DNA from: an uncultured virus (IMG/VR IMGVR_UViG_3300033520_000026)
Taxonomy: Duplodnaviria; Heunggongvirae; Uroviricota; Caudoviricetes
IMG/VR virus record: IMGVR_UViG_3300033520_000026
Location: 62,001 to 126,000 of that record
Reading direction: 5' to 3' (one strand)
DNA: 64,000 bases
The notes under the pieces are model-generated. The model had not been told where the DNA came from, ran no database searches, and was given only the letters and a program-made list of their open reading frames with translations. The translations under genes were made by a program, and so were the position numbers. Each line of letters begins with the position of its first letter. The stretch's first letter is position 1. Below are positions 1-64,000 of the stretch, one piece after another.

Positions 1-1
1 G

Positions 2-700
2 GACAGCTCGCCCCTGTTGCTCACCAATCATCAGAGCTACATTGCGGGGAATCAGCCGGGATCTGTCGGGCTGGACGCCTACTGCCGCCTGTTTGAATCC
101 GTTGGCACGGATGCGAAGATGCGCCTGTACTACGGCGACCATTCGTTCTGGCTGACGTTCAATGCAGAGTGGGTGTCCGGGTCGCCCTCCAAATGGTACG
201 AAGACGACAATACGAAAGATGCGCTGGCGGTGGGTGTGTACCTCACGGGTAGCAATCCCGTGTTTGCGATTCGGAAGAAGTTCAATGCCAACTTCGGATC
301 GGGGTGGACGACGGCGGAGTGGGATTCGGTCTTTCGGCAGGGCGCGCAGCCCCCGTCATCGATCCCGGGCTATGCGACGCGGACGTTCGTGCCCATGGTC
401 GCAGTCGGAGAGTACGTGGACATCTGCCGGTGGATGGTGTGCATTCCCCCATATCCGGAACCGCATCCTCCATTGATGTCAGCGTTCGGGTACATATGTG
501 TGAACTATCATGCGTACTTGACGACGACGCCGAACTTCACCGTGATCGAAGACCCGCCCGAGGGGTCCACTGGGACATGGGTCGTCAATCCCATGGTCGT
601 ACTGGCCGATGAGATTGGGGCGTACATATCAGGGGCGGCTGCGTTTGATGCTTCGCTCTCAAGTACAGCCTATGGGAGATTGTACATCTACAACGATTGA
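2..700 (+). CDS. Putative virion/tail-associated protein, probably 5'-truncated by the window edge
   Basis: Frame open from base 2; lies directly upstream of baseplate genes. Confidence 0.5.
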   Translation, partial: DSSPLLLTNHQSYIAGNQPGSVGLDAYCRLFESVGTDAKMRLYYGDHSFWLTFNAEWVSGSPSKWYEDDNTKDALAVGVYLTGSNPVFAIRKKFNANFGSGWTTAEWDSVFRQGAQPPSSIPGYATRTFVPMVAVGEYVDICRWMVCIPPYPEPHPPLMSAFGYICVNYHAYLTTTPNFTVIEDPPEGSTGTWVVNPMVVLADEIGAYISGAAAFDASLSSTAYGRLYIYND

Positions 701-710
701 CGAGGGAAAC

Positions 711-1085
711 ATGGGATTGAAGCGCATTTCGGAGCAACACGTTATCGCCACCTGTGTGCTGTGCAGCACGGCGAACAGTTATGCTTTGGCGGATCTGCGG
801 GCGGGGCAGCGCATGGTGATCTTCCCTCGATGTCCGGCGTGCCAGAAGGGGACGTTGCAGGGGCACCTCTCGACGGGTCCGATCACACAGGTGGGTCGGG
901 CGGGGCAGATGCAGTCGTGGATCCGTGCCTTGCACCAGAAGCTGGTCGCCGCTGGACAGTTAGTCGACGGGGTGACGCTGGAATCCATCCCCAGCGGCAT
1001 GTATGACGGGGCCGTCACATGGCCTGTTGGTGACGAGGTTGTCGAGGCGATGACGGGATCACAGGCGTTGGAAGGCGACGAGTAG
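711..1085 (+). CDS. Hypothetical protein with two CxxC motifs (putative Zn-binding)
   Basis: ATG 711 after GAGGG; CVLC and CPAC. Confidence 0.6.
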   Translation: MGLKRISEQHVIATCVLCSTANSYALADLRAGQRMVIFPRCPACQKGTLQGHLSTGPITQVGRAGQMQSWIRALHQKLVAAGQLVDGVTLESIPSGMYDGAVTWPVGDEVVEAMTGSQALEGDE

Positions 1086-1101
1086 GCGAACCTGGGTTCG
1101 C
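1086..1101. repeat. Dispersed palindrome copy 1, GCGAACCTGGGTTCGC
   Basis: Directly after TAG stop at 1083-1085. Confidence 0.95.
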
Positions 1102-1117
1102 GTGCAAGGGACGTGAC

Positions 1118-3538
1118 ATGACGGACGAGTCCGGCAGCGGCTTCTTCGGCAGGGGGTACTGGGGGCGGCGCGTGCTGTGGGAGAACGTCCCGGTACAGCA
1201 TCGCAACCTCGACGTGAACGGATACCTCCAGCGACTCTTGCAGGCGTATGGGGACACATTGGAGTCGTTCATAGCGCAGATCGCGGCGCTCCCGTTTCAG
1301 CGAGATCCATTTGATGCCAGGGCGGAAGAAAACCAAGAAGAGTGGTTTTACGTCACGGCGGCAGAGCGCTACACGGACCCGGTACGAGGGGCGGTGACGC
1401 GTTTGATCGGAGAGCGAGATCCGTCGGAGAGTCCGGGCGCGGAGAATCCTTCCATGCCGGGACCGTTGGAGCGATATCCGTGGGATCCATACGAGCCGAT
1501 ACAGCGGATTGCCAGATGGTGGAAGTCCATCATTCCGACTGTGGACGAGGCGACTGGGACAGAGGATCCGACCGAGTACGCGGTGGCGATGGTGCGGGCT
1601 CGCAACTTCGACGCGGGAGATCTGTACGACGTGGATCGGTCCCTTGGGAACGAGGTATGGGTGGAGGGTGGAGACCTGACGTTGCCGATGTCCTTGCCCG
1701 CTGGCTGGCTCGTGTATGGCCCAACGATGCCGGGTGTGCCTGTGGGGTTAGGGGACGGAACTGGGACGCCATCTGTGGCCATCCCTGGGCTTCACACGCG
1801 GTTTGAGCAGGGGGACGGCACGGTGGCTGGCGCGTGTGTAGTGCTGGACGTGCCGACTCCGACTGTTTTGAGGCTGTACGACAAGCCTGATGCGCCTGCG
1901 ACGCTTGAGACCGGGGTGTTGTACCGCGAGGATCCGTTGGTTCCTGGATCGCTGGATCTTGTGAATCCGCTTGGTACGGTGGACTACTTCGGCGGCACTG
2001 TGGCCATTGATTTGTCGTCTCTTGTTTTGGCGTCGCACATACAGGGTGTCATTCGGGCGTTCTGGCAGGCGCGAGGGGTTTACTTGAGGTTTCTTCCTCC
2101 TCGCGTGTTGGACGTGCTTGCCAAGGACTACGGCTTTGAGAACGACAGGAACGATCCCGAGGACAGGCAGCGGGTGGCGATTGCGCATTTGCACCAATAT
2201 TACGGTGTGAAAGGCGCGCAAGAAGCGTATCGAATTCGTGGAGAAATCAGCCTGTTCAAGGTCGAGGTGCAATCCTTGTGGCACGTCTGCGATGCCGACT
2301 TGATCCTGGCGCTGCCAGAGGAGCACAGGTTTGAGTATGGCGGTCTGTTTTATTCGGATTTGACCCCGGTCATGCTGACCTTTGACGACATCGTGGCGGA
2401 CGAGGAATACTACGATCCTGACGCGGCGGATTGGGTGACACTGCTGGACCGCGCGTTGCTGTATCAGTCTGATTCCTTCATGAGTGGCATGTCTCCGGCG
2501 TTGGCCTATGCGGTGGACGTGACGCAGGGGTATGAAGGGCCTGTGTCGTCTACGAATCCGGCTTTACGTGGCGCGGCCACGGTGGATAGCAGTACGCCAT
2601 TGACGGCGGCCGAGGCGTTGGCGATGGGATTGCCAGGTGGCCATCGCGTGGTTGTTAGGATGTTGCGCTGCCAGGCGGACGCCTTCAACTTTCGCAAGAC
2701 GGCCTTTGGGCTTACGGAGTACGACGCGTCGGAGTCTGAGCCACCGCTGTTGTCGGACCCAGTTTTTTGGATCGACCGAGAGGAGATTCCGTGGACGTTT
2801 GACGTGGCGGGATCGACACCGGAAGAGGACATCGGCCTTTGGACGATCATCATCGGCGTTGGGCTGGACGGGTCTGGGGATCCGCTTCCTGGTCCCGTGG
2901 TAGGCGGTGACGTGGCGGTGCGCTACGCGCCTGGAATGTCGATTAGTTGTTGTTGGTGCCCGAGCTATCGAGTGCGCGTGAGAATCGAGCCGTGGGAAGC
3001 ACCAGACGGGACGTTCCCGGCCTACGCGCATTACGAGACGGACGCGGCGATGCAGGCGGCTGTAGATCGTCTCAAGGGAAAGATTCTCGACCAGCTTTTG
3101 CCGATCCATGTGCGCGTGGCCGAGTGGGTTGTCACCACTGAGTGGTCGGTGTTCATGGGTGGAATTCATGGCGGTGTGACGAGAACGTGGGACATCGTTG
3201 GCGAGTTTGCTGGGATGTCTGCTCGTGACGTGGTGCGTGTGACGTTGGAGCAGCGTGGGGATTTGTTGGCGGTTGGAAAGACGCAGGAGATCTGGGCGCA
3301 TATGTTACCGGCCGACGTGGCGTTGGTTCCTGCCGTGAATACTGGTTCTGTGCAGAGTGGGTACGCCGATCCAGACACTTGGTATCCGGTGGCAGGCTGG
3401 GAAGATGTGGATGTCACGGATTCGGTGGCTAGCTCGCCTGCGGATCATGATTTGCGGTTGAAGGCTAGCGCGGATGGGAGCGTAACCTACGGTGACGTTC
3501 GGTGGACATTCCGAGTGACACGTAGCACGCTGGGGTAG
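1118..3538 (+). CDS. Baseplate wedge protein with P2 gpI-like segment
   Basis: 806 aa; LDVLAKDYGF...RQRVAIAHLHQYYGVKGAQEAY resembles the gpI-type wedge motif. Confidence 0.6.
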   Translation: MTDESGSGFFGRGYWGRRVLWENVPVQHRNLDVNGYLQRLLQAYGDTLESFIAQIAALPFQRDPFDARAEENQEEWFYVTAAERYTDPVRGAVTRLIGERDPSESPGAENPSMPGPLERYPWDPYEPIQRIARWWKSIIPTVDEATGTEDPTEYAVAMVRARNFDAGDLYDVDRSLGNEVWVEGGDLTLPMSLPAGWLVYGPTMPGVPVGLGDGTGTPSVAIPGLHTRFEQGDGTVAGACVVLDVPTPTVLRLYDKPDAPATLETGVLYREDPLVPGSLDLVNPLGTVDYFGGTVAIDLSSLVLASHIQGVIRAFWQARGVYLRFLPPRVLDVLAKDYGFENDRNDPEDRQRVAIAHLHQYYGVKGAQEAYRIRGEISLFKVEVQSLWHVCDADLILALPEEHRFEYGGLFYSDLTPVMLTFDDIVADEEYYDPDAADWVTLLDRALLYQSDSFMSGMSPALAYAVDVTQGYEGPVSSTNPALRGAATVDSSTPLTAAEALAMGLPGGHRVVVRMLRCQADAFNFRKTAFGLTEYDASESEPPLLSDPVFWIDREEIPWTFDVAGSTPEEDIGLWTIIIGVGLDGSGDPLPGPVVGGDVAVRYAPGMSISCCWCPSYRVRVRIEPWEAPDGTFPAYAHYETDAAMQAAVDRLKGKILDQLLPIHVRVAEWVVTTEWSVFMGGIHGGVTRTWDIVGEFAGMSARDVVRVTLEQRGDLLAVGKTQEIWAHMLPADVALVPAVNTGSVQSGYADPDTWYPVAGWEDVDVTDSVASSPADHDLRLKASADGSVTYGDVRWTFRVTRSTLG

Positions 3539-3553
3539 AAACAGGAGGTCAGA

Positions 3554-4384
3554 ATGGCGTTCGGGTTCATCGGCAAGCTCACTGAGGCGATCATGAACGG
3601 GCCGGAGGGCGCGGACAGCGCGAGCATGTCGATCTTGGGGATCGATTCGACTGACCCAAAGGGCAGCACGGTGATTTTGCCGGAGCGGACGTTTCAGTTC
3701 TGGCCGGAGAGCATCCAGGACAGCATCGAGATCGGGTGGCAGTTCAAGGACATTCCGGGCGGCTCGCATGCGCTGGCGCAATGGGGAAGTAACAACGGTC
3801 GCACGATCAGTTTCGAGGTTAGGCTGCACCGCTTCATGAAGCCGGTGGACGACCGCACCATCTTTGAGAAGATTATGGACCCGATTGGGCTGACGACGCC
3901 GGGCCAGCAGTATCTGAAGGACATGCGTCCGCACAACGTGGATATCGAATCTGAAATCCGCTACCTGCGAGCGTTCTGCTACCCGAGCTACGCTGTGGAC
4001 AATGTGTCCGGTAGCACGGTTTCGTATTCACCTCCGGTGGCTATGCTGTGCGTGCCTGGAGTTGGTCTGAACGAGTTGGGAAGCCACACCATCATGGCCG
4101 TGATGACGGGATGTGATGTGACCTATAATCTGTTGTTTCCAAATGGGAAGCCGCGCAATGCTACGGTGGCGCTCACGTTCAAGCAGATCGTCCAGAAGGC
4201 TGATGTTGGCGTGATGTGGAGGGGGATTGGCAAGGACGCGGCCATCAATGGGTACAAGCACCGCATACCGGACATCGGCTACAATGTAAACGCCTACACG
4301 GCGGGCAATGCCAAGAGTGCCAAGGAGCCCTGGACGGGCGCTGGAGGAGTGCTCAACAAGATTGACACGAAGGGGACGACCTGA
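3554..4384 (+). CDS. Contractile-tail tube initiator / CIS tube-like baseplate protein
   Basis: FQFWPESIQDS...IPGGSH...QW...GRTISF...P..ATVALTF pattern of CIS-tube-like proteins. Confidence 0.6.
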   Translation: MAFGFIGKLTEAIMNGPEGADSASMSILGIDSTDPKGSTVILPERTFQFWPESIQDSIEIGWQFKDIPGGSHALAQWGSNNGRTISFEVRLHRFMKPVDDRTIFEKIMDPIGLTTPGQQYLKDMRPHNVDIESEIRYLRAFCYPSYAVDNVSGSTVSYSPPVAMLCVPGVGLNELGSHTIMAVMTGCDVTYNLLFPNGKPRNATVALTFKQIVQKADVGVMWRGIGKDAAINGYKHRIPDIGYNVNAYTAGNAKSAKEPWTGAGGVLNKIDTKGTT

Positions 4385-4629
4385 TGGGCATCAAGGCACA
4401 GCCGACGCATGCATCGCACGCGAACCCAGGTTCGTCTACGCCTCCAATATCGCCGGACGCACAGGCGCTCACGATGGATGACGCGCTGGTCATGGTGATC
4501 TTCCCGCAGGCGACGTGGGATGCTGTTTTGCAGTTGGCGAAGGAGTTGAACGTCGCGCCGGCCGAGGCGTTAGGTGCGGCGATCAAGCTGCTTCGGGCGC
4601 GTGTAGACGAGGAGACTGGTCACGGATGA
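4384..4629 (+). CDS. Small hypothetical protein (true start may be downstream of the palindrome)
   Basis: Overlaps upstream stop; helical C-terminal half. Confidence 0.45.
   Translation: MGIKAQPTHASHANPGSSTPPISPDAQALTMDDALVMVIFPQATWDAVLQLAKELNVAPAEALGAAIKLLRARVDEETGHG
4420..4435. repeat. Dispersed palindrome copy 2, GCGAACCCAGGTTCGT
   Basis: Sequence match. Confidence 0.95.
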
Positions 4630-4686
4630 TGGTGACGCACCGCTGGACCGGGACCAGGCGTCGCGGTCGGGCAGGAAGAGGGCCTC

Positions 4687-5109
4687 GTGGTTGCAGTTGC
4701 TCGCTTTGGGTTTGGCGCTAGCTCCGAGACCGTTCATGTGGCGTGTCTCTCGACCGACGCTGTGGGGGACGTGGTGGCGTTACGGGACACGGCGACGGTG
4801 ACGGGGCGCTGGCGTGTGCAGCGGGCGGATCCGACGGACGTGACCAAGATGCCTGGGATCGGGGTGCTCCTGCGCAAGGTGACGCCGACGACGGGGATCA
4901 TGCAGCGGGCGGGCAGCGTGCGCGGGGTGTACGCGGGGCTACTGTTTGCGACGAATTACTGGGTGGGGATAGACGGGCGACCAACGGTCATTCTGCCAGT
5001 TCCTGATACCGGTGAGGGCATAATCGTGCAGCGTTTTGGTATTCCGGTGGCGACAGACGTGCTATTTTTAACGGGCGAAGTGGGACCGCTGACGAAGCGG
5101 TTGGGCTAA
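4687..5109 (+). CDS. Putative virion decoration/cement-like protein
   Basis: Resembles the C-terminal domain of 5631..7019 (IGV...G...L...Y pattern). Confidence 0.45.
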   Translation: MVAVARFGFGASSETVHVACLSTDAVGDVVALRDTATVTGRWRVQRADPTDVTKMPGIGVLLRKVTPTTGIMQRAGSVRGVYAGLLFATNYWVGIDGRPTVILPVPDTGEGIIVQRFGIPVATDVLFLTGEVGPLTKRLG

Positions 5110-5122
5110 GAGCTGGAAAGTT

Positions 5123-5578
5123 GTGGGCACAATGGTTGACATCGAAAGGATCAGGAAGATGGCGAAAAAAGTGCGAAAAGTTGAAGAGGTGATAGCGATT
5201 GATGTGCCGCAGTTCTATCCGCCGCCGCTCGATGGTTTGACTGGCAAGATGGCGGAGGCGGCACAGCCGGACAACGGGACGATGGCGTTGACGGAGTTGG
5301 AGATGGTGCAGTTGATGCTGCACGAGCAGCGGGTGGAGATGAACCGCGTCCAGGGCGAAAAGTTCGCGTTGCAAGAGCAGCTCCTGAACTTGGAGTATAT
5401 TAAGAATCGAGACACGCTGCGCCTGCGCCAACGGGAGTGCATTGGGTCGATGGAGCGCGCGAAGGACGACTACAATAAGGTTCGAGCGACAGTACAGACG
5501 CGACTTGGCGTGAATTTGGATCAGTACACGGTGAACGAGGCGGGGCAGCTCCAGGCGGCCCCGCAGATAGACAACTAG
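5123..5578 (+). CDS. Coiled-coil hypothetical protein (possible fibre chaperone)
   Basis: Heptad-rich helix; located between fibre-like genes. Confidence 0.5.
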   Translation: MGTMVDIERIRKMAKKVRKVEEVIAIDVPQFYPPPLDGLTGKMAEAAQPDNGTMALTELEMVQLMLHEQRVEMNRVQGEKFALQEQLLNLEYIKNRDTLRLRQRECIGSMERAKDDYNKVRATVQTRLGVNLDQYTVNEAGQLQAAPQIDN

Positions 5579-5630
5579 GACGCCCAGCGCCGAACGGGAT
5601 CGGCGGGGCCAGTGAACACGGAGGAGACTA

Positions 5631-7019
5631 ATGACAGAGCGCAAGTTCATGTTCATGAACCCCGACTACGGCTACCACGAGGAGTCGGATCCCACCAGTG
5701 ACACGATCAGCCTCGCCGGGTTGACCATGGGTGGCAACATCGGGATGGGGTCGCACACCATCACAGGGTTGCTGGACCCCCTGAACGCGCAGGAGGCCGC
5801 GACCAAGGCGTATGTGGACAACGTCGCCAGCGGGCTCATGTGGAAGCCCCCGGTGCTGGTCCTCAACATGGTCGACGACTCCGACATGGGCGGGATCGCC
5901 GATCCGACCGGCATGGTCAAGGGGGACTGCTACGTCGTGAACGGATGGTTGACGGGCGGGTTCACGGACGGCGACATCGTCGAGTATAGCGGCACGGCGT
6001 GGGTCTTGATCCAGGCCGCGACGGTGGATGAGCCCGCCAACGGCACGCGCGTGGTGGTCAAGGCCACGGGCGCAGCGGGATCGTTCGCAACGCACGCCAA
6101 CAAGATCGGCACGTACAACGCCACGCTGAACACGTGGTCGTTTGAGGTTCCGCTGGATGGCTGGGCCGCGCTGGTGAACGGGGACGGCGGCGTGTGGAGC
6201 GATACGGCGTGGACCTACAACGGGTCGGCCTGGGTGCAGTTCAGCGGCACTGGCCAGATCAACGCGGGCGCGGGCCTCACCAAGACCGGCAACACGCTGG
6301 ACGTGGGCAAGGGCGACGGCATCGCGGTGGGATCGGACGACATCGCCATCGACCTCGCCGCGTCGAACCCCGGCTTGCAACTCACCGGCACCAGCCCGAA
6401 CAAGAAGCTGGCGGTGCTGGCGGACGGCGCGCACGGCGTGATCGTGGGCGCCACGGGCGTGGAGATCGAGATCGACGCCACCCCGGGCACCCTGAAGGTG
6501 GACGCGGACGGCCTCGGGGTCACGGGTCTGCCCTCGCTATTCACCATCAACGACGGCGCGGTGTCGGCCAACGTCACAGCGGGCAACCTCAACACCCTCA
6601 CGGCGGGCAGCAGCTCCAACGCGGACAGTTTGCATACGCACTCGGTGGCGGAGGCGCAGCGGGTCGAGGCGACGCATCTGAACAACGCGGCGGTCACGGC
6701 GGGGCGTGCGGTGCGCTGGAGTGGCGTGGACAGCGAGGTGATCCACGCGGACAACGCGGCTGCGGCCAACTGTCGCGCCATCGGCGTGGCGCGCACGGGC
6801 GGCGCGGCCAACCCCGGCACGTCAGAGGTAGTCAAGATCGGCGTCTGCACAGCCGTGCTGAGCGGCGCGACGGTGAACACCCCCTACTTCCTGGGCACCA
6901 ACGGCGCGCTGGTCCTGCTGGCGAGCGTACCGAATCCGGGCCAGATCGTGCGCATGGGCTACGCGGTCAATGCAACGGATATTGACGTAGCCATCCAAGA
7001 CTATGGAAAAAAATTGTGA
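5631..7019 (+). CDS. Virion fibre/structural protein
   Basis: 462 aa Gly/Ala/Thr-rich; AATKAYVD and WVQFSG...AGAGLTKTGNTLDV motifs typical of phage fibres; GGAGGAG SD; high GC3. Confidence 0.7.
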   Translation: MTERKFMFMNPDYGYHEESDPTSDTISLAGLTMGGNIGMGSHTITGLLDPLNAQEAATKAYVDNVASGLMWKPPVLVLNMVDDSDMGGIADPTGMVKGDCYVVNGWLTGGFTDGDIVEYSGTAWVLIQAATVDEPANGTRVVVKATGAAGSFATHANKIGTYNATLNTWSFEVPLDGWAALVNGDGGVWSDTAWTYNGSAWVQFSGTGQINAGAGLTKTGNTLDVGKGDGIAVGSDDIAIDLAASNPGLQLTGTSPNKKLAVLADGAHGVIVGATGVEIEIDATPGTLKVDADGLGVTGLPSLFTINDGAVSANVTAGNLNTLTAGSSSNADSLHTHSVAEAQRVEATHLNNAAVTAGRAVRWSGVDSEVIHADNAAAANCRAIGVARTGGAANPGTSEVVKIGVCTAVLSGATVNTPYFLGTNGALVLLASVPNPGQIVRMGYAVNATDIDVAIQDYGKKL

Positions 7020-7091
7020 TCCAAGCCACCGTAATCATTAGATAATAACACAAACTGCGCATTGACATTCTCATAGTGGATCTGGGGTGAC

Positions 7092-7107
7092 GCGAACCCA
7101 GGTTCGC
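7092..7107. repeat. Dispersed palindrome copy 3, GCGAACCCAGGTTCGC
   Basis: Intergenic. Confidence 0.95.
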
Positions 7108-7312
7108 CTGCGCCTCGGTGCATAACGCCGCGCATAGCGATCCATAAAAGCAAAAACCTATGCGTGGGTTATGGCGGGGATTGATCCGGTGGGGGCGAGC
7201 GGGTACAAGAGTGGCGGCGTCGTCGGTGGCCAATTGACCCTCCCCCCCCGTCATGGTCGCTGGCGGCGCTTTTCCTTCTTCAGTTGGCGGCGGGTAGTGC
7301 TATCCTGTCCCC

Positions 7313-7693
7313 ATGGTCGACCGCACGCAGGCAATAAAATGGGAGTCTCCGGCGCATGGCGGGACCGAGGAAGACCTCACCCCGGCGGAGATCGACGTCC
7401 ACGAGGACTTCCTGGACTGTCGGGGCGTCTCGATCCAGAACGACACCTCGGACGATGAGGTCGTGCTGGTTTCGCGGGATGTCGATGGCAACCTGACCTT
7501 TAAGGATGCCGTCGTCACGGATCCGATGACGCTGAAGACATTGGCCAGCGGCGGACTCGGTCTGGCGTACTGGCGCGAGTGGATCTATGCGGACGAGCTG
7601 GCCTGGGTGCATCCCACCTATCAGTTCATCATTGCGGAGCAGTTGACGTTAGAAGGCGAGTTTAGGATCGAGGGTCGGGCGTTCATTCTGTAG
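7313..7693 (+). CDS. Putative virion protein
   Basis: ORF in structural module. Confidence 0.55.
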   Translation: MVDRTQAIKWESPAHGGTEEDLTPAEIDVHEDFLDCRGVSIQNDTSDDEVVLVSRDVDGNLTFKDAVVTDPMTLKTLASGGLGLAYWREWIYADELAWVHPTYQFIIAEQLTLEGEFRIEGRAFIL

Positions 7694-7696
7694 GAG

Positions 7697-8530
7697 GTGA
7701 TCGTGGGCGAACTGAACATTTCCAAGTCGGACACGCATGCGACCCCAAGTGCGGGATTCCAGAAGCTCTACCCCAAGACGGACGGGTACTGGTACACAAA
7801 GAAGGACAATGGAGCCGAGGAGTCGCTGCTCACGGCGCACAGTCCGACCCATGCGTCAGGGGGATCAGATGAGCTATTGCATCAGTCATTGGATGGTGCG
7901 GGAACGAACACGCACGCCCAGATCGATTCGCATATTGGGTCGACGAGCAATCCGCACGTCGTGACCAAGACGCAGGTGAGTTTGGGGAACGTGACCGACG
8001 ACGCCCAGTTGAAGCGGGCGGCGGGGGACTTCGCGACGTTCACAGAGAAGACGCCCCTAGCGATGGCGGACATCCTCCTGGTCGAGGACAGCGCGGCAGC
8101 GGGAGCCAAGAAGAAGGCGACCTTGACGACGCTGGCGGCAGCGATGCTGCCGGTGTTCGGAAGCGAGTTTTCGCAGGCGGCTTCAGAGGGGGAATCCACG
8201 CACACGTTGAACACCTACCAGCAGAAGGTGCGATTGACGACGCCCTCGTTGAGTGCGGGCGTGTATCGGATCGGGTGGCACAACGAGACGCGGTGCAGTT
8301 CGGTGGCGGCGGACATCTACTACCGGGTGCAGCTCGATGACTCGACGGATCTGTGCGAGGTGAACAACGAGATCGGGGACATCACGAACTACCTGTCAGG
8401 GGCGGGGTTTGCCCATGTGACGCTGAGCGCAGGTGTGCATACCATCGACATGGACTACCGCAACGAGACGGCGACCAACACGGTATACATCCGGCGAGCG
8501 CGTCTCGAATTGTGGAAGGTCAGCAACTAG
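7697..8530 (+). CDS. Tail-fibre-like protein
   Basis: HIGSTSNPHVVTKTQVSLGNV fibre repeat motif; AGGAG SD. Confidence 0.6.
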   Translation: MIVGELNISKSDTHATPSAGFQKLYPKTDGYWYTKKDNGAEESLLTAHSPTHASGGSDELLHQSLDGAGTNTHAQIDSHIGSTSNPHVVTKTQVSLGNVTDDAQLKRAAGDFATFTEKTPLAMADILLVEDSAAAGAKKKATLTTLAAAMLPVFGSEFSQAASEGESTHTLNTYQQKVRLTTPSLSAGVYRIGWHNETRCSSVAADIYYRVQLDDSTDLCEVNNEIGDITNYLSGAGFAHVTLSAGVHTIDMDYRNETATNTVYIRRARLELWKVSN

Positions 8531-8531
8531 G

Positions 8532-9125
8532 ATGGGCGAGTACCGCTACAGCGTGGCCTCCAAGTGCGACGTCGGCGCGTTGGATGTAGCGATCCGGGCC
8601 TCGTCGGTGTTCACAGCGGGGACGCTGATCGGGGTAACGTTGAACTGTGACGTGGGGTTGAGTGGCGTCCTTATCGTGATGTTCACCACGACGCTTTCGG
8701 AGAGTCAGGAAGTGGTCTTGCGTCGGTTGGTGGCGCGGACGGGGTCGCAGTATGCGGCCTACCGGCAGTGGTGTGCGGTGTGCAACCAGTGGTTCGAGGA
8801 GGTCTCGGACGGACAGCCGGTGTACTGCACGCGCTGCGGATCGCCCTACCTGGTGGACTACCCCTATGGACAGTACGTGTGGTCCGAGGCCAGCGACCGT
8901 ATGAAGCGGTGGGCAGAGGTGGAGTTCTTCGTGTCCTACGGGCGGCGGCTGGCCGTCGTGCCTGCGGGGGGCGTGGAGTTGACGGACATCACCGTGGAGA
9001 ACTGTTCGCCGCCAGTCATACTGGAGGTGCGACGGGATGGCGTGCGTTGTGCCGTCCAGGTGGGCACCAACAATGCGATGTGGGAGGATACCGTGGTGCG
9101 GTTCTCCTGGAAGGTGGTCCCATGA
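8532..9125 (+). CDS. Hypothetical protein with Zn ribbon (CAVC...CTRC)
   Basis: Two CxxC motifs; tight gene packing. Confidence 0.55.
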   Translation: MGEYRYSVASKCDVGALDVAIRASSVFTAGTLIGVTLNCDVGLSGVLIVMFTTTLSESQEVVLRRLVARTGSQYAAYRQWCAVCNQWFEEVSDGQPVYCTRCGSPYLVDYPYGQYVWSEASDRMKRWAEVEFFVSYGRRLAVVPAGGVELTDITVENCSPPVILEVRRDGVRCAVQVGTNNAMWEDTVVRFSWKVVP

Positions 9126-9742
9126 GCATGATCCTGGCGAGTCAGTTGGGTCTGGTGGAGATGTTGCGCACGGATACGGTATCGGCGCACCCCTGGAATC
9201 GACCGGACGAGTGGCAGTTGAAGCCGAGTGGGGGATGGGTGAATCCGCCCACGGACTATGACTCGACGTGGGAGCTGAAGCCGGTGGCGGGCGAGGTGTT
9301 CGTGGTCACGGCCTGCCAGATCCAGATGTCGGCGGACGCGATGGTGGCGGCGGCGAATGCGATGCAGGTGCATGTCACTATTCAGACGCCGATTGCGCCA
9401 ATTCTTGTGACGCAATTCATCCACGCGGATGAGTTCTTGAACCGGGCGTCGGAGGTCAACTACTATCCGGTGAGCGGGATCACGGCGGGGTCGGAGGTCA
9501 CGCGCCCGTTCTATCGCACGGTCATCCCGTTCGCGGCCAAGATCTTTCTGTGGAGCACGGCGGGGATCGATCCGGGCACAGGGCAGCCTCGGGTGGACCG
9601 GCTGGGGAACGTGAAGCTGCGGAGTATGACGGCCAAGGTCGCCAACCACCGGCCCTACGCGGATCCGAATGCGGCGGTCTTGCAGACGGCGTGGAGTCGG
9701 TACTTTGTGGACGTGTACAGAGACCCAGACTACGCAGTCTGA
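9122..9742 (+). CDS. Hypothetical virion-region protein
   Basis: ATGA overlap with upstream gene. Confidence 0.6.
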   Translation: MSMILASQLGLVEMLRTDTVSAHPWNRPDEWQLKPSGGWVNPPTDYDSTWELKPVAGEVFVVTACQIQMSADAMVAAANAMQVHVTIQTPIAPILVTQFIHADEFLNRASEVNYYPVSGITAGSEVTRPFYRTVIPFAAKIFLWSTAGIDPGTGQPRVDRLGNVKLRSMTAKVANHRPYADPNAAVLQTAWSRYFVDVYRDPDYAV

Positions 9743-9764
9743 GGTGGATTGGTAAATTCTCTGA

Positions 9765-10295
9765 ATGGAAGACGTGCGAATCATTTTGACGGCTTCAAGG
9801 ACGCCATTTGGGTCGATCATCCGGTGGATTACCAAGAGCCAGGTCTCGCACTGCATGGTGGAGTTCCCGGTCTGGGGGCGGCGCATGGTAACTGAGGCGC
9901 AAGTTGGTGGCGTGCGGATCATCCCTTCGACAAAAGCTCGTCGTCGTGTTGTGGTCGAGTATCGCTGTCGCTTTCCCTCTCGTACCGGGCTGGCGGCGAT
10001 CTCGGACGAGGCTGGGGAGAAGTACGACTACGGCGGGTTGTTCGTGATCGGTTGGGCGATCATTGCTGCGAAATGGCTGCGGATTTCTGTGAAGCGGTGG
10101 CGTTGGAAATCGAGCGCCATCAAGTGCTCTGAGCTGGTCGTCATTTTCTTGCAGGCGTCCAGGGTGACGGGTGCGGAGCTGCTTCCCATGGAGATGACAA
10201 CCCCGGAGGACATCCGTAGTTTTTGCCAAGAGCAGAAGGCGTATTTCGAGGAGGTCATCAAGGGGAACGATGCCAAATCCGGGCTCATACCCTGA
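9765..10295 (+). CDS. Permuted papain-like (YiiX/YebB-type NlpC/P60) amidase/peptidase
   Basis: N-terminal SH, central GEKYDY, C-terminal CSEL and TPED. Confidence 0.75.
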   Translation: MEDVRIILTASRTPFGSIIRWITKSQVSHCMVEFPVWGRRMVTEAQVGGVRIIPSTKARRRVVVEYRCRFPSRTGLAAISDEAGEKYDYGGLFVIGWAIIAAKWLRISVKRWRWKSSAIKCSELVVIFLQASRVTGAELLPMEMTTPEDIRSFCQEQKAYFEEVIKGNDAKSGLIP

Positions 10296-10296
10296 C

Positions 10297-10312
10297 GCGA
10301 ACCTGGGTTCGC
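10297..10312. repeat. Dispersed palindrome copy 4, GCGAACCTGGGTTCGC
   Basis: Begins 2 nt after the TGA ending at 10295. Confidence 0.95.
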
Positions 10313-10499
10313 CTGGTATCGCTGAAGCCTCGAAAACGGAATAGTTATTGGATATTCGTCTGGCATTATTCAAAATCTCGGGGTCAAAAAAAACAGCCTG
10401 GATATATATGCGAAATCATAAGTCCGCGCAAAGCGTGTCATAAAGTGCATAACTTACGCGTGCGGTTTGCACGGGATCGCTGGTGTGATAGAAGGGGAT

Positions 10500-10732
10500 T
10501 AGCCCACGCTGCCATCGTCTTGACCCTCCCCGTTTTGGTTGGTGGCAGCGTGGGGTGTCATCCTTGCCGCTCTAGATCTGGCGTGATACCATCAAAACCA
10601 TGGTAGATTGCGTCCATGCGCATCTCGTGGGAGTGCGCCGATTTTGGCATGGCGATGATCGATCCTGCGGGAAAGACCACATGGAGCCGGTATTTTGTGG
10701 ACGTATACCGCGAACCAGATCATGAGATCTGA
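10500..10732 (+). pseudogene. Degenerate duplicate of the 3' part of 9122..9742
   Basis: Ends WSRYFVDVYREPDHEI* versus WSRYFVDVYRDPDYAV*; in-frame TAG at 10604-10606; 5' boundary approximate. Confidence 0.65.
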
Positions 10733-11288
10733 GAATCCCGTTCCATATCTGCGCTGGCCGGATGTGCGCATTGTTTTTGTGAGTACGTCGGGGGTTTTCG
10801 CGTCGATAACGCGATGGGCAGCGAGTAGCCCGGTAAACCATGTCTATCTTGAGGTGCCTGTTTGGGGGCGGCGCATGGTATGCGATGCGACGATGAGGCA
10901 TGGCGTGCGGTTGATGCCACATGCCCCGTTTGGAGTGCGTGTCATTTCCACGTATCGCTGTCATTTTGACACCACCCCTGGGATCTACTTGTTGATGGAT
11001 CAATTGGGGCGTCCTTACGACAACTGCGGCCGGTTTGGAACCGCGTGGATGCGTTTGGCATGGAGGTGGCTCAGGCTGAAGATGAAGAACTGGCGTTGGA
11101 ACACGCGTGCTATTAAGAGTTCTGAGTTGTCGGTATTGTTCATCAAGGCATGTGATGTTCGATCCACGAGTCTCGTTCCAGATCGCACGGATTTAGTGGA
11201 TATGTTAGGTTGGTGTCAGGCTCGGCCTGGATGGTTCGAGCGGGTTCAGGGAGCGCCGCCCCATTTGGCGCAGCGGGAGCGACGATGA
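10722..11288 (+). CDS. Paralog of the permuted papain-like enzyme with catalytic Cys replaced by Ser
   Basis: PVWGRRMV and YRC.F shared with 9765..10295; IKSSEL versus IKCSEL. Confidence 0.7.
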   Translation: MRSENPVPYLRWPDVRIVFVSTSGVFASITRWAASSPVNHVYLEVPVWGRRMVCDATMRHGVRLMPHAPFGVRVISTYRCHFDTTPGIYLLMDQLGRPYDNCGRFGTAWMRLAWRWLRLKMKNWRWNTRAIKSSELSVLFIKACDVRSTSLVPDRTDLVDMLGWCQARPGWFERVQGAPPHLAQRERR

Positions 11289-11698
11289 CGACATGGTTGC
11301 ACAAGACGCAGGCGTGGGTCGAGCGCTACTGGCAGTGGGTTGTAGCGGGGTTGGGGGCTGGGGCGGCACTTGTGGCGACATTGGTGGTTCGACGAAAGAG
11401 CCATAAAGATCCAGAGCCCGTGGTGCCGGAGGTGGTAGTCGATCCTAGCCCGGCGTTGGGACCGTTGGCGGACATCGGCCCGCAGGTGGAAGCGATTGAG
11501 GCCGTGGTGCGGGATGAGGCGGCGCATGATGCCGTTGAAACGAAGGAGGCCCACGATGCGATTAACGCTGCTGATAGCATTTCTGCTGTCACTGATATTC
11601 TGTATGGCCGCACCAAGTCGAGCGACGTCCCTGCCTCCACGTCCGACGGTGGAGCTGCCCCTACCGATGGGGTTCGAGGAAAAAACAAGCGGCGGTGA
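11285..11698 (+). CDS. N-terminal TM protein, candidate i-spanin-like
   Basis: Single TM followed by RRK and a helical domain. Confidence 0.5.
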   Translation: MTTWLHKTQAWVERYWQWVVAGLGAGAALVATLVVRRKSHKDPEPVVPEVVVDPSPALGPLADIGPQVEAIEAVVRDEAAHDAVETKEAHDAINAADSISAVTDILYGRTKSSDVPASTSDGGAAPTDGVRGKNKRR

Positions 11699-12011
11699 GG
11701 CGCAGTGTTTTTTGCTTCCCGAGTGGAAGGAGATGGCGCACATCGTTGTGGACTATCGGTTGTTGATGGCGTGGGCGGGCCAGGCGGAGGTGTTGTACGC
11801 TACGGCGAGTATTAGCAAATCGACGGCAGAGGCGACGGCGAAGGTGGCATTGGCGTCTCAGCAGGCGGCCGTATTGAGAGAGAAGGCATCGCGGGAGAAG
11901 GCGGAAAAGGAGCGTAAGAAGTCGCAACGGCGGGGATGGTTAGCGGCAAGTTTTGGATTAGCGGCTATCGTACTTGGTGGCGTTGTGGTTGTCGTTGTAG
12001 CGGGGAAATAG
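11556..12011 (+). CDS. Signal peptide + coiled coil + C-terminal TM protein, candidate spanin-like
   Basis: AGGAGG SD; MRLTLLIAFLLSLIFC; overlaps upstream gene in another frame. Confidence 0.55.
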   Translation: MRLTLLIAFLLSLIFCMAAPSRATSLPPRPTVELPLPMGFEEKTSGGEAQCFLLPEWKEMAHIVVDYRLLMAWAGQAEVLYATASISKSTAEATAKVALASQQAAVLREKASREKAEKERKKSQRRGWLAASFGLAAIVLGGVVVVVVAGK

Positions 12012-12012
12012 C

Positions 12013-12489
12013 ATGATCCTGTTGCGTCCAGATCCGGTTGATGTTGCGCTCCAGATCCTTGCGACTGGCCTGGACGGTGCGCCTAAACTGGACGTGGTAA
12101 GTGGCACGGTGCGCGTGTATCGGGTGACGGGAGCGGGAGAGGTGGAGATTTTCCCGGTAACGGCGTTGGCGAACGTGGCTGGCACGAGCACATGGAGATT
12201 GTTGTGGACATCTGCCACGCTGGTAGTTGGGCAGTACGTCGCGGAGTATCGGTTAGTTGACCTCTATGGCCAGGAGTGCGTGGCTCAAGAGGATGTCGTG
12301 GTGCATGATTTGGCGTTGCAGGCGGACCTTGCGTTGGTGCGGCAGGTGGAGACAGGGCGCTGGCGCATTGTAGCCAACCAGATGATTTTCTTTGGTGATG
12401 ATGGAATTACGCCGATCCTGACGTTCAACTTGAAGAACGAGTCGGGTATTCCGGCGATGGACGAGGTGTTCGAGCGGGTGCCAGTATGA
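12013..12489 (+). CDS. Putative virion protein (beta-rich)
   Basis: ORF in structural module. Confidence 0.55.
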   Translation: MILLRPDPVDVALQILATGLDGAPKLDVVSGTVRVYRVTGAGEVEIFPVTALANVAGTSTWRLLWTSATLVVGQYVAEYRLVDLYGQECVAQEDVVVHDLALQADLALVRQVETGRWRIVANQMIFFGDDGITPILTFNLKNESGIPAMDEVFERVPV

Positions 12490-12650
12490 TTGGCCAGAGG
12501 ATCATCACGCGTGGGATGGGTCGAGAGCAGCAGCTTCTTTGCACGCGTGGATATGGCAGGTTGCGGGCTCGTATTCGTGAGGTCATTCGGCTTTGTGGTT
12601 GTATAGCGCAGCAGATTTGGATTAGGTCGCCATGGAAGCCGACCGAATAG
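12486..12650 (+). CDS. Small hypothetical protein (54 aa, not in ORF track)
   Basis: ATGA overlap; MIGQRIITRGMG. Confidence 0.4.
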   Translation: MIGQRIITRGMGREQQLLCTRGYGRLRARIREVIRLCGCIAQQIWIRSPWKPTE

Positions 12651-12811
12651 CAGTTGTTTCACGGTTTTCTGGGTTTCGCATCGAACTCGTTTCGCGGCCT
12701 GGGCAGCGGATCACGATGACTTCTCGTTCGACGAGACGATTGGATGTACAATCGCCATTTGGGACTCAGATCCGCGTAGCGTCTGCCCTATCACTGGAGG
12801 AGCTTCGATGA
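12632..12811 (+). CDS. Small hypothetical protein (59 aa, not in ORF track)
   Basis: Fills gap; ATGA overlap with 12808. Confidence 0.4.
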   Translation: MEADRIAVVSRFSGFRIELVSRPGQRITMTSRSTRRLDVQSPFGTQIRVASALSLEELR

Positions 12812-13119
12812 GCGTGTGTCAAACAGGGTGTGGAAGCAGCAAATACTATGTGGGAGACGTTGGAACCGAGTTGATTGTCGATGTGTGTGTGGACATCACG
12901 ACGGCGGTGGCGTCAAAGCTGTACGTCATGAAGCCTGGGGCAACCTTGGCGGTGGAGTGGGCGGCGGGAGTGTATCAGACGCAGTACCTACGGTACGTGA
13001 TCCAGGCAGGCGACTTGAGCGTGCCTGGGGAGTTCAAGGTGCAGGCGTGGGTGCAGCTCCCGAGCGGGTCGTGGCGCGGGGACGTGGGCACGTTTCGTGT
13101 GTATCCGCCTTTCGCCTAA
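12808..13119 (+). CDS. BppU-N-like baseplate/receptor-binding adaptor domain protein
   Basis: GDVGT...KP...YVIQAGDLSVPGEFKVQAWV...F.V pattern. Confidence 0.6.
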   Translation: MSVCQTGCGSSKYYVGDVGTELIVDVCVDITTAVASKLYVMKPGATLAVEWAAGVYQTQYLRYVIQAGDLSVPGEFKVQAWVQLPSGSWRGDVGTFRVYPPFA

Positions 13120-13195
13120 TTTATAGATGGCAGCCATCGGCGGTGCTACGCTGAAGGTTGCAGACGCAGAGAACAACACCAAACAGGAGGACACT

Positions 13196-13777
13196 ATGGG
13201 TTACGAGAAGCTGAGCCAGTCGGTGGTCACGGATCAGGAAGCGCAGTTTGCCGGGGACGTCGAGGCCACGTTCTTCGAGATGCCGTACCTGGCCGGGCTC
13301 CCTCCAGTTGCGCCGGACAAGAGCACGACACGCCTGTACACGGACACGGCTGGGCACACCAAGCTGCGGAATGCAGCGGGGGCGGTGCTGGACCTGACGG
13401 CTGGCGCGCTGGCAGGGTCGGACGCGCGGTCGCTGTCGGAGGTGCTCTTGGCGGTTGCAGCCACGACGACCAAGCGGGTTTTTCGGGCGCTGACCGATGG
13501 TGCGATCCGTGAGGTGGCGGCAGAGATCGGGACCGTGGCGGCGGCGGCCGAGTCGCTCTCCATCGACATTCTCATCGCTGGCGTTTCCGCGCTGACCGCT
13601 CCCATCGTCATTGACAGCACGGTGCTCATCAACACCCCGGTGGAGGGATTGATCGATGCGACATCCAACGAGTACGTGGTGGGCGATTTGATCACGGTGT
13701 CATTTGCCTATACGGCAGGCGGCGGCCCAACCCCCATGGCAAACGCCATTGTTGGGATTGGCGTACAGAGCGCGTGA
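13196..13777 (+). CDS. Putative virion protein
   Basis: AGGAGG SD; Ala/Thr/Gly-rich. Confidence 0.6.
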   Translation: MGYEKLSQSVVTDQEAQFAGDVEATFFEMPYLAGLPPVAPDKSTTRLYTDTAGHTKLRNAAGAVLDLTAGALAGSDARSLSEVLLAVAATTTKRVFRALTDGAIREVAAEIGTVAAAAESLSIDILIAGVSALTAPIVIDSTVLINTPVEGLIDATSNEYVVGDLITVSFAYTAGGGPTPMANAIVGIGVQSA

Positions 13778-13786
13778 TTGTAGGCG

Positions 13787-14134
13787 ATGTTTGACTACCA
13801 GGCGCGTGTGGTGTCGGTCATCGACGAGTACATGGTGGAATTGGCGGTTGATCTCGGGCTAGGAGTCACGAAGACAGACCGTTTTTTCCTGTTTGGAGTC
13901 GATTTGTCTGTGAGTCACATGGCATATCCGCAACACAGGCAACGTGCCAGGACTCGATTGCGTGAGATCCTCAACCAGACCATAAACGGCAAGGTGTATG
14001 TCCTCACGGTGCGCAATCCACATGACCCATATGGAAGCTATCTAGCGCGCATTCTGGTGCCTACTCAGAGTGGAGTATGGGATGTAGGGGCAATGCTTGT
14101 TGACGAGTGCCTAGCGCGTCCTAGCGCGTCCTAA
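13787..14134 (+). CDS. Thermonuclease (SNase)-like protein, catalytic motifs degenerate
   Basis: YQARVVSVID...VDLGLG...LFGVD...DPYGSYLA; DGDT appears as DEYM. Confidence 0.55.
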   Translation: MFDYQARVVSVIDEYMVELAVDLGLGVTKTDRFFLFGVDLSVSHMAYPQHRQRARTRLREILNQTINGKVYVLTVRNPHDPYGSYLARILVPTQSGVWDVGAMLVDECLARPSAS

Positions 14135-14197
14135 CGATGTGAAAAGATAGATCCGCCTTTCGCCATCGTGCTACAAAGTAAGAATTGGAGGTACGAC

Positions 14198-14944
14198 ATG
14201 CCAGGACGCGACGTGAATCCACGATTTATGCAGCGGTGTGTGGCAGATGTGACGGCGACTGGCAAAGAGCTTGGGTCGGCCTTCGCAATCTGTACGGCGC
14301 AATCCCAGAAGTCTGGCTACACTAAAAAGGGCTCGTCCAAGATGACCGGCAAGGGTGCCGCGAGGGAACGAGCTTTCAAGAATGCGCCGGATATGGACCA
14401 GAAGAATGCAGATTACGAGCGTGCGGTGCAGGCCGGGCGCAAGCAGGAGGAGACCAGCATGCGGAGTATGATTCGACAACTCGAAGAGGGCTCACAGGGT
14501 CGTCCACGCCATCGTGAGATCTTGTCTGAGATCAAGGCGATGGAGTTGGAAGTGCAACGCATGGCGGAGCGCATCTCGGAGGACGGCGACGAGAAGCTGG
14601 CCGGGTATGCCATGGAGGCCGCTGGCATGCTGGGCAAGGCATGGGTGCGCATGGCCTTCTTCGTGAAGAGCGCCGCTGGAAAGACGATCCGATCCGAGGA
14701 GACGGATGCGGACGATGGCGTGCTGGACGAGCGATTCGGTCGTCGTCAATCCTACAGCCGAGATCCCTACCTCACGAAGGCGAAGGTCGCAGGGACCGAC
14801 GCCAAGGGCCTGGCCTACAAGAAGGGCGACGAGGTCATGATCTACAAGGACGGGACCACGTATGCCGGGGCCAACAAGGACCAGGCGTGGCGGGATTTCC
14901 AGGCGGCCAAGGATGATGAAGCCTTCATGGGTGGCGGGTACTGA
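14198..14944 (+). CDS. Putative head-internal protein with internal MRSMIRQLEE tag (14459)
   Basis: GGAGG SD; tag motif. Confidence 0.7.
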   Translation: MPGRDVNPRFMQRCVADVTATGKELGSAFAICTAQSQKSGYTKKGSSKMTGKGAARERAFKNAPDMDQKNADYERAVQAGRKQEETSMRSMIRQLEEGSQGRPRHREILSEIKAMELEVQRMAERISEDGDEKLAGYAMEAAGMLGKAWVRMAFFVKSAAGKTIRSEETDADDGVLDERFGRRQSYSRDPYLTKAKVAGTDAKGLAYKKGDEVMIYKDGTTYAGANKDQAWRDFQAAKDDEAFMGGGY

Positions 14945-14952
14945 GATCTGAC

Positions 14953-14968
14953 GCGAACCCAGGTTCGC
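14953..14968. repeat. Dispersed palindrome copy 5, GCGAACCCAGGTTCGC
   Basis: Intergenic. Confidence 0.95.
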
Positions 14969-14986
14969 CTATTGACGAGGCACACG

Positions 14987-16441
14987 ATGGCAGAAAAATT
15001 GGACCATGGCGTTGTCAACCTGCCGCTCGACAAGCGCGGGGGTGGGAGCCTGGACGCGCAGATCGACCGCTTCAAAGCTGGGCAGCAGCGGGATGCCAAG
15101 GCAGCGGCCAAGGACAAGCACGCGAGATCCGTGGAGGCTAAGGACTTCGTGGACAACATGGACGACGCGCAGCTTCGGCGACTGGCAGAGAAATCAGGGA
15201 TGACGGTGGTGCAGGCGCGCAAGAAGCTGCTGAGCATGGCGCGTTTTGAACCGGACAAGGTGCTGCGGCTCAAGGCTGCACAACCCACGGAGGAGACGAT
15301 GCGGAGCTTGATCCGGCAACTGGAAGAGGGGGCTGTTTGGCAAAAAGACAGCGCAGGGAAATATGAACGACTGCCACCTGGAGAAGCGCGGGCTGATGAT
15401 ATTCGATCACGCCTACGTGTGATGAGTGACAAGGCGGCATCTCAGAAGGCACGCGACAATTTTGATCGGTTGATGCGTGGCATGGCAAAGAAGCCCGCCG
15501 CACGGAAACATGCTTTCATAGACAATATCGAACGCGTTTTCGATAGCTTCCTTGGTGACAAGGGATTCAGAGCAGACAAGGACGCGGTTGCACGCTCCAA
15601 GGCTGCTGATAATGGGTCAGATGCTATGGTGGACATGAAGACGGGCGAGCACATGTCACAGAAGCAAATAGACCAGCGAGATGCGCGAGCTAAGCAGGCT
15701 GCCAAGGAGCGAGAGGCAGATGCGGAGAAACGACAGGAAACAGAACGGAAGAAAGAGTTGATGGCCGGTGGTGGTCACGTCGGCGGGAAGAAGATCTTCT
15801 CTGGCGAGAAGGCGTCATTGGATAAGCTCAAGGCTGGTGGACCGGTGAGAAAGGGCGTGGACGCGGGTGGCGAGGGGACGATGCCAGGGCCAGAGGGCGA
15901 GGTGGAGGGCAAGTGGGTGACGGTGCGTGGAAAGCGAATGTTCTTTCCGAACGATCCCGGGGAGGGCGTGCCCGAGGGTCCGTGGGGTGGTGCGCCATGG
16001 CGTCCCGGCTGGACTGGCAAGGGCGGGGATTGGCGGAAGGGACGCGGTGTTCCTAAACAAAAGGGGCAGATGAGTCTCTTTGGCAAAAACGAGGACATGC
16101 AGTCGCTATTCCAACGCCTGGAAGAGGAAGCCGGTCGGTCTAAAGAGATCGCGGACGAGATTTTGCGGCAGTTGGGCGGGCGGCGCTTCCTGGTAATGAC
16201 GGGCGCGAGGAACCTGCTGGCGTTTGACACGCTGGACGCGGAGCGGAAGTGGCCTGGCTTGCAGGTGCAGTTTCCACATGGGAACGCCAAGGTGATGCGG
16301 ATCGCGTTGGCACCGGACGACACCTATGTGATCCAGTTCATGACGCGGGCGGGGCGAATAACCAAGGAGATGGACGACATCTACTCGGAGGTGCTCCAGC
16401 GCGTGGTGTCGGACTACACGGGCTTGGCCCTGAGCCTGTAA
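14987..16441 (+). CDS. Multi-module putative head-internal protein with two tags (15299, 16097)
   Basis: MRSLIRQLEE and MQSLFQRLEE; KWVTVRGKRMF motif; C-terminal ILRQLGGRRFLVMTGA domain. Confidence 0.75.
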   Translation: MAEKLDHGVVNLPLDKRGGGSLDAQIDRFKAGQQRDAKAAAKDKHARSVEAKDFVDNMDDAQLRRLAEKSGMTVVQARKKLLSMARFEPDKVLRLKAAQPTEETMRSLIRQLEEGAVWQKDSAGKYERLPPGEARADDIRSRLRVMSDKAASQKARDNFDRLMRGMAKKPAARKHAFIDNIERVFDSFLGDKGFRADKDAVARSKAADNGSDAMVDMKTGEHMSQKQIDQRDARAKQAAKEREADAEKRQETERKKELMAGGGHVGGKKIFSGEKASLDKLKAGGPVRKGVDAGGEGTMPGPEGEVEGKWVTVRGKRMFFPNDPGEGVPEGPWGGAPWRPGWTGKGGDWRKGRGVPKQKGQMSLFGKNEDMQSLFQRLEEEAGRSKEIADEILRQLGGRRFLVMTGARNLLAFDTLDAERKWPGLQVQFPHGNAKVMRIALAPDDTYVIQFMTRAGRITKEMDDIYSEVLQRVVSDYTGLALSL

Positions 16442-16450
16442 GGAGATCCC

Positions 16451-17092
16451 ATGGGACGATTGGCGATCCTGTCCGAGGCGATCATGCAGGTGGCGCGGCC
16501 CCCGGCGATCCCGGAGGATGCGCCCTATCGGCAGGCGCTGGCGCTCCTGCGGGACGGGCGCATGCCGAACGGGGGCACCTGGCGGGACGGCCCGCCGCCG
16601 CTGTTCGTGCGGCTGGGCGGGGCGGACACCTGCGTGGTGGTGCGCATGGGCCAGGAGGCGGTGGACGATACGCTCGGGCGGGGCACTCGCTACACGGGGC
16701 GCTTCGCGGTGCGCCCGGCGCGGGGCACGAGCGCGGGCGTGAGCATCGATCCGAGCGCGACGGAGGCGTTCATGTCGCAGGCGCTGGCGGCGCCCTGTGA
16801 CGACCACCTGGCGCTGGAGCGGCTGGGGGCGGCGATGCGCGTGGTGGCCGAGGAGCGGGAGGAGGCGATACGCGGGGCGATCCGGTCGCTGTTCTGGGAG
16901 GACGGGCTGTGGCGCTTCGTGGGGTGGCCGCAGCGGGATCGCTGGGTGCTGAGCGACCTGTCGGTGGGGCGGATCGACCTGGGCGAGGCGCTGGTGGATG
17001 AGAATCGCGGCGAGAGCTGGGTGGCGAAGCGCTGGGAGGCGTGGGTGCCGCTGACGGTAGACATTGAGGCGATGCTACGGAGGCGAGCATGA
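16451..17092 (+). CDS. Hypothetical protein
   Basis: AAGGAG SD; very GC-rich. Confidence 0.6.
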   Translation: MGRLAILSEAIMQVARPPAIPEDAPYRQALALLRDGRMPNGGTWRDGPPPLFVRLGGADTCVVVRMGQEAVDDTLGRGTRYTGRFAVRPARGTSAGVSIDPSATEAFMSQALAAPCDDHLALERLGAAMRVVAEEREEAIRGAIRSLFWEDGLWRFVGWPQRDRWVLSDLSVGRIDLGEALVDENRGESWVAKRWEAWVPLTVDIEAMLRRRA

Positions 17093-17427
17093 AGAAGCAG
17101 GACAAGGCAGCGGGGACGGCGAGGAGTGGCCAGGACATGCTCCGGAAGGGCCTGGAGACCTGGCTGGCGCGACACCCGGTGTTTGTGGAGGTGCGAGTGA
17201 CGGGGGCGGAGCCGGAGGCGCTGGTGGGGCCCCTGGAGACGGTGGGCGAGCAGATGGACGCGCTGAAGGCGGCGGCGCCCGAGGCGCGGTTCGAGCTGGT
17301 GGGGTTCGGGTCGGCGCTGTCGGCGGAAGAGGCCCCGGAGGGGGAGGAGGGCGAGGCTGAGGGTGAGGGCCAGGAGGAGGCCGTGGCGCAGTCGTCGATC
17401 TGGGCGGCGCGGGGCGCAGGGCAATAG
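17089..17427 (+). CDS. Acidic hypothetical protein
   Basis: ATGA overlap. Confidence 0.55.
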   Translation: MKKQDKAAGTARSGQDMLRKGLETWLARHPVFVEVRVTGAEPEALVGPLETVGEQMDALKAAAPEARFELVGFGSALSAEEAPEGEEGEAEGEGQEEAVAQSSIWAARGAGQ

Positions 17428-17461
17428 GCGAAGGATCAGGTCGCAAACCAAGGAGGCATAG

Positions 17462-17827
17462 ATGCCGCTATCCGTTTCAACGCAGGTCTCCCCGGTAGGG
17501 AGCAAACTGATCGCGCAGACCAGTGTGGGCTCGACACCGGACAACAACGTCACGGGCGCAGCGGGCACGCTGTACATGGTGGACGTGGACAACACGGCCA
17601 ACACGGTGGACCCGGCGTATTTGAAGGTCTACAGCGACGCTGCGCCGGTCGTGGGGACCACGCCGCCGGACCTCGTGTTTTTGGTCGGCGTGAACAAGCG
17701 GCGGGCGTTCGTGGTGCCAGAGGGCTGGTCCTTCACGGCGCTGTCGTTTGCGTGTGTGACGGCGGGCGGCACGGCAGGCGTGACAGCCCCGACGAGCCCG
17801 GTTGTGGTCAGGATGGTGGCGTCGTGA
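17462..17827 (+). CDS. Putative small virion protein (beta-rich)
   Basis: AAGGAGG SD. Confidence 0.6.
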   Translation: MPLSVSTQVSPVGSKLIAQTSVGSTPDNNVTGAAGTLYMVDVDNTANTVDPAYLKVYSDAAPVVGTTPPDLVFLVGVNKRRAFVVPEGWSFTALSFACVTAGGTAGVTAPTSPVVVRMVAS

Positions 17828-17843
17828 CGAAAAGGATAATCCG

Positions 17844-18806
17844 ATGACCCAGAAGATTCAAATTGGACAAGCGCGAGCCGTCCTCATGCCGAAGGGAATG
17901 CAGTGGTTCGGTATGCAGCAAGCCATTGAGTACATTCCTGCCGAGCGGGCAGACTTGGAGAAAGAGGCTGAGCAGGTGCGCAAGGAGGTGTATGGCGATC
18001 CGCCTTTTGGTGCGCCATCCAATTTGCGCATTCGCATCCCTCATTTTTCCGCTCCGGCAGACGGGCTGACGGGCGGGAAACGGCGTGTCGGTGAGGTGGC
18101 TTTGGCGCACGGCGGACTTCTGGTTTTATCCCCTGTCGAGGAGTTCTCGCGGAGCAAGCTGGAAGAGATTGCGTATGTGATGAAGCAGGGGAAGGATTCC
18201 AACGGACGGCCTGCACGCTTCGCGGTCCTGCTTGGCGTGCAACCTGAGACGTTGACTCTACCAACGGGTCGGGCTCGGGTAGAGAAGGCATTGGCGCTTT
18301 TTGGGACGACGTTGTCGGAGCAAAACAACAGCAACGGAATGATGACGATGCGTGGTCTGATTCGTCGATTGGAAGAGAGTGATCGGGGAACAAAGGCTGC
18401 GTTGACTCGGCTGACCAGGGAGAATGAGAAGTATGACAAGGAACAGGTGTTTGTGGCTCAGTCGGTTTTGGACATGTTGGTCCAGATCGTAAAGCGGTCT
18501 AAGACCAGCGAGTACAACAAGCTCCAGTTCAGCGATATGGATGCGCAGAAGCAATACGACGCGGGATGGAAGCATGTTCGCAAGGCGGTGTCATCCTTCA
18601 AGGAAGCGGTTACTAACGAAGAGTTGGATAGAGGCGGGATCGACGATGGAATGTTCGCCTTGCGTGATGCCGTGATGGCTTTTCAAAAGGTTTCTCTTTT
18701 GCTCCTTCGTGACCTCAGCGTTGATTCTCCAAGGAACTTGATCAAGGGGATCATCGACGAGATCCAGTCGGCTAGAGAGATGTTCAAGATCACGAGTGGA
18801 TTTTGA
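17844..18806 (+). CDS. ComM/YifB (Mg-chelatase-like) fragment fused to a tagged helical domain
   Basis: RIPHFSA...LTGG...GEVALAHGGLLVL...EFSR..LE; tag MRGLIRRLEE at 18348. Confidence 0.65.
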   Translation: MTQKIQIGQARAVLMPKGMQWFGMQQAIEYIPAERADLEKEAEQVRKEVYGDPPFGAPSNLRIRIPHFSAPADGLTGGKRRVGEVALAHGGLLVLSPVEEFSRSKLEEIAYVMKQGKDSNGRPARFAVLLGVQPETLTLPTGRARVEKALALFGTTLSEQNNSNGMMTMRGLIRRLEESDRGTKAALTRLTRENEKYDKEQVFVAQSVLDMLVQIVKRSKTSEYNKLQFSDMDAQKQYDAGWKHVRKAVSSFKEAVTNEELDRGGIDDGMFALRDAVMAFQKVSLLLLRDLSVDSPRNLIKGIIDEIQSAREMFKITSGF

Positions 18807-18834
18807 ATGATGCACGCCAGTAGATGATCAATAC

Positions 18835-18850
18835 GCGAACCTGGGTTCGC
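18835..18850. repeat. Dispersed palindrome copy 6, GCGAACCTGGGTTCGC
   Basis: Directly before AGGAGG SD. Confidence 0.95.
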
Positions 18851-18862
18851 TAGGAGGACAGG

Positions 18863-19387
18863 ATGACGAGGATGCGGTCATTGATCGAGCGGTTGGAAGA
18901 GGCCAAGACGATGAAGGACAAGCCGGAGCCCTACAAGATTGGACAGCGGTTCCAGTTCAAGGTGGGGGACCGCGTGATCTGTAATGGGTATCCCGGCGAA
19001 GTGGAGCGTGTTGTCAAGGAGCGTGGCAGCGTCGAGGTGCGTCTGGAGCGTGGGCATGTGGAAGTGCCCGCTTCCTATCCTGATTGCTACCCAGACAAGG
19101 ATGGATCTGACCTGTCAAGGTCGGACGTGAAGAGCGTAGGGGAACCGAAGAAAGAGGACGAGCCTGCGCCGCGTGGGCGCAACCTGCCAGACTCATGGAG
19201 AATCACGCAGATGTTCCGTGTGGGCAAGGATCGTTATCAGGTGCGGACTTCCTGGAAGGGGATACCGTGGGATGAGCGTGAACAGGTAAATCTCGTGAAT
19301 GACATGCGCGGCGAGCTGTGGCAGCAGCTACGCACGGGGCATTCGCGGTTGCAGTCGATGGGATCCGACCTGTGGGTTCTGCCATAG
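18863..19387 (+). CDS. Tagged protein (MRSLIERLEE) with SH3/KOW-like barrel
   Basis: FKVGDRV...GEV...VEVRL. Confidence 0.65.
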   Translation: MTRMRSLIERLEEAKTMKDKPEPYKIGQRFQFKVGDRVICNGYPGEVERVVKERGSVEVRLERGHVEVPASYPDCYPDKDGSDLSRSDVKSVGEPKKEDEPAPRGRNLPDSWRITQMFRVGKDRYQVRTSWKGIPWDEREQVNLVNDMRGELWQQLRTGHSRLQSMGSDLWVLP

Positions 19388-19489
19388 CTCTCAACGCCTT
19401 GTAGGAGCGTTGACATGAATGTGACGACGCTGTGGCAGCAGTGGCGGAACGAGCTTCTATTGTAGTGGAAGCGTAAAGAATGGACAGTC

Positions 19490-19918
19490 ATGCGACAGAT
19501 CTTGAAGACATTGGAAGAGAAGATGGATCAGGACGAGGCCAAACCGGCTGAGCGTTCCGATGTGGACGCGATTATGCGTGCGATCAACGAGTGGGCGAAG
19601 CAACACCTCGATCCTGACATTCTCGTTTATCCTGTTCAGGGATCACTCTACCTGTCGTTAAGAGGTACGGGTAAGTCGTCACAGCAGCGCCTACTCGCGG
19701 CGAAGAAGCAGTTGGAGAGCCATATTCTTCAGCAGTACAAGCATCGCCGGTGGACGCACGCGAAAAGTCGTGGGGACAAGATGTGGTATTATTACTACGG
19801 AAATAACCCCGAGGGCGTGAAGGTGGGGATGGAGATCACGTTGACGCCGGAGGAGAAATTTGCGGTCTTGAGTGGCGGGTGGAAAGACATCCAAGGAGAT
19901 GCCATTCACCGAGGGTGA
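19490..19918 (+). CDS. Tagged hypothetical protein (MRQILKTLEE)
   Basis: Tag variant at N-terminus. Confidence 0.65.
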   Translation: MRQILKTLEEKMDQDEAKPAERSDVDAIMRAINEWAKQHLDPDILVYPVQGSLYLSLRGTGKSSQQRLLAAKKQLESHILQQYKHRRWTHAKSRGDKMWYYYYGNNPEGVKVGMEITLTPEEKFAVLSGGWKDIQGDAIHRG

Positions 19919-19962
19919 GTTTGAGTGGATTCCCTGGGGAGCCAGGAGAGGAGTGCGCTGAA

Positions 19963-20559
19963 ATGAATGTGACGACCGACTTCGTGGGGCGGCACCTGAT
20001 CGTGGACGCATCGACGTACAACCGGCGGAACCTGACGTCCACGGACACCATCTTTTCGCTGTTCGAGTCCCTGGCTCGCAACCTGGACATGACCTTGATT
20101 ATCCCGCCCATCGTATGTCGGTATCCGTTTGCGAACAGCGAGCTGGAGAACTTCTGCCACAGCGTGGAGCGCGATCTTGAGAAGCAGGTGCCGCAGCCGG
20201 ACCTGGCCTCGATCCGCACCATGCGGCAGTTTTTAGCGCGGCGGCAGGTGGAGGAGAGCGGGGTCACGGGGATCAGCGTGTGGGCGGAGTCGCATTGCGC
20301 GATCCATACCTGGGACGCGGACAACTATTTCGCGTTCGACGCCTTCTCGTGCAAGGACTACGCGCCCAAGGACGCCCTGCGGCTGCTGCTGAACCACTTT
20401 GATGTGGAGACGCTGAACTGCATCAACCTGATCCGGCACCAGCGGAGCGTGCCGACGCTGACGAACTTCCAGGTCAACACGAACTGGGACGTGCTGGTGC
20501 AGGGGGTCAAGATCGGGGAACTCGATACGGTGGACTTCGATAGGATGGTGGCGCAGTGA
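19963..20559 (+). CDS. speD: S-adenosylmethionine decarboxylase proenzyme (pyruvoyl-dependent)
   Basis: GRHLIVD...GVTG...AESHCAIHTW...FDAFSCK with intact E-SH self-cleavage site. Confidence 0.85.
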   Translation: MNVTTDFVGRHLIVDASTYNRRNLTSTDTIFSLFESLARNLDMTLIIPPIVCRYPFANSELENFCHSVERDLEKQVPQPDLASIRTMRQFLARRQVEESGVTGISVWAESHCAIHTWDADNYFAFDAFSCKDYAPKDALRLLLNHFDVETLNCINLIRHQRSVPTLTNFQVNTNWDVLVQGVKIGELDTVDFDRMVAQ

Positions 20560-20575
20560 GACATGTGGCAGCGAG

Positions 20576-21526
20576 ATGATTCGATACCGAGATTATTCCG
20601 ATGTCGACATCGAGCGCATCAGGCGGTTCCTGCGTCTGATCGTGGCGTTCCAGTCGTACTCCAACTACCACGCTATGGATCGAATGCGGGTCGTGGAGGC
20701 ATGGCGGGATCTGCCAGAGGACTTCCGGTCGTACATCGCGACGCCAAACGTGGCGCGGCTGGAGCGCTCGTCGGATGGGATTGCGGTCAAGGAAAAGCCG
20801 GTGCTGTCGTTTAAGCGGGGGAGCGCGGGGACGTTCTTTGGCTCGCGGGTATTCTCGGGCAAATTCCTGGAGACGTATCTAGGCACCATCGACACGGTGC
20901 GGCTGGCGGCGCTGGTGACGCGGCTCACACGGTCGGGACTGTACGACGAGATCGACCGGCACGGGGATGCGATACCGTTCGAGATCCATGACAACGAGGA
21001 TGAGGTGCTGGTGCTGCTTCCGCAGTGGAAGGGCGTGGTCGTGGACAGCCAAGGGGCAAAGTGGAAACGACAGGCACGTCAGTACGTGCAGGATGCGAAT
21101 GAGGAGTATGCCATGTCGAGCATGAGAGCGTTGTTCGAGAAGTACGAGTATCGCGGGTCCGTTGCGGTTCCAGACGCCCAGCACGTTGCGGCGGCGAACA
21201 AGAGAGAAGCGGATAGGGCAGCGGATCGCAAGCGGCGCGAGGCGGATCCGAACGATCCGAGGAACAAGCGCATCGCAGCCATCGAGGCCAACCAGACGGA
21301 GTGGATCAAGGTGGATGGCGAGGACGTGTTGGCGGTGCCAAATCCGAAGAGCCTGCTCATGGCCATTCCGGCTACGGGGAAGAAATCCTCGAAGATGTTC
21401 CTCGTGACGACGCGCCAGCCCCCGCGTTCGGTATTGGTCCAGTTGGACAAGACCGAGGTGAACGGGTGGTTGGTCAAGGCGTTCGTCGATGGCAACGAGG
21501 AAGCGATCATCCGCAACGCGAAGTAG
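20576..21526 (+). CDS. Two-module protein; N-terminal possible ADP-ribosyltransferase-like domain
   Basis: LER...VLSF...NEDEVLVL (R-S-ExE order); degenerate tag at 21122. Confidence 0.55.
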   Translation: MIRYRDYSDVDIERIRRFLRLIVAFQSYSNYHAMDRMRVVEAWRDLPEDFRSYIATPNVARLERSSDGIAVKEKPVLSFKRGSAGTFFGSRVFSGKFLETYLGTIDTVRLAALVTRLTRSGLYDEIDRHGDAIPFEIHDNEDEVLVLLPQWKGVVVDSQGAKWKRQARQYVQDANEEYAMSSMRALFEKYEYRGSVAVPDAQHVAAANKREADRAADRKRREADPNDPRNKRIAAIEANQTEWIKVDGEDVLAVPNPKSLLMAIPATGKKSSKMFLVTTRQPPRSVLVQLDKTEVNGWLVKAFVDGNEEAIIRNAK

Positions 21527-21533
21527 GTGGCCC

Positions 21534-21911
21534 ATGACTATGCGATCTGTGATCCGACGGCTGGAAGAGGCCACGGACGCGCCTTTGGCGACGATCACGG
21601 TGCGGGTGGTGGACGGCGCGCAGGCGCGGGCGCAGGACCAGTCGTTCGCGGTAGGCGGCCACCACGAGGTGTACCCGTGGATTCCACAGGACGAGGTCTG
21701 GATCGAGCGTGGGTCGGCCGGGCCGGATCGCACGGCGATCCTTGTCCACGAGCTGGTGGAGTGGGCGTTGATGCGGTGGGACGGGCTGGCCTACGACCGG
21801 GCGCACCAACTGGCCAACGCGGCGGAGGAGGCGGTACGGCTGCGGGTCGGGGTGAAGGACGGGGAGACGAGATCTGCTCCGGCGGGCCTGCCTGGGGGAG
21901 AGGGTAAGTGA
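21534..21911 (+). CDS. Tagged protein (MRSVIRRLEE) with HExxE...H metal-site-like motif
   Basis: ILVHELVE...YDRAH. Confidence 0.65.
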   Translation: MTMRSVIRRLEEATDAPLATITVRVVDGAQARAQDQSFAVGGHHEVYPWIPQDEVWIERGSAGPDRTAILVHELVEWALMRWDGLAYDRAHQLANAAEEAVRLRVGVKDGETRSAPAGLPGGEGK

Positions 21912-23254
21912 TGCGACAGCTCATCCGACGCTTGGAAGAGGCGGCTCCGGCTCCTGGATCCAAGGAGTGGCTGGCAGGGGTCAAGAAGTGGTGGGGGCAG
22001 TGGGTGAAGGATGCCGAGCGCGTTTCCAAGATCCGTGATCCGAAGGATCGCAAGACGGTGCTCGCGTGGTTTGCCGATGGAGAGAAGCGCATTGAGGCGT
22101 TGAAGGATGCTTTGGTTCGTGCTCCTGGGTTTTTGACGATTCATGATCTGGCCACGTCTGCGATGGACAAAATCAGTGGATTAGGAATGGGCAGCTCAGC
22201 GCTCAAGCTGCCAGCTAAGGTGATGGGGATTCCATTGTCGCAGGCACCTGAGATGAAGGTTCTTCCGTACCTAGAGACCGCGTTGAAGCGATTGCGTGTG
22301 TATGCGCGTGCGGAAGAGTCGTGGTTCCAGCGGGACTATCCTATGACGCCAGCGGATTTACGAGCGCAGGCGATGATGGGAGGTGCGTCGAGGGATATGT
22401 ATGGGAGGCATGGTGACTTGAATTCTTGGCAGGCTGGAGTGGAGTCGTTAGACGAGGCGGTGGCTGAAATTGACCGCGATATGCAGTCTGTGTTTCGGAC
22501 GTTTACGCAGATTGCGAAGAATACTTTGAAGGACGTTGAGCGGGACATGGAGAAGTCTGTTCCGTTGGAATACAGCATAGGAAGAGTCAAGGTGATTACA
22601 GATCCGGGGTCGGCATCTGACCTGATGAAGTCTGCGATGGCAGCGCAGGGGACATCTGGTCAGCATGGTGTCGATGTGCAGTTATCGCGGATGGTATTGA
22701 ATGGCTTGCAGATGGCGCAGCGGATATTGCAGCAACGAGGGTTCGGTGATCTATGGTATGGAAATGTGTACGTGCTTTCTGAGTACCAGGGCAATGAATC
22801 TACTAAACGGAAGACGAAAGAGCATTTCAAGTCTAGTGGTCATTACAAGATCGGTGGCGATAACGTTGTGATCAATCCTGGCCATCACTGGCAGGAAAGT
22901 GACGTCATTGGCTTGATGGTACACGAGTTGGCTCATCGTTATTGGTTCAAGAATATGAAGGCAGGTGCTCGGGCTCGGTTCGCGGCATGGTTTGACCCGC
23001 GTGGCAAGGAGCAGCAAGATGCGGAAGGTCCGAAGTTCGACTATGTTCCTGCCCCCACGTCATACGCGGCTGAAGAGCCAGCGGAGGAGTTCGCTGAGAC
23101 TTTTGCGGCGTATGTGATGGGGAGCTACAAAGGAATCTCTCTGACGGGTCCGCAGAAGGCGCGGTTCGAGGCATTGGCCCTGGGACGTGCGGCTCAGAGC
23201 GAAGACGATGACGGGGACTTTGGGGCGTTCCTATGGAGTATCCAAGATGCGTAG
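21908..23254 (+). CDS. Tagged zincin metallopeptidase 1
   Basis: MRQLIRRLEE; VHELAH...PTSYA...EEFAETF. Confidence 0.8.
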   Translation: MMRQLIRRLEEAAPAPGSKEWLAGVKKWWGQWVKDAERVSKIRDPKDRKTVLAWFADGEKRIEALKDALVRAPGFLTIHDLATSAMDKISGLGMGSSALKLPAKVMGIPLSQAPEMKVLPYLETALKRLRVYARAEESWFQRDYPMTPADLRAQAMMGGASRDMYGRHGDLNSWQAGVESLDEAVAEIDRDMQSVFRTFTQIAKNTLKDVERDMEKSVPLEYSIGRVKVITDPGSASDLMKSAMAAQGTSGQHGVDVQLSRMVLNGLQMAQRILQQRGFGDLWYGNVYVLSEYQGNESTKRKTKEHFKSSGHYKIGGDNVVINPGHHWQESDVIGLMVHELAHRYWFKNMKAGARARFAAWFDPRGKEQQDAEGPKFDYVPAPTSYAAEEPAEEFAETFAAYVMGSYKGISLTGPQKARFEALALGRAAQSEDDDGDFGAFLWSIQDA

Positions 23255-24560
23255 CTTGATCCGACGGCTGGAAGAAGCTTCTCCGGCCATGGGCTCGAAG
23301 GAGTGGCTGGCTGGCGTCAAGAAGTGGTGGAATCAGTGGGTTGAAGACGCTGATCGGATTTCAAAAATTCGAGATCAACAGGATCGTCGGAAGGTTCGGG
23401 CGTGGTTTGTCGATGGCGAGAAGCGTTTGAACATGCTTGTGGACGTTTTAGTACGTCGGGCGAATCTCGTAACAGCGCCAGCACTGGCGAGTATTACGAC
23501 GGGGGACGACAATCGAGAGTACAAAGATGGAGTGGGGCGTTTGAAGGTGCCGCGTTCATATAGTGTGCTTGGATTCAAGGTTAAGCCTGAGCCAGGGGAT
23601 TTAGTGCATTCGCACTTGCAGGCGGCTTTGGATTCATTGGGCAATGTGCAGGATCATGAGCAGGATCGCTGGGTAGACATGCAAAGACGCCCGGATGAGA
23701 GGGATTGGGGGACGACGGGCGATTTAGACTATTGGCAAGCTTACTTGGAGATTATGCCGCATAACATTTCTGGAGTTGATGCGGACGTGCAGGCGGCGAT
23801 GCGTAAGTTTGCAATGCAAATGAAGTCGGAACCTAATCGGGAGAGCGTCATAAACGACGCAATTCCGTTGGATTATGATTTGGGTGGCATGAAAGTGCTT
23901 ACCAACCCTGGGTCATTGAGTAGTCTGTATTCTGCTGTCACTGGTGATGAGCAGGACGATATGGAAAATGCGATGGTGGATGCTGCCACGTCGAAGGAGG
24001 TTCGTGCCGGGTTGATGCTGGCACAGAGAGCATTGGAACAGAGTGGTTTTGGTAAGGTTTGGCATGGAAAAATCTATGTGTTGCCACCTCGTCTGGCGGC
24101 TACTTTTACGAAAGCTAAGACCAGGCAGTCATTCTTGTCTGGCGGTCATTACGATAACAGCAAAGATATTGTTGTTATAAATCCAAGGCATAACTGGAAG
24201 GCAACGACCATCTCCGAGATCGTGGTACACGAACTAGGGCATCGCTACTGGTATAGATTCATGAAGGCGGGCGCGAGGGCGCGATTTGCGGCATGGTTCG
24301 ACCCACGCACCAAGGCGGAACAAGATCGAGCTGGAGCGAAGTCCGAGTATGTGCCAGCTCCTACGTCATATGGCGCGGAGAGTCCGGTCGAGGAGTTTGC
24401 AGAGACCTTCGCAGTCTACGTGTTGGGAAAATACGAGGGCATAACGCTGACGGGGCCGCAGAAGGCGAGGTTCGAAGCGTTGGCCCTTGGACGCGCAGCT
24501 CAGAGTGAGGACGAGGACGGGCCTTCTAGGGCGTTTCTAGGGAGTACAAAAGATGCGTAG
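23247..24560 (+). CDS. Tagged zincin metallopeptidase 2 (paralog)
   Basis: MRSLIRRLEE; VHELGH...PTSYG...EEFAETF. Confidence 0.8.
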   Translation: MRSLIRRLEEASPAMGSKEWLAGVKKWWNQWVEDADRISKIRDQQDRRKVRAWFVDGEKRLNMLVDVLVRRANLVTAPALASITTGDDNREYKDGVGRLKVPRSYSVLGFKVKPEPGDLVHSHLQAALDSLGNVQDHEQDRWVDMQRRPDERDWGTTGDLDYWQAYLEIMPHNISGVDADVQAAMRKFAMQMKSEPNRESVINDAIPLDYDLGGMKVLTNPGSLSSLYSAVTGDEQDDMENAMVDAATSKEVRAGLMLAQRALEQSGFGKVWHGKIYVLPPRLAATFTKAKTRQSFLSGGHYDNSKDIVVINPRHNWKATTISEIVVHELGHRYWYRFMKAGARARFAAWFDPRTKAEQDRAGAKSEYVPAPTSYGAESPVEEFAETFAVYVLGKYEGITLTGPQKARFEALALGRAAQSEDEDGPSRAFLGSTKDA

Positions 24561-25344
24561 CTTGATCCGACGTCTGGAAGAGAACGTTCCATTCAATTCG
24601 GACGAGATCGATGTAGTCTGGAAGATGTTTGATCGTCAGATCGGAGATCGGTCGGCGTTTCTGTACGTCTACCAGCATAATTGGCGACGTGAAAAGGTGG
24701 GTGAAAAGTGGTTTTCCTTTAACGATCCGAAGGAGAGGGCGGCGGTGGAGGGGCTCAAAATAGTGGACCGTAAAGAGGTCCAGGAGCCTGGATATAAGCG
24801 CTTGCGGAAGTATGTGTTGGTGGACTATGGCCCTCCGAGTCATGCACCGTATCTGGACGCTGGTCACCAGGATAGCCGCCTTTCTACGGGGATTGATGAT
24901 GAGTCCAAGAGGGATTTTTGGGAGGCCAGAAAGGGGATACGAGCGCCGGAGATCCAGACGTTTGCTGACGATTTATACCGTGAGGTTGGTCTGAAGCCGG
25001 GAGTTGTCATTGATGTTGGCGTCTTTGGGGCGTTTCATATGCACATGGCATGGGTTAGGAGTCCGCGCCAGAAGAGCAAGGAGCCGTTCCCGAAGTTTTT
25101 TGCGATGTGCTTGGTCTATGTTGCGGATGCGGACGAGGCACAGTGGCATGGGCTAGACGGGATGATGCGGACGTTTCGCTTCGATTATCATATGGCCAAC
25201 CGGGGTGAGTTTTCGTGGTGGACGACGTCGCGCATTGGAAAAGAGATTATCGCCAAGTATGAGAAGATGCGGAAGATCGATGCGAAGCGTGCGGACGAGA
25301 TGTGGAAAAAATATGGCGCGGACCGTCCAGAGCCTAAGAAGTAG
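24553..25344 (+). CDS. Tagged hypothetical protein (MRSLIRRLEE)
   Basis: Tag at N-terminus. Confidence 0.7.
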   Translation: MRSLIRRLEENVPFNSDEIDVVWKMFDRQIGDRSAFLYVYQHNWRREKVGEKWFSFNDPKERAAVEGLKIVDRKEVQEPGYKRLRKYVLVDYGPPSHAPYLDAGHQDSRLSTGIDDESKRDFWEARKGIRAPEIQTFADDLYREVGLKPGVVIDVGVFGAFHMHMAWVRSPRQKSKEPFPKFFAMCLVYVADADEAQWHGLDGMMRTFRFDYHMANRGEFSWWTTSRIGKEIIAKYEKMRKIDAKRADEMWKKYGADRPEPKK

Positions 25345-25397
25345 GGCGACGAACCAGGTGGGTAATCCACCAGAAAACCAATCGAAGAGGTGATTTC

Positions 25398-25766
25398 ATG
25401 ACCGAGCAGTACAAGGCGTTGAACTATGCGGACGGCATGCGCGGGCTGCTGCGGTCCCTGGAGGAAGCCCTCACGGGGCGCTACACGTTCGTGTTCAAGC
25501 CGGTGAAACGTGGCAATGGATCGTTTGACCCGGACAAGACGCTGATCGCGCACCCCACCAAGAAGGTGAGCGTAGAGATCTATTACTACGAGAAGCCGGA
25601 TCGGTGGAGCGCGACGATCTTCGATGGGGATGCCGAGGAGGAGTTCACACCGGACTACATCGTGGGCGGCCAGGCGTTCGCCAAGGGGCTCACGCAATCC
25701 GAGGCGGAAGAGGCGGCGATTGAGATCACGTTGAAGTACCTGGGGGACAAGCGGCGTCGTGGATAG
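25398..25766 (+). CDS. Tagged small protein (MRGLLRSLEE), paralog of 25824..26162
   Basis: Shared VEI.Y.EK..WSA...DYIVGG...TQ..AEE. Confidence 0.7.
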   Translation: MTEQYKALNYADGMRGLLRSLEEALTGRYTFVFKPVKRGNGSFDPDKTLIAHPTKKVSVEIYYYEKPDRWSATIFDGDAEEEFTPDYIVGGQAFAKGLTQSEAEEAAIEITLKYLGDKRRRG

Positions 25767-25823
25767 GTGGTATGCTGAGAACGCGCACACGCATGTTGTC
25801 GCGTCAAAGGGAGGAAGATCATA

Positions 25824-26162
25824 ATGAGATCTCTGTTGCGATCTTTGGAAGAGAGCGTTTCGAAGGGACTCTATGAGTCCGAATTCGAGCCGGTGAAGGG
25901 TTATAAAAAAACCGGATCGAAAGGTCCAGACAAGAGGCTGGTTGCACAGCTTACCCCGGCTGTCAGAGTAGAGATCGAATATAGCGAGAAATCTGGGTGG
26001 TCGGCTTGGACGCTCTTCGACACAGATGCCGATGAGGATTCCAACCACGACTACATCGTAGGTGGCGGGACGTTTCGTCGTGGGACAACGCAGGATACAG
26101 CGGAAGAAATAGCGTTAAGGAGCGGTTTCCAGCATGTGAAAGAGAAGCGACAAAAGGGATAG
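25824..26162 (+). CDS. Tagged small protein (MRSLLRSLEE)
   Basis: GGAGG SD; paralog upstream. Confidence 0.7.
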   Translation: MRSLLRSLEESVSKGLYESEFEPVKGYKKTGSKGPDKRLVAQLTPAVRVEIEYSEKSGWSAWTLFDTDADEDSNHDYIVGGGTFRRGTTQDTAEEIALRSGFQHVKEKRQKG

Positions 26163-26171
26163 CCGATCCGA

Positions 26172-26327
26172 TCACAACCGCAGGTGTCCCAGATTCCCCG
26201 TGAGCAGTAGGATGAGCAAGATGAGCAGGATGATGCCCAGTGGCGACCAGCCGAGGGCATGCCCCTGGATCCCGCCGAAGAGGGCCACGACGATCAGGAC
26301 GATCAGGACGACGAGCAGTATCGACAT
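26172..26327 (-). CDS. DUF3309-like small membrane protein (51 aa)
   Basis: MSILLVVLIVLIVVALFGGIQGHALGWSPLGIILLILLILLLTGNLGHLRL; AAGGAG SD on minus strand. Confidence 0.75.
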   Translation of the reverse strand: MSILLVVLIVLIVVALFGGIQGHALGWSPLGIILLILLILLLTGNLGHLRL

Positions 26328-26366
26328 GCTGTGCTCCTTTCAACCTGCTTTGTAACAGTGTAGCAC

Positions 26367-26382
26367 GCGAACCCGGGTTCGT
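26367..26382. repeat. Dispersed palindrome copy 7, GCGAACCCGGGTTCGT
   Basis: Between divergent genes. Confidence 0.95.
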
Positions 26383-26449
26383 GGGGGATCACCAATCGGC
26401 GGCGGCCATCGCTGGGGTGGCGAACGATCTTTTGTGATAAAGTGGGGGG

Positions 26450-26827
26450 ATGAAAACGTTGACCTTGAAGACGCGTCCACCCAAGAGCCCACCGGAGAAT
26501 TGCGGCAGCGGAAGCGGAGAGTGTACCGATTTCTTTCTACGCATTACTGAGACGATGGAGGCGATCCGTGAGGAACAGCGGACTCTACGTCGAAGTGTAC
26601 TGGCCATGGAGGGGAGGTTGGCGACCTTGGAGGTACAGGGCCAAAAGCTGGGACATCAAATCCGGCAGTCGGACATGATCTCTCGTCAAGCTCCCATTAT
26701 GCAGGAACGTGCGGTAGAGAAGTTGCCCCCACGGTCGGGTGCGCCGTTTATAGGGATTGTGATCGGTGTTTCGATAGTGGTTGTTATCGTGCTTTCTGCT
26801 TGGATCTGGCTGTTCAATGGGTTCTAA
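26450..26827 (+). CDS. Coiled-coil protein with C-terminal TM
   Basis: Hydrophobic C-terminus. Confidence 0.55.
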   Translation: MKTLTLKTRPPKSPPENCGSGSGECTDFFLRITETMEAIREEQRTLRRSVLAMEGRLATLEVQGQKLGHQIRQSDMISRQAPIMQERAVEKLPPRSGAPFIGIVIGVSIVVVIVLSAWIWLFNGF

Positions 26828-26839
26828 AAAACATGGAAG

Positions 26840-26898
26840 TTGACGAACCATTTGCTATCGGTTAGGTTTGGCGAGCGATGCCTGGCATGATGTTGGGC
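26840..26898 (+). promoter_or_regulatory. Sigma70-type promoter plus 5' GAU hairpin
   Basis: TTGACG-17-TAGGTT; GAT GCCTGGC ATGAT GTTGGGC. Confidence 0.7.
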
Positions 26899-26924
26899 TG
26901 ATACACAAGGAATCAGGTGAAGTC

Positions 26925-27149
26925 ATGAGTGACGAGAGCACTGGAGAGAAGGCGGCCAAGGCTGCGGCAGCGGGTGCGGCGGGCGCAGCGGCGGGGTACG
27001 GCGTGGTTGCGGCCACGGGAATGACAGCGGTTGGTATGATGGGCGGTGGCGCGGGTATTGGTGCGGCGGCTGGGCCGGTTGGGGCGGCAGCCGGGGCCTT
27101 GTTTGGCCTGGCGAGTTACGGTCTCTATCGGTTGTTCGACAGCGATTGA
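26925..27149 (+). CDS. Glycine-zipper small membrane protein
   Basis: GxxxG/Ala-rich. Confidence 0.55.
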   Translation: MSDESTGEKAAKAAAAGAAGAAAGYGVVAATGMTAVGMMGGGAGIGAAAGPVGAAAGALFGLASYGLYRLFDSD

Positions 27150-27159
27150 GAGGTCACGG

Positions 27160-27771
27160 ATGGCGCGACGTTTGAAGCATGTGCAGACAGATCAGTTGGA
27201 CATCTTTGCACCTGCACCGCCTCCTCCAAAGCCGATTGTGACGGTGCCGCAGGAAGTTGTGCAGGAGCCACCTAAACCTGAACCATTGCCCATTCGTGCG
27301 GCGTTGCCAGAGTCGATGTTGAACGTGGCTGTTGAGGTTGTAATTCCAGATGTGACAATAGATCCACCTATTGAGACAGTTGCAGATGTGGATTCTGTAG
27401 CGAGTAGTGCTGAGGCCGTGATAGCGATGGCTATCGCACGGTGGGAGACCTTAGTTCACTTGTGGGAGGGTGGTACGCCAGAGGTGTGTTCCCCCTACGT
27501 TGGGAACGCGGAAGGAAATCGCCCGTGGAAGGCGCGTTGGATGTCTACTGCCGATGCCGAGCGCGTGCTTGCGATGGCTCAGTACACATTGCATTGCCAT
27601 CACGAGGGGCCGTTTCCGGGAGGTGGAGGACCACGTCGTGCGAAGGTTTGGAGGCGTGCCGACTCGGACAAGAGGACGTTTGCGGCTCCACTGGCAGTGG
27701 TCGCCGTCGAGTTGGGCGTGCCAGAGCTGTTAGATTCCATCGCCGTGGCCCGTCGGAATCCTGTTCCTTGA
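27160..27771 (+). CDS. Hypothetical protein with Pro-rich N-terminus and QLDIF motif
   Basis: GAGG SD. Confidence 0.55.
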   Translation: MARRLKHVQTDQLDIFAPAPPPPKPIVTVPQEVVQEPPKPEPLPIRAALPESMLNVAVEVVIPDVTIDPPIETVADVDSVASSAEAVIAMAIARWETLVHLWEGGTPEVCSPYVGNAEGNRPWKARWMSTADAERVLAMAQYTLHCHHEGPFPGGGGPRRAKVWRRADSDKRTFAAPLAVVAVELGVPELLDSIAVARRNPVP

Positions 27772-27775
27772 CACG

Positions 27776-27832
27776 TTGACGAACACACGCCAGCGGTTAA
27801 ATTAAGGGCAGATTCCTGGCGTTGATGCCAGG
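27776..27832 (+). promoter_or_regulatory. Sigma70-type promoter plus 5' GAU hairpin
   Basis: TTGACG-16-TAAATT; GAT T CCTGGC GTTGAT GCCAGG. Confidence 0.75.
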
Positions 27833-27855
27833 TGAGGTGGACCAAGGAGAAACAC

Positions 27856-28161
27856 ATGGAAATCAGGAACGAAGCGGATGCGCGGGCATGGGTAGCGGAT
27901 TGGCGGAAAAACGGCGGACTTCGGATCGGCATTCTGAAGGCGGCGATGGACGGGATGTGTACGTGTGTTGGGCTGACCTACAAGACGCCGGACACGCAAG
28001 CGGAGTACCAGGCGGCTATGGTCTACCTGGAAGGTGTGTTGGCCGAGCTGGAGATACAGAGGGAGCAGGCGGCGCGTGATTACGAGCGCATGGAAGAGGC
28101 GAGACAGGACTTGGCTGAGGCCCGGATGGACCGGATCTCGAACGGGTATCGCCACTGGTAG
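27856..28161 (+). CDS. Hypothetical protein
   Basis: AAGGAG SD. Confidence 0.6.
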   Translation: MEIRNEADARAWVADWRKNGGLRIGILKAAMDGMCTCVGLTYKTPDTQAEYQAAMVYLEGVLAELEIQREQAARDYERMEEARQDLAEARMDRISNGYRHW

Positions 28162-28173
28162 GAGAGGAACGTC

Positions 28174-29058
28174 ATGAGAGATCCATTTGAAGGCGTGATT
28201 CAGCCGGGCCAGTCGGGCTGGTACTGGCACGAGGGCCGCGTGATCGAGGTGGTGCGGCATGAGGACGGGACGTTGTGGGTGTTCTGGCGGGTCGAGGGGA
28301 AGGATCCCCGGTTGGACTTCCCGACCGGCCCCCGGTGCGTGGAGCCCGAGGAAGACAAGGCCCGCAGGGATCTCAATACGAAGCTACAAGGACTGCTGCA
28401 ACAGAGCGAACAGGACAAAAACATTGCAGAGTTGCGGGTCCGGCTCAGGACGACGGCTCAAGTGCTTATCGAAGCTGTTGGAGCCGAGGGACCGTGCGAT
28501 GCGGAAGACGCGGCGGCTCGTGCCGTTGAGCATCTTGAAAAGATGACGGAAGCGCGGGATGCGCTAGCGGCCAAGGCCAGGCGGTGGCAGGAGGAGTACG
28601 ATCATCTCAAGGGGCTGTGGAATGAGGCGGCTACCGTAGCCAGGAAGAATTGCCCGACTGCGCTTGGCGAGGACTATCTCATACATGGCGTGCCTCGGCT
28701 GGCGTCGCTACTGAAGGATGCGCAGATCGAGAACGAGCGGCTCCAGGGGAAGCTAGATGCGGAGAAGGCTTACTACGCCTGCCTCCAGGGGGAGTTCAAT
28801 CGGGCGGTGGCGTTGGCGCAGGAGCACTGTCCCAAGCCGGAGTTGGGGCAGTCCTGGTTGATGGCGGGCATCCCCTTGTTGGCCCAGCGGGCGGCGGCGC
28901 TAGAGGCCGAGGTTGAGCGGCTCAAGGCCCACACCTGGAAGCAGGAGCGAGCAGCGATTGTGGCGTGGCTAAGAAATGATAAACGCGGCATGAGAACATG
29001 GGCAGGGTGTATCGAGCGCGGTGAGCACTGGCCCACGGAGGGAGGGGAGAAGCCATGA
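28174..29058 (+). CDS. Mosaic coiled-coil protein
   Basis: Shares modules with 29267..29491 and 30056..30607. Confidence 0.65.
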   Translation: MRDPFEGVIQPGQSGWYWHEGRVIEVVRHEDGTLWVFWRVEGKDPRLDFPTGPRCVEPEEDKARRDLNTKLQGLLQQSEQDKNIAELRVRLRTTAQVLIEAVGAEGPCDAEDAAARAVEHLEKMTEARDALAAKARRWQEEYDHLKGLWNEAATVARKNCPTALGEDYLIHGVPRLASLLKDAQIENERLQGKLDAEKAYYACLQGEFNRAVALAQEHCPKPELGQSWLMAGIPLLAQRAAALEAEVERLKAHTWKQERAAIVAWLRNDKRGMRTWAGCIERGEHWPTEGGEKP

Positions 29059-29270
29059 GCACAATAGATAGAAACGACCTGGGGAAGATAGTCGCACTCG
29101 CATTGATGTTCATTGCAGTTGTATTTTCTATGGGAGTCCTTGTTCACGATCTCGCTTCGGCAAATACGGATAACCAGGCTCTTAAGCTAGAAGTAGATCA
29201 GCTAAACCAAGATTTAGTGGACTGCAATATCAATCTGCGTGGTGCACTGCTGCCCAAGGAGGAGCCATGA
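29055..29270 (+). CDS. Small TM + coiled-coil protein
   Basis: QDLVDC.I.LRGA shared with 30604..30945. Confidence 0.6.
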   Translation: MSTIDRNDLGKIVALALMFIAVVFSMGVLVHDLASANTDNQALKLEVDQLNQDLVDCNINLRGALLPKEEP

Positions 29271-29491
29271 CCGAAGTCGATGATTTGCGAAAAGAGAACG
29301 ATGTCCTTGAGGCCGAGGTAGAGCGGCTCAAGACGCACACCTGGGAGCAGGAGCGAGCGGCGATTGTGGCGTGGCTAACAAAAAGGTATGAAAACACTAG
29401 TTATTTAGAGGTAGTGCGCATTGTAACAAAACAGTTCGCAGAAATGATAGAGCGCGGCGAGCACTGGCCCACGGAGGAAGGAAAACTATGA
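29267..29491 (+). CDS. Small protein duplicating the C-terminus of 28174..29058
   Basis: EAEVERLK.HTW.QERAAIVAWL...IERGEHWPTE. Confidence 0.6.
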   Translation: MTEVDDLRKENDVLEAEVERLKTHTWEQERAAIVAWLTKRYENTSYLEVVRIVTKQFAEMIERGEHWPTEEGKL

Positions 29492-29685
29492 CACCAGAAC
29501 AGCGAGTGGCGTATGTCAATGCGCAGGTGGCGGCGGCGTTGATCGAGATGGAGGCCATGAAGGCGGCGAACAGGGAGCGGGAGGCGCACGGGTACGCCCT
29601 GGCGTGGGACGAGGGGGCGTTCATGAGTTTGATCTCGAAGTACGGGTTGGACGGGAACACGATTATCAAGCTGTTTCAAGACTGA
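29488..29685 (+). CDS. Hypothetical protein
   Basis: ATGA overlap. Confidence 0.55.
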   Translation: MTPEQRVAYVNAQVAAALIEMEAMKAANREREAHGYALAWDEGAFMSLISKYGLDGNTIIKLFQD

Positions 29686-29696
29686 TCGGAGGAACT

Positions 29697-30059
29697 ATGA
29701 AGAAGATAATGACGCCAGAGGATGTATTGTTTGTGCCAGACAAGGTTGAGTCCCATAATCTTGTATCTTTTGTAGCAGGTCGTGCAAAGAGCATGGGGAA
29801 TTCATATGCGTCAAAAAGAGGCAGCAATGGAGATCTAAACGAGTCAATTTTAGGCGAAATTTCTTATGCGTATGCAGAGGGATGGTGCAGGTCACTTGAT
29901 AGATTACAGCTCGCCATATCCGACTATTACAACAAAGACAAACGCGGGAAGATGATCCTTCACGGGACTTTGCAGGAACTTATGTCAGTGCGCGAGTCGG
30001 TCAAGAAGTCCAACGTTGGCATAGCGATTGAGATCGGGATCAATGAGGATGAGCCATGA
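29697..30059 (+). CDS. Hypothetical protein, AT-rich gene
   Basis: GGAGG SD; lower GC than neighbours. Confidence 0.55.
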   Translation: MKKIMTPEDVLFVPDKVESHNLVSFVAGRAKSMGNSYASKRGSNGDLNESILGEISYAYAEGWCRSLDRLQLAISDYYNKDKRGKMILHGTLQELMSVRESVKKSNVGIAIEIGINEDEP

Positions 30060-30607
30060 GCGAGCCAGCGGGGTGTGTGTGGTTGGAGCAGGACGGCGAG
30101 GAGATGTGGCTACATATGACCACGGCGACCGGGAAAGAGGCCAGCATGTACCTGGGGGCACGTCGCGCCGAGGACAAGCTGACGCGCCTGTGGAGGATCA
30201 TGGCCGAGCTGGCCACAGCAAAGGCCGTGCTGCCCATCGTGAGTGATGGTCCGGTCTTCGAGTCGTTCAAGGTTGAAGAGGTGGCGGAGGTGGAGTCTGC
30301 GGGCCGCGTGGTGCAGGGCGACGCTACGGAAGAGCTGTTTGATGAGGTCAATTTCGGGCAGCCGAGATGGTACTGGGATCACGACCAGGTGGTGCAGGTC
30401 ATCCGCGAGAGTTCTGGCGCGTTGTCGTGTACGTTGCCGGGGGATCGGGACGGGGAGTTGCCCACGGGACCGCGTTGCCTGGAGCCCGAAGAGGTGGAGG
30501 CACTACGGGCGGACAATGAACGCCTGCGGAAGGAGGTCCAAGCATTGCAAAACAAGATGACTTTCTGGCACCTGGCCCACGCGCGGATGCTGAGGTCGGA
30601 GCCATGA
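30056..30607 (+). CDS. Mosaic hypothetical protein
   Basis: WYW...PTGPRC.EPEE module. Confidence 0.6.
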   Translation: MSEPAGCVWLEQDGEEMWLHMTTATGKEASMYLGARRAEDKLTRLWRIMAELATAKAVLPIVSDGPVFESFKVEEVAEVESAGRVVQGDATEELFDEVNFGQPRWYWDHDQVVQVIRESSGALSCTLPGDRDGELPTGPRCLEPEEVEALRADNERLRKEVQALQNKMTFWHLAHARMLRSEP

Positions 30608-30945
30608 AACAAGTACCCTTGCTACCGATGATGTTGGTGGTGTTCGTTCTCGGCAGCGTGGTCCTGGGCGCAGTATGTGGAAAGTGGGTACGGGCGGCGG
30701 ACGATGAGGCTGCGGCGTTAAAGGAGATTGTGTCCGATCTGGAGCAAGATCTAGTGGATTGTCAGATTCAGTTGCGGGGTGCGATGCTGGAATCGGACAA
30801 GCGCAAACAGGGTGCTCTCGGCGCAGCTAACATGGTGAAGGGTGAAGATGTGTATCTCCGATGTCCCGATGGAGAGCGATGCAGTCGCATCTTTCTGGAT
30901 GCGGAGAACCGCGTGCAGATCGAGCCATACACGGAGGAACCATGA
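30604..30945 (+). CDS. TM + coiled-coil protein
   Basis: ATGA overlap. Confidence 0.55.
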   Translation: MKQVPLLPMMLVVFVLGSVVLGAVCGKWVRAADDEAAALKEIVSDLEQDLVDCQIQLRGAMLESDKRKQGALGAANMVKGEDVYLRCPDGERCSRIFLDAENRVQIEPYTEEP

Positions 30946-31448
30946 GCGAATGTGAGATCGAAAAAGACGGGGAGTATGTCGGGCGGTATGAGTGCGCGAC
31001 GCATGGCGTTTGGTATTGCGACTCGGACACAAAGCCCAAGGAGTCGTGTCCCGTCGGCGAGGCCGAAGAGGGATTGCGGCGCGAGGTCGCGCGGCTCACC
31101 AAGATGCTGGAGGTGTGTTCCGTTGCGCATGGCCATAACGTGGAACTCAAGACCGAGGTCGAGCGGCTCAAGGGCGAGACCTACTGCGCGTACTGCGGGG
31201 AGCGGTTCCCCTTGGACGCACCGGACGCGACGGTGAAGATCGGGGCGCACATCGGGACGTGTCCCAAACATCCGATGCGAGTTGTGGAAGCGGAGAGAGA
31301 TGAGCTGAAGCGCGAGGTGGCGCAGTTGCATGCCGAGATCTTCGGGTTGAAGCCGTTTGTGTATCAGGCTGAGGAGTTGCAAGCCGAGCTGAGGAAGATC
31401 CGGGAGGCGGTCGCCGAAGGAGCGCCCTTCTTGTTCTTGCCGGAGTAG
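30942..31448 (+). CDS. Zn-finger coiled-coil protein
   Basis: CAYC...H...CPKH. Confidence 0.6.
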   Translation: MSECEIEKDGEYVGRYECATHGVWYCDSDTKPKESCPVGEAEEGLRREVARLTKMLEVCSVAHGHNVELKTEVERLKGETYCAYCGERFPLDAPDATVKIGAHIGTCPKHPMRVVEAERDELKREVAQLHAEIFGLKPFVYQAEELQAELRKIREAVAEGAPFLFLPE

Positions 31449-31450
31449 CC

Positions 31451-31675
31451 ATGAGCACGTCCATGGCGGCCTACTTTAAGCTGTTAACCGAACACGACTG
31501 GACCTATCAGCACGCAGACGAATTCCGCGCATGGGTGAAGGGTGCGGAGGAGCGACGCCGACTTGAGTATCTAGCCTTGGGTAGTGAACAACGAGCGGCC
31601 CTCTACATAGCGTTCCGGGACTTCCACGCGGGGCTCAAGACGCAGCTCCCTACCTGCCCAGAGGAGGAGACATGA
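31451..31675 (+). CDS. Hypothetical protein
   Basis: GGAG SD; HDWTY motif. Confidence 0.55.
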   Translation: MSTSMAAYFKLLTEHDWTYQHADEFRAWVKGAEERRRLEYLALGSEQRAALYIAFRDFHAGLKTQLPTCPEEET

Positions 31676-31914
31676 CGACGGAAGAACAGGCGTGTACGCG
31701 ATCTAGCCTGCTGGCGGCGGTGACCAAGGTGGTGGACGTCCTGCACCTGACAGATCCCTACGCGATCCCGCCCATTGCGGTGGAGGCCGTGTACTTTCGT
31801 TTGGGGGACGCGGTGCAGTGGCCGCCAAGCCAAGGAGAAGTGCGTCACGCCATAGCGCTACGGATCGCGGAGATCCACCCGAGTAATCCAGTTGCGGCAC
31901 ACCTGCCGTTTTAG
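31672..31914 (+). CDS. Hypothetical protein
   Basis: ATGA overlap. Confidence 0.5.
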   Translation: MTTEEQACTRSSLLAAVTKVVDVLHLTDPYAIPPIAVEAVYFRLGDAVQWPPSQGEVRHAIALRIAEIHPSNPVAAHLPF

Positions 31915-32044
31915 TCGTGAGGATGGGGGAAATAAAAAAAGCGACGCGCCAAGCTCAGTGTGGGGGGGACACCGGGGGTGCTCGGCGCATCGCAGGGGAA
32001 AAAGCTATCATCGCTTTTATCGAAAATCAAATTGAATTTGCGAC

Positions 32045-32060
32045 GCGAACCCGGGTTCGT
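32045..32060. repeat. Dispersed palindrome copy 8, GCGAACCCGGGTTCGT
   Basis: In large poorly coding region. Confidence 0.95.
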
Positions 32061-32474
32061 GTCGATTTTACCATGTGCAACGTCTTCGATATTTTATATG
32101 TGGTATTTAGCAACAGGTGATGTCTTTTGTAATTTCATGGAGTTACAGTACGATGTCGCTATTTGCTTGACACGACATTTGGATCAGGGCACATGGGGGG
32201 AGGCGAGCGCAGCGAGACGGGGGGCAGGCGCGGATCCGAAGCTCTGAACGAAGCCGTCACCAACCCCGAATCCCCACATGCTTTTTTGATGTCTGAATCT
32301 TCAGAGCTGCGATTCACCGCCCCCCGGAAGGGGGGACGGCGCTGACCGCAGGGAAGCGCCGGGGGGGATCGATGGTTCTTGGGTTTAAGTAGAGATCCAT
32401 TCAAAAAAACAGGTATCGGAAAAAACCAACAAAAGTCCACTAGTTAGGTACACATTTAAATAGGCACAGATAAC

Positions 32475-32507
32475 CGTTTGTCAACAGTTGAGTTTTGTTG
32501 ACAAACG
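32475..32507. promoter_or_regulatory. Perfect 12-bp inverted repeat containing back-to-back TTGACAAACG elements
   Basis: CGTTTGTCAACA-9 nt-TGTTGACAAACG; a third TTGACAAACG at 32542. Confidence 0.7.
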
Positions 32508-32590
32508 ACATGCGTTTTTCGGTTTGGCGCGTTTTGATCGGTTGACAAACGTGCATGAGCAGATCAACGTGTGGCTGGTTTTCGTGGCAG

Positions 32591-32606
32591 GCGAACCTGG
32601 GTTCGT
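32591..32606. repeat. Dispersed palindrome copy 9, GCGAACCTGGGTTCGT
   Basis: Upstream of BRO gene. Confidence 0.95.
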
Positions 32607-32681
32607 GTCTGTGGGTATTTGGAGTTGATGCGGTTCGTGGTGAGCCGTGTGGATTGATGGCTGAACAGATGGAGGTGATCG

Positions 32682-33557
32682 ATGGAAGAGAGTCAGTTGG
32701 TACAGGCGTTTGAGTTTGAGAACAGAACGGTACGGGTGGAGCTATTCGATGGAAACCCCTGGTGGGTAGCCAAGGACGTGATGTCAGCGTTAGGGTATGC
32801 GGAGAGTAGCGATGCCGCGAATATCACGGCCAAGGTTCCCGATGAGTGGAAGGGGACGAAGCCGTTTCGTACCCCTGGCGGGGTACAGGAAATCATTGCT
32901 CTTTCCGAGCAGGGACTCTACTTCTTCGTAGCGCGCAGCGATAAGCCAGCGGCGGTCCCGTTTCAGAAGTGGATCGCCAGTGAAGTGTTGCCACAGATTC
33001 GGAAGACGGGTCGGTACAGTGATTCGAAGACCCCGGTCGAGTCTCTTTTGGACGCTGTGCAGAACCTCGTGGATCACGAGCGTCGTATGCGGGAGCTGGA
33101 AGCCGAGCACTTTCGGGTTAGGTCTGCCCAGCAGGTCATTGCGAAGCGAGTAGGTGACTTGGCACGTCGTGCGGCAGAGGGTGCTGCGATGATCCTAGCG
33201 CCACCGGAGCAGGCTGAGGAGCTGGCAGTGGAGCCTGTCAAGGAGCCGGTAGTGGAGCCTCCCGTGCTTGGTGTGTGTGAGGTGTCATTGAGGGAGCGTA
33301 TTAATCAGATTGTCCAGAGGTACATTGATGCTCGCGGGCTCAGCAATGAGGAAGCAGGGATGGTCTGGAGTAAATTGTATAGTGAGTTTCGAACGCGGCA
33401 TGGAATCGATCTAGTTCGAAGGGCTAAGAACCGAGGACACAAGGTTTCTGGGTTAGATATCGTCGAGGAATTAGACAGAGTGAAATATCCGGGATCTTTT
33501 TCGGATCTTTACATTGTGTCTCGTGATTTGTACGGATTTCGTGCAGATTCCAAGTAA
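32682..33557 (+). CDS. BRO-N domain protein (antirepressor-like)
   Basis: FEFE...VRV...PWWVAKDV..ALGY...TPGGVQ...SEQGLY...RSDKPAA..FQKW. Confidence 0.85.
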   Translation: MEESQLVQAFEFENRTVRVELFDGNPWWVAKDVMSALGYAESSDAANITAKVPDEWKGTKPFRTPGGVQEIIALSEQGLYFFVARSDKPAAVPFQKWIASEVLPQIRKTGRYSDSKTPVESLLDAVQNLVDHERRMRELEAEHFRVRSAQQVIAKRVGDLARRAAEGAAMILAPPEQAEELAVEPVKEPVVEPPVLGVCEVSLRERINQIVQRYIDARGLSNEEAGMVWSKLYSEFRTRHGIDLVRRAKNRGHKVSGLDIVEELDRVKYPGSFSDLYIVSRDLYGFRADSK

Positions 33558-33719
33558 TCAGCAGCGGATTTTCGCATGTGCGTTTGATACTGGTGAATCT
33601 CCATGTGGCGGATTGTGATTCGTGAGGATTTCTTGCTGATTTTAACGAATTAGCAACGGATTTCTATATGTGATTTTGCTGTTGTGGTAGGGTTCTAAAT
33701 CGGTCGGTTACCCAACGGT

Positions 33720-33755
33720 GCCTCGGCGCAATGGTGCGCCGGGGCTTTTTATTTT
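33720..33755 (+). terminator. Intrinsic terminator
   Basis: GCCTCGGCGCA-ATGG-TGCGCCGGGGC followed by TTTTTATTTT. Confidence 0.75.
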
Positions 33756-33836
33756 ACGGGGTAGTTTCGTGGCATTAGACGAAGTGGAATTGATCGGTTG
33801 AACAACCTTGTTGGCAGGTGATATAGAAGCGTGGGC

Positions 33837-33874
33837 AAAAAAAAGGCCGTCCAGTGAGGCAAACCGGACGGCCT
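33837..33874 (-). terminator. Minus-strand intrinsic terminator-like hairpin
   Basis: A8 run overlapping AGGCCGTCC...GGACGGCCT stem. Confidence 0.55.
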
Positions 33875-33887
33875 AAAACGAAAGGAC

Positions 33888-35684
33888 GTGACGTGCATGG
33901 ATAGCAATGGAACCAGTTTGAGGCAAGAGGGAACGAACAAGGGCAGTGCGAAACTGGCGGAGCGGATCGTCGATACGTTGAATCTGGGGCAGTACGGCGT
34001 CACGTACCGTGTGGAGGACGGCCAGCGCTGGTGGAACCTGCGGGAGCTGTTGCAGCATCTCGGGTACACTACCTACTATAGGCCGCCGCATGTGGAGGGA
34101 GATCACAAGCGGTTCTTCGTCGTCGAGACGAACAGAGGGGAGAAGTTCTGTCTTCACCTGTCTGACTCGGGCATCATCCAGTTCTTGGCGCGGTCGGACA
34201 AGGTGAGCGCTCGATCCCTCCGGGACCAGATCGTGGCAGCCCAGGTGGTCTTTCCGCAGACACCATCCGAGCCCATTCGGCAGGTGACTCCGAGACCAGT
34301 ACCACAGGAGACCGCTGAACCAGTAGCGCCACGGACAGCCGCATCCGCGAAGGTTCTCGATCCCGTCGATTTCCATGGGCAGCGGTTGACTATCGTGGAT
34401 CGGGAGGGGGAACCCTATGTGGCGATGCGGTATATTGTCGAGGGGATGGGGTTGGACTGGAAGGCTCAGCATGCGAAGTTGACCAGCAACAATAGTCGTT
34501 TCTGCGTGGTAATGATTCGGATGAAGCCTTGGGGGGATTCGCAAGTGCGCGAAGTTACGTGCATTCCATTGCGAAAGCTGGCCGGATGGCTGTTCACCTT
34601 GCAACCGTCTCGGATCAACCTGTTCGTCGCCGACAAGGTGCGGAGGTACCAGGACGAGTGCGAGGGTGTACTCCAGTCGGCCTGGTCTCGATATGTTGCG
34701 AAACAGACACCTGTGAGCAACGACGCCTCAACAACACTGCAATCATTGTCGTTTGAGGACCATCCAGTGCGGATTCAGATGATCGATGGAGAACCGTGGT
34801 GGGTGGCGAAGGATGTCGCGGAGATGCTGGGGTATATCTGGAATGGAACCGAGTGCATCAAACACGTTCCTGAAAAATGGAGGGGGGTCAGATCCGTCCT
34901 GACCCCCTCTGGAAACCAACAAATGGCTTTGTTATCCGAGCAGGGGCTGTACTGGTTCCTGGCGCGTTCCGATAAACCGGCCGCGTTGCCCTTCCAGGAA
35001 TGGGTTGCAGGGGACGTGATCCCATCCATCCGGCGCACGGGGCGCTACAGTGCGATCCCAGAAGATCCAACGAGGATAGGGTTACCGGATTTCACTGATC
35101 CCATCGCAGCGGCGGAGGGGTGGTTGGCCGAGGCCAAGGGTCGGCGCAAGGCTGAGATCGAGGCACGAGCGGCCAAGGAACGGGCGCACCTCCTCGCGGC
35201 CAAGCTGGTGGAGGACGCCCCATTGGTGGACTTCGCGGAGCGCATGGAGGCGTCCCCAACGACGCATCTGGTTGGGGCCGTGGCCAAGATGATCCAGCAG
35301 GGCACGGGGCTGTCGATGGGGCAGAACCGGCTGTTCGAGTGGTTGCGCGAGAACCGCTACCTTCATCAGACGGGGAGCCGCACGAATCAGCCGACCCAGC
35401 GCAGCCTGGACCATGGCTGGTTCGTGTTGCAGGTGCGAAATGTGGAGATCCGGGATGAGACCCGCGTGAAGTACACGACCCGCGTCACGGGCAAGGGGCT
35501 CATGCACTTCTACGAGCAGTTCTACCGGACGGCCATCGAGCTGGGGCTCAAGCCGCGAGTGCGACCGGATCTAGTTACGTCGGCGGAGGTGTTGCGCCAA
35601 CTGCCACTTTGGGCCGACGAGGACAGCGACCGAGTGGACGAGGATCTGATCAAGGAGGCCAAGCGGCTGGATCCGAAGCCCTAG
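33888..35684 (+). CDS. Multidomain antirepressor: P22AR-N-like + BRO-N + KilA-C (ANT)
   Basis: VDFHG...PYVAMR.IVEGMGLDW..Q; second BRO-N; GQNRLFEWLR...PTQRS...TRVTGKG. Confidence 0.85.
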   Translation: MTCMDSNGTSLRQEGTNKGSAKLAERIVDTLNLGQYGVTYRVEDGQRWWNLRELLQHLGYTTYYRPPHVEGDHKRFFVVETNRGEKFCLHLSDSGIIQFLARSDKVSARSLRDQIVAAQVVFPQTPSEPIRQVTPRPVPQETAEPVAPRTAASAKVLDPVDFHGQRLTIVDREGEPYVAMRYIVEGMGLDWKAQHAKLTSNNSRFCVVMIRMKPWGDSQVREVTCIPLRKLAGWLFTLQPSRINLFVADKVRRYQDECEGVLQSAWSRYVAKQTPVSNDASTTLQSLSFEDHPVRIQMIDGEPWWVAKDVAEMLGYIWNGTECIKHVPEKWRGVRSVLTPSGNQQMALLSEQGLYWFLARSDKPAALPFQEWVAGDVIPSIRRTGRYSAIPEDPTRIGLPDFTDPIAAAEGWLAEAKGRRKAEIEARAAKERAHLLAAKLVEDAPLVDFAERMEASPTTHLVGAVAKMIQQGTGLSMGQNRLFEWLRENRYLHQTGSRTNQPTQRSLDHGWFVLQVRNVEIRDETRVKYTTRVTGKGLMHFYEQFYRTAIELGLKPRVRPDLVTSAEVLRQLPLWADEDSDRVDEDLIKEAKRLDPKP

Positions 35685-35689
35685 CAGAC

Positions 35690-35721
35690 GTCTGGAAGTC
35701 TGGAAGTCTGGAAGTCTGGAC
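35690..35721. repeat. 8-bp tandem repeat, (GTCTGGAA)x3 + GTCTGGAC
   Basis: Direct reading. Confidence 0.9.
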
Positions 35722-35734
35722 GTTTGGGATGGAC

Positions 35735-35750
35735 GCGAACCCGGGTTCGT
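35735..35750. repeat. Dispersed palindrome copy 10, GCGAACCCGGGTTCGT
   Basis: 3 nt upstream of TTGACA. Confidence 0.95.
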
Positions 35751-35753
35751 TTG

Positions 35754-35813
35754 TTGACAAACGCGGATCGGGTGGCTAGATTGAGAGGCAAGATGGCGGG
35801 CGCGATGCTCGTC
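35754..35813 (+). promoter_or_regulatory. Sigma70-type promoter plus 5' GAU hairpin
   Basis: TTGACA-17-TAGATT; GAT GGCGGGC GCGAT GCTCGTC. Confidence 0.75.
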
Positions 35814-35824
35814 GGGAGGTGTCC

Positions 35825-36109
35825 ATGGAAATCAAGAAGCTCAACCGCGTTGATGACGAACCTTTGCGCCAAGCGATCCTCGACGAGATCATGCAGGCGA
35901 TCACGGTCCGCGTGGTCGCTGGGGTGGTCCATCTTGAGTCCCTGCGTGGTCTGGCCACGGTGGCGACTGCTGGCAGCATCGTGACCATAGAGTACAAGGG
36001 CAAGGCGTCGGGGGTGGCGTACCAGTTCTGGATGGACAAGGAACACGCCTCCGTTCGGGCGCTCGGGGCGCAGTTGCGTCGCCTCCGGGACGCGCAACGG
36101 GCGGCATAG
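35825..36109 (+). CDS. Hypothetical protein
   Basis: GGAGG SD. Confidence 0.6.
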   Translation: MEIKKLNRVDDEPLRQAILDEIMQAITVRVVAGVVHLESLRGLATVATAGSIVTIEYKGKASGVAYQFWMDKEHASVRALGAQLRRLRDAQRAA

Positions 36110-36118
36110 GGAGGGTAC

Positions 36119-36427
36119 ATGTTGAAAGTGGAGAAGAAGAACGGGTTGTGGCAGGCGTGTCTTGTTGGGCGCCCGTCAAAGGATCTGATCACGGCGATGC
36201 GATCTTTGGTCGAGGTCACGCGCTTTAGTGATCGGTTGGATCGCATAATAGGTTCGGACGTGTGCCTGGGCCGGGACTGCGATGGGTGTGACATCGCGGG
36301 GTGCGATCCGGTCGCGTCGGCAGAGTCGTTTGCCGCGCAAGTGGAGATCGAATTTCCGCAGGCGTGTGGTTTCAGTATCGAGGATGTTGAGACGTGGGAC
36401 GAGCCCGTGAAAAGGAGGGATCCATGA
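36119..36427 (+). CDS. Hypothetical protein
   Basis: GGAGG SD. Confidence 0.55.
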   Translation: MLKVEKKNGLWQACLVGRPSKDLITAMRSLVEVTRFSDRLDRIIGSDVCLGRDCDGCDIAGCDPVASAESFAAQVEIEFPQACGFSIEDVETWDEPVKRRDP

Positions 36428-36708
36428 ATCCGAACAACTTGAAGGGACCGCTAGTTCACCTCAACGGAACGAGCGCGGGTGAGTTGGAGGAGCAGATGCG
36501 TGCGTGCGGCGACACGCTGCGGGCCGCGCTGAACGCGCTGTACCTGGCCGCGCCCAACGCGCGGGACTACTACCCGCTGGGCGACAATGCGTTCGCGGAG
36601 GCGCAGTCACGTCATCAGTGTCGGATCATGTCTGTTGTGTCAGTCTTCAATGGGTGCAATGAGATCCTGGCAGAGATCGTTGAACAGAAAGAATCTAGGG
36701 CGCGGTGA
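36424..36708 (+). CDS. Hypothetical phage protein
   Basis: VHLNGTS...PNARDYYP motif; ATGA overlap. Confidence 0.6.
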   Translation: MNPNNLKGPLVHLNGTSAGELEEQMRACGDTLRAALNALYLAAPNARDYYPLGDNAFAEAQSRHQCRIMSVVSVFNGCNEILAEIVEQKESRAR

Positions 36709-36993
36709 GGGATGGCGTTACAATGTACTGGGGAGGGGGTGTAGGAAGGATAGGAGATGGAGACGGGGAAGGGTGGCCGCGAGCTAGAAACCTGTGAGAT
36801 GAATTTGCTTTGGTTTCGCCTACGTGGTCGGAAGGTGCTCAACCATTACGACGTGCAGATGTGCGTGCGCCAGGCAGAGCGCGCACGGATGGATCAGAAC
36901 AGCTTGGCTTTTTGGGACGAGATCAGCGGCATAGAATTGACAGACGGTTGACAAACGCTTGAATGGCTGGGAATACTCTCCGCAGGAGGGACT

Positions 36994-37611
36994 TTGGAAA
37001 ATTCAGATGTTTTTTGTACCCCGGGCGTAGGCGTTTTCACTGTCAATGCGAATGACGTAGTAGATGAGGCCCGCCTGCGGCAGGAATGGCAAACTCCTCG
37101 CGTGTTCTTGGCGGCTCTAGCGCGTGAGTTCTGCATCGACATTGATGTCGCGTCGAGTGACGACAACGCCGTGGTTCCTCGCCATATCACCTGGGAACAA
37201 GACGGGCTGGTACAGTCGTGGTTTGCACAGGCACCGGAGGACGTTCGTGGTCGCCCTCGCGTGGCCTGGTGCAACCCTGGCTTCAAGGATCTTGGCGCGT
37301 GGATGTCGAAGGCCGTGCGTGAGGTGGACGCTCATCCGGGGTGCGTGGCGCTTGTCATGGGCACGGCAGCACCATCTACGGCCTGGTGGGCACGAGCGAT
37401 TGCGGCGGGTGCAGAGATCCGTCTGCTTGCTCCGCGTGTGCAGTTCATGGCCCCGCCTGGTATCAAGCAGTCGAGCAATGCGCGAGAGAACGCGCTGGTC
37501 ATCATTCGGAGCCAAGTGGGCGGCAACTCGATCCTTCGAGAGCGTCGTTCTCATATTTGGACATGGCGGTGGGATGCAGAGGCATTTCTCACCAATGGAG
37601 AAGAGTCATGA
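36994..37611 (+). CDS. dam: Phage DNA N6-adenine methyltransferase (lambda/T1 Dam-type)
   Basis: EWQTP...DIDVAS...NA...DGL...W...WCNPGF (NPPY variant). Confidence 0.75.
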   Translation: MENSDVFCTPGVGVFTVNANDVVDEARLRQEWQTPRVFLAALAREFCIDIDVASSDDNAVVPRHITWEQDGLVQSWFAQAPEDVRGRPRVAWCNPGFKDLGAWMSKAVREVDAHPGCVALVMGTAAPSTAWWARAIAAGAEIRLLAPRVQFMAPPGIKQSSNARENALVIIRSQVGGNSILRERRSHIWTWRWDAEAFLTNGEES

Positions 37612-37967
37612 AAGAGTTGATCATCAGCGGTGGAAGTGACGACCTGATCGAAATCGGTGGGTGCATCTCGGACGAATTCGCAGCCAACGTCGGATCGCAG
37701 GAGGAGCTTGGCGAGGTGATCGACATGTACGTTGGATGCAAGCAGGTGGCCTGCGTCCATTGCTTCTACGACGGCTGCTGGTTCTTCGGGTTCGTCGGGA
37801 CGGACGACACCGAGGACGGGGACCGCGTGACCATGCCGGAGGGCTGGAAGGTTGAGGTGCGGGCGTGTGGTGACAGAGAGGGTGGCATCGCTCCGTACTC
37901 CATGAGCGTTCACATCTTCATGCCAGACGACTGCGATGTCAGCGTGGTGCAGCGCCAGGCAGATTAG
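37608..37967 (+). CDS. Acidic hypothetical protein
   Basis: GSDDLIEI.G motif; ATGA overlap. Confidence 0.6.
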   Translation: MKELIISGGSDDLIEIGGCISDEFAANVGSQEELGEVIDMYVGCKQVACVHCFYDGCWFFGFVGTDDTEDGDRVTMPEGWKVEVRACGDREGGIAPYSMSVHIFMPDDCDVSVVQRQAD

Positions 37968-37968
37968 G

Positions 37969-38232
37969 ATGCCCGAGCACCATCGTATGGCTCGCCTGTC
38001 GGCAGTGAAGCGCAACGAGCGCGACCGACTGGTTCAGCAGATCTTGGATGCGTCGAAGGCGCTGTACGAATACAAGCTGCTTCGCAATTGCGATCTTGTT
38101 GTGGACCAAGACGACCTTGGACCAACGGAAGCGCGCACTGGAAACCCGACTGACAATATGTTCTATTCGAATAATCGGAGCTGCGACGTGCGCGTTAGTG
38201 TCACATTGGTGGTGCGCGCCATAGATCGCTGA
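37969..38232 (+). CDS. Hypothetical protein
   Basis: Tight packing. Confidence 0.45.
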   Translation: MPEHHRMARLSAVKRNERDRLVQQILDASKALYEYKLLRNCDLVVDQDDLGPTEARTGNPTDNMFYSNNRSCDVRVSVTLVVRAIDR

Positions 38233-38237
38233 ACACC

Positions 38238-38612
38238 ATGGACGAAGACAACATCATCACGTTGAGAGACATCAAGGACCAAATCCGGGCGCGAGAAGAG
38301 GAGCTGGAGAAACTTCATGGGGAACTAGATGCGCAGCATGTTGCAGGAAGAATCCAGGCTCGTGAGGAGGCGCTCGAACGGCTGTGCATAGCGCTCCAAT
38401 ATTTGCAAAACTCGATGGCCGAGGTGAAGGCCACGCGGGCTCGATTGGATATGGAGCGGGGGATTATGATGCGTGAGTTGCGGGAGTCCCGTGCGCGAGC
38501 TGAAGAGCTGGACGCAGAGCTGCGGAGCGTGCGGTTGGCCCACCGAGAAGTTGAACGACAGATGGAATCCGATGACGACGACACTGACCCAACGCCTTCG
38601 GGCGCTCGCTGA
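38238..38612 (+). CDS. Coiled-coil protein
   Basis: Heptad pattern. Confidence 0.55.
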   Translation: MDEDNIITLRDIKDQIRAREEELEKLHGELDAQHVAGRIQAREEALERLCIALQYLQNSMAEVKATRARLDMERGIMMRELRESRARAEELDAELRSVRLAHREVERQMESDDDDTDPTPSGAR

Positions 38613-39024
38613 ACACCCCTCCACCCCGCCCGAGGAGCGCGACAATGCCATGCGGCGATTGGCAGAGCTGGGGGCCAAGTCGCCACCACCGTCGCCGGCT
38701 GCACCAACAGTGCGCGAGAAGCTGGGACGTGTCCGGGCGAGGCCCGTGGTCCGAGTGCTTCCAGTGCGCTGGCCTTTCGGCTGGGAAGGTCCGCGACTTC
38801 CTGTGGAGCGCGAGATCGGAAGCGATGGGCGCGGCGGGATCGCCGTGGGCTGGAAGTGCCCGGCTTGCGGTGGACAAGTCGAACGACGTCTGTCGCGTGC
38901 GGATCTCACTCGCATGTCGCCACCTGGACGAAAGAGCAGTGTTGAGTCGCAGATCACTCACATGGTAGACGGGACGATGAACCAGCTCTGCATGACGTGC
39001 TGGGATCGTTGGGAAGCGCTCTGA
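38572..39024 (+). CDS. Hypothetical Zn-binding protein
   Basis: LRALAEHPSTPPEER; CPAC...CMTC. Confidence 0.55.
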   Translation: MTTTLTQRLRALAEHPSTPPEERDNAMRRLAELGAKSPPPSPAAPTVREKLGRVRARPVVRVLPVRWPFGWEGPRLPVEREIGSDGRGGIAVGWKCPACGGQVERRLSRADLTRMSPPGRKSSVESQITHMVDGTMNQLCMTCWDRWEAL

Positions 39025-39025
39025 C

Positions 39026-39041
39026 ACGAACCTGGGTTCGC
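39026..39041. repeat. Dispersed palindrome copy 11, ACGAACCTGGGTTCGC
   Basis: Right after TGA, upstream of promoter. Confidence 0.95.
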
Positions 39042-39055
39042 GTGTCGATTCACGG

Positions 39056-39122
39056 TTGACAAACGCGACAGGCTGGTTAAATTCATAGGCGAGGGCGAGA
39101 TGCCTGGCAACGGATGCCGGGT
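39056..39122 (+). promoter_or_regulatory. Sigma70-type promoter plus 5' GAU hairpin
   Basis: TTGACA-16-TAAATT; GAT GCCTGGC AACGGAT GCCGGGT. Confidence 0.75.
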
Positions 39123-39137
39123 GCCCAAGGAGGAACC

Positions 39138-39554
39138 ATGTTCATGCACGCCTGCAAGCCGAACTCGAAGCGCGATGCCAGCAAGGACCGCAACGGCAAC
39201 TCCAACATCGTCGCTCTCTTCCGCCGCACGCGGAAGGGCCAGAAGCAGGTCGCCAGCGGCCATGAGCTTGGCGTCGAGGGCGTGAACGGATCGGACTACT
39301 ACGAGTTCCGCCTCGGCTCGGACGGCGTGCTCTACTGCTCGTGCCAGGACTACAAGTTCCGTGGCCACCGCTGGAACAGAGAGCACGCGAGCCACTACGC
39401 GTGCAAGCACATCGTCGTGGCGCTCGAACACTTCGGGGCGATGGCCCAGCGCGGCATCTCGATGGACTCGGAGATGATCGTGTACAAGCCGGAAGTGCTT
39501 GTCGCCGAGGCCGCTCGACTTGCCGCCGCCGTTTCCGCCGCGAGGACCGCATGA
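39138..39554 (+). CDS. SWIM zinc-finger protein
   Basis: YCSCQD...ACKH. Confidence 0.75.
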   Translation: MFMHACKPNSKRDASKDRNGNSNIVALFRRTRKGQKQVASGHELGVEGVNGSDYYEFRLGSDGVLYCSCQDYKFRGHRWNREHASHYACKHIVVALEHFGAMAQRGISMDSEMIVYKPEVLVAEAARLAAAVSAARTA

Positions 39555-39702
39555 AAAAACGTGGAGAAGCGGAGCGGGCCGCCAAACCCGCGCCCGTGAC
39601 ACGGCTGCCACGTCGCACGAGCCCTCGCCAACTGGCATCGCAGGCAGCTCGCCAGGCGGCTGCCTTGGAGGCTGCCAGGGCGCTGCTTGAGGAGGTCAAT
39701 AG

Positions 39703-40125
39703 ATGACCGGGCCAGAGCGCTGCCCCATTTGCGGGGATGCCCTTGAGGCTGGTCGGACCGTGGGGATCGGTGGCTGGAAGGTCTGTACCCATCATTGGGT
39801 ACGGATCATGCCCAGCAAGTACGCCTCGCGCTGCCACGAGTGCCTCGGTCCAATCCTGCCCGGCGAGGAGATCGTGTTGTCGAAGGACAATAAGGACTCG
39901 CGGTGGGTGGTGTTCCACCGGAAGGACCGCTGCGATGGTGCTATGCAGGTGGCTCCGAACGCGCCGAGTGGACCGTGGGCTGTCCTGTACCTCGTGCCAG
40001 GGGCTCCGCCCGAGGTCATCAAGGCTGTGTACCGGGCGCTCTCCCAGAAGTACCACCCTGATCGCGGAGGGGACGTGGTGAAGATGCAGGAACTCAATGC
40101 GGCCATGGCCGCGCTGATCAAGTAG
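39703..40125 (+). CDS. Zn-finger + C-terminal J-domain (DnaJ-like) protein
   Basis: IKAVYRALSQKYHPDRGG...MQELNAA. Confidence 0.8.
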   Translation: MTGPERCPICGDALEAGRTVGIGGWKVCTHHWVRIMPSKYASRCHECLGPILPGEEIVLSKDNKDSRWVVFHRKDRCDGAMQVAPNAPSGPWAVLYLVPGAPPEVIKAVYRALSQKYHPDRGGDVVKMQELNAAMAALIK

Positions 40126-40134
40126 GAGGCGAGG

Positions 40135-40380
40135 ATGAAGTGGACAACAGCGATGCCAAAAGAGGAGGGATGGTACTACTTGCGAAGCACGGAAAGCAAG
40201 GCTGTACCTGCCTTTCCGGCGCTGTGCAAGCGTGAAAAAGATGGGAGTTTTGCGTTGTATGTGGCTGGGGCGAAGGAGCCTTTCCGAACGGTCTTCTGTC
40301 TGCCCTATACGACGATGATCCCTGCCTTCCTTGTAGGAGAACGGATGGAAGACCATTTGAAAAGCGTCGTGGAGGTGTGA
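40135..40380 (+). CDS. Hypothetical protein
   Basis: AGGAGG SD; WT..MP.EEGWYY. Confidence 0.55.
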   Translation: MKWTTAMPKEEGWYYLRSTESKAVPAFPALCKREKDGSFALYVAGAKEPFRTVFCLPYTTMIPAFLVGERMEDHLKSVVEV

Positions 40381-40382
40381 CA

Positions 40383-40520
40383 ATGGCGACGATGGAACAT
40401 TTTTGCTCGAAGTGCGGCTGGTCAACTTGCAACAACAGCAGCGGGCCGTTCGTGTGCCCCAAGTGCGGGGAGGAGCTGGGTCACGCCAGCGATTATGATT
40501 ATGAAGATGACGACGAATGA
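40383..40520 (+). CDS. 45-aa Zn-ribbon protein (not in ORF track)
   Basis: CSKC...CPKC, acidic tail; GGAGG SD. Confidence 0.5.
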   Translation: MATMEHFCSKCGWSTCNNSSGPFVCPKCGEELGHASDYDYEDDDE

Positions 40521-40929
40521 CGACAGCATACTGCCGTGGCCTCGGTATCAGGTCGCGCTGGCTCGCCTGCGACGTCTGATCGCGGAGGGGCTGACGCTGG
40601 TCTTCGAGGACAGCACGACCATTGGAGACAAGTACACGCACTGCTCGTGGGGGCTCTGCTCGCGGGACGTCGAGGCGTGGCCAGATGCCGAGGATCACAT
40701 GTGGCCGGAGCAGTTCCGTGACAAAGGTCGCGTGGCGCCGAAGTACATTGCGCAACGACAGCGCTGCCCATGGGATCAGCGAGCCATGGATAGCGTCGAG
40801 GGAATTAATGGGATGCAGATCGGTTGCTTCTATTCTTGCCGCATCTTCCAGCGGAAACCTGCTCCCACCATGGACGAGGCGTTGCACCGTTACGATCAGG
40901 CGATAGCGGAGGTTGGAAGGATGGATTGA
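40495..40929 (+). CDS. Cys-rich hypothetical protein
   Basis: CSWGLC...CP.D...GCFY.C. Confidence 0.55.
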   Translation: MIMKMTTNDDSILPWPRYQVALARLRRLIAEGLTLVFEDSTTIGDKYTHCSWGLCSRDVEAWPDAEDHMWPEQFRDKGRVAPKYIAQRQRCPWDQRAMDSVEGINGMQIGCFYSCRIFQRKPAPTMDEALHRYDQAIAEVGRMD

Positions 40930-40931
40930 AC

Positions 40932-41144
40932 ATGAAACAACGGGACAGGTACGAGATCTCCCATAGGGTGCAGCGGTGCGGCGATGGCGTGTTCCGCGAC
41001 TTGGATCTGGACGACTGGAGCACGATGCCACTGTGTCGGCTGCGCGTGTGCGAGCAATGTGGGACTGAGTTTCGGGCGCGCACTCGCAATGGTCAGCGTT
41101 GCCCCCTGTGTGAGGATGTTGCGTCCATTTCCAGAGCGGGATAG
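40932..41144 (+). CDS. Small Zn-finger protein
   Basis: CEQC...CPLC. Confidence 0.45.
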   Translation: MKQRDRYEISHRVQRCGDGVFRDLDLDDWSTMPLCRLRVCEQCGTEFRARTRNGQRCPLCEDVASISRAG

Positions 41145-41153
41145 CATTAGGAT

Positions 41154-41522
41154 ATGCCGAAGAAGCTTCCACCCAACCCAGACGAACTTCCAGCCCTGCA
41201 ACATGTGAAAAGCTCGAACGTCTTTGCTATTGGGTACAGCATTCGTGATCGCAAGCTGTTCGTGCAATTCCGTGCGGCCGGATCGGAGCGACCAGTACCA
41301 GGCGCAATCTACCGTTACGATGACGTCCCGATCACGGTGTGGAGGCGGTTCAAGGAGGCTAAGAGCAAGGGACACTTCCTGGCCGCGCACATCAAGGGCA
41401 CCTATTGGTACATGCGCTGGACGGGACGCACCTGGCGTCCAGAGACCGCCTTGCGGTTCGACTCGAAGAAGAAAAAGAGGCTGAAGCAATTAGCGAAAAA
41501 GCTGCGTGACATGACACGTTGA
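41154..41522 (+). CDS. KTSC domain protein
   Basis: VKSSNVFAIGY...LFVQF...YRYDDVP...SKG.F...IKG.Y. Confidence 0.8.
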   Translation: MPKKLPPNPDELPALQHVKSSNVFAIGYSIRDRKLFVQFRAAGSERPVPGAIYRYDDVPITVWRRFKEAKSKGHFLAAHIKGTYWYMRWTGRTWRPETALRFDSKKKKRLKQLAKKLRDMTR

Positions 41523-41562
41523 CAAACGACAATCAATATGTAGGATGCGAACCTGGGTTCGC
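41519..41562 (+). promoter_or_regulatory. Promoter TTGACA-16-TAGGAT with palindrome copy 12 (41547-41562) over the predicted start site
   Basis: GCGAACCTGGGTTCGC abuts the -10 box. Confidence 0.8.
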
Positions 41563-41573
41563 GTGGAGACATC

Positions 41574-41792
41574 ATGGACATCTGGATCGTGACATCGGCG
41601 GCGACGGAGGAAGACAAGTACGGTAAGATCTTGTCGGTGCAGGCTCGGTGTTTCGGGGTGTTCACGACGCTGGAAGAGGCGGACGGGGTGGCGGCTCGGC
41701 ACCATGGGCACGTTACACCAATGGTCACAGACCAGGACGAGATGGTGCGCCTGGAGCGCTGGGTAAATCCTGGTTTTGCTACGCAAGGCTAA
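41574..41792 (+). CDS. Hypothetical protein
   Basis: GGAG SD. Confidence 0.55.
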   Translation: MDIWIVTSAATEEDKYGKILSVQARCFGVFTTLEEADGVAARHHGHVTPMVTDQDEMVRLERWVNPGFATQG

Positions 41793-41806
41793 AGGCGGTG
41801 CGACCC

Positions 41807-42004
41807 ATGGGACTCCTGGAAGCCTTTGGATTGGCGGAGGAAGTCGGGTCGCGGGCGTTGACGTTTGACGAGCTTTTGTTTATGGCGGACGCACGCAAGC
41901 GCAAGGGCTGCAAGACGGTCCAGCGCCAGTTGAAGGCAGAAGAGATCCAGCGCGTGCTGGAGTTGGGCCGCAAGTGCGCGGCGTATAAGGAGATGACTCG
42001 ATGA
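41807..42004 (+). CDS. Hypothetical protein
   Basis: Overlaps groES start. Confidence 0.45.
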   Translation: MGLLEAFGLAEEVGSRALTFDELLFMADARKRKGCKTVQRQLKAEEIQRVLELGRKCAAYKEMTR

Positions 42005-42279
42005 AACCAGTTGCTATGCTCGGTTCCTACATCCTGACCCAGAGGGACAAGCCCGAGGAGAAGCGCAGTCCAGGCGGGATCGTAATGCCTGCGCAGGCGT
42101 CGGCCAATCCGACTTGGGCGAACGTCTTGGCGGTGGGTGACGCGGTAGGAACCAAGGTCATGGTCGGAGACCGTATCCTCGTGAGCAAGTTTGCGGGTGC
42201 TGATGTCATGGTTGGTGAGGAGCAGTGCTTCGTCGTGCGCCTGGACGATGTGTACGGAGTCCAACGCCAGGCTGATTGA
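42001..42279 (+). CDS. groES: Co-chaperonin GroES (Cpn10)
   Basis: EKRSPGGIVMP...VLAVG...VGDRILVSKFAG...DDVYGV. Confidence 0.85.
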   Translation: MKPVAMLGSYILTQRDKPEEKRSPGGIVMPAQASANPTWANVLAVGDAVGTKVMVGDRILVSKFAGADVMVGEEQCFVVRLDDVYGVQRQAD

Positions 42280-42333
42280 CAAATTTACTGTAGGCATTAA
42301 ATTTGCCAGTGATGCCGGACGAGGATGTTCGGC
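42276..42333 (+). promoter_or_regulatory. Sigma70-type promoter plus 5' GAU hairpin
   Basis: TTGACA-16-TAAATT; GAT GCCGGAC GAGGAT GTTCGGC. Confidence 0.75.
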
Positions 42334-42345
42334 GGGAGTGAGAAA

Positions 42346-42645
42346 ATGATCGACTACATGCACATCATCAATGGTTTCAAGGCGTCGCTCGCGTTGGAGT
42401 TTGAGCGGTTTGAGGATCAACAGCACCTCGATGGCTCTGACTTGGATCGCATGGCGGTCGTGAGCGCACAGATTTCGATCCTCAACAGCGTCCACTCGGC
42501 GATGCTCCATGCGGAGAACGTCGAGTTGGATCGTCAGTACCTCGCGCATCGGTCAGGGATCGCAGTTGCCGAAGCAATTCGTGGATTTGACGGCGAGGAT
42601 GAGTCTGTCACTCAACCAATGGAAAGAGGTGGCGATCATGCGTAG
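42346..42645 (+). CDS. Hypothetical protein
   Basis: GGAG SD. Confidence 0.55.
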   Translation: MIDYMHIINGFKASLALEFERFEDQQHLDGSDLDRMAVVSAQISILNSVHSAMLHAENVELDRQYLAHRSGIAVAEAIRGFDGEDESVTQPMERGGDHA

Positions 42646-43315
42646 GATTTTTTGGGCACTGGTGTTGATGGCTGGGTGCTCTGATCCGACAAGGGCATTC
42701 TCGGACGATCCCGACGAGTCGGCGACTGTGACCGTTTCGGAAAAGGAGACTGAAGCGACCCAGGATGAGACGGACGAGACTGTTTCTGAGACGGCGGGGT
42801 CTGCTTCTGAGACGGGCTCTGGCTCGGGTAGCGCCACCGTCGATACGGGGTCGGCGACGGCGGAGACGGGGAGTGGAACAGTGGATTCGGATACGGTTCC
42901 TGACTGCTGGCTTTCGTGCATGTCGTTGAAGAGCGAGTGCCAGCTTGGGTCGGTGGTCATTGGTCGCTGCCCAAATGCGGCATGGTGTTGCGAGCCCAAG
43001 GCTGTGGACACTGGGACAGTGTCAACGGACACGTTGCCTTCATGCTCTGGAACATGTTCCAACTGGAGCGGATGCGCGGGAGATTGGCACAAAATCCATG
43101 GTTCCTGTCCTAACGGGAAGGCTTGCTGCGAAGAGGATTCCGATACGGGCAGCGCGACGGTGGACACGGATACGAATCCTGAGCCATGCCCGCAGGGAGA
43201 TCCAAAGTACATTTGTGAGCGGCGTGGCCTATGTACTACCTCGTATGGATACGAGGACACAGACTACTATTGTACAGATCCTGTTAATTGGGCATGTTGT
43301 CGTAAACTCTACTGA
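42638..43315 (+). CDS. Lipoprotein with S/T/D-rich linkers and three Cys-rich repeats
   Basis: Lipobox-like LMAG-C; repeats ending in CC. Confidence 0.7.
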   Translation: MRRIFWALVLMAGCSDPTRAFSDDPDESATVTVSEKETEATQDETDETVSETAGSASETGSGSGSATVDTGSATAETGSGTVDSDTVPDCWLSCMSLKSECQLGSVVIGRCPNAAWCCEPKAVDTGTVSTDTLPSCSGTCSNWSGCAGDWHKIHGSCPNGKACCEEDSDTGSATVDTDTNPEPCPQGDPKYICERRGLCTTSYGYEDTDYYCTDPVNWACCRKLY

Positions 43316-43467
43316 TTCCGAATGCGATATTCGGGAGGTTGCCATGTTGAAGACGCAAGAAGACGAACGATTGGAGAGAGAATCAGCGATTGCATATCGC
43401 CTATCCTGGGCTGCATCCTTTGGGATGATTTTGATAGCAATATTTGCAAGGTGTTGCGAGGCATAGC

Positions 43468-43809
43468 ATGGGAAAAAAATTGACCAAGGACGAGTACCTC
43501 CAGAAGCGGGTATTCCCGCTGTTGGAGCGGGCGCACCGGCTCTGCGTTGAGCGTGAGATCGCGCTGTTCTTTACGGCGCGATGCAGCTCGGAAGGTGGGG
43601 TTGTAGGCATCGTGGCGTCGAACGAGGAAGGGGAAACGATTCCATTTGCGCGGGAGATGATTGCGTTGCGCCAGCATCACGAGGTGGCATCCAGCGGCAT
43701 CATGGATGCCATCCATGACGTGATCTTCAAGAAGATAAAAGAGGATCGTGAGGATTGCACGGGGGACTGCGCTGCGTGCGTAGCAGGGAAATCGGAGGTT
43801 GAGGCATGA
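43468..43809 (+). CDS. Hypothetical protein
   Basis: ORF packing. Confidence 0.55.
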   Translation: MGKKLTKDEYLQKRVFPLLERAHRLCVEREIALFFTARCSSEGGVVGIVASNEEGETIPFAREMIALRQHHEVASSGIMDAIHDVIFKKIKEDREDCTGDCAACVAGKSEVEA

Positions 43810-44240
43810 GCCGTGAGTACCGGATCTGGGTGCGGGCCGAGGTGGTGAACCGTGAGGATGCCCTGGACATCGAGGAGGCAGTTGGGGAGATTTGGCCGAT
43901 GCAGGATGACCATGGCGACGATGGGATGCCTCAGAGGGGTACAGTGTATCGGGTGAGCTTATGCGGGGACGGGGCTCTGACTGGAGGTTTGACGCTTGAT
44001 ATGCTAGCCAGGCAGATCCAGAGGAAGATCTGGACGCGCGTTCAGAAGTACGTCGATGTGTCTGTGTCTGGTGTGTGCTTGGAGCCTGACGAGTATGTTG
44101 AGAGTTGTGTGTTGGATTTCGAGAGAGACCGGGATGCCAAGCTGTTGGACATGGAATGCTGTGATTGTGGAGATTGCGTCCCGTTTGGGTCTGAGGGAAT
44201 ACGGTGTGCGATATGCGAACGAGGAGGAATAGATGGATGA
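43806..44240 (+). CDS. Hypothetical protein with C-terminal Cys cluster
   Basis: ATGA overlap. Confidence 0.55.
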   Translation: MSREYRIWVRAEVVNREDALDIEEAVGEIWPMQDDHGDDGMPQRGTVYRVSLCGDGALTGGLTLDMLARQIQRKIWTRVQKYVDVSVSGVCLEPDEYVESCVLDFERDRDAKLLDMECCDCGDCVPFGSEGIRCAICERGGIDG

Positions 44241-44538
44241 TCATGCGGCATATGGGAAGTGTTCAGGGTGTAGGAAATGGGTGCTGCGGGATGAGGTTCT
44301 GAGCATCCATACAGATATTTACGATGCGAGCAATCGAAGGCGGGTGATTCGGCAGCGGTACTGCCTGCCATGTTTCGAGTTGGAGGTGAAGCGGTTGGAA
44401 GGAAGAGAGTGGGACCACATGGTCGTTGGAGGGCATATCTTGGCTCCTATGCCAGATGGATCTATGCCTTCGGATGAAGAGATACGGGAGCGCATGCGTG
44501 CCGGTGGAGCGGTTGACAAACGATCTGGTAACGAATAG
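44233..44538 (+). CDS. Zn-binding hypothetical protein
   Basis: CSGC...CLPC. Confidence 0.55.
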   Translation: MDDHAAYGKCSGCRKWVLRDEVLSIHTDIYDASNRRRVIRQRYCLPCFELEVKRLEGREWDHMVVGGHILAPMPDGSMPSDEEIRERMRAGGAVDKRSGNE

Positions 44539-44574
44539 GGTGCGGTGTTCAAGATCGTTCGCAAGATGCGAGCG
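44513..44574 (+). promoter_or_regulatory. Sigma70-type promoter plus 5' GAU hairpin
   Basis: TTGACA-17-TAGGGT; GAT CGTTCGC AAGAT GCGAGCG. Confidence 0.7.
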
Positions 44575-44587
44575 CAAGGAGGGAGCG

Positions 44588-44974
44588 ATGCGACAGCCCA
44601 AGGTGACTGGTTACGACGGAAGGCACGACAAGTTTATACCCGACGACCATGGCGGCGGCACGGTAGAGTGGCAGCCCGGGGACGGCACGCGTTACCTGAT
44701 TGTGGCCAAGGTGCTGGACGAGGCTGAAGCGCGGATACACGGGGCGATTCCTGGGTCTAGGATCGTGTCTGTGGGTCCGGGCGGGGCCTGGTGGCTGACG
44801 ATGATCGTGATCCCTTGGGCGTGCCATCATATAAGCTATGTGGCGGAGTATGCCCGTGATCGGAAGATGAGTGACTACACGCTGTTGGCATGTACGGCGT
44901 TGATGAACCTTGCATTGGGTGACGAGGCGTATGGTATCGAATTGTTTGAGGAGATGATAAAGGGGAGGGGATAG
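44588..44974 (+). CDS. Hypothetical protein, paralog of 51957..52391
   Basis: VEWQPGDGTRY versus VVWEPGTGARY. Confidence 0.55.
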   Translation: MRQPKVTGYDGRHDKFIPDDHGGGTVEWQPGDGTRYLIVAKVLDEAEARIHGAIPGSRIVSVGPGGAWWLTMIVIPWACHHISYVAEYARDRKMSDYTLLACTALMNLALGDEAYGIELFEEMIKGRG

Positions 44975-44983
44975 TGGAGGTGT

Positions 44984-45373
44984 GTGCGAATGAGTGCAAG
45001 TCTGCGTGAGATCCAGGCGTGTCCAGCAACTCGGCGCAGGGCGAGGTTCAAGGTGCAGTCCACGTCGAGTGCTGGAACGGAATACACGGTTGAGGTGTCG
45101 CTGACGGCTGGGCAGGTGACGTGTGATTGTCCTGGGTTTCGATTTCGGGGGACGTGCCATCACACGGAGTTCACCGAGGACAAGTGCGGCTGGGTGGAGG
45201 GTGGTGAAGGGGATGAGGTTCAGACCAGGGAACAATGTGCTGGGTGTATTTGTCCACGGTGTGGGAGTTCAACAATCCTCATTGCTGGGGCTTCCTGCAT
45301 AGAAGACGATAGCGAGGCCGCGTTGCGGTCGCGTGGAGTGTGGGTGCCCCCCCCACCTCGGTCTAATCGCTGA
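44984..45373 (+). CDS. SWIM zinc-finger protein
   Basis: EYTV...TCDCPGFRFRGTCHH; CPRC. Confidence 0.7.
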   Translation: MRMSASLREIQACPATRRRARFKVQSTSSAGTEYTVEVSLTAGQVTCDCPGFRFRGTCHHTEFTEDKCGWVEGGEGDEVQTREQCAGCICPRCGSSTILIAGASCIEDDSEAALRSRGVWVPPPPRSNR

Positions 45374-45403
45374 TGTGATATAGTCCGGTTGAAGGAGGAA
45401 AAA

Positions 45404-46213
45404 ATGCTGAAGACGATGTGTGTTTTGTTGATTGTGTCATTGGTGCCGATGTCGGTGTGGCCTACGAATGCGGTAACGAATGTTGTGGTTGACGTGTCGG
45501 TCCAGGAGCAGGCGCTAGTGGAGTCGCAAGCAGATGTGGATGAGGCTGGGGATTTGGCCAAAATGGCTGAGGAGGACGGTCTCATTGATGACGTGTCGAG
45601 GGGTATTGTTCGTGTGATCGAGGCGGAGAAATGCGCGTGGTACGAGTGCGGCACCATGACGCCTCCAGAGGAGTACATGGAGCGCGCCAGACGCATCGCT
45701 CAGGCGACTAGGACGGCCCTGTTAGAGAACGGGCTGAGCCATGCCTACTATCTTTGGGGAGCTGTTGGGATTATCATGCAGGAGTCGCGTGGGAACCCGT
45801 GCCCATTCGGACCGTATTCGCGTCAGTGGGCAATTGATAAGAAGCTGGTGAAGAGCAAGCACATGGTCTATTGGAACACGGACGATGCCTTGCGTGTGAT
45901 GCATTCCATGTTGTCGGGGAAGACCAAGCGGCGCGGGGTGGACTCTGGTGTCGGGCAGACGATTTGGCCGCGAAATTCAAAGATCCGAGAGGAAACAGGC
46001 CAGGTGCGCACAGCGACGCCGGAGGAGATGGTGACGGTGGAGGGCGGTGCGCGGGCGTTAGCGTATCACATGCAGCAGAATGCTCAGTTGAGTCCGACTC
46101 GTCCGTGGGCGTACTGGCCTGGGGCGAAGGACGAATTGTATGGAGCGAAGATCGAGTGGTGGGTGCAGCGGATGCGTGGACCAAAGCTTGGATCGAAGGC
46201 GCATTGGCAATGA
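45404..46213 (+). CDS. Secreted lysozyme-like / lytic transglycosylase
   Basis: N-terminal signal; IIMQESRGNP and DSGVGQ motifs. Confidence 0.6.
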   Translation: MLKTMCVLLIVSLVPMSVWPTNAVTNVVVDVSVQEQALVESQADVDEAGDLAKMAEEDGLIDDVSRGIVRVIEAEKCAWYECGTMTPPEEYMERARRIAQATRTALLENGLSHAYYLWGAVGIIMQESRGNPCPFGPYSRQWAIDKKLVKSKHMVYWNTDDALRVMHSMLSGKTKRRGVDSGVGQTIWPRNSKIREETGQVRTATPEEMVTVEGGARALAYHMQQNAQLSPTRPWAYWPGAKDELYGAKIEWWVQRMRGPKLGSKAHWQ

Positions 46214-46725
46214 TGGATTTGAGGCGACAGATCGATTTCGATGTGGGTGTCATGGGGATGTACGGGTTTACGTGCAAATTCGGGATTGCAGGGCAGGACA
46301 TCTACATGAAGGTGGCCTTGCACCAATCGGAACGTCGCCCGGAGCCCATGCTTTCCTACGTCGATGTGACCTTGTCGTCTCCGAAGGCGAAGGATGAAAT
46401 TTTGGTTTCGCATCGCCAGACGCGAATCGAGACGTCGAAGACGGATGATGCGCGTGCGATGATCGAGCTGCTATGCCGCCAGGCGAATGTGCTGTTGCAG
46501 AGCGGGACGTGGGATTGGGACGACCTGTGTGACTCATGGAGCTGGACTCGGTTTGATCCATGCGGTCCGTGCGAATTTCCAGATACATGTTCCATTGGGG
46601 GTACTATCGTGTCGTCTCCGCTGGACGCGGTAGCGCGTGTTTTGCGAGATCGGTTTCCTGTTTGGGGATCGAGAATGATGCGTGTCGATATTGCGACCAA
46701 CTCACCAGTCTTGGAAGACAGATGA
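46210..46725 (+). CDS. Stand-alone TSCPD-like domain (class II RNR C-terminal-like)
   Basis: GFTCKFGIAG...Y...LLQSG...TRFDPCG...SSPLD. Confidence 0.6.
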   Translation: MMDLRRQIDFDVGVMGMYGFTCKFGIAGQDIYMKVALHQSERRPEPMLSYVDVTLSSPKAKDEILVSHRQTRIETSKTDDARAMIELLCRQANVLLQSGTWDWDDLCDSWSWTRFDPCGPCEFPDTCSIGGTIVSSPLDAVARVLRDRFPVWGSRMMRVDIATNSPVLEDR

Positions 46726-46898
46726 TTGCGGTAGCGACAGGGGTCATTGGGGTGTTTGTTGGGTGTTTTGTTGGCATGTGGGTGCGCAGGGTGGATGTGC
46801 GGCAGTGGAAAGTCCGGGCGGTTGAGATGGCGAAAATCAACAACGCTCTAATGGATCGTGTTGAATTGCTGGAAATAGAGATGCAAAAGGAGTCGTAG

Positions 46899-47246
46899 AT
46901 GGAAGAGGAGAATGCTGTTTCGTTGTCTAGTGTCGTCGGTTCTGAAATTGAGTACACGCCGTTGTCCACCGATGCGGATCGGGTGTTGCAGTTGCCGGCG
47001 CGGATCGTTTGGGAGATCAGCACCATCCCGCATGTTGTGGAAGATCCGTTGCCGCTGTTTGTGGCTGTTAGCGATTGGGCGCTTCTGTATCGTGTAGGAG
47101 AGTACCTGGCGGTGCGTGGGTTTTCAGACAAGGACCAGTTGTCTGAATTCTTGGCAGACATCTATCGCACGGCGGATATCATCGCGGTGCTGTGCAAGGG
47201 CAGGCCGGTGAGATTCAATATGCGCGTGAGCGCGAGGATAGGGTGA
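46899..47246 (+). CDS. Hypothetical protein
   Basis: AAGGAG SD. Confidence 0.55.
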   Translation: MEEENAVSLSSVVGSEIEYTPLSTDADRVLQLPARIVWEISTIPHVVEDPLPLFVAVSDWALLYRVGEYLAVRGFSDKDQLSEFLADIYRTADIIAVLCKGRPVRFNMRVSARIG

Positions 47247-47250
47247 GGAT

Positions 47251-48168
47251 ATGAGCAAGAACGGCAAGATCATCCAGTTCGACAGAAACAAGGCGGCGGG
47301 GCCGTGGCAACCTTTGATTCAGATTCCCCTCTCGGAGGAGGCGGTGCAGTCTGGTGTTGCGTCAGCCTTCCAGAACCACAGGTTTCGGGTGTTTGTGAAG
47401 CAGACGGCCAGCTCGGGATTCATGATGCAGGGGCCGGATGGGCAGTCGCATCCGATGCCGATCCTGCACCTTATCATCTCCGGGGTGAACGGGCGCAAGC
47501 CGGACTACTCCGAGATCCAGCGCATCAAGGCCGAGTTGGTCCACGAGGAAGCGGATGCGGTGGAGTTGTTTCCGGGCAAGGGGCGCGAGATCGATATGCC
47601 GCAGACGCATATCTGGTGCTTGCCGCCTGGGTACGTCATGCCGTTGGGTCTTGTGCGGGCTGCACCGCCAGATCCAAACGCGGAGTTGATCCCTGGGTCT
47701 TCTATCAAGCGGGAAGATTTGCTGTTCTACATCGTGACGACGCAGGCGGAAGGCGCGGATCAGGTTGTCGAGGTGTTCGCCAGCGAGGATGACGCCAAGG
47801 CGTGTTACAACGTGGCTGGGAACGAGTTCTTGCCGGGGCAGTACGCCATGTACGGGCGGGTGCCGACAGAGGACGAGGGAGCGGCGTGGAGCCCTTCGGC
47901 AGTCGAGCGGAGGAACACAATCCAGGCGCGCATCGAGGCGGCGGGTGCGGCCATGGCGGAGCGGCACAGGGCTGGGAAGACACCGACAGAAGAGGAGATG
48001 CGTGCTGGGGTCGAGCGTAAGGGTATCGAAAGGTTGGAGGCCATTTCCGAGGCAGAGCGCATCGCGGACGAGGATGGGGACGATGCTGCCAAGGCGTCAT
48101 TGGCTGAATTGAGGGAGGAGCTAGTCCGGCGTGGGCGCATTGGAAAATCGGATGGAGAAGCTGAGTAA
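47251..48168 (+). CDS. Hypothetical phage protein
   Basis: HLII...P...EIQRIK.EL...AVELFP...HIW domain. Confidence 0.6.
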   Translation: MSKNGKIIQFDRNKAAGPWQPLIQIPLSEEAVQSGVASAFQNHRFRVFVKQTASSGFMMQGPDGQSHPMPILHLIISGVNGRKPDYSEIQRIKAELVHEEADAVELFPGKGREIDMPQTHIWCLPPGYVMPLGLVRAAPPDPNAELIPGSSIKREDLLFYIVTTQAEGADQVVEVFASEDDAKACYNVAGNEFLPGQYAMYGRVPTEDEGAAWSPSAVERRNTIQARIEAAGAAMAERHRAGKTPTEEEMRAGVERKGIERLEAISEAERIADEDGDDAAKASLAELREELVRRGRIGKSDGEAE

Positions 48169-48553
48169 AGCCGATCTGGCGTCCATCGATCTGTGGACTG
48201 CCTGTCCGATGACGTTCCATGCGGGGATGGGAGAGTTCATTATCATCCCGCGCTACACTCCATGTCACAAGCCTAAATATACTGAGAAGATGCGCAGTGA
48301 ACTGAACGCTTTGACGCGTGGTCAGGCGTATCCGCTGGACGAGGGTGATTTCCTGGTGTTCGTCGATCTTGTGGGTCTGCGGCGCACCATTCGTCGGTCG
48401 AATCTCTACACGAGGAGCCAATACGATGATTCCAGGGAGAAAGATCGCGCTGCCTTGGGAGCATTGCGAGCGAAGTCCCGGAGGGCTGTGGGTGAAGGCG
48501 GAGAGGAGGTTGGATGCGATAGCCCTGTGGTGGCAGCCGAGGACGGTGACTAG
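48152..48553 (+). CDS. Hypothetical protein
   Basis: Overlaps both neighbours. Confidence 0.4.
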   Translation: MEKLSKADLASIDLWTACPMTFHAGMGEFIIIPRYTPCHKPKYTEKMRSELNALTRGQAYPLDEGDFLVFVDLVGLRRTIRRSNLYTRSQYDDSREKDRAALGALRAKSRRAVGEGGEEVGCDSPVVAAEDGD

Positions 48554-49016
48554 CGCGGGCAGGGTGCAGACGCTCGATGCCGATGGCAGGGTGACGTCGG
48601 ATGTTCCGTTGGCCCGGGTGAAGTGGGCCGATCCGTGGGTGTCGGCGGGCGAGGTGCCACTGGACGACGCCTTTGTAGAGTGGACAGGTGTTCAGCGCTT
48701 CGATGCGTGTGTTTATGGCACCATGCGCCATCTGTCTGGTCTCTTGGCGTGTGGATTTGGAGACACTCCAGAGGAGGTCGTCGGGTGGTTTGGAGACATG
48801 GGTGCGTTGCAGTGGATCGTTGAAGGCGTGTTGTACAGGATCGAAGGAGGCGATGAGTTCGATGGGATCGATGGGTCTGTTGGAAAGATGGAATTCGATG
48901 AGGATAATGTACCTGTTTTCAATGTTGGAGTTGGGTCGGTGACGTATCCAATACGACTAGACACAGGCGACCTGCTGCGTTCAGTTCTCTGTTCAGTATT
49001 TCCGCAGAACAGGTGA
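48426..49016 (+). CDS. Hypothetical protein
   Basis: Start uncertain. Confidence 0.5.
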   Translation: MIPGRKIALPWEHCERSPGGLWVKAERRLDAIALWWQPRTVTSAGRVQTLDADGRVTSDVPLARVKWADPWVSAGEVPLDDAFVEWTGVQRFDACVYGTMRHLSGLLACGFGDTPEEVVGWFGDMGALQWIVEGVLYRIEGGDEFDGIDGSVGKMEFDEDNVPVFNVGVGSVTYPIRLDTGDLLRSVLCSVFPQNR

Positions 49017-49065
49017 GTTTAGCTCGCGGAAAATTAAAATCGACATTAGCCTGGACGATTTGCCG

Positions 49066-49130
49066 TTGACGAACGCGGTTGGAGGTAGCAAATTCTCACT
49101 AGGCGAGAGAACCTGGCCGCAGATGGCCAG
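49066..49130 (+). promoter_or_regulatory. Sigma70-type promoter plus 5' hairpin
   Basis: TTGACG-17-CAAATT; GAA C CTGGCC GCAGAT GGCCAG. Confidence 0.65.
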
Positions 49131-49149
49131 TAGCTGAAGGAGAGTCATC

Positions 49150-49458
49150 ATGTGTTTTACCCCGACCCAAGTATACGAAATGGCTTGTTATACGTCTTTG
49201 TGGGCTGACGAAGATCCTTCGCGTTGCGGTTGTAGGGGTCGTGGTTGGATGTTGTCGGACGTGGATACGTGGCATCAGTGCCCGGCCCACGGCCGTGGCG
49301 TGATGCACCCCGAGCAAGCGGAGTACGAGGCGGAGATCCGAGAAGAAGTCGAAGCCGCTGCGAAGGCGGCGGGCCTATCCGTCGAGGCGTATCTGGCTTC
49401 TCTGAAAGTTGCGGAGCCGGTCGCGGTCGTGGTTGAAGACGACGGGATCCCGTTCTGA
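49150..49458 (+). CDS. Small Cys/His protein ending in an SSB-like tail (EDDGIPF)
   Basis: CGC...CPAH; AAGGAG SD. Confidence 0.65.
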   Translation: MCFTPTQVYEMACYTSLWADEDPSRCGCRGRGWMLSDVDTWHQCPAHGRGVMHPEQAEYEAEIREEVEAAAKAAGLSVEAYLASLKVAEPVAVVVEDDGIPF

Positions 49459-49501
49459 AACAATACGGGTCACCGATGACCCGCCAACGAAGGAGAATCC
49501 C

Positions 49502-49537
49502 ATGGCAGCAGAAATCGAAAGGGCAATGACCGAATGA
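49502..49537 (+). other. Stub ORF MAAEIERAMTE*, the original 5' end of the DUF932 gene
   Basis: AAGGAG SD; first 6 aa identical to the 50135 gene; TGA overlaps HNH ATG. Confidence 0.7.
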
Positions 49538-50145
49538 CGGTTTGTCTGAAATGCGGGATCGAGAAAAACGATATCGACTTTCCGATTGATCAAAATCGGA
49601 AGAGTGGACGCTATCCATATTGTTGCCAATGCAAGTCCGAAGAACAGAGGGTTCACAACAAGGTTGAAACAGAGGCGCGCAGAAGGTTGCCGAAGCAATG
49701 TCGGAAATGCGGACGGTCCGAACCTGTCGCGGAGTTCCCTTCGCGTTTATCGCATAATTGTTGGGATTGCCATGAGGCTTTGGCATCTGCCCACAGGCCA
49801 GCAAGGGTTCTCGAAGGGGACCAATACGAGAAAAGGCGGAGTCAATCGAAAGTACGCAGGGAACGTCGCAAGCTCATACTGGTTGAAATGTTGGGATCGA
49901 AGTGCGCTGATTGCGGGATCGAGGTCGGTGAGAAATGGCCGTCTGCTTGTTTTGATTTCCATCACGAAGGAACAAAGGAGGCGATCATCGCCAAGCTTAT
50001 GCACAGTTGGAAATCGAAATACGGGCAACTTTTAGAGGAAATCAGGAAATGCACTCTGCTTTGTTCTAATTGCCACAGGAAACGGCATTTTGTTGGATCT
50101 AGCTGCCTGCGAGAATCGCAGGAAGGAGGACAAGATGGCTGCTGA
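49534..50145 (+). mobile_element. Free-standing HNH homing endonuclease
   Basis: Zn fingers; KCADCG...FDFHH...CTLLCSNCHRKRH; lower GC. Confidence 0.8.
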
Positions 50146-51127
50146 GATAGAATCCATGTGTTTCGCAGGCGAGACCCCCTGGCACGGCTTTGGCGAGCAG
50201 CTTCCCGAGGACGCGGACAGCCCCGAGGCCCAGCTCAAGTCGGGCCTGACCTGGGAGGTCGAGAAGCGACCCCTCATGGTCCCGGTCGCTGGCGTCAACC
50301 AGTTCATGGCAGTCGAGGACCACGTCGCCATCGTCCGCAAGACGGACGAGCGCATCCTGGGCGTGGTCGGGGCGGGCTGGCAGGAGCTTCAGCCCTGGGA
50401 GATGTTCGAGTGGACGGACAGCTTGGTCGGCGAGGGGCTCATCAAGTACCACACGGCGGGATCGTTGCGCGGGGGGCGCAAGGTTTGGTTGCTGGCCAAG
50501 TTCGACGAGTCAGTGATCCTGCCGACGGATCGCGTGGGCAAGTTCCTGTTCTTCCTGAACGGGTACGACGGAACGCAGAGCATCGTCATCAACTCGACGG
50601 CGGTCCGCGTGGTATGCATGAACACGGCGCGTCTGGCGCTTGCGGACGGTCGGAGCAGCGAGGTACGCATTCGCCACACGGCGAGCATGAAAGAGCGCAT
50701 GGAGGCGGCTCGTGCGGCGCTGGGCATCGCTCGTGAGCACGGCAAGATTTACGACGCGTTGTTGCGGGCCTTCACCCAGCTTCGCATGACGGGCGAGCGC
50801 TGGAACGAGTACGCGAACGTGCTGATCCCGAACAACCCCGAGGCGAAGCACAACACCCGCGCTCAGAACGCTCGGCAGGCGCTCCTTGGCCTCGCGGTGA
50901 CTGGGCGCGGCCAGGACATCCCGGGCGTCGCGGGGACAGGCTACGCGGCCTACAACGCCGTCACGGAGTACGTCAATTACGTGCGTCCGAGCCGGGGTGG
51001 CGACGAGGCTCAAGAGCGTCGTTTCGAGTCCAGCTTGATGGGCAGCGGCGACGATTTCGTCCAGGCCGCCGTCGTCCAGCTCGATACCTACCTCAAGCAG
51101 GACGGCATCATCGTCCAGGCCGCCTGA
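50135..51127 (+). CDS. DUF932 family protein
   Basis: TPWHG.G...GLTWEV...LGVVG...Q...TAGSLRGGRKVW...RVVCMNT...IRHT...YNAVTEY. Confidence 0.85.
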   Translation: MAAEIESMCFAGETPWHGFGEQLPEDADSPEAQLKSGLTWEVEKRPLMVPVAGVNQFMAVEDHVAIVRKTDERILGVVGAGWQELQPWEMFEWTDSLVGEGLIKYHTAGSLRGGRKVWLLAKFDESVILPTDRVGKFLFFLNGYDGTQSIVINSTAVRVVCMNTARLALADGRSSEVRIRHTASMKERMEAARAALGIAREHGKIYDALLRAFTQLRMTGERWNEYANVLIPNNPEAKHNTRAQNARQALLGLAVTGRGQDIPGVAGTGYAAYNAVTEYVNYVRPSRGGDEAQERRFESSLMGSGDDFVQAAVVQLDTYLKQDGIIVQAA

Positions 51128-51139
51128 TTCCCCCTCCAC

Positions 51140-51155
51140 GCGAACCCAGGTTCGC
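51140..51155. repeat. Dispersed palindrome copy 13, GCGAACCCAGGTTCGC
   Basis: Intergenic, 20 nt upstream of TTGACA at 51176. Confidence 0.95.
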
Positions 51156-51226
51156 CTCTCACATACAATCCTTGTTTGACAACCTGCCGATTTCACGTCT
51201 ATAAATTAGACGCTGAATGAGGTGAC

Positions 51227-51535
51227 GTGATGACGGTTGACGAGATGCTGCGCGACCTGCGCAGCGTGAAGATGCGTCCTAGCGAACGGACACACGTAAA
51301 CGACTTGCGGGTGCGCTTCCAAGTGCTTGGCGCGGTCACACCTTTAGATGAGCGGTGGCTGAGGGACATTTGCCGGCGGTATGGCATCCAACTTCGGATG
51401 CTGCATGAGTCGAGGGAGCGCGCTCGTCATACGAATGCTCTGAGATCGATGGGCATCTCAACTTCTGATGCGGCTGAGCGGGCAGATGTGAGGATGAAGC
51501 AGATGGAGTCAGAGGGAAACGATCTGGGATTTTGA
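51227..51535 (+). CDS. Hypothetical protein
   Basis: GAGG SD. Confidence 0.55.
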   Translation: MMTVDEMLRDLRSVKMRPSERTHVNDLRVRFQVLGAVTPLDERWLRDICRRYGIQLRMLHESRERARHTNALRSMGISTSDAAERADVRMKQMESEGNDLGF

Positions 51536-51551
51536 GAGAGTTGAGGGATGC

Positions 51552-51884
51552 ATGGGAAAAGTGCGCGTGACGTCCGAGGTCATGGATGCTGCCAAGGAGA
51601 TCGTGTTCATCGTGCGTCACATTGTGGACCATCCTTCCGACGTAGATGTTCGCGTGCGCGGTGGTGAATATCGTCTTGGCCTAGAGCTGTTCACGCATCC
51701 TTCTGACGTTGGCCAGGTGGTGGGTAGGTCGGGTCATCTCACTACGTCACTGCGGTCGTTCCTTTCGGCGTTGGCTGGCAAACATAAGATCAAGATTGAT
51801 TTCGACTACGTGACCGAAGAGGACAACGCTCGTGGTGATAGTGAGCTGAGGCAAGGTTCTCGACCTGTTGCTACCGCGACTTGA
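51552..51884 (+). CDS. khpA: KhpA/YlqC-like KH-domain RNA-binding protein
   Basis: IVDHPSDVDV...HPSDVGQVVGRSG...SLR with GxxG loop. Confidence 0.75.
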   Translation: MGKVRVTSEVMDAAKEIVFIVRHIVDHPSDVDVRVRGGEYRLGLELFTHPSDVGQVVGRSGHLTTSLRSFLSALAGKHKIKIDFDYVTEEDNARGDSELRQGSRPVATAT

Positions 51885-51945
51885 CAAACACGGCCATCTG
51901 GTGAATAACCGCAGGCACAGTTAGATCGCCCGAGCGATTCGGGTG
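51881..51945 (+). promoter_or_regulatory. TTGACAAAC promoter plus 5' GAU hairpin
   Basis: GAT CGCCCGA GCGAT TCGGGTG; -10 box weak. Confidence 0.65.
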
Positions 51946-51956
51946 CGGAGGCACGA

Positions 51957-52391
51957 TTGCTGAACAGGCCGACACAGGGTTCTGTGATCTTTTTCGCTCC
52001 TGGTCCCATTGGGTGCGTCGTTTGGGAGCCTGGCACCGGCGCGCGGTATTTCCTCCAGGCGACGGACGTTGGAGATCGGATTGCGGTGGAACTCGGAGGA
52101 CGGATCATGGTGGCGTTATCGTCGATGTCTGACAACACGTTTGTCGCGCATGCCTTGAATCCGGCAAAGACGGGTCATTGGACGAGGGAGTACGTGCGCA
52201 AGAAATGGCAGAGGATTTATGGGATCGGAGATCACGCGGCGCATTTGGCGATGTTGCTGAATTGGAGCCTTGGCGGAGAGCGTGCGCGGGCCTATGCGGA
52301 CGAGCAGTGGCGACTTGTATGTGGAGAGGACGGAAAGGTGGTGAGCCTACATGAAAGACGTGTTCATCGGAGACAAGGTGGGCACCCCTGA
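51957..52391 (+). CDS. Hypothetical protein
   Basis: GGAGG SD; paralog of 44588..44974. Confidence 0.55.
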   Translation: MLNRPTQGSVIFFAPGPIGCVVWEPGTGARYFLQATDVGDRIAVELGGRIMVALSSMSDNTFVAHALNPAKTGHWTREYVRKKWQRIYGIGDHAAHLAMLLNWSLGGERARAYADEQWRLVCGEDGKVVSLHERRVHRRQGGHP

Positions 52392-52605
52392 CGGGGTTGG
52401 TTACGTTGAGGATGTGACTACTTGGCGAGATCGCATCCTGACGATGATTGACGCTGAGGCACAGGAATTCTCGGCGGAATGCCGTCGGTCGCATGGGCAG
52501 AACTATCAGCAGGAGTGGGGACAGATCATGGTGCGGTTTGGCCGGGTGACGCGCACATACGATGCACGTCAAGTAACGATCTTGGAGGGACGTGATGACC
52601 TCTAG
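52351..52605 (+). CDS. Hypothetical protein
   Basis: IGDKV.TPDGVG.V. Confidence 0.5.
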   Translation: MKDVFIGDKVGTPDGVGYVEDVTTWRDRILTMIDAEAQEFSAECRRSHGQNYQQEWGQIMVRFGRVTRTYDARQVTILEGRDDL

Positions 52606-53176
52606 CCGGCTCAAGCTATGTGCGTTGCGGCAATTGGTGCGCGATTCATCCGAGCGGACAGTCGTGGCGAAGGAGAATGTTGAGAAGAAGCGTCAGAAGC
52701 GCAAGCAAAAGGCAGCGGCGGAGCCTAAGCCGGAAGTGCCGAAATTTGAACAGGATCATGGACATTCAAAGAAATCGTTAGTAAATTCAGTGCAGGTGGA
52801 AGATTGGTTTCGAGAAGGGCTGAATTGTTTGTACGGTGGCAAGCTTGAGTTGCCACAGCGCGGCAAGTGGTGGACGGCTGGGGAGCGGAAAAACGCTAAG
52901 AGTTTGTTGGATTTGTATGGCGAGGCTGACGTGAAAAAAGCTGTGTCGCATCTGTGTGAGACATGGCATCAGAGGGTGGAGGCATCCGATGGTGTGCTGG
53001 CAGGGATACCGAGCATTGGGTATCTGGTCAGTCGCAAGGATACGATTTTTGCAGAGGTGAAGGGATTGGCTGCCGTCCCTAAACGGTCAAAAAAGGCGGC
53101 TAGGCGTAAGAACAGTAAGGACTCTGACGAGTATCGCCCACCTGAGAAGCCGAATGATGTTGGGTGGTACGTATGA
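52592..53176 (+). CDS. Putative replication initiation-associated protein
   Basis: Immediately upstream of DnaC-like and DnaB genes. Confidence 0.5.
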   Translation: MMTSSRLKLCALRQLVRDSSERTVVAKENVEKKRQKRKQKAAAEPKPEVPKFEQDHGHSKKSLVNSVQVEDWFREGLNCLYGGKLELPQRGKWWTAGERKNAKSLLDLYGEADVKKAVSHLCETWHQRVEASDGVLAGIPSIGYLVSRKDTIFAEVKGLAAVPKRSKKAARRKNSKDSDEYRPPEKPNDVGWYV

Positions 53177-53829
53177 CTGCGATAGCTATGGATACGACTA
53201 AATTATGGAGGCGGCTAACGGAGACCGATCTGGTGCGAATGCGGATTCCGCGTCGCTACTGGTGGGTTCGTTATGAGGGCATCCCGGACGGGACGTGCGT
53301 TGGCAGTGGAGTGTCCGCTCGCAAGGCGGCTCATAACTACCTGACGCAGATAGACGAGATGCGCCACAACGGCATGGGGCTATTGCTGTGGGGTACGAAT
53401 GGCACGGGCAAGACCTGCATGGCGATTGTGGTAGCGAAGGAGTATCGTCGGCACGGGTATCCCGTGCTGTTCATTGAGGCGGCAGACATCAAGCGTTTCG
53501 TAATCGAGCGCGAGATGTTCGACGAGGACCAGACCTTTTGGGATCGTGCCATGAACGTGGACGTCCTTGTGATTGACGATCTTGGCAAGGGTGTGCAGGA
53601 TTCCACTGGGTTTGGAGCCCGGATGATCGATGAGTTGATCCGGCATCGCAACGCGAGTAAGCTGGTCACGCTCATTACGACCAACATGAACCAGCGTGAC
53701 CTCGCTGAGGAGCTGAAGGTTTCTACGATGTCGTCACTCAAGGAACATGTGTTTCCAATTCATGTCACGGGGATCGACCGTCGTGATGCGGTCGCCAGCG
53801 GAATAGCGAAGACATTGTTCGACCAGTAG
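53173..53829 (+). CDS. dnaC: DnaC/IstB-like AAA+ helicase loader
   Basis: GTNGTGKT; VLVIDDLG; TLITTN. Confidence 0.85.
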   Translation: MTAIAMDTTKLWRRLTETDLVRMRIPRRYWWVRYEGIPDGTCVGSGVSARKAAHNYLTQIDEMRHNGMGLLLWGTNGTGKTCMAIVVAKEYRRHGYPVLFIEAADIKRFVIEREMFDEDQTFWDRAMNVDVLVIDDLGKGVQDSTGFGARMIDELIRHRNASKLVTLITTNMNQRDLAEELKVSTMSSLKEHVFPIHVTGIDRRDAVASGIAKTLFDQ

Positions 53830-53840
53830 CGGAGGGGAAT

Positions 53841-55169
53841 ATGACAGGTTCCTCGGGGCGTATGCCTCATGATCAAGCAGCCGAACGCGCCGTTTTGGGT
53901 GCAGTATTTTTGGAAAATGATTGCCTGGAAAGAATTTCAAGCCTGATCGACGAGGATGATTTCTTTGTCAGTGCCTACAGCAAGATCTACGGGGTCATGT
54001 GTGAATTGCGTCGGAAGGGGGTTGGTGTAGACCACGTAACGGTGGGCAGCGAGTTGCATGCGCTAGGCATCATGGATTCCATAGGTGGACCCATGGTGCT
54101 GGCGGACCTGACCGATGCCGTGGCGACGGTTTCCAACGTCGAATACTACGCCAACATCGTGCATGAGCGGTCTGCGATGCGGTCCGTGATCATGGCGGCA
54201 CGAAACGTGGCAATGAAGAGCTATCCTGGGAACGACCAGGCAGGCGTTGAGACTGAATTTGGGTTGCTTCAGGACGCCATGCACAAGATGGCGCGCACGC
54301 GCTTGCCGACGAGCCTTCTGTCGTTGGGAAATGTTGTGCTCGAAAATTACGAATTGATGGCGCATGGCCGCTCTGGGATTCCACTACCCTGGAAGACTTT
54401 GAGTGCGATGACCTCTGGCATGTGGCCAAAAACGATGACGATGTTTGTAGCTCGCCCTGGATCGGGAAAAACTTTCGTGGCAGTCATTGCAGCAAGACAC
54501 GCCTGGTTACAGGGACACCCCGTGTTGATCGTCTCTCCCGAGATGAGTCGTGTCGAGATCGCGGAGCGGTTTTTTTCCATCCATTCGTCAGTGAGTTATC
54601 AGCGCATCGTGAGTGGCACCGTCTCAGACTTCGAGATGCCAAAATTGCAAGCCACGGTGGAGCATTGCAAGACGCAGGAGGGGCTTTGGATCATGGACGC
54701 GGACGACGACATATCTCCGCGAGGGATCGAGGCTGCAATTCGTGCTTGCCGGCCGTCTCTTCTGGCCATCGACTCTCTGTACGACCTGCACATCCGAGGG
54801 GAGCGTCGTGACAAGCTGCTCGTGGCGCTTGAGTGGTTCAAGGGCACGGTGAAGTATTTCGATTTGGCCGGCGTGGGTTTTGTGCAGTTGAATCGCGCGG
54901 CAGAGGTGTCGGAGAAAAAAGGCGGAGGCGTGCGCCTCGGGACGATTGCGCTGGCAGACGAGATCGGCCAGGACTCTCATGCGGTGTTTGCGCTGGAGCA
55001 GGACAAGGACATGAAGGCCGACCGGAAATTGAGATTCAAGCCGCTCAAGCTACGTCGAGGGTCATACGTTGGGGACGGGGTCGAGGTTCATTGGGATTTT
55101 GAGAGTATGGAATTTTCAGAGATCGACACTTCTGATAGCTCATTTGAAGACGACGCGACGCCGTTCTAA
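53841..55169 (+). CDS. dnaB: Replicative DNA helicase DnaB
   Basis: PHDQAAERAVLG; ARPGSGKT; SPEMS; QLNR; IGQDS. Confidence 0.9.
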   Translation: MTGSSGRMPHDQAAERAVLGAVFLENDCLERISSLIDEDDFFVSAYSKIYGVMCELRRKGVGVDHVTVGSELHALGIMDSIGGPMVLADLTDAVATVSNVEYYANIVHERSAMRSVIMAARNVAMKSYPGNDQAGVETEFGLLQDAMHKMARTRLPTSLLSLGNVVLENYELMAHGRSGIPLPWKTLSAMTSGMWPKTMTMFVARPGSGKTFVAVIAARHAWLQGHPVLIVSPEMSRVEIAERFFSIHSSVSYQRIVSGTVSDFEMPKLQATVEHCKTQEGLWIMDADDDISPRGIEAAIRACRPSLLAIDSLYDLHIRGERRDKLLVALEWFKGTVKYFDLAGVGFVQLNRAAEVSEKKGGGVRLGTIALADEIGQDSHAVFALEQDKDMKADRKLRFKPLKLRRGSYVGDGVEVHWDFESMEFSEIDTSDSSFEDDATPF

Positions 55170-55323
55170 AACGGGGATTTAGAAACGAACCCCGTGCGAA
55201 ATAGGATGGATGAAGCGCCTTGTTTGGTTCCACGCGGGGTTCAAGTACATTTTAAGTCCGCGTTTGGCCGTGTCACAAAAAGCGTCAAGCTGAGATGAGG
55301 AAATTGGCTGTCGATCTTCCGAC

Positions 55324-55339
55324 GCGAACCCAGGTTCGT
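55324..55339. repeat. Dispersed palindrome copy 14, GCGAACCCAGGTTCGT
   Basis: 3 nt upstream of TTGACA at 55343. Confidence 0.95.
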
Positions 55340-55455
55340 GCGTTGACAAACACAGGCGATTGCAGTAACAAAGATCGGCGCGGCTGCGGCTGCGATGAAC
55401 ATTAGACATCTGTTGATGTTGCAAGGCGTTCTCAGTTGAGAACAAGGAGGTTGGC

Positions 55456-56400
55456 ATGCCTGGGATTGGTGATCACGTAAAGACCAGTTTTGGATACGAC
55501 GGCTGGGATCCGCCCGAGGGTCATGGGGAGTTCTCGAATGATGGAGGCGGTGGGGGTGGGTTTGGCCCGACGGATCGTGGTCCGGCGCGGTTCAAGGTGC
55601 CAGAACCTGACGATAACCCGTTGGAGAGGGGCAAGCCTGCTCGCAAGCGATTCATGATCGTTGGTGCGCCGTTCTACATGTGGGAGCACGGAACATACAA
55701 GATGCAGAACATCCCTCGTGGGGTGTATTCACCATTGTGTTTGAAGCAGAACCAGCTCGCTGACCGATGTCCAATGTGCGAGGACAAGCGATGGCCGAGC
55801 TACGGGGCCTACTTCACCGTGGTGGACATGGGATTCGTGCGGTACGCGTCTGGCGGAGCAGAGCTGATCGGAGAGAACTGGGTCGATGACCGTGGCAAGA
55901 GCCACGATATGCAGTTCCGGCGGCGCTTGATGGTGGCGAAGCGTGGGGGGAAGGAAAACCCTGGCACGCTGGCGTTTTTTGAAGACCAGCGCAATCGGCG
56001 TGGCGACCTGACCGGGTGTGTATATGACACGCAGCGCACGGGCAAGAAGAAGGCTGGAATGGGAGACAACCTGGAGTTTGTCGAGCGGGCTGGGTCGGTG
56101 GTCCCTCCGACTGTGGAGGAGATGCGGGCGTACTTGCAGTCGCATGGCGCATCTGACGATGCGCTGAAGTGGGCGAAAGAGACTACTGTGTTCGACCACC
56201 TCAACAAGGAAGAGGTGAAGATCGAGGAGACTCTGTTCACGCGGATCACGCCTATTCGAATGATGCCGCTGCTCTACTCCATGGAGGAGATGGATCGGTG
56301 GATTGGGAACGCGCCACGGGTGGCTCCAGGTGCCACGGATGGCGAGCGCACTTTGACCACGGGCGCTGGATACCAAGAAGACGATCAAATTCCGTTCTGA
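55456..56400 (+). CDS. Phage single-stranded DNA-binding protein (gp32-like)
   Basis: EH...C...CPMC Zn site; acidic tail EDDQIPF; replication context. Confidence 0.65.
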   Translation: MPGIGDHVKTSFGYDGWDPPEGHGEFSNDGGGGGGFGPTDRGPARFKVPEPDDNPLERGKPARKRFMIVGAPFYMWEHGTYKMQNIPRGVYSPLCLKQNQLADRCPMCEDKRWPSYGAYFTVVDMGFVRYASGGAELIGENWVDDRGKSHDMQFRRRLMVAKRGGKENPGTLAFFEDQRNRRGDLTGCVYDTQRTGKKKAGMGDNLEFVERAGSVVPPTVEEMRAYLQSHGASDDALKWAKETTVFDHLNKEEVKIEETLFTRITPIRMMPLLYSMEEMDRWIGNAPRVAPGATDGERTLTTGAGYQEDDQIPF

Positions 56401-56406
56401 TCGTCA

Positions 56407-56883
56407 ATGATAGATGTCATCACAAAACGATGCTTTAAGTGCGGACTCATCAAGCAAATAGGTGATTTCTATCGACACAGTGAAACGGCAGACGGACACC
56501 TTGGGAAGTGCAAAGAGTGCGCGAAAAGAGATACAACTGAGCGCAGAAATGCCAAGTTGAGCGAGGTTAGGGCCTATGATTGTAATCGCGCCCGCGCCAC
56601 TCGTCCAGAACGACGGGCACAGAATACAGAATACAATAGGATATATCACAGAAAAGATCCCAGGCGCGGAGTTGCTTATAGAAAGATTTCAAGATTAGTT
56701 CTGTCTGGAAAGATAGACCGCAAGCCGTGTCAGTGGTGTGGAAGAGAGGAAAATGTTCATGCCCATCATGAAGATTACGATTTTCCGTTGGATGTGATTT
56801 GGTTATGTCCGCCATGCCATAAGCGTCGGCACATTGAAATAAAGGCTGGAGTTCCATTGGACAAGGATAAGACATGCGGGTAG
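56407..56883 (+). mobile_element. Free-standing HNH endonuclease
   Basis: KRCFKC...CKEC; PCQWCG...HAHHEDY...WLCPPCH; AT-rich. Confidence 0.8.
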
Positions 56884-58421
56884 AGATCGCGGGGTACGCC
56901 TGGCTGGATCGAGCAGCTTTGACAGACCGCCAGGTTTCCAACATTGTCACTCGGCTGACCATTCAGCCGAGAAAGACGTCTGATATTGATTCGGTGGAGA
57001 CACCGGATCCCATCCGTTTGTACCGCCTAGATGAAGATCGACAGTTGATAGGCGTGCCTCGCGGTTTCTACCGGCAGATGAGCAAGGGGTTGAATGACGA
57101 GGTCTTGCGCATTGGGTGGGGAAAGCCCATGCGGAAGTTGGAGACGACGGCGCGGTTTGAGGGTCCGTTTGCCGAGCAGGCCGAGGCCATCGACACGCTG
57201 GTGACAGCGTTGTATCCGCCTGAGACGTGCCCGGAGAACCCGCCGTGGGGCGGGGCGCTGCTACAGGCACAGCCGGCGTTCGGCAAGACGGCATGTGCTT
57301 TGGAGGTAGCTCGACGCCTTGGTCGGAGAACGCTTATCCTCGTCCATCAGGAGTTCTTCCTGGACCAGTGGCGCAAGCGGATCGAACAGTTCTTGCCGGA
57401 AGCGCGGATCGGCATCATCCAGCAGGATCGCGTGGAGTATGATCGCACCAAGGGTGGGGAGGCCCCGGACTTCGTGATCGGGCTCTTGCAGAGTCTGGCG
57501 CGGGACACGGGCGGGCGGTATCCCAGGGAGATGTACGAGGGCACCTTTGGTTTAATTATAAGCGACGAGACGCACCGGCTGGGGGCGGCGAGCTGGGGGG
57601 ACATCATCCCGAAATTCGACGCGGCCTACCGCCTGGGTCTGACGGCGACGCCTCGGCGCAAGGACGGGGCCGAGGACGTGTTCTTCCACCACATCGCGCC
57701 GGTCACGTACCGGGCGACCACGGAGTCGGTGCGCCCTCGATTGCGGAAGATCGTGACGACGACGGAGGTGCGATCTATTTCGCGTGGTGAGTACAAGGTG
57801 CCCGTTGACCAGTTGAACAGCGCTCAGATCATCAATCAGGTGTGTTTGGACACGTTTCGGACGCAGGCTATTGCAGACGACATCGTGCAGGCGGTGAAGG
57901 TTGGGCGGAAGATCATGGTGGTGAGTGCCCGGCTGGAGCATTTGCGGGTCATGGCAGAGCGCACAGGGCAGGCGTTGTTCAATTTGAACCTGCCTTTCGT
58001 GCCCATCATGGACTTCTACACGGGGGAGTGGTTTACAGGGGAGGTTTGGGAAACATCGAACAAGTCGCACAAGCGGGGCGATTTAAAGATGGCATCTCGG
58101 ACGCAGGTCGATCTTGAGCGTGCGGAGCGGGCCAACGTGATTTTTGCTACCCCCCAGCTTTGCATGGAGGGACTCGATATTCCAGCATTGGATGTCATGT
58201 TGATGGCGACCCCGATTAGCGATGTGGAGCAGTTGACAGGGCGGGTGCGGCGCTGGTGTGTTCCTGGGAAGCAGTGTGCTCACTATTGCCCTTGGAGGGC
58301 GGGCAAATGCAAGGGCAAACCCATCCCGATCATCGTAGATGTGGTGGATGAGAGGATCCCGCGTTTACGTGGTATGGCTGCCAGACGCGAGAAATTTTAC
58401 AAAACCTGTTGCACGATGTAA
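56874..58421 (+). CDS. SF2 (UvsW/XPB-like) DNA helicase
   Basis: PAFGKT; IISDETH; GLTATP.RKDG; EGLDIP; Q..GRVRR. Confidence 0.85.
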   Translation: MRVEIAGYAWLDRAALTDRQVSNIVTRLTIQPRKTSDIDSVETPDPIRLYRLDEDRQLIGVPRGFYRQMSKGLNDEVLRIGWGKPMRKLETTARFEGPFAEQAEAIDTLVTALYPPETCPENPPWGGALLQAQPAFGKTACALEVARRLGRRTLILVHQEFFLDQWRKRIEQFLPEARIGIIQQDRVEYDRTKGGEAPDFVIGLLQSLARDTGGRYPREMYEGTFGLIISDETHRLGAASWGDIIPKFDAAYRLGLTATPRRKDGAEDVFFHHIAPVTYRATTESVRPRLRKIVTTTEVRSISRGEYKVPVDQLNSAQIINQVCLDTFRTQAIADDIVQAVKVGRKIMVVSARLEHLRVMAERTGQALFNLNLPFVPIMDFYTGEWFTGEVWETSNKSHKRGDLKMASRTQVDLERAERANVIFATPQLCMEGLDIPALDVMLMATPISDVEQLTGRVRRWCVPGKQCAHYCPWRAGKCKGKPIPIIVDVVDERIPRLRGMAARREKFYKTCCTM

Positions 58422-58444
58422 TGTGCGCGCATGAGGTGTTCGTC

Positions 58445-59014
58445 ATGACGCGTATCGAAACAGGATCTACAGGTGAAAGTTCTGGGGACAGGGATCGGAG
58501 CGAGTACCAGAAACAATATTATCTGGACAGGAAAGAGGCGATTTCCAAGGAGCGGAAGCGTCGATACCGCGAGGATCCCGAGTACCGCGAGTCGATCTTG
58601 GATCGGGTCAGCGACTACCGAAACAAGAAGCAGGAGAATATCAATAAGTTGCGGGCAGAGGGGAAGTTGCCGCCGTCGCATCCGAGGGGGCCACGTCCGC
58701 CGATGAAGGTCAAGGTGAACGGGGTCAGCACCATTGTGTACACGGTGGGTCGCATGGCGGTGGAGTTGAATCGGTCCAAGGACGTGATCAATTACTGGAC
58801 GCGGATCGGGCTCCTACCGCCGACACCATATCGTTCTGCAAGTGGAGACCGGCTTTACACAGAGAGCATGGCCATAGTGGTAAAAATCGCCGTTGGCAAG
58901 CGTGGGCGAGTTTCGGCCAGCGACCGAGAATTTACGCGAGAGATTCGGCAAGGTTGGGAGGGCTTAGGCGTGGTCATTCCGGTTCACGTTGACAAAACGT
59001 TCATACGGCGGTAA
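58445..59014 (+). CDS. MerR-like HTH DNA-binding protein
   Basis: YTVGRMAVELNRSKDVINYW...GLLP...GDRLYT. Confidence 0.65.
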   Translation: MTRIETGSTGESSGDRDRSEYQKQYYLDRKEAISKERKRRYREDPEYRESILDRVSDYRNKKQENINKLRAEGKLPPSHPRGPRPPMKVKVNGVSTIVYTVGRMAVELNRSKDVINYWTRIGLLPPTPYRSASGDRLYTESMAIVVKIAVGKRGRVSASDREFTREIRQGWEGLGVVIPVHVDKTFIRR

Positions 59015-59052
59015 TTTTGCGCGCACATAGAAGTGCGGCGTTGATGCCGCAT
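58989..59052 (+). promoter_or_regulatory. Sigma70-type promoter plus 5' hairpin
   Basis: TTGACA-17-TAATTT; GAA GTGCGGC GTTGAT GCCGCAT. Confidence 0.75.
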
Positions 59053-59066
59053 TGGAGGCGCGAAAT

Positions 59067-59600
59067 ATGAAAACTCAAGGAAACGAACGCATGACGCGGA
59101 CCTATAACGTGGTCGGCGCACAGGAGCAACCAATGACAGACATTAGTCGGCCCTATGGCCCGGTTGTCGATCAACAAGACAGCCCAATGGTGGAGGTGAC
59201 CTATGCAGCGGGGCGCACGGTATCGCTGGGCAACTATGAATTTGTGCGCATCCAGATCGGTGCGCGGGTGCGGATTGCGGACCTTGGCAAGGTTGACGAG
59301 GCTTTCATTGGCGTGCAGCAGTTCGTGGATGCCGTGATTAACAGAGAGGAATCGTTGGTTCGCAAGCAGCCGGTGTCATCGGATCCGTTGCCTACATTAG
59401 ATGGCGTGCGACGTGAGATCTGGGTGGAGTACGGCATGACCTTGAACGCAAAGGTGAAGTTCGAGAGTTTCAAGGTTGATCTTGGTTTATCGCGTCCGTT
59501 GGGCGATTCAGAGGACGCTGATGCCGCTATGGTGGCGTTGGAGTCGTACTTGTCTCAGAGGATCGACACTGAGCGGGGTCGCATACGGGGAGAGGCATGA
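59067..59600 (+). CDS. Hypothetical protein with two tandem related domains
   Basis: GRTVSLGNYEFVRI versus GMTLNAKVKFESFKV. Confidence 0.6.
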   Translation: MKTQGNERMTRTYNVVGAQEQPMTDISRPYGPVVDQQDSPMVEVTYAAGRTVSLGNYEFVRIQIGARVRIADLGKVDEAFIGVQQFVDAVINREESLVRKQPVSSDPLPTLDGVRREIWVEYGMTLNAKVKFESFKVDLGLSRPLGDSEDADAAMVALESYLSQRIDTERGRIRGEA

Positions 59601-60844
59601 TAGGAATCAGAGCACGCAATCTCGCCAATCTACGAAACAAGGTCAACACGAAGTACGGCGACCGGACGATTGACATGGCGAGTCGTTTGCAGCCGTTGAA
59701 TTGTCCGCGTGTGACGACGGGAAGCTTGAGCTTCGACTATGTGCTCGGTGGGGGTATCCCGGTGGGCCATGTTTTGATCTATCACGGCGGAGAGAGCAGC
59801 GGGAAGACCACCCATGCAGTGCGCTCTGCCGGGAGTTTTCAGAGGGTGTGCGCCAACTGCTATCGGCGTGTGATGGGTGGCTTGGAGTTGGAGGAAGTGG
59901 TGGACAAGGAGACGGGCGAGGTCGATCTGTCCCAAATAGGATACTGCGATTGCGTGAATGCGGGTCTGTTCGTGCCTGTGCAATTGCAGAAGGAGACAGA
60001 CCAAGAGTTCAAGGCGCGGTTGAAGCGCTATGCGGTGAACTCTTACGAGGAGCCGCGAGTTGCCTATATAGACGTGGAGGGTACGTTTGACAACTCATGG
60101 GCGATAAAGTCGGGCTGCAATCCAGACTTGCTTTTGCTGGCGCGTCCACAGACGGCGGAGGAAGGCATCGACCTGCACGACGAGATCGTGCGCACGGGAG
60201 CGGTGGATTTCATCGTGCTGGACAGCATTGCGGCCATGACTCCGAGCGAAGAGATCACGGCAAGTGCCTCGGATTGGCAACAGGGTCTCGCGGCGAGGCT
60301 CATCAACAAGTTTGCGCGTAAGACTAACTCGTCGAGGAACGCGGTGCGGTCTGATTTTAATAGGAAGATTACCGAGATCTGGATCAACCAGGAACGAGAT
60401 AAAATTGGAGTAACTTGGGGTGATCCGACCGTTTTGCCTTGTGGCAAGGGCCAGAAATTTGCGGCGTCGGTCATCGTGAAGATGTGGGCGAGCAAGTGGG
60501 AGAAGGACACGATAGACGAAGAACTCAAGAAGGAGTGGCATATGGAGATCGGGTCCGAGGTCCACATGAATTACAAGGTCGTGAAGAACAAGACGGGGCC
60601 GGCCATGGGGCAGGGTGGTTTTCGCATGGGGGTGTTTGGGGACGAGGCGGCACAGGTTTTGGATATTGATTACATGTTGGCGCAGGCGGAGAAGTTCGGC
60701 CTGTTCAAGAAAGAGGGCAAGGAGTGGCAGCTCGGAGACGAATCGTACAGGACGAAAACAGAGTTGATAGCGCGGATGTCGGAGCCAGCGGTACGGGACA
60801 CCTTGAGGGCGATCCTTGTGAAGAGGATGATTGCGAGGGTGTAG
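59597..60844 (+). CDS. recA: RecA/UvsX-like recombinase with Cys-rich insertion
   Basis: TGSLSFDYVLGGGIPVG; GGESSGKTT; YIDVE; VLDSIAAM; INQERDKIG; VVKNK. Confidence 0.9.
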   Translation: MIGIRARNLANLRNKVNTKYGDRTIDMASRLQPLNCPRVTTGSLSFDYVLGGGIPVGHVLIYHGGESSGKTTHAVRSAGSFQRVCANCYRRVMGGLELEEVVDKETGEVDLSQIGYCDCVNAGLFVPVQLQKETDQEFKARLKRYAVNSYEEPRVAYIDVEGTFDNSWAIKSGCNPDLLLLARPQTAEEGIDLHDEIVRTGAVDFIVLDSIAAMTPSEEITASASDWQQGLAARLINKFARKTNSSRNAVRSDFNRKITEIWINQERDKIGVTWGDPTVLPCGKGQKFAASVIVKMWASKWEKDTIDEELKKEWHMEIGSEVHMNYKVVKNKTGPAMGQGGFRMGVFGDEAAQVLDIDYMLAQAEKFGLFKKEGKEWQLGDESYRTKTELIARMSEPAVRDTLRAILVKRMIARV

Positions 60845-60860
60845 GCGAACCTGGGTTCGT
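60845..60860. repeat. Dispersed palindrome copy 15, GCGAACCTGGGTTCGT
   Basis: Immediately after recA TAG. Confidence 0.95.
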
Positions 60861-60894
60861 GTCTGGGCATAGTCCGTTCGTGACGAATTGCCAA

Positions 60895-61155
60895 ATGTCC
60901 GAGTTTGGAATTCTCGCGCTGCATCATGAGCACATCAAGATGCTTTCTGTGTTGCCTCGGGTGCCTAGAAATGCCGAGGGTGAATTCGATACTTGGGCAT
61001 GGTCTCGCATGGTGGATTTGCCACAGCGGAGAGTTCGGGAACTATCGCGTGGGTTGATGGACATGGGGGCGATCCTGCTCGATGGGACGATGCCGTCGAT
61101 TGTTTTTGAATATCTGTCAAAATTGGCAAAGGACTGTGTGATCAAGGGGAAGTAG
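60895..61155 (+). CDS. Hypothetical protein (possible wHTH)
   Basis: ORF packing. Confidence 0.45.
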   Translation: MSEFGILALHHEHIKMLSVLPRVPRNAEGEFDTWAWSRMVDLPQRRVRELSRGLMDMGAILLDGTMPSIVFEYLSKLAKDCVIKGK

Positions 61156-61521
61156 GTGTTGTTGATGGCGCGGATTCGACCACGGGTCTTTGAGCAGGGC
61201 GGGCGCACGCCAACCGAGCAGGAGGAGCGGGTGGCGCGAGTGGTTCGTGGGCATCGGCAGCGGGGCAGCGGCGCGTCGATGTATGCCAAAGGGGACGTTT
61301 CCTCAGACCATTTTTTGATCGAGTGCAAGCGCACTGAGCATGCCAGTCTGAGCCTGAAGAAGTCGTGGTTAGACAAGATCTCGCGTGAGGCAGCGGCGGC
61401 GAGCAAAGAGCCAGCGCTGGCCATCGAGATTGCAGGCGGTCCCGATGACGCGCATGGTGAACGCGAGTGGATCATGATCCCCTTGCGATGCTGGAAGAAG
61501 TTGGTTGGAATTACGGAATGA
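61156..61521 (+). CDS. Holliday-junction resolvase-like PD-(D/E)xK nuclease
   Basis: E.RVA...GSGA...KGDV...LIECK.T. Confidence 0.75.
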   Translation: MLLMARIRPRVFEQGGRTPTEQEERVARVVRGHRQRGSGASMYAKGDVSSDHFLIECKRTEHASLSLKKSWLDKISREAAAASKEPALAIEIAGGPDDAHGEREWIMIPLRCWKKLVGITE

Positions 61522-61787
61522 AGTTCAAGACGCCACAGGCTCAGGACGCGTATGCTGAGGTTCTTCGTGAGCTTGGCCAGGTCATAACCGAGGTGCAGTC
61601 GCAGTCCAAGGTTCAGGAGGCGCGGGTGTCCATGGCCGATGCGCCTGCTATTGCGTTGAGCACGGCGTACAAGGTTGGCGAGATGCGCATGAAGGGTCTT
61701 GAAATGGCCTTGCGTGTCGGGACGGAGATCGACATCCAATGGGGGTGCCTCATGGCGCGTTTGACCATGGAGGCGCAGGATGGCTGA
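61518..61787 (+). CDS. Hypothetical protein
   Basis: ATGA overlap. Confidence 0.5.
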   Translation: MKFKTPQAQDAYAEVLRELGQVITEVQSQSKVQEARVSMADAPAIALSTAYKVGEMRMKGLEMALRVGTEIDIQWGCLMARLTMEAQDG

Positions 61788-62061
61788 ATGGATACTCGTA
61801 TCTATGTATATGATATTGCTTGCGGTATGTTTGATGTTGGTCATTATCTTGCCGCTGCTTCGGATGTTCAACGGGCGCGTGGCTAGATGGTGCTGTCGAG
61901 AGTTGGCGTGGCACGATGGGTCGCGGTCTATTTTGGAATTCGACGGGGTCAACGTCCATGCGGAGTGTCGGTTTTGCGGGCGACCTGTGATGATAGACAG
62001 CCAAGGAAATTGGTTTGTGGTAGATGTTGTTTCGGGCGTGGATGAACAAAGTAATTGTTGA
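61780..62061 (+). CDS. Membrane protein with small Cys/His domain
   Basis: N-terminal TM; WH...CRFC...DSQGNWF. Confidence 0.55.
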   Translation: MAEWILVSMYMILLAVCLMLVIILPLLRMFNGRVARWCCRELAWHDGSRSILEFDGVNVHAECRFCGRPVMIDSQGNWFVVDVVSGVDEQSNC

Positions 62062-62114
62062 CAAACTCGCAGTAGGCCGTTAAAAATAGGGTTGATGCCT
62101 GGCGCGATGCCAGG
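62058..62114 (+). promoter_or_regulatory. Sigma70-type promoter plus 5' GAU hairpin
   Basis: TTGACA-17-TAAAAA; GAT G CCTGGC GCGAT GCCAGG. Confidence 0.75.
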
Positions 62115-62128
62115 GAAGGAGTTGCAGC

Positions 62129-62779
62129 ATGTTTCTACCGTGTACGATTCCAGATGGTCAGTCGGGCGCGTGGCGCGTCGAGCGTTGCGTCGTGAGTGAG
62201 TGCGAAGCTCGGATCGAGAACATGCGGAGTGCGTTCTCAAGAGTGCGGCAGCTTCCGGTGAATCCGGGCACGTATGTCCGGCTGGTCGGGCCGGGCGGGA
62301 TCTGGATGAGCGATACGCAGAGCGAGGTTGGGGATCACTTCGCGCCGATCAGGCGGGCTGGGGTGGTCGGCGGGCATTGCCTTGTGACGGGTCTCGGGCT
62401 TGGCCTGGTCACGGAGGCGCTGTTGGCGATCCAATCCGTGACGCGGGTGACGGTAATCGAGCTGGAGCCGGACGTGATCGCGCTTATTGGTCCGACGTTG
62501 CGGGAGCGCTGGGGAGACCGGCTGGAGATCGTGCAGGCGGACGCTCTGACGTGGCGACCTCCACGGGGGGTACGCTACAGCGTCGTCTGGCACGACATCT
62601 GGCTGTACATCTGCGCGGACAACCAGGCGAGCATGACGACGTTGAAGAGGAGGTACGCTTTTCGGGCGGACTGGCAGCGGTGTTGGCGGGAGGAGTCTGT
62701 ACGGAAGGTGAATCGGGAGGATCGGAAGGCAGCGCGGCAGATGGCGTTTTGGAAGCGTGTGCGCCAAGCGAACGGATGA
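62129..62779 (+). CDS. Spermidine-synthase-like class I SAM-fold transferase
   Basis: WMSDT...LVTGLGLG...VTVIELEPDV...QADA...WHDIW. Confidence 0.7.
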   Translation: MFLPCTIPDGQSGAWRVERCVVSECEARIENMRSAFSRVRQLPVNPGTYVRLVGPGGIWMSDTQSEVGDHFAPIRRAGVVGGHCLVTGLGLGLVTEALLAIQSVTRVTVIELEPDVIALIGPTLRERWGDRLEIVQADALTWRPPRGVRYSVVWHDIWLYICADNQASMTTLKRRYAFRADWQRCWREESVRKVNREDRKAARQMAFWKRVRQANG

Positions 62780-62788
62780 GGAGGCAGC

Positions 62789-63109
62789 ATGGCACGCGGT
62801 AAGCGACAGGGGCCGCCACAGGAGCCGAAGCGTCTGGTGTTAGAGACCTTCCGGCAGCCCGGCCACTTCCTGTTGCGCGGGTTGGAGCAGGAAGCCTATG
62901 ACGTGTTCAATCGTGAGGTCCATGTTCGGCGCTGGCGCATCACGGTGGAGACGATTGAAGAGACGGACGACGTGATCTATGCGCGTCTGTTGGACCTGTG
63001 GGAGCGGTCGGCCAACATGCACGACTGGGAGCCGCTCCAGGCGGCAGCGAGGGCGCTGGGCCGGGAGTTGCCGCATGAGCGGATGGGCAAGCGCCGGGGC
63101 GAGAAATAG
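62789..63109 (+). CDS. Hypothetical protein
   Basis: GGAGG SD. Confidence 0.55.
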   Translation: MARGKRQGPPQEPKRLVLETFRQPGHFLLRGLEQEAYDVFNREVHVRRWRITVETIEETDDVIYARLLDLWERSANMHDWEPLQAAARALGRELPHERMGKRRGEK

Positions 63110-63118
63110 GAGGCAAGC

Positions 63119-63622
63119 ATGGACTTTCCGATAGAGTTTACGAGCGATCATGAGGCGGCGGAGGCGCGGCATGGGGCGGTGAAGAAACAGTGCCTGGATC
63201 GGATCGATCCTGGCAATACAAGTCGGTGGGGCCATCGGGACGATAGTGATGAGGAAGTCGCGCGGGTCTTGGCCACGATAGCGTGGGAGAGCGGATGGGA
63301 CGAGGCGGTGTTGGCGAGTCAACGTGCCCAGGTGGAGAGCATCGGACAACTGATCGCGCAGCGGGACGTGGAGCACGAGGCGGCGCGTGCATGGTGTGAG
63401 AGATACGAGAGGCAGTTGTGGCAGACGCAGGACTTAGACCAGAGGTGGCAGGCAAAATTGCGGGATGCGCAGGACGCGCTCGTGAAGATGAAGGCGGAGC
63501 GGAACGAGGCGCGGGCGGATGCTGTTCAGTGTGCGATGGCCTACCGCGACAAGTTGCCCATTGGGGGGATCTTGAAGCGGATCGACGCCTATGTGCGCGT
63601 CATGTCCACGGATAAGGGGTAA
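63119..63622 (+). CDS. Coiled-coil hypothetical protein
   Basis: GGAGG SD. Confidence 0.55.
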   Translation: MDFPIEFTSDHEAAEARHGAVKKQCLDRIDPGNTSRWGHRDDSDEEVARVLATIAWESGWDEAVLASQRAQVESIGQLIAQRDVEHEAARAWCERYERQLWQTQDLDQRWQAKLRDAQDALVKMKAERNEARADAVQCAMAYRDKLPIGGILKRIDAYVRVMSTDKG

Positions 63623-63625
63623 ACG

Positions 63626-63961
63626 ATGGGAATATCTCCAATGAGTTTGCATGCAGGAATCGACTGTACGGATGTCGCGTTTCCTAATCCTGACCCAAGG
63701 AAATTTGTAATCGCGGATCATGAAGAGATCGGGAAATTCCTTATCCTGTTCGTTCAATATCCTGATTGCACGAACTTCGAGGGATACAAGGTTCTTGTTT
63801 ATTCTGGCGTAACTTATGACGAGATTAAAAGCAGAAGAGTCCTAGATCCTCATTTCACGGACAGTCAATCCGTTCCATCTCCAGTCGCCAGATTTACGCC
63901 AACCGAGGCTGGACTGGAGATGGCCAGAACATTTTGCAAGTGCATGGAGGAACGGGAATGA
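63626..63961 (+). CDS. Hypothetical phage protein
   Basis: NPDP...YPDCTNFEG.K...LDPHF...PVARF.PT. Confidence 0.6.
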   Translation: MGISPMSLHAGIDCTDVAFPNPDPRKFVIADHEEIGKFLILFVQYPDCTNFEGYKVLVYSGVTYDEIKSRRVLDPHFTDSQSVPSPVARFTPTEAGLEMARTFCKCMEERE

Positions 63962-64000
63962 AGGGGCGCTGGTACGGTTTGCGGGGCGACCGGCCCGCGC

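Follow-up and report, generated by a model that had tools for sequence, protein, structure and literature searches.

In a 64,000-nucleotide stretch of phage DNA (the window), ten predicted early promoters are each followed by a small hairpin whose stem sequence differs from copy to copy and whose loop ends in GAU, which raises the question of what this element does and whether it acts as DNA or as RNA. The phage is an uncultured, distantly T4-like myovirus that seems to depend on host RNA polymerase, and the hairpin has the look of a control tag common to the early messages of about a dozen of its operons. The present analysis shows a covarying sense-strand fold that is kept clade-wide and accompanies the SD even where no promoter precedes it. 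The best reading, to which we assign a probability of about 0.45, is that of a GAU-read RNA operator in the translation-initiation region.

A covarying sense-strand hairpin

The units share one layout (Table 1): a sigma-70-type promoter of predicted activity (TTGAC[A/G]AAC, 16-17 nt and a TAAATT-like hexamer), an (A)GAU motif 0-12 nt past the promoter, a G+C-rich stem of 6-7 bp in which the sequence is free and the pairing kept, a C-G closing pair, a loop of the form R-N(1-3)-G-A-U and, in most copies, a GGAGG-type SD 0-6 nt past the stem, followed by the start codon. The initial annotation of this DNA had listed ten copies, and their coordinates, arms and loops were all accurate, as was the claimed spacing of 35-43 nt between the first T of TTGAC and the 5' GA in 10/10 copies. 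The list itself was incomplete, lacking three promoter-linked copies outside the window, two of them on the - strand and each co-oriented with its own - strand gene, and a promoter-less copy at 43314-43336.

Table 1. Hairpin units and the KH-domain gene in the window
Feature	Position	Strand	Promoter	Hairpin	Start	R1 bits	Remarks
Cassette 1	26840..26927	+	-35 TTGACGAAC 26840	26877-26898; GAT GCCTGGC ATGAT GTTGGGC	26925	25.1	SD ~20 nt past stem; 19.1 bits R2, weakest copy
Cassette 2	27776..27858	+	-35 27776; -10 TAAATT	27811-27832	27856	32.3	hairpin within MFE; promoter scan 9 of 12
Cassette 3	35754..35827	+	-35 35754; -10 TAGATT	35792-35813	35825	36	best copy; SD GGGAGG adjoins stem; CGAAC palindrome 35736 just upstream
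Cassette 4	39056..39140	+	-35 39056	39099-39122; 7-nt loop AACGGAT	39138	27.3	CGAAC palindrome at 39027
Cassette 5	42276..42348	+	-35 TTGACAAAT 42276	42311-42333	42346	31.7	
Promoter-less intercistronic copy	43314..43346	+		GAT TCCGAAT GCGAT ATTCGGGA	43344 (next start)		5' GAT overlaps TGA stop of gene 42638-43315 (stop 1 nt before G); GGAGG overlaps 3' arm; MFE is the hairpin
Cassette 6	44513..44590	+	-35 44513	44553-44574; arms CGTTCGC / GCGAGCG	44588	25.6	
Cassette 7	49066..49152	+	-35 TTGACGAAC 49066	49109-49130 (5' GAA)	49150	29.1	
KH-domain protein gene	51552..51884	+					110 aa, KhpA/YlqC-like; candidate reader only
Cassette 8	51881..51959	+	-35 51881	51924-51945; arms CGCCCGA / TCGGGTG	51957 (putative TTG, uncertain)	31.4	GGAGG; MFE prefers different fold
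Cassette 9	58989..59069	+	-35 TTGACAAAA 58989	59030-59052 (5' GAA)	59067	31	RecA-like gene in operon; orthologous copies in G005 and G002
Cassette 10	62058..62131	+	-35 62058	62094-62114	62129 (methyltransferase)	31.2	GAAGGAG; two relatives with identical hairpin but differing flanks

In the covariance-model check that had been proposed, a model built from the 13 promoter-linked copies (R1) recovered exactly those 13 from both strands of the 133,113-bp phage genome, at 25.1-36 bits, with the next-best match at 12.7 bits. Every match, the two on the - strand among them, was sense-oriented relative to its neighbouring gene, and the late region was without GAU hairpins in this search. The bare pattern (six or more stem pairs, G.U included, and a 4-8-nt loop ending in GAT) is not rare, with 76 + strand and 21 - strand occurrences in the genome. 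Twelve of these 97 sites lie 37-47 nt downstream of one of about 22 TTGAC[AG]AA sequences, where arithmetic from the counts gives an expectation of about 0.1; the promoter-hairpin association, rather than the bare pattern, is the non-random part.

In an alignment of the 13 genome copies (A1), 94.5% of 91 cells are paired, compared with 65.0% in shuffles; all seven stem pairs show two-sided changes, the covariation score was reached by none of 500 shuffles, and only 31-46% remained paired once the 3' partner was shifted by 1-3 columns. Among 46 copies from six genomes, 88.9% of cells are paired (59.7% in shuffles) and double-change cells number 80 (23.6 in shuffles). Within the six inner pairs of this alignment, G.U occurs in 28 cells and C.A in 4, so that the fold belongs to the sense strand and pairing on the antisense strand would be far poorer. 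The pairing and G.U evidence thus bears out the proposal of a covarying RNA-type hairpin family common to many early transcription units. Its description as uncharacterised also held, with 0 matches at the gathering threshold in an Rfam 15 search of the whole window; at E <= 1, the sole match between 26000 and 64000 was to an unrelated, weak suhB on the - strand (33830-33912).

While the stem sequences drift, the letters of the two GAU motifs and the first loop position stay invariant and single-stranded. Specifically, the 46 copies have G in 46, A in 45 and U in 41 at the 5' flank, G in 46, A in 44 and U in 46 at the end of the loop, and a purine at loop position 1 in 45; the loop measures 5 nt in 31 copies and is then mostly G-N-G-A-U. 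A model-free survey of eight genomes found 83 leader hairpins downstream of TTGAC[AG]AA[ACT] promoters, 56 of them with loop GAU, and GA[U/A] lies at most 6 nt 5' of the stem in 45/56 of these GAU-loop hairpins versus 10/27 of the others. Energy alone is insufficient to single out the hairpins: folding energies of the 22-24-nt cores range from -7.7 to -13.2 kcal/mol, with a mean z of -2.8 relative to mononucleotide shuffles, whole 5'UTR-plus-start segments, at z -0.02 to -1.64, do not improve on shuffles, and the hairpin is part of the MFE structure in 8/11 leaders and missing from it in 3/11.

Position relative to promoter and SD

All 13 promoter-linked copies follow TTGAC[AG]AA[ACT] with a TAAATT-like -10 at 16-17 nt, and the hairpin starts 7-15 nt downstream of the -10 hexamer, from which alone the transcription start sites are predicted. 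The window contains 14 occurrences of TTGACRAAC where 1.12 would be expected, and none of 100 shuffles reached 14; genome-wide, the hairpin is missing from 7 of the 20 TTGACAAAC-type promoters. Of 52 strong matches (at least 22 bits), 43 lie 35-48 nt downstream of a TTGAC -35, and in 49 an SD-like word begins at -3 to +7 relative to the end of the stem, a figure biased towards SDs because the models R1 and R2 contain six purine-rich 3' flank columns. The spread is similar on both sides (35-48 nt for the promoter, -3 to +7 for the SD), and closeness to both the start site and the SD is partly forced because the leaders are so short.

Nine of the 52 matches have no promoter at 35-48 nt. Seven of them lie between cistrons with the next SD immediately 3', the stop codon of the upstream ORF standing at most 30 nt before the GAU and in one case overlapping the hairpin. 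The window copy at 43314 is likewise intercistronic and, at 17.3 bits (E 0.12), falls outside the 52.

The motif is present in 10/13 related IMG/VR records (E <= 0.01), and the hairpin-bearing clade spans 51-66% G+C; a genome has 13-14 sites, each in its own operon. One relative with a complete record, G006, has a single hairpin at E <= 0.01 and other leader hairpins in its place.

Possible functions and a candidate reader

The evidence leans towards a reading linked to translation initiation over a pure 5' cap or nut-like antitermination, because the seven promoter-less intercistronic copies directly precede the next SD. As an RNA operator, the hairpin would occupy the very short leader 5' of the first gene in early operons and offer its two invariant single-stranded GAU motifs as contacts for a trans-acting reader, most simply an RNA-binding protein encoded by phage or host. 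Bound beside the SD, such a reader would set translation initiation, decay or both for all tagged early messages jointly, which, if true, would make these operons a post-transcriptional early-gene regulon. The 5-nt loop G-N-G-A-U could instead be conserved for GNRA-like folding and not for a protein.

Only the phage KH protein can be recognised as a candidate reader. The gene at 51552 was correctly annotated, scoring 45.4 bits with PF13083 (KH_KhpA-B; cut-off 32.1) and carrying an intact GXXG loop, which is kept as GRSG/GRNG in 6/6 homologues (GKNG in one paralogue) and from which RNA binding is predicted; the homologues were found in this phage clade only. Its suggested role as the ligand fared less well: it has the sole recognisable RNA-binding domain but does not track hairpin number, G006 keeping the gene at 66% identity despite its one hairpin. 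Likewise, when all G000 proteins were profiled by tblastn against seven relatives, no gene tracked hairpin abundance.

The main rival, unlikely on our estimate yet deserving weight, is a leader hairpin that acts in cis with no dedicated reader, blocking 5'-end-dependent decay of the RNase E/RppH or RNase J type and keeping the adjacent SD clear of competing structure, with GAU serving loop folding or initiation context. Hairpins that stabilise a 5' terminus are established biology (ompA, aprE), and the 5' G most often lies 36 nt from the -35, which is the predicted +1, so that many transcripts would start at or just before the GAU hairpin. The stability of the stems and the largely unpaired SD of the MFE folds that form the hairpin also suit such a role, as does the impression that a hairpin beside the SD is a general design: an unrelated palindrome (CGAAC-N4-GTTCG) lies 2-9 nt before the SD in 10/25 copies, and G006 substitutes other leader hairpins. 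However, a bare stabiliser needs no twice-invariant GAU, and the coupling of loop GAU to 5' GA[U/A] points to recognition. Moreover, known 5' stabilisers tolerate an overhang of a few nucleotides only, whereas the predicted overhangs here reach about 12 nt and the seven promoter-less copies lie away from a primary 5' end.

It is improbable that the element works as DNA, either as a mobile promoter-hairpin-SD unit for recombination of the PeSL (promoter-early stem-loop) type or as a GAT..GAT operator for a DNA-binding regulator. With a palindrome, a sigma-70-like early promoter, a stem-loop and an SD, the units do reproduce the PeSL layout of phages RB49 and phi1, as far as it is described in PMC2839356, and the small ORFs that they flank are mostly clade-variable. 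The consensus can also be read as a direct repeat, GATGCCNGGC x2, because its arm GCCNGGC is self-complementary, but many arms are complementary yet unrepeated (CGTTCGC/GCGAGCG and CGCCCGA/TCGGGTG, for example). What is kept is pairing and not sequence, and a duplex-DNA operator has no need of pairing; the excess of G.U over C.A argues in the same direction. In addition, PeSL stem-loops, as that report presents them, precede the transcription start and act as terminators (PMC2839356); the hairpins here lie downstream of the -10, and the ten drew no terminator-like call on the sense strand.

Least probable of all is a transcription-level RNA signal, be it a boxB/nut-like or put-like antitermination loading site or a nascent-RNA pause hairpin, which would account for the promoter-proximal position of 43/52 matches, the terminator-like CGAAC palindromes in the genome and a short G+C stem whose G-N-G-A-U pentaloop might adopt the GNRA-like fold with one extra base seen in boxB, but not for 13-14 sites per genome instead of one or two, nor for intercistronic copies adjoining an SD, nor for CGAAC palindromes that are frequent inside the late region, where GAU hairpins are absent. 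We lean away from antitermination because a boxA-like element was not found in the 46-copy alignment (columns 1-6 are variable, with only (A)GAU conserved) and because the early palindromes stand at operon ends, before the next promoter, and not inside hairpin-led operons.

Comparison with known regulatory hairpins

The PeSL cassettes found in RB49 and phi1, both T4-type phages, resemble the units described here in being repeated intergenic cassettes among small, variable early ORFs of a T4-like phage, in joining a strong sigma-70-like early promoter to a stem-loop with G-T/G-U pairs, and in having an SD and a start codon as their 3'-most elements (PMC2839356). As portrayed there, PeSL stem-loops lie upstream of, within or just past the promoter, before the start site; they have been demonstrated to terminate upstream transcription and often contain G4...C4 tracts, the description giving no fixed loop letters (PMC2839356). 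In contrast to that description, the GAU hairpin lies past the -10 inside the predicted transcript, has a fixed GAU in loop and 5' flank, lacks a T-run and occurs also without a promoter. A PeSL-like pre-start terminator is made unlikely by the position 7-15 nt past the -10 and the missing T-run. An intrinsic terminator was rejected: none of the ten window hairpins appears in the sense-strand list of terminator-like calls, and the 3' arms continue into GGAGG-type purine runs, not a U-run. The terminator role in this genome seems to belong to the second element, the CGAAC-N4-GTTCG palindrome.

CsrA/RsmA sites also combine a hairpin-loop motif with a site overlapping the SD, and they require GGA in the loop. 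The GAU hairpin is not such a site, the letter before the loop GA being unconstrained (column 20, which holds it in the 31 copies with 5-nt loops, reads C 20, A 13, G 7 and T 6 over 46 rows) and the U after GA invariant. The ompA/aprE stabilisers resemble the GAU hairpin in being stable folds close to, or right at, the predicted 5' end of a message; they are not known to have conserved loop letters and must sit within a few nucleotides of the end, unlike the GAU hairpin, with its predicted overhang of 0-12 nt and some internal copies. Lambda-family boxB/nut sites, in which a 5-bp stem with a GNRA-like pentaloop is bound by the Arg-rich N peptide, are similar in their short stem, purine-rich pentaloop and place in a nascent leader, whereas GAU hairpins are an order of magnitude more numerous per genome and tightly coupled to the SD; no Arg-rich, N-like protein was recognised in a Pfam scan or, by eye, among clade-conserved small proteins.

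Phage translational operators beside the SD include the T4 gp43 hairpin, the RegA/RegB targets and the MS2/PP7 coat-protein hairpins. Homologues of RegA, RegB and coat proteins were absent from Pfam and PHROGs scans of about 200 ORFs, and the operators differ from the GAU hairpin in sequence and in that the latter excludes the SD and start codon. They are alike in being small hairpins with specific loop letters in the translation-initiation region. T4 shuts off many early messages together post-transcriptionally, and the regulon logic of a GAU-read operator would be akin to that of T4 RegA/RegB or the gp43 operators.

A covarying RNA hairpin in the early operons of a phage clade

The GAU hairpin (a 6–7-bp stem, a loop ending in GAU and a 5′ (A)GAU, set between promoter and Shine–Dalgarno sequence [SD]) is a conserved, covarying RNA-strand hairpin with invariant GAU, tied to the translation-initiation region of genes that come first in early operons. 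All ten copies listed in the initial annotation match their description in the window sequence, and three further cassettes were found outside the window among the genome-wide TTGAC[AG]A sites (Table). Rarity of the hairpin is no argument, because the bare pattern, a stem of 6 or more with a loop ending in GAT, is common on the G/T-rich strand (97 instances over both strands); the case is made by covariation and by association. Of the 97 instances, 12 lie 37–47 nt downstream of one of the ~22 TTGAC[AG]AA sites, where ~0.1 would be expected by arithmetic, and TTGACRAAC, with 1.12 occurrences expected in the window, is found 14 times. When the 13 copies are aligned, 94.5% of cells are paired, compared with 65% in shuffles; both-side changes occur in 7/7 pairs, and pairing falls to 31–46% when the partner is slid by 1–3 columns. 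The initial annotation had made its proposal depend on significant covariation, and covariation was found, its score being reached by 0 of 500 shuffles. A covariance model of the 13 copies recovers exactly those 13 at 25–36 bits, the next-best genome match on either strand scoring 12.7. Such models replaced a first regular expression for hairpin, SD and start, which was at once too loose and too strict, giving 17 matches in this genome vs 3.15 in shuffles and near-background numbers in the relatives.

The record whose bases 62001–126000 form the window (133,113 bp, 58.8% G+C, nearly all genes on the + strand) represents, judged by gene content, an uncultured and distantly T4-like myovirus, because it combines T4-type structural genes with the lack of any close cultured phage. 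Specifically, Pfam identified a T4 Gp23-type major capsid protein, gp19 tail tube, gp25, a T4 baseplate protein and a tail sheath, along with DnaB, DnaC-like, RecA-like, helicase and Dam-like genes, and megablast and tblastn against 50,697 phage records returned no close cultured relative, the best identity being about 31% (RecA-like protein, head protease). Of the ~200 ORFs scanned, roughly four in five have no family and none was recognised as a phage RNA polymerase. Window 1–26000 is the late/structural region, and 26800–64000 the early/replication region, which holds all ten reported copies. Unusual cargo includes a GroES homologue and RF-1-domain, DnaJ-domain and Mom-family/GNAT proteins (Table). 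The coding strand carries 46,609 G vs 31,683 C, and the same excess is found, after orientation, in all seven relatives across 51–66% G+C. The nearest genomic relatives of the phage TnpB (Table), mostly from Chloroflexota MAGs and Asgard archaea, are 47–58% identical, too distant to name a host and a weak host hint at best. A search of public sequencing runs for the phage gave six DNA (metagenome) data sets and no RNA data set, the phage DNA coming from sediment and freshwater studies.

Relatives were collected with the RecA-like protein as query and with a pattern of promoter plus arm, giving IMG/VR records of 58–195 kb together with a 168-kb record 98–99% identical to this one; KH and capsid searches added more, the capsid search giving 36 MCP-related records. 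The covariance models, run on related genomes as had been proposed at the outset, matched at E <= 0.01 in 10 of 13 related records, each searched over its full length (G001–G005 all positive; G006, 1; G007, 12; G008, 1; G010, 4; G013, 1). No match at that threshold was obtained in G009, G011 and G012, all three of which are fragments, G011 and G012 being the only records at ~40% capsid identity. The 46-sequence alignment is 88.9% paired (shuffles, 59.7%) and contains 80 double-change cells (shuffles, 23.6); the conserved stem is taken as 6 bp because the relatives mostly lack the outermost pair. Copy number depends on lineage: strong matches number about 10–13 each in this phage (G000), G002, G003, G004 and G007, G001 has few and degenerate ones, and the complete genome G006 has 1–2, with other leader hairpins where the GAU hairpin is missing.

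What is conserved is pairing in one strand, rather than duplex sequence. Over the six inner pairs of the 46 copies, G·U cells outnumber C·A cells 28 to 4, and 8/276 cells are unpaired in the sense strand, where the antisense would have 32; moreover, the arms are often complementary without repeating each other (e.g., CGTTCGC/GCGAGCG). While the stems drift, the loop reads G in 46, A in 44 and U in 46 of the 46 copies, and the 5′ flank G in 46, A in 45 and U in 41 (with A in 4), the base before this flank being A in 29; the closing pair is C-G in 37 and the first loop letter G in 36 and A in 9. Because the model inflates these counts, a model-free survey was made, in which every TTGAC[AG]AA[ACT] site of eight genomes with an SD and ORF downstream was taken, its leader folded and the last hairpin read. 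This gave 83 hairpins of 4 or more pairs. Of these, 56 have a GAU loop, and a 5′ GA[U/A] lies within 6 nt of the stem in 45 of these 56 vs 10 of the 27 others (Fisher p 1.6e-4, for copies that are not independent). Several GGU-loop variants occur in G004. The letters fit two possible loop folds, one in which R·U would close a 3–4-nt loop ending in GA and one in which G-N-G-A would form a GNRA-like turn with U left over. Three other ideas were rejected on geometry or letters: pairing of the loop GAU with the 16S 3′ tail, because relative to the anti-SD the complementary AUC lies on the wrong flank; likeness to a K-turn or C/D box, because in the GAU hairpin the two GA pairs fall at opposite helix ends; and a Dam/GATC site, because the base after GAT is G or T, not C.

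Promoters, Shine–Dalgarno sequences and a second palindrome

A generic σ70 scan is not enriched overall (10 vs 7.5 and 14 vs 9.0 in shuffles) and detects just 5/10 of the hairpin promoters. Support for the promoters comes from the 9-mer, which is repeated, and from the −10 spaced from it. The TTGACAAAC promoter word is kept in all eight genomes G000–G007, at 51–66% G+C. The −10 hexamers (TAAATT, TAGATT, TAATTT and similar) lie 16–17 nt 3′ of the −35; in this phage the 5′ GAU starts 7–15 nt downstream of the −10. Among 52 matches at 22 bits or more from six genomes, a TTGA[C/T/A] −35 lies 35–48 nt before the 5′ G in 43, the mode of 36 corresponding to the predicted +1. Counted from where the 3′ arm ends, an SD-like word begins at −3 to +7 in 49/52, an association to be read with caution given the six purine-rich 3′ columns of the models, and closeness to both transcription start and SD is partly forced because the leaders are minimal. 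No convincing case of promoter and hairpin lacking an SD was found among the matches, and a T-run or sense-strand terminator call was made for 0/10 window hairpins. More telling are the nine of the 52 matches that lack a promoter at 35–48 nt. Seven of these are intercistronic, with the next SD directly after the hairpin, two of them being orthologues of each other in G003 and G004; the upstream ORF stops 4–28 nt 5′ of the GAU in six, and in the seventh (on genome piece L050) it ends just past the hairpin. An eighth such copy lies in the window (Table). The remaining two promoter-less matches are inside long ORFs. Matches of 22–24 bits at orthologous positions of a ~600-codon ORF in G003 and G004, where promoter and SD are absent, may reflect chance or an internal site.

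Several TTGACAAAC promoters have no GAU hairpin, and the genes behind them include two of Bro-N/Ant type, a Dam-like methyltransferase and others; two of these promoters are divergent, with only 14 nt between. A second palindrome, conserved in sequence as (A)CG-CGAAC-N4-GTTCG-CGT/CCT, is present in 11–30 copies per genome in 8 clade genomes vs about 0.1–0.2 expected. Its arms are identical across genomes, the two orientations occur with roughly equal frequency, and its central 4 nt are genome-specific (CTGG/CCAG in this phage, ACGT in G001/G002, TTGA/TCAA in G004/G006/G007, TCCA/TGGA in G003). It follows stop codons, standing 2–9 nt 5′ of an SD in 10/25 copies, and is also found at early-operon ends just 5′ of the next TTGACAAAC promoter; the copy at 41548 replaces the GAU hairpin between promoter and SD. 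Probably this palindrome either supplies the cassettes with their terminator or attenuator or is a site bound by protein.

Features of the phage genome and its relatives (L-numbers are the pieces from which genomes were assembled)
Feature	Location	Strand	Remark
GAU-hairpin cassette	near genome 132,491	+	at TTGAC[AG]A site
GAU-hairpin cassette	genome 29,633	-	points at its own - strand gene
GAU-hairpin cassette	genome 28,299	-	points at its own - strand gene
GAU hairpin, intercistronic	window 43314		17.3 bits, outside the 52 matches; stop TGA overlaps 5′ GAU
Model match inside ORF	L047:15236-15272		G003
Model match inside ORF	L069:14782-14818		G004
TTGACAAAC promoters without GAU hairpin	window 32498, 32542, 36948, 41519, 55343	+	32498 divergent from 32484
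TTGACAAAC promoter without GAU hairpin	window 32484	-	divergent from 32498
CGAAC palindrome, 15 of 25 genome copies	window 1087, 4421, 7093, 10298, 14954, 18836, 26368, 32046, 32592, 35736, 39027, 41548, 51141, 55325, 60846
Tandem repeat GTCTGGAA, ~4 copies	window about 35690-35730		just 5′ of palindrome/promoter at 35736/35754
KH protein	window 51552-51884	+	110 aa, KhpA/YlqC-type
Gene neighbouring the KH gene	window 51230-51535
KTSC protein	window 41154-41522
Zinc-ribbon-like protein	window 44233-44538		101 aa, two CxxC pairs; ends ~15 nt before the sixth hairpin
GroES homologue	window 42001-42276
DnaJ-domain protein	window 39703-40122		26.6 bits, just under 27.8 cut-off
TnpB, IS605-type	L005:805-2061; genome 126605-127864		OrfB_IS605 and Cas12f-like TNB domain; early region, outside window
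RF-1-domain (ArfB-like) protein	L005:4930-5391		24.2 bits, below Pfam cut-off of 35; outside window
Mom-family/GNAT protein	L001:3363-4790		beside capsid gene

Candidate reader and alternative explanations

Because invariant unpaired letters sit on a freely drifting stem, sequence-specific recognition is suggested. The reading we favor, tentatively and with a probability of roughly 0.45, is that a reader bound flush against the SD exerts coordinated post-transcriptional control over the tagged early messages; such a reader would be a competitor or a helper of the 30S subunit, or would shield the message. Its main rival, a stabilizer or insulator hairpin that has no reader at all, is rather unlikely: it would accommodate the modal transcript start predicted at the GAU, the stable stems, the SD left free in most folds, and the second, unrelated hairpin that also hugs SDs in this phage, but it leaves the doubled GAU and the internal copies unexplained.

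The initial annotation had named the phage KH protein as one candidate ligand. The gene it placed at 51552 does encode a KhpA/YlqC-type KH protein, the only recognisable RNA-binding domain in domain scans of the phage ORFs, and the GXXG loop is intact in 6/6 homologues; the complete genome G006, which keeps the KH protein at 66% identity and has a single hairpin match (E <= 0.01), speaks against strict coupling of protein and hairpin. Co-occurrence of the two is uninformative because KH homologues were found only inside this phage clade, and the protein is best described as a candidate reader. In the accessible part of a 2026 preprint on KhpA/KhpB, binding is GXXG-dependent, with neither a target motif nor a GAU-type motif reported. 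The specific proposal that the hairpin is a clade-specific early-message tag read by this protein, acting as an SD-adjacent temporal switch, appears improbable; under it, the 5′ (A)GAUG and the loop GAUG would each be held in a GXXG groove of their own, and accumulating protein would fill the SD-flush site and turn early translation off (or protect the messages). A phylogenetic profile of all proteins of this phage against 7 relatives gave one apparent motif-tracking candidate, the zinc-ribbon-like protein, which is conserved in G002, G003, G004 and G007; it was rejected on its weak G006 homologue (E 1.9e-4).

Still less probable is a DNA or cassette role of the type proposed for the promoter-early stem-loop (PeSL) cassettes of RB49/phi1 (PMC2839356). 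As far as the available text of that study goes, the layout is common to both and the position of the stem-loop differs; terminator features are absent here, and the strand asymmetry also speaks against such a role. Least probable is nut-like antitermination or pausing, since there is neither a boxA nor a recognisable N, the site count is wrong, and the terminator-like palindromes at early-operon ends stand in the wrong relation.

Significance and comparison with known systems

To our knowledge, post-transcriptional control of phage early genes is understood in detail for only a few model phages. Here, a motif of 20-odd nucleotides marks a full set of early operons across an uncultured clade of 130–195-kb T4-like phages, with clean covariation from paralogous copies, and offers a testable handle in one small RNA with two invariant triplets and about a dozen natural variants per genome. 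It could lead to a new RNA–protein pair or a new leader-design rule, and if no reader exists it is still a compact natural promoter–hairpin–SD expression cassette. Should the KH protein prove to be the reader, the hairpin would become a concrete target for the KhpA family, itself poorly defined, and the first for any of its members to be defined in both sequence and structure.

The GAU hairpin can be classed as a leader hairpin or operator within a promoter–stem-loop–SD cassette, and its covariation is unusually clean. No Rfam family matches it, a comparison that the initial annotation had suggested, and in the accessible portions of open-access papers and bioRxiv nothing with the motif was found, the PeSL cassettes being the nearest described system. 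Were the KH protein its reader, the analogous temporal switch would be that of T4 RegA/RegB, with the difference that here an unrelated protein would act through a new RNA motif.
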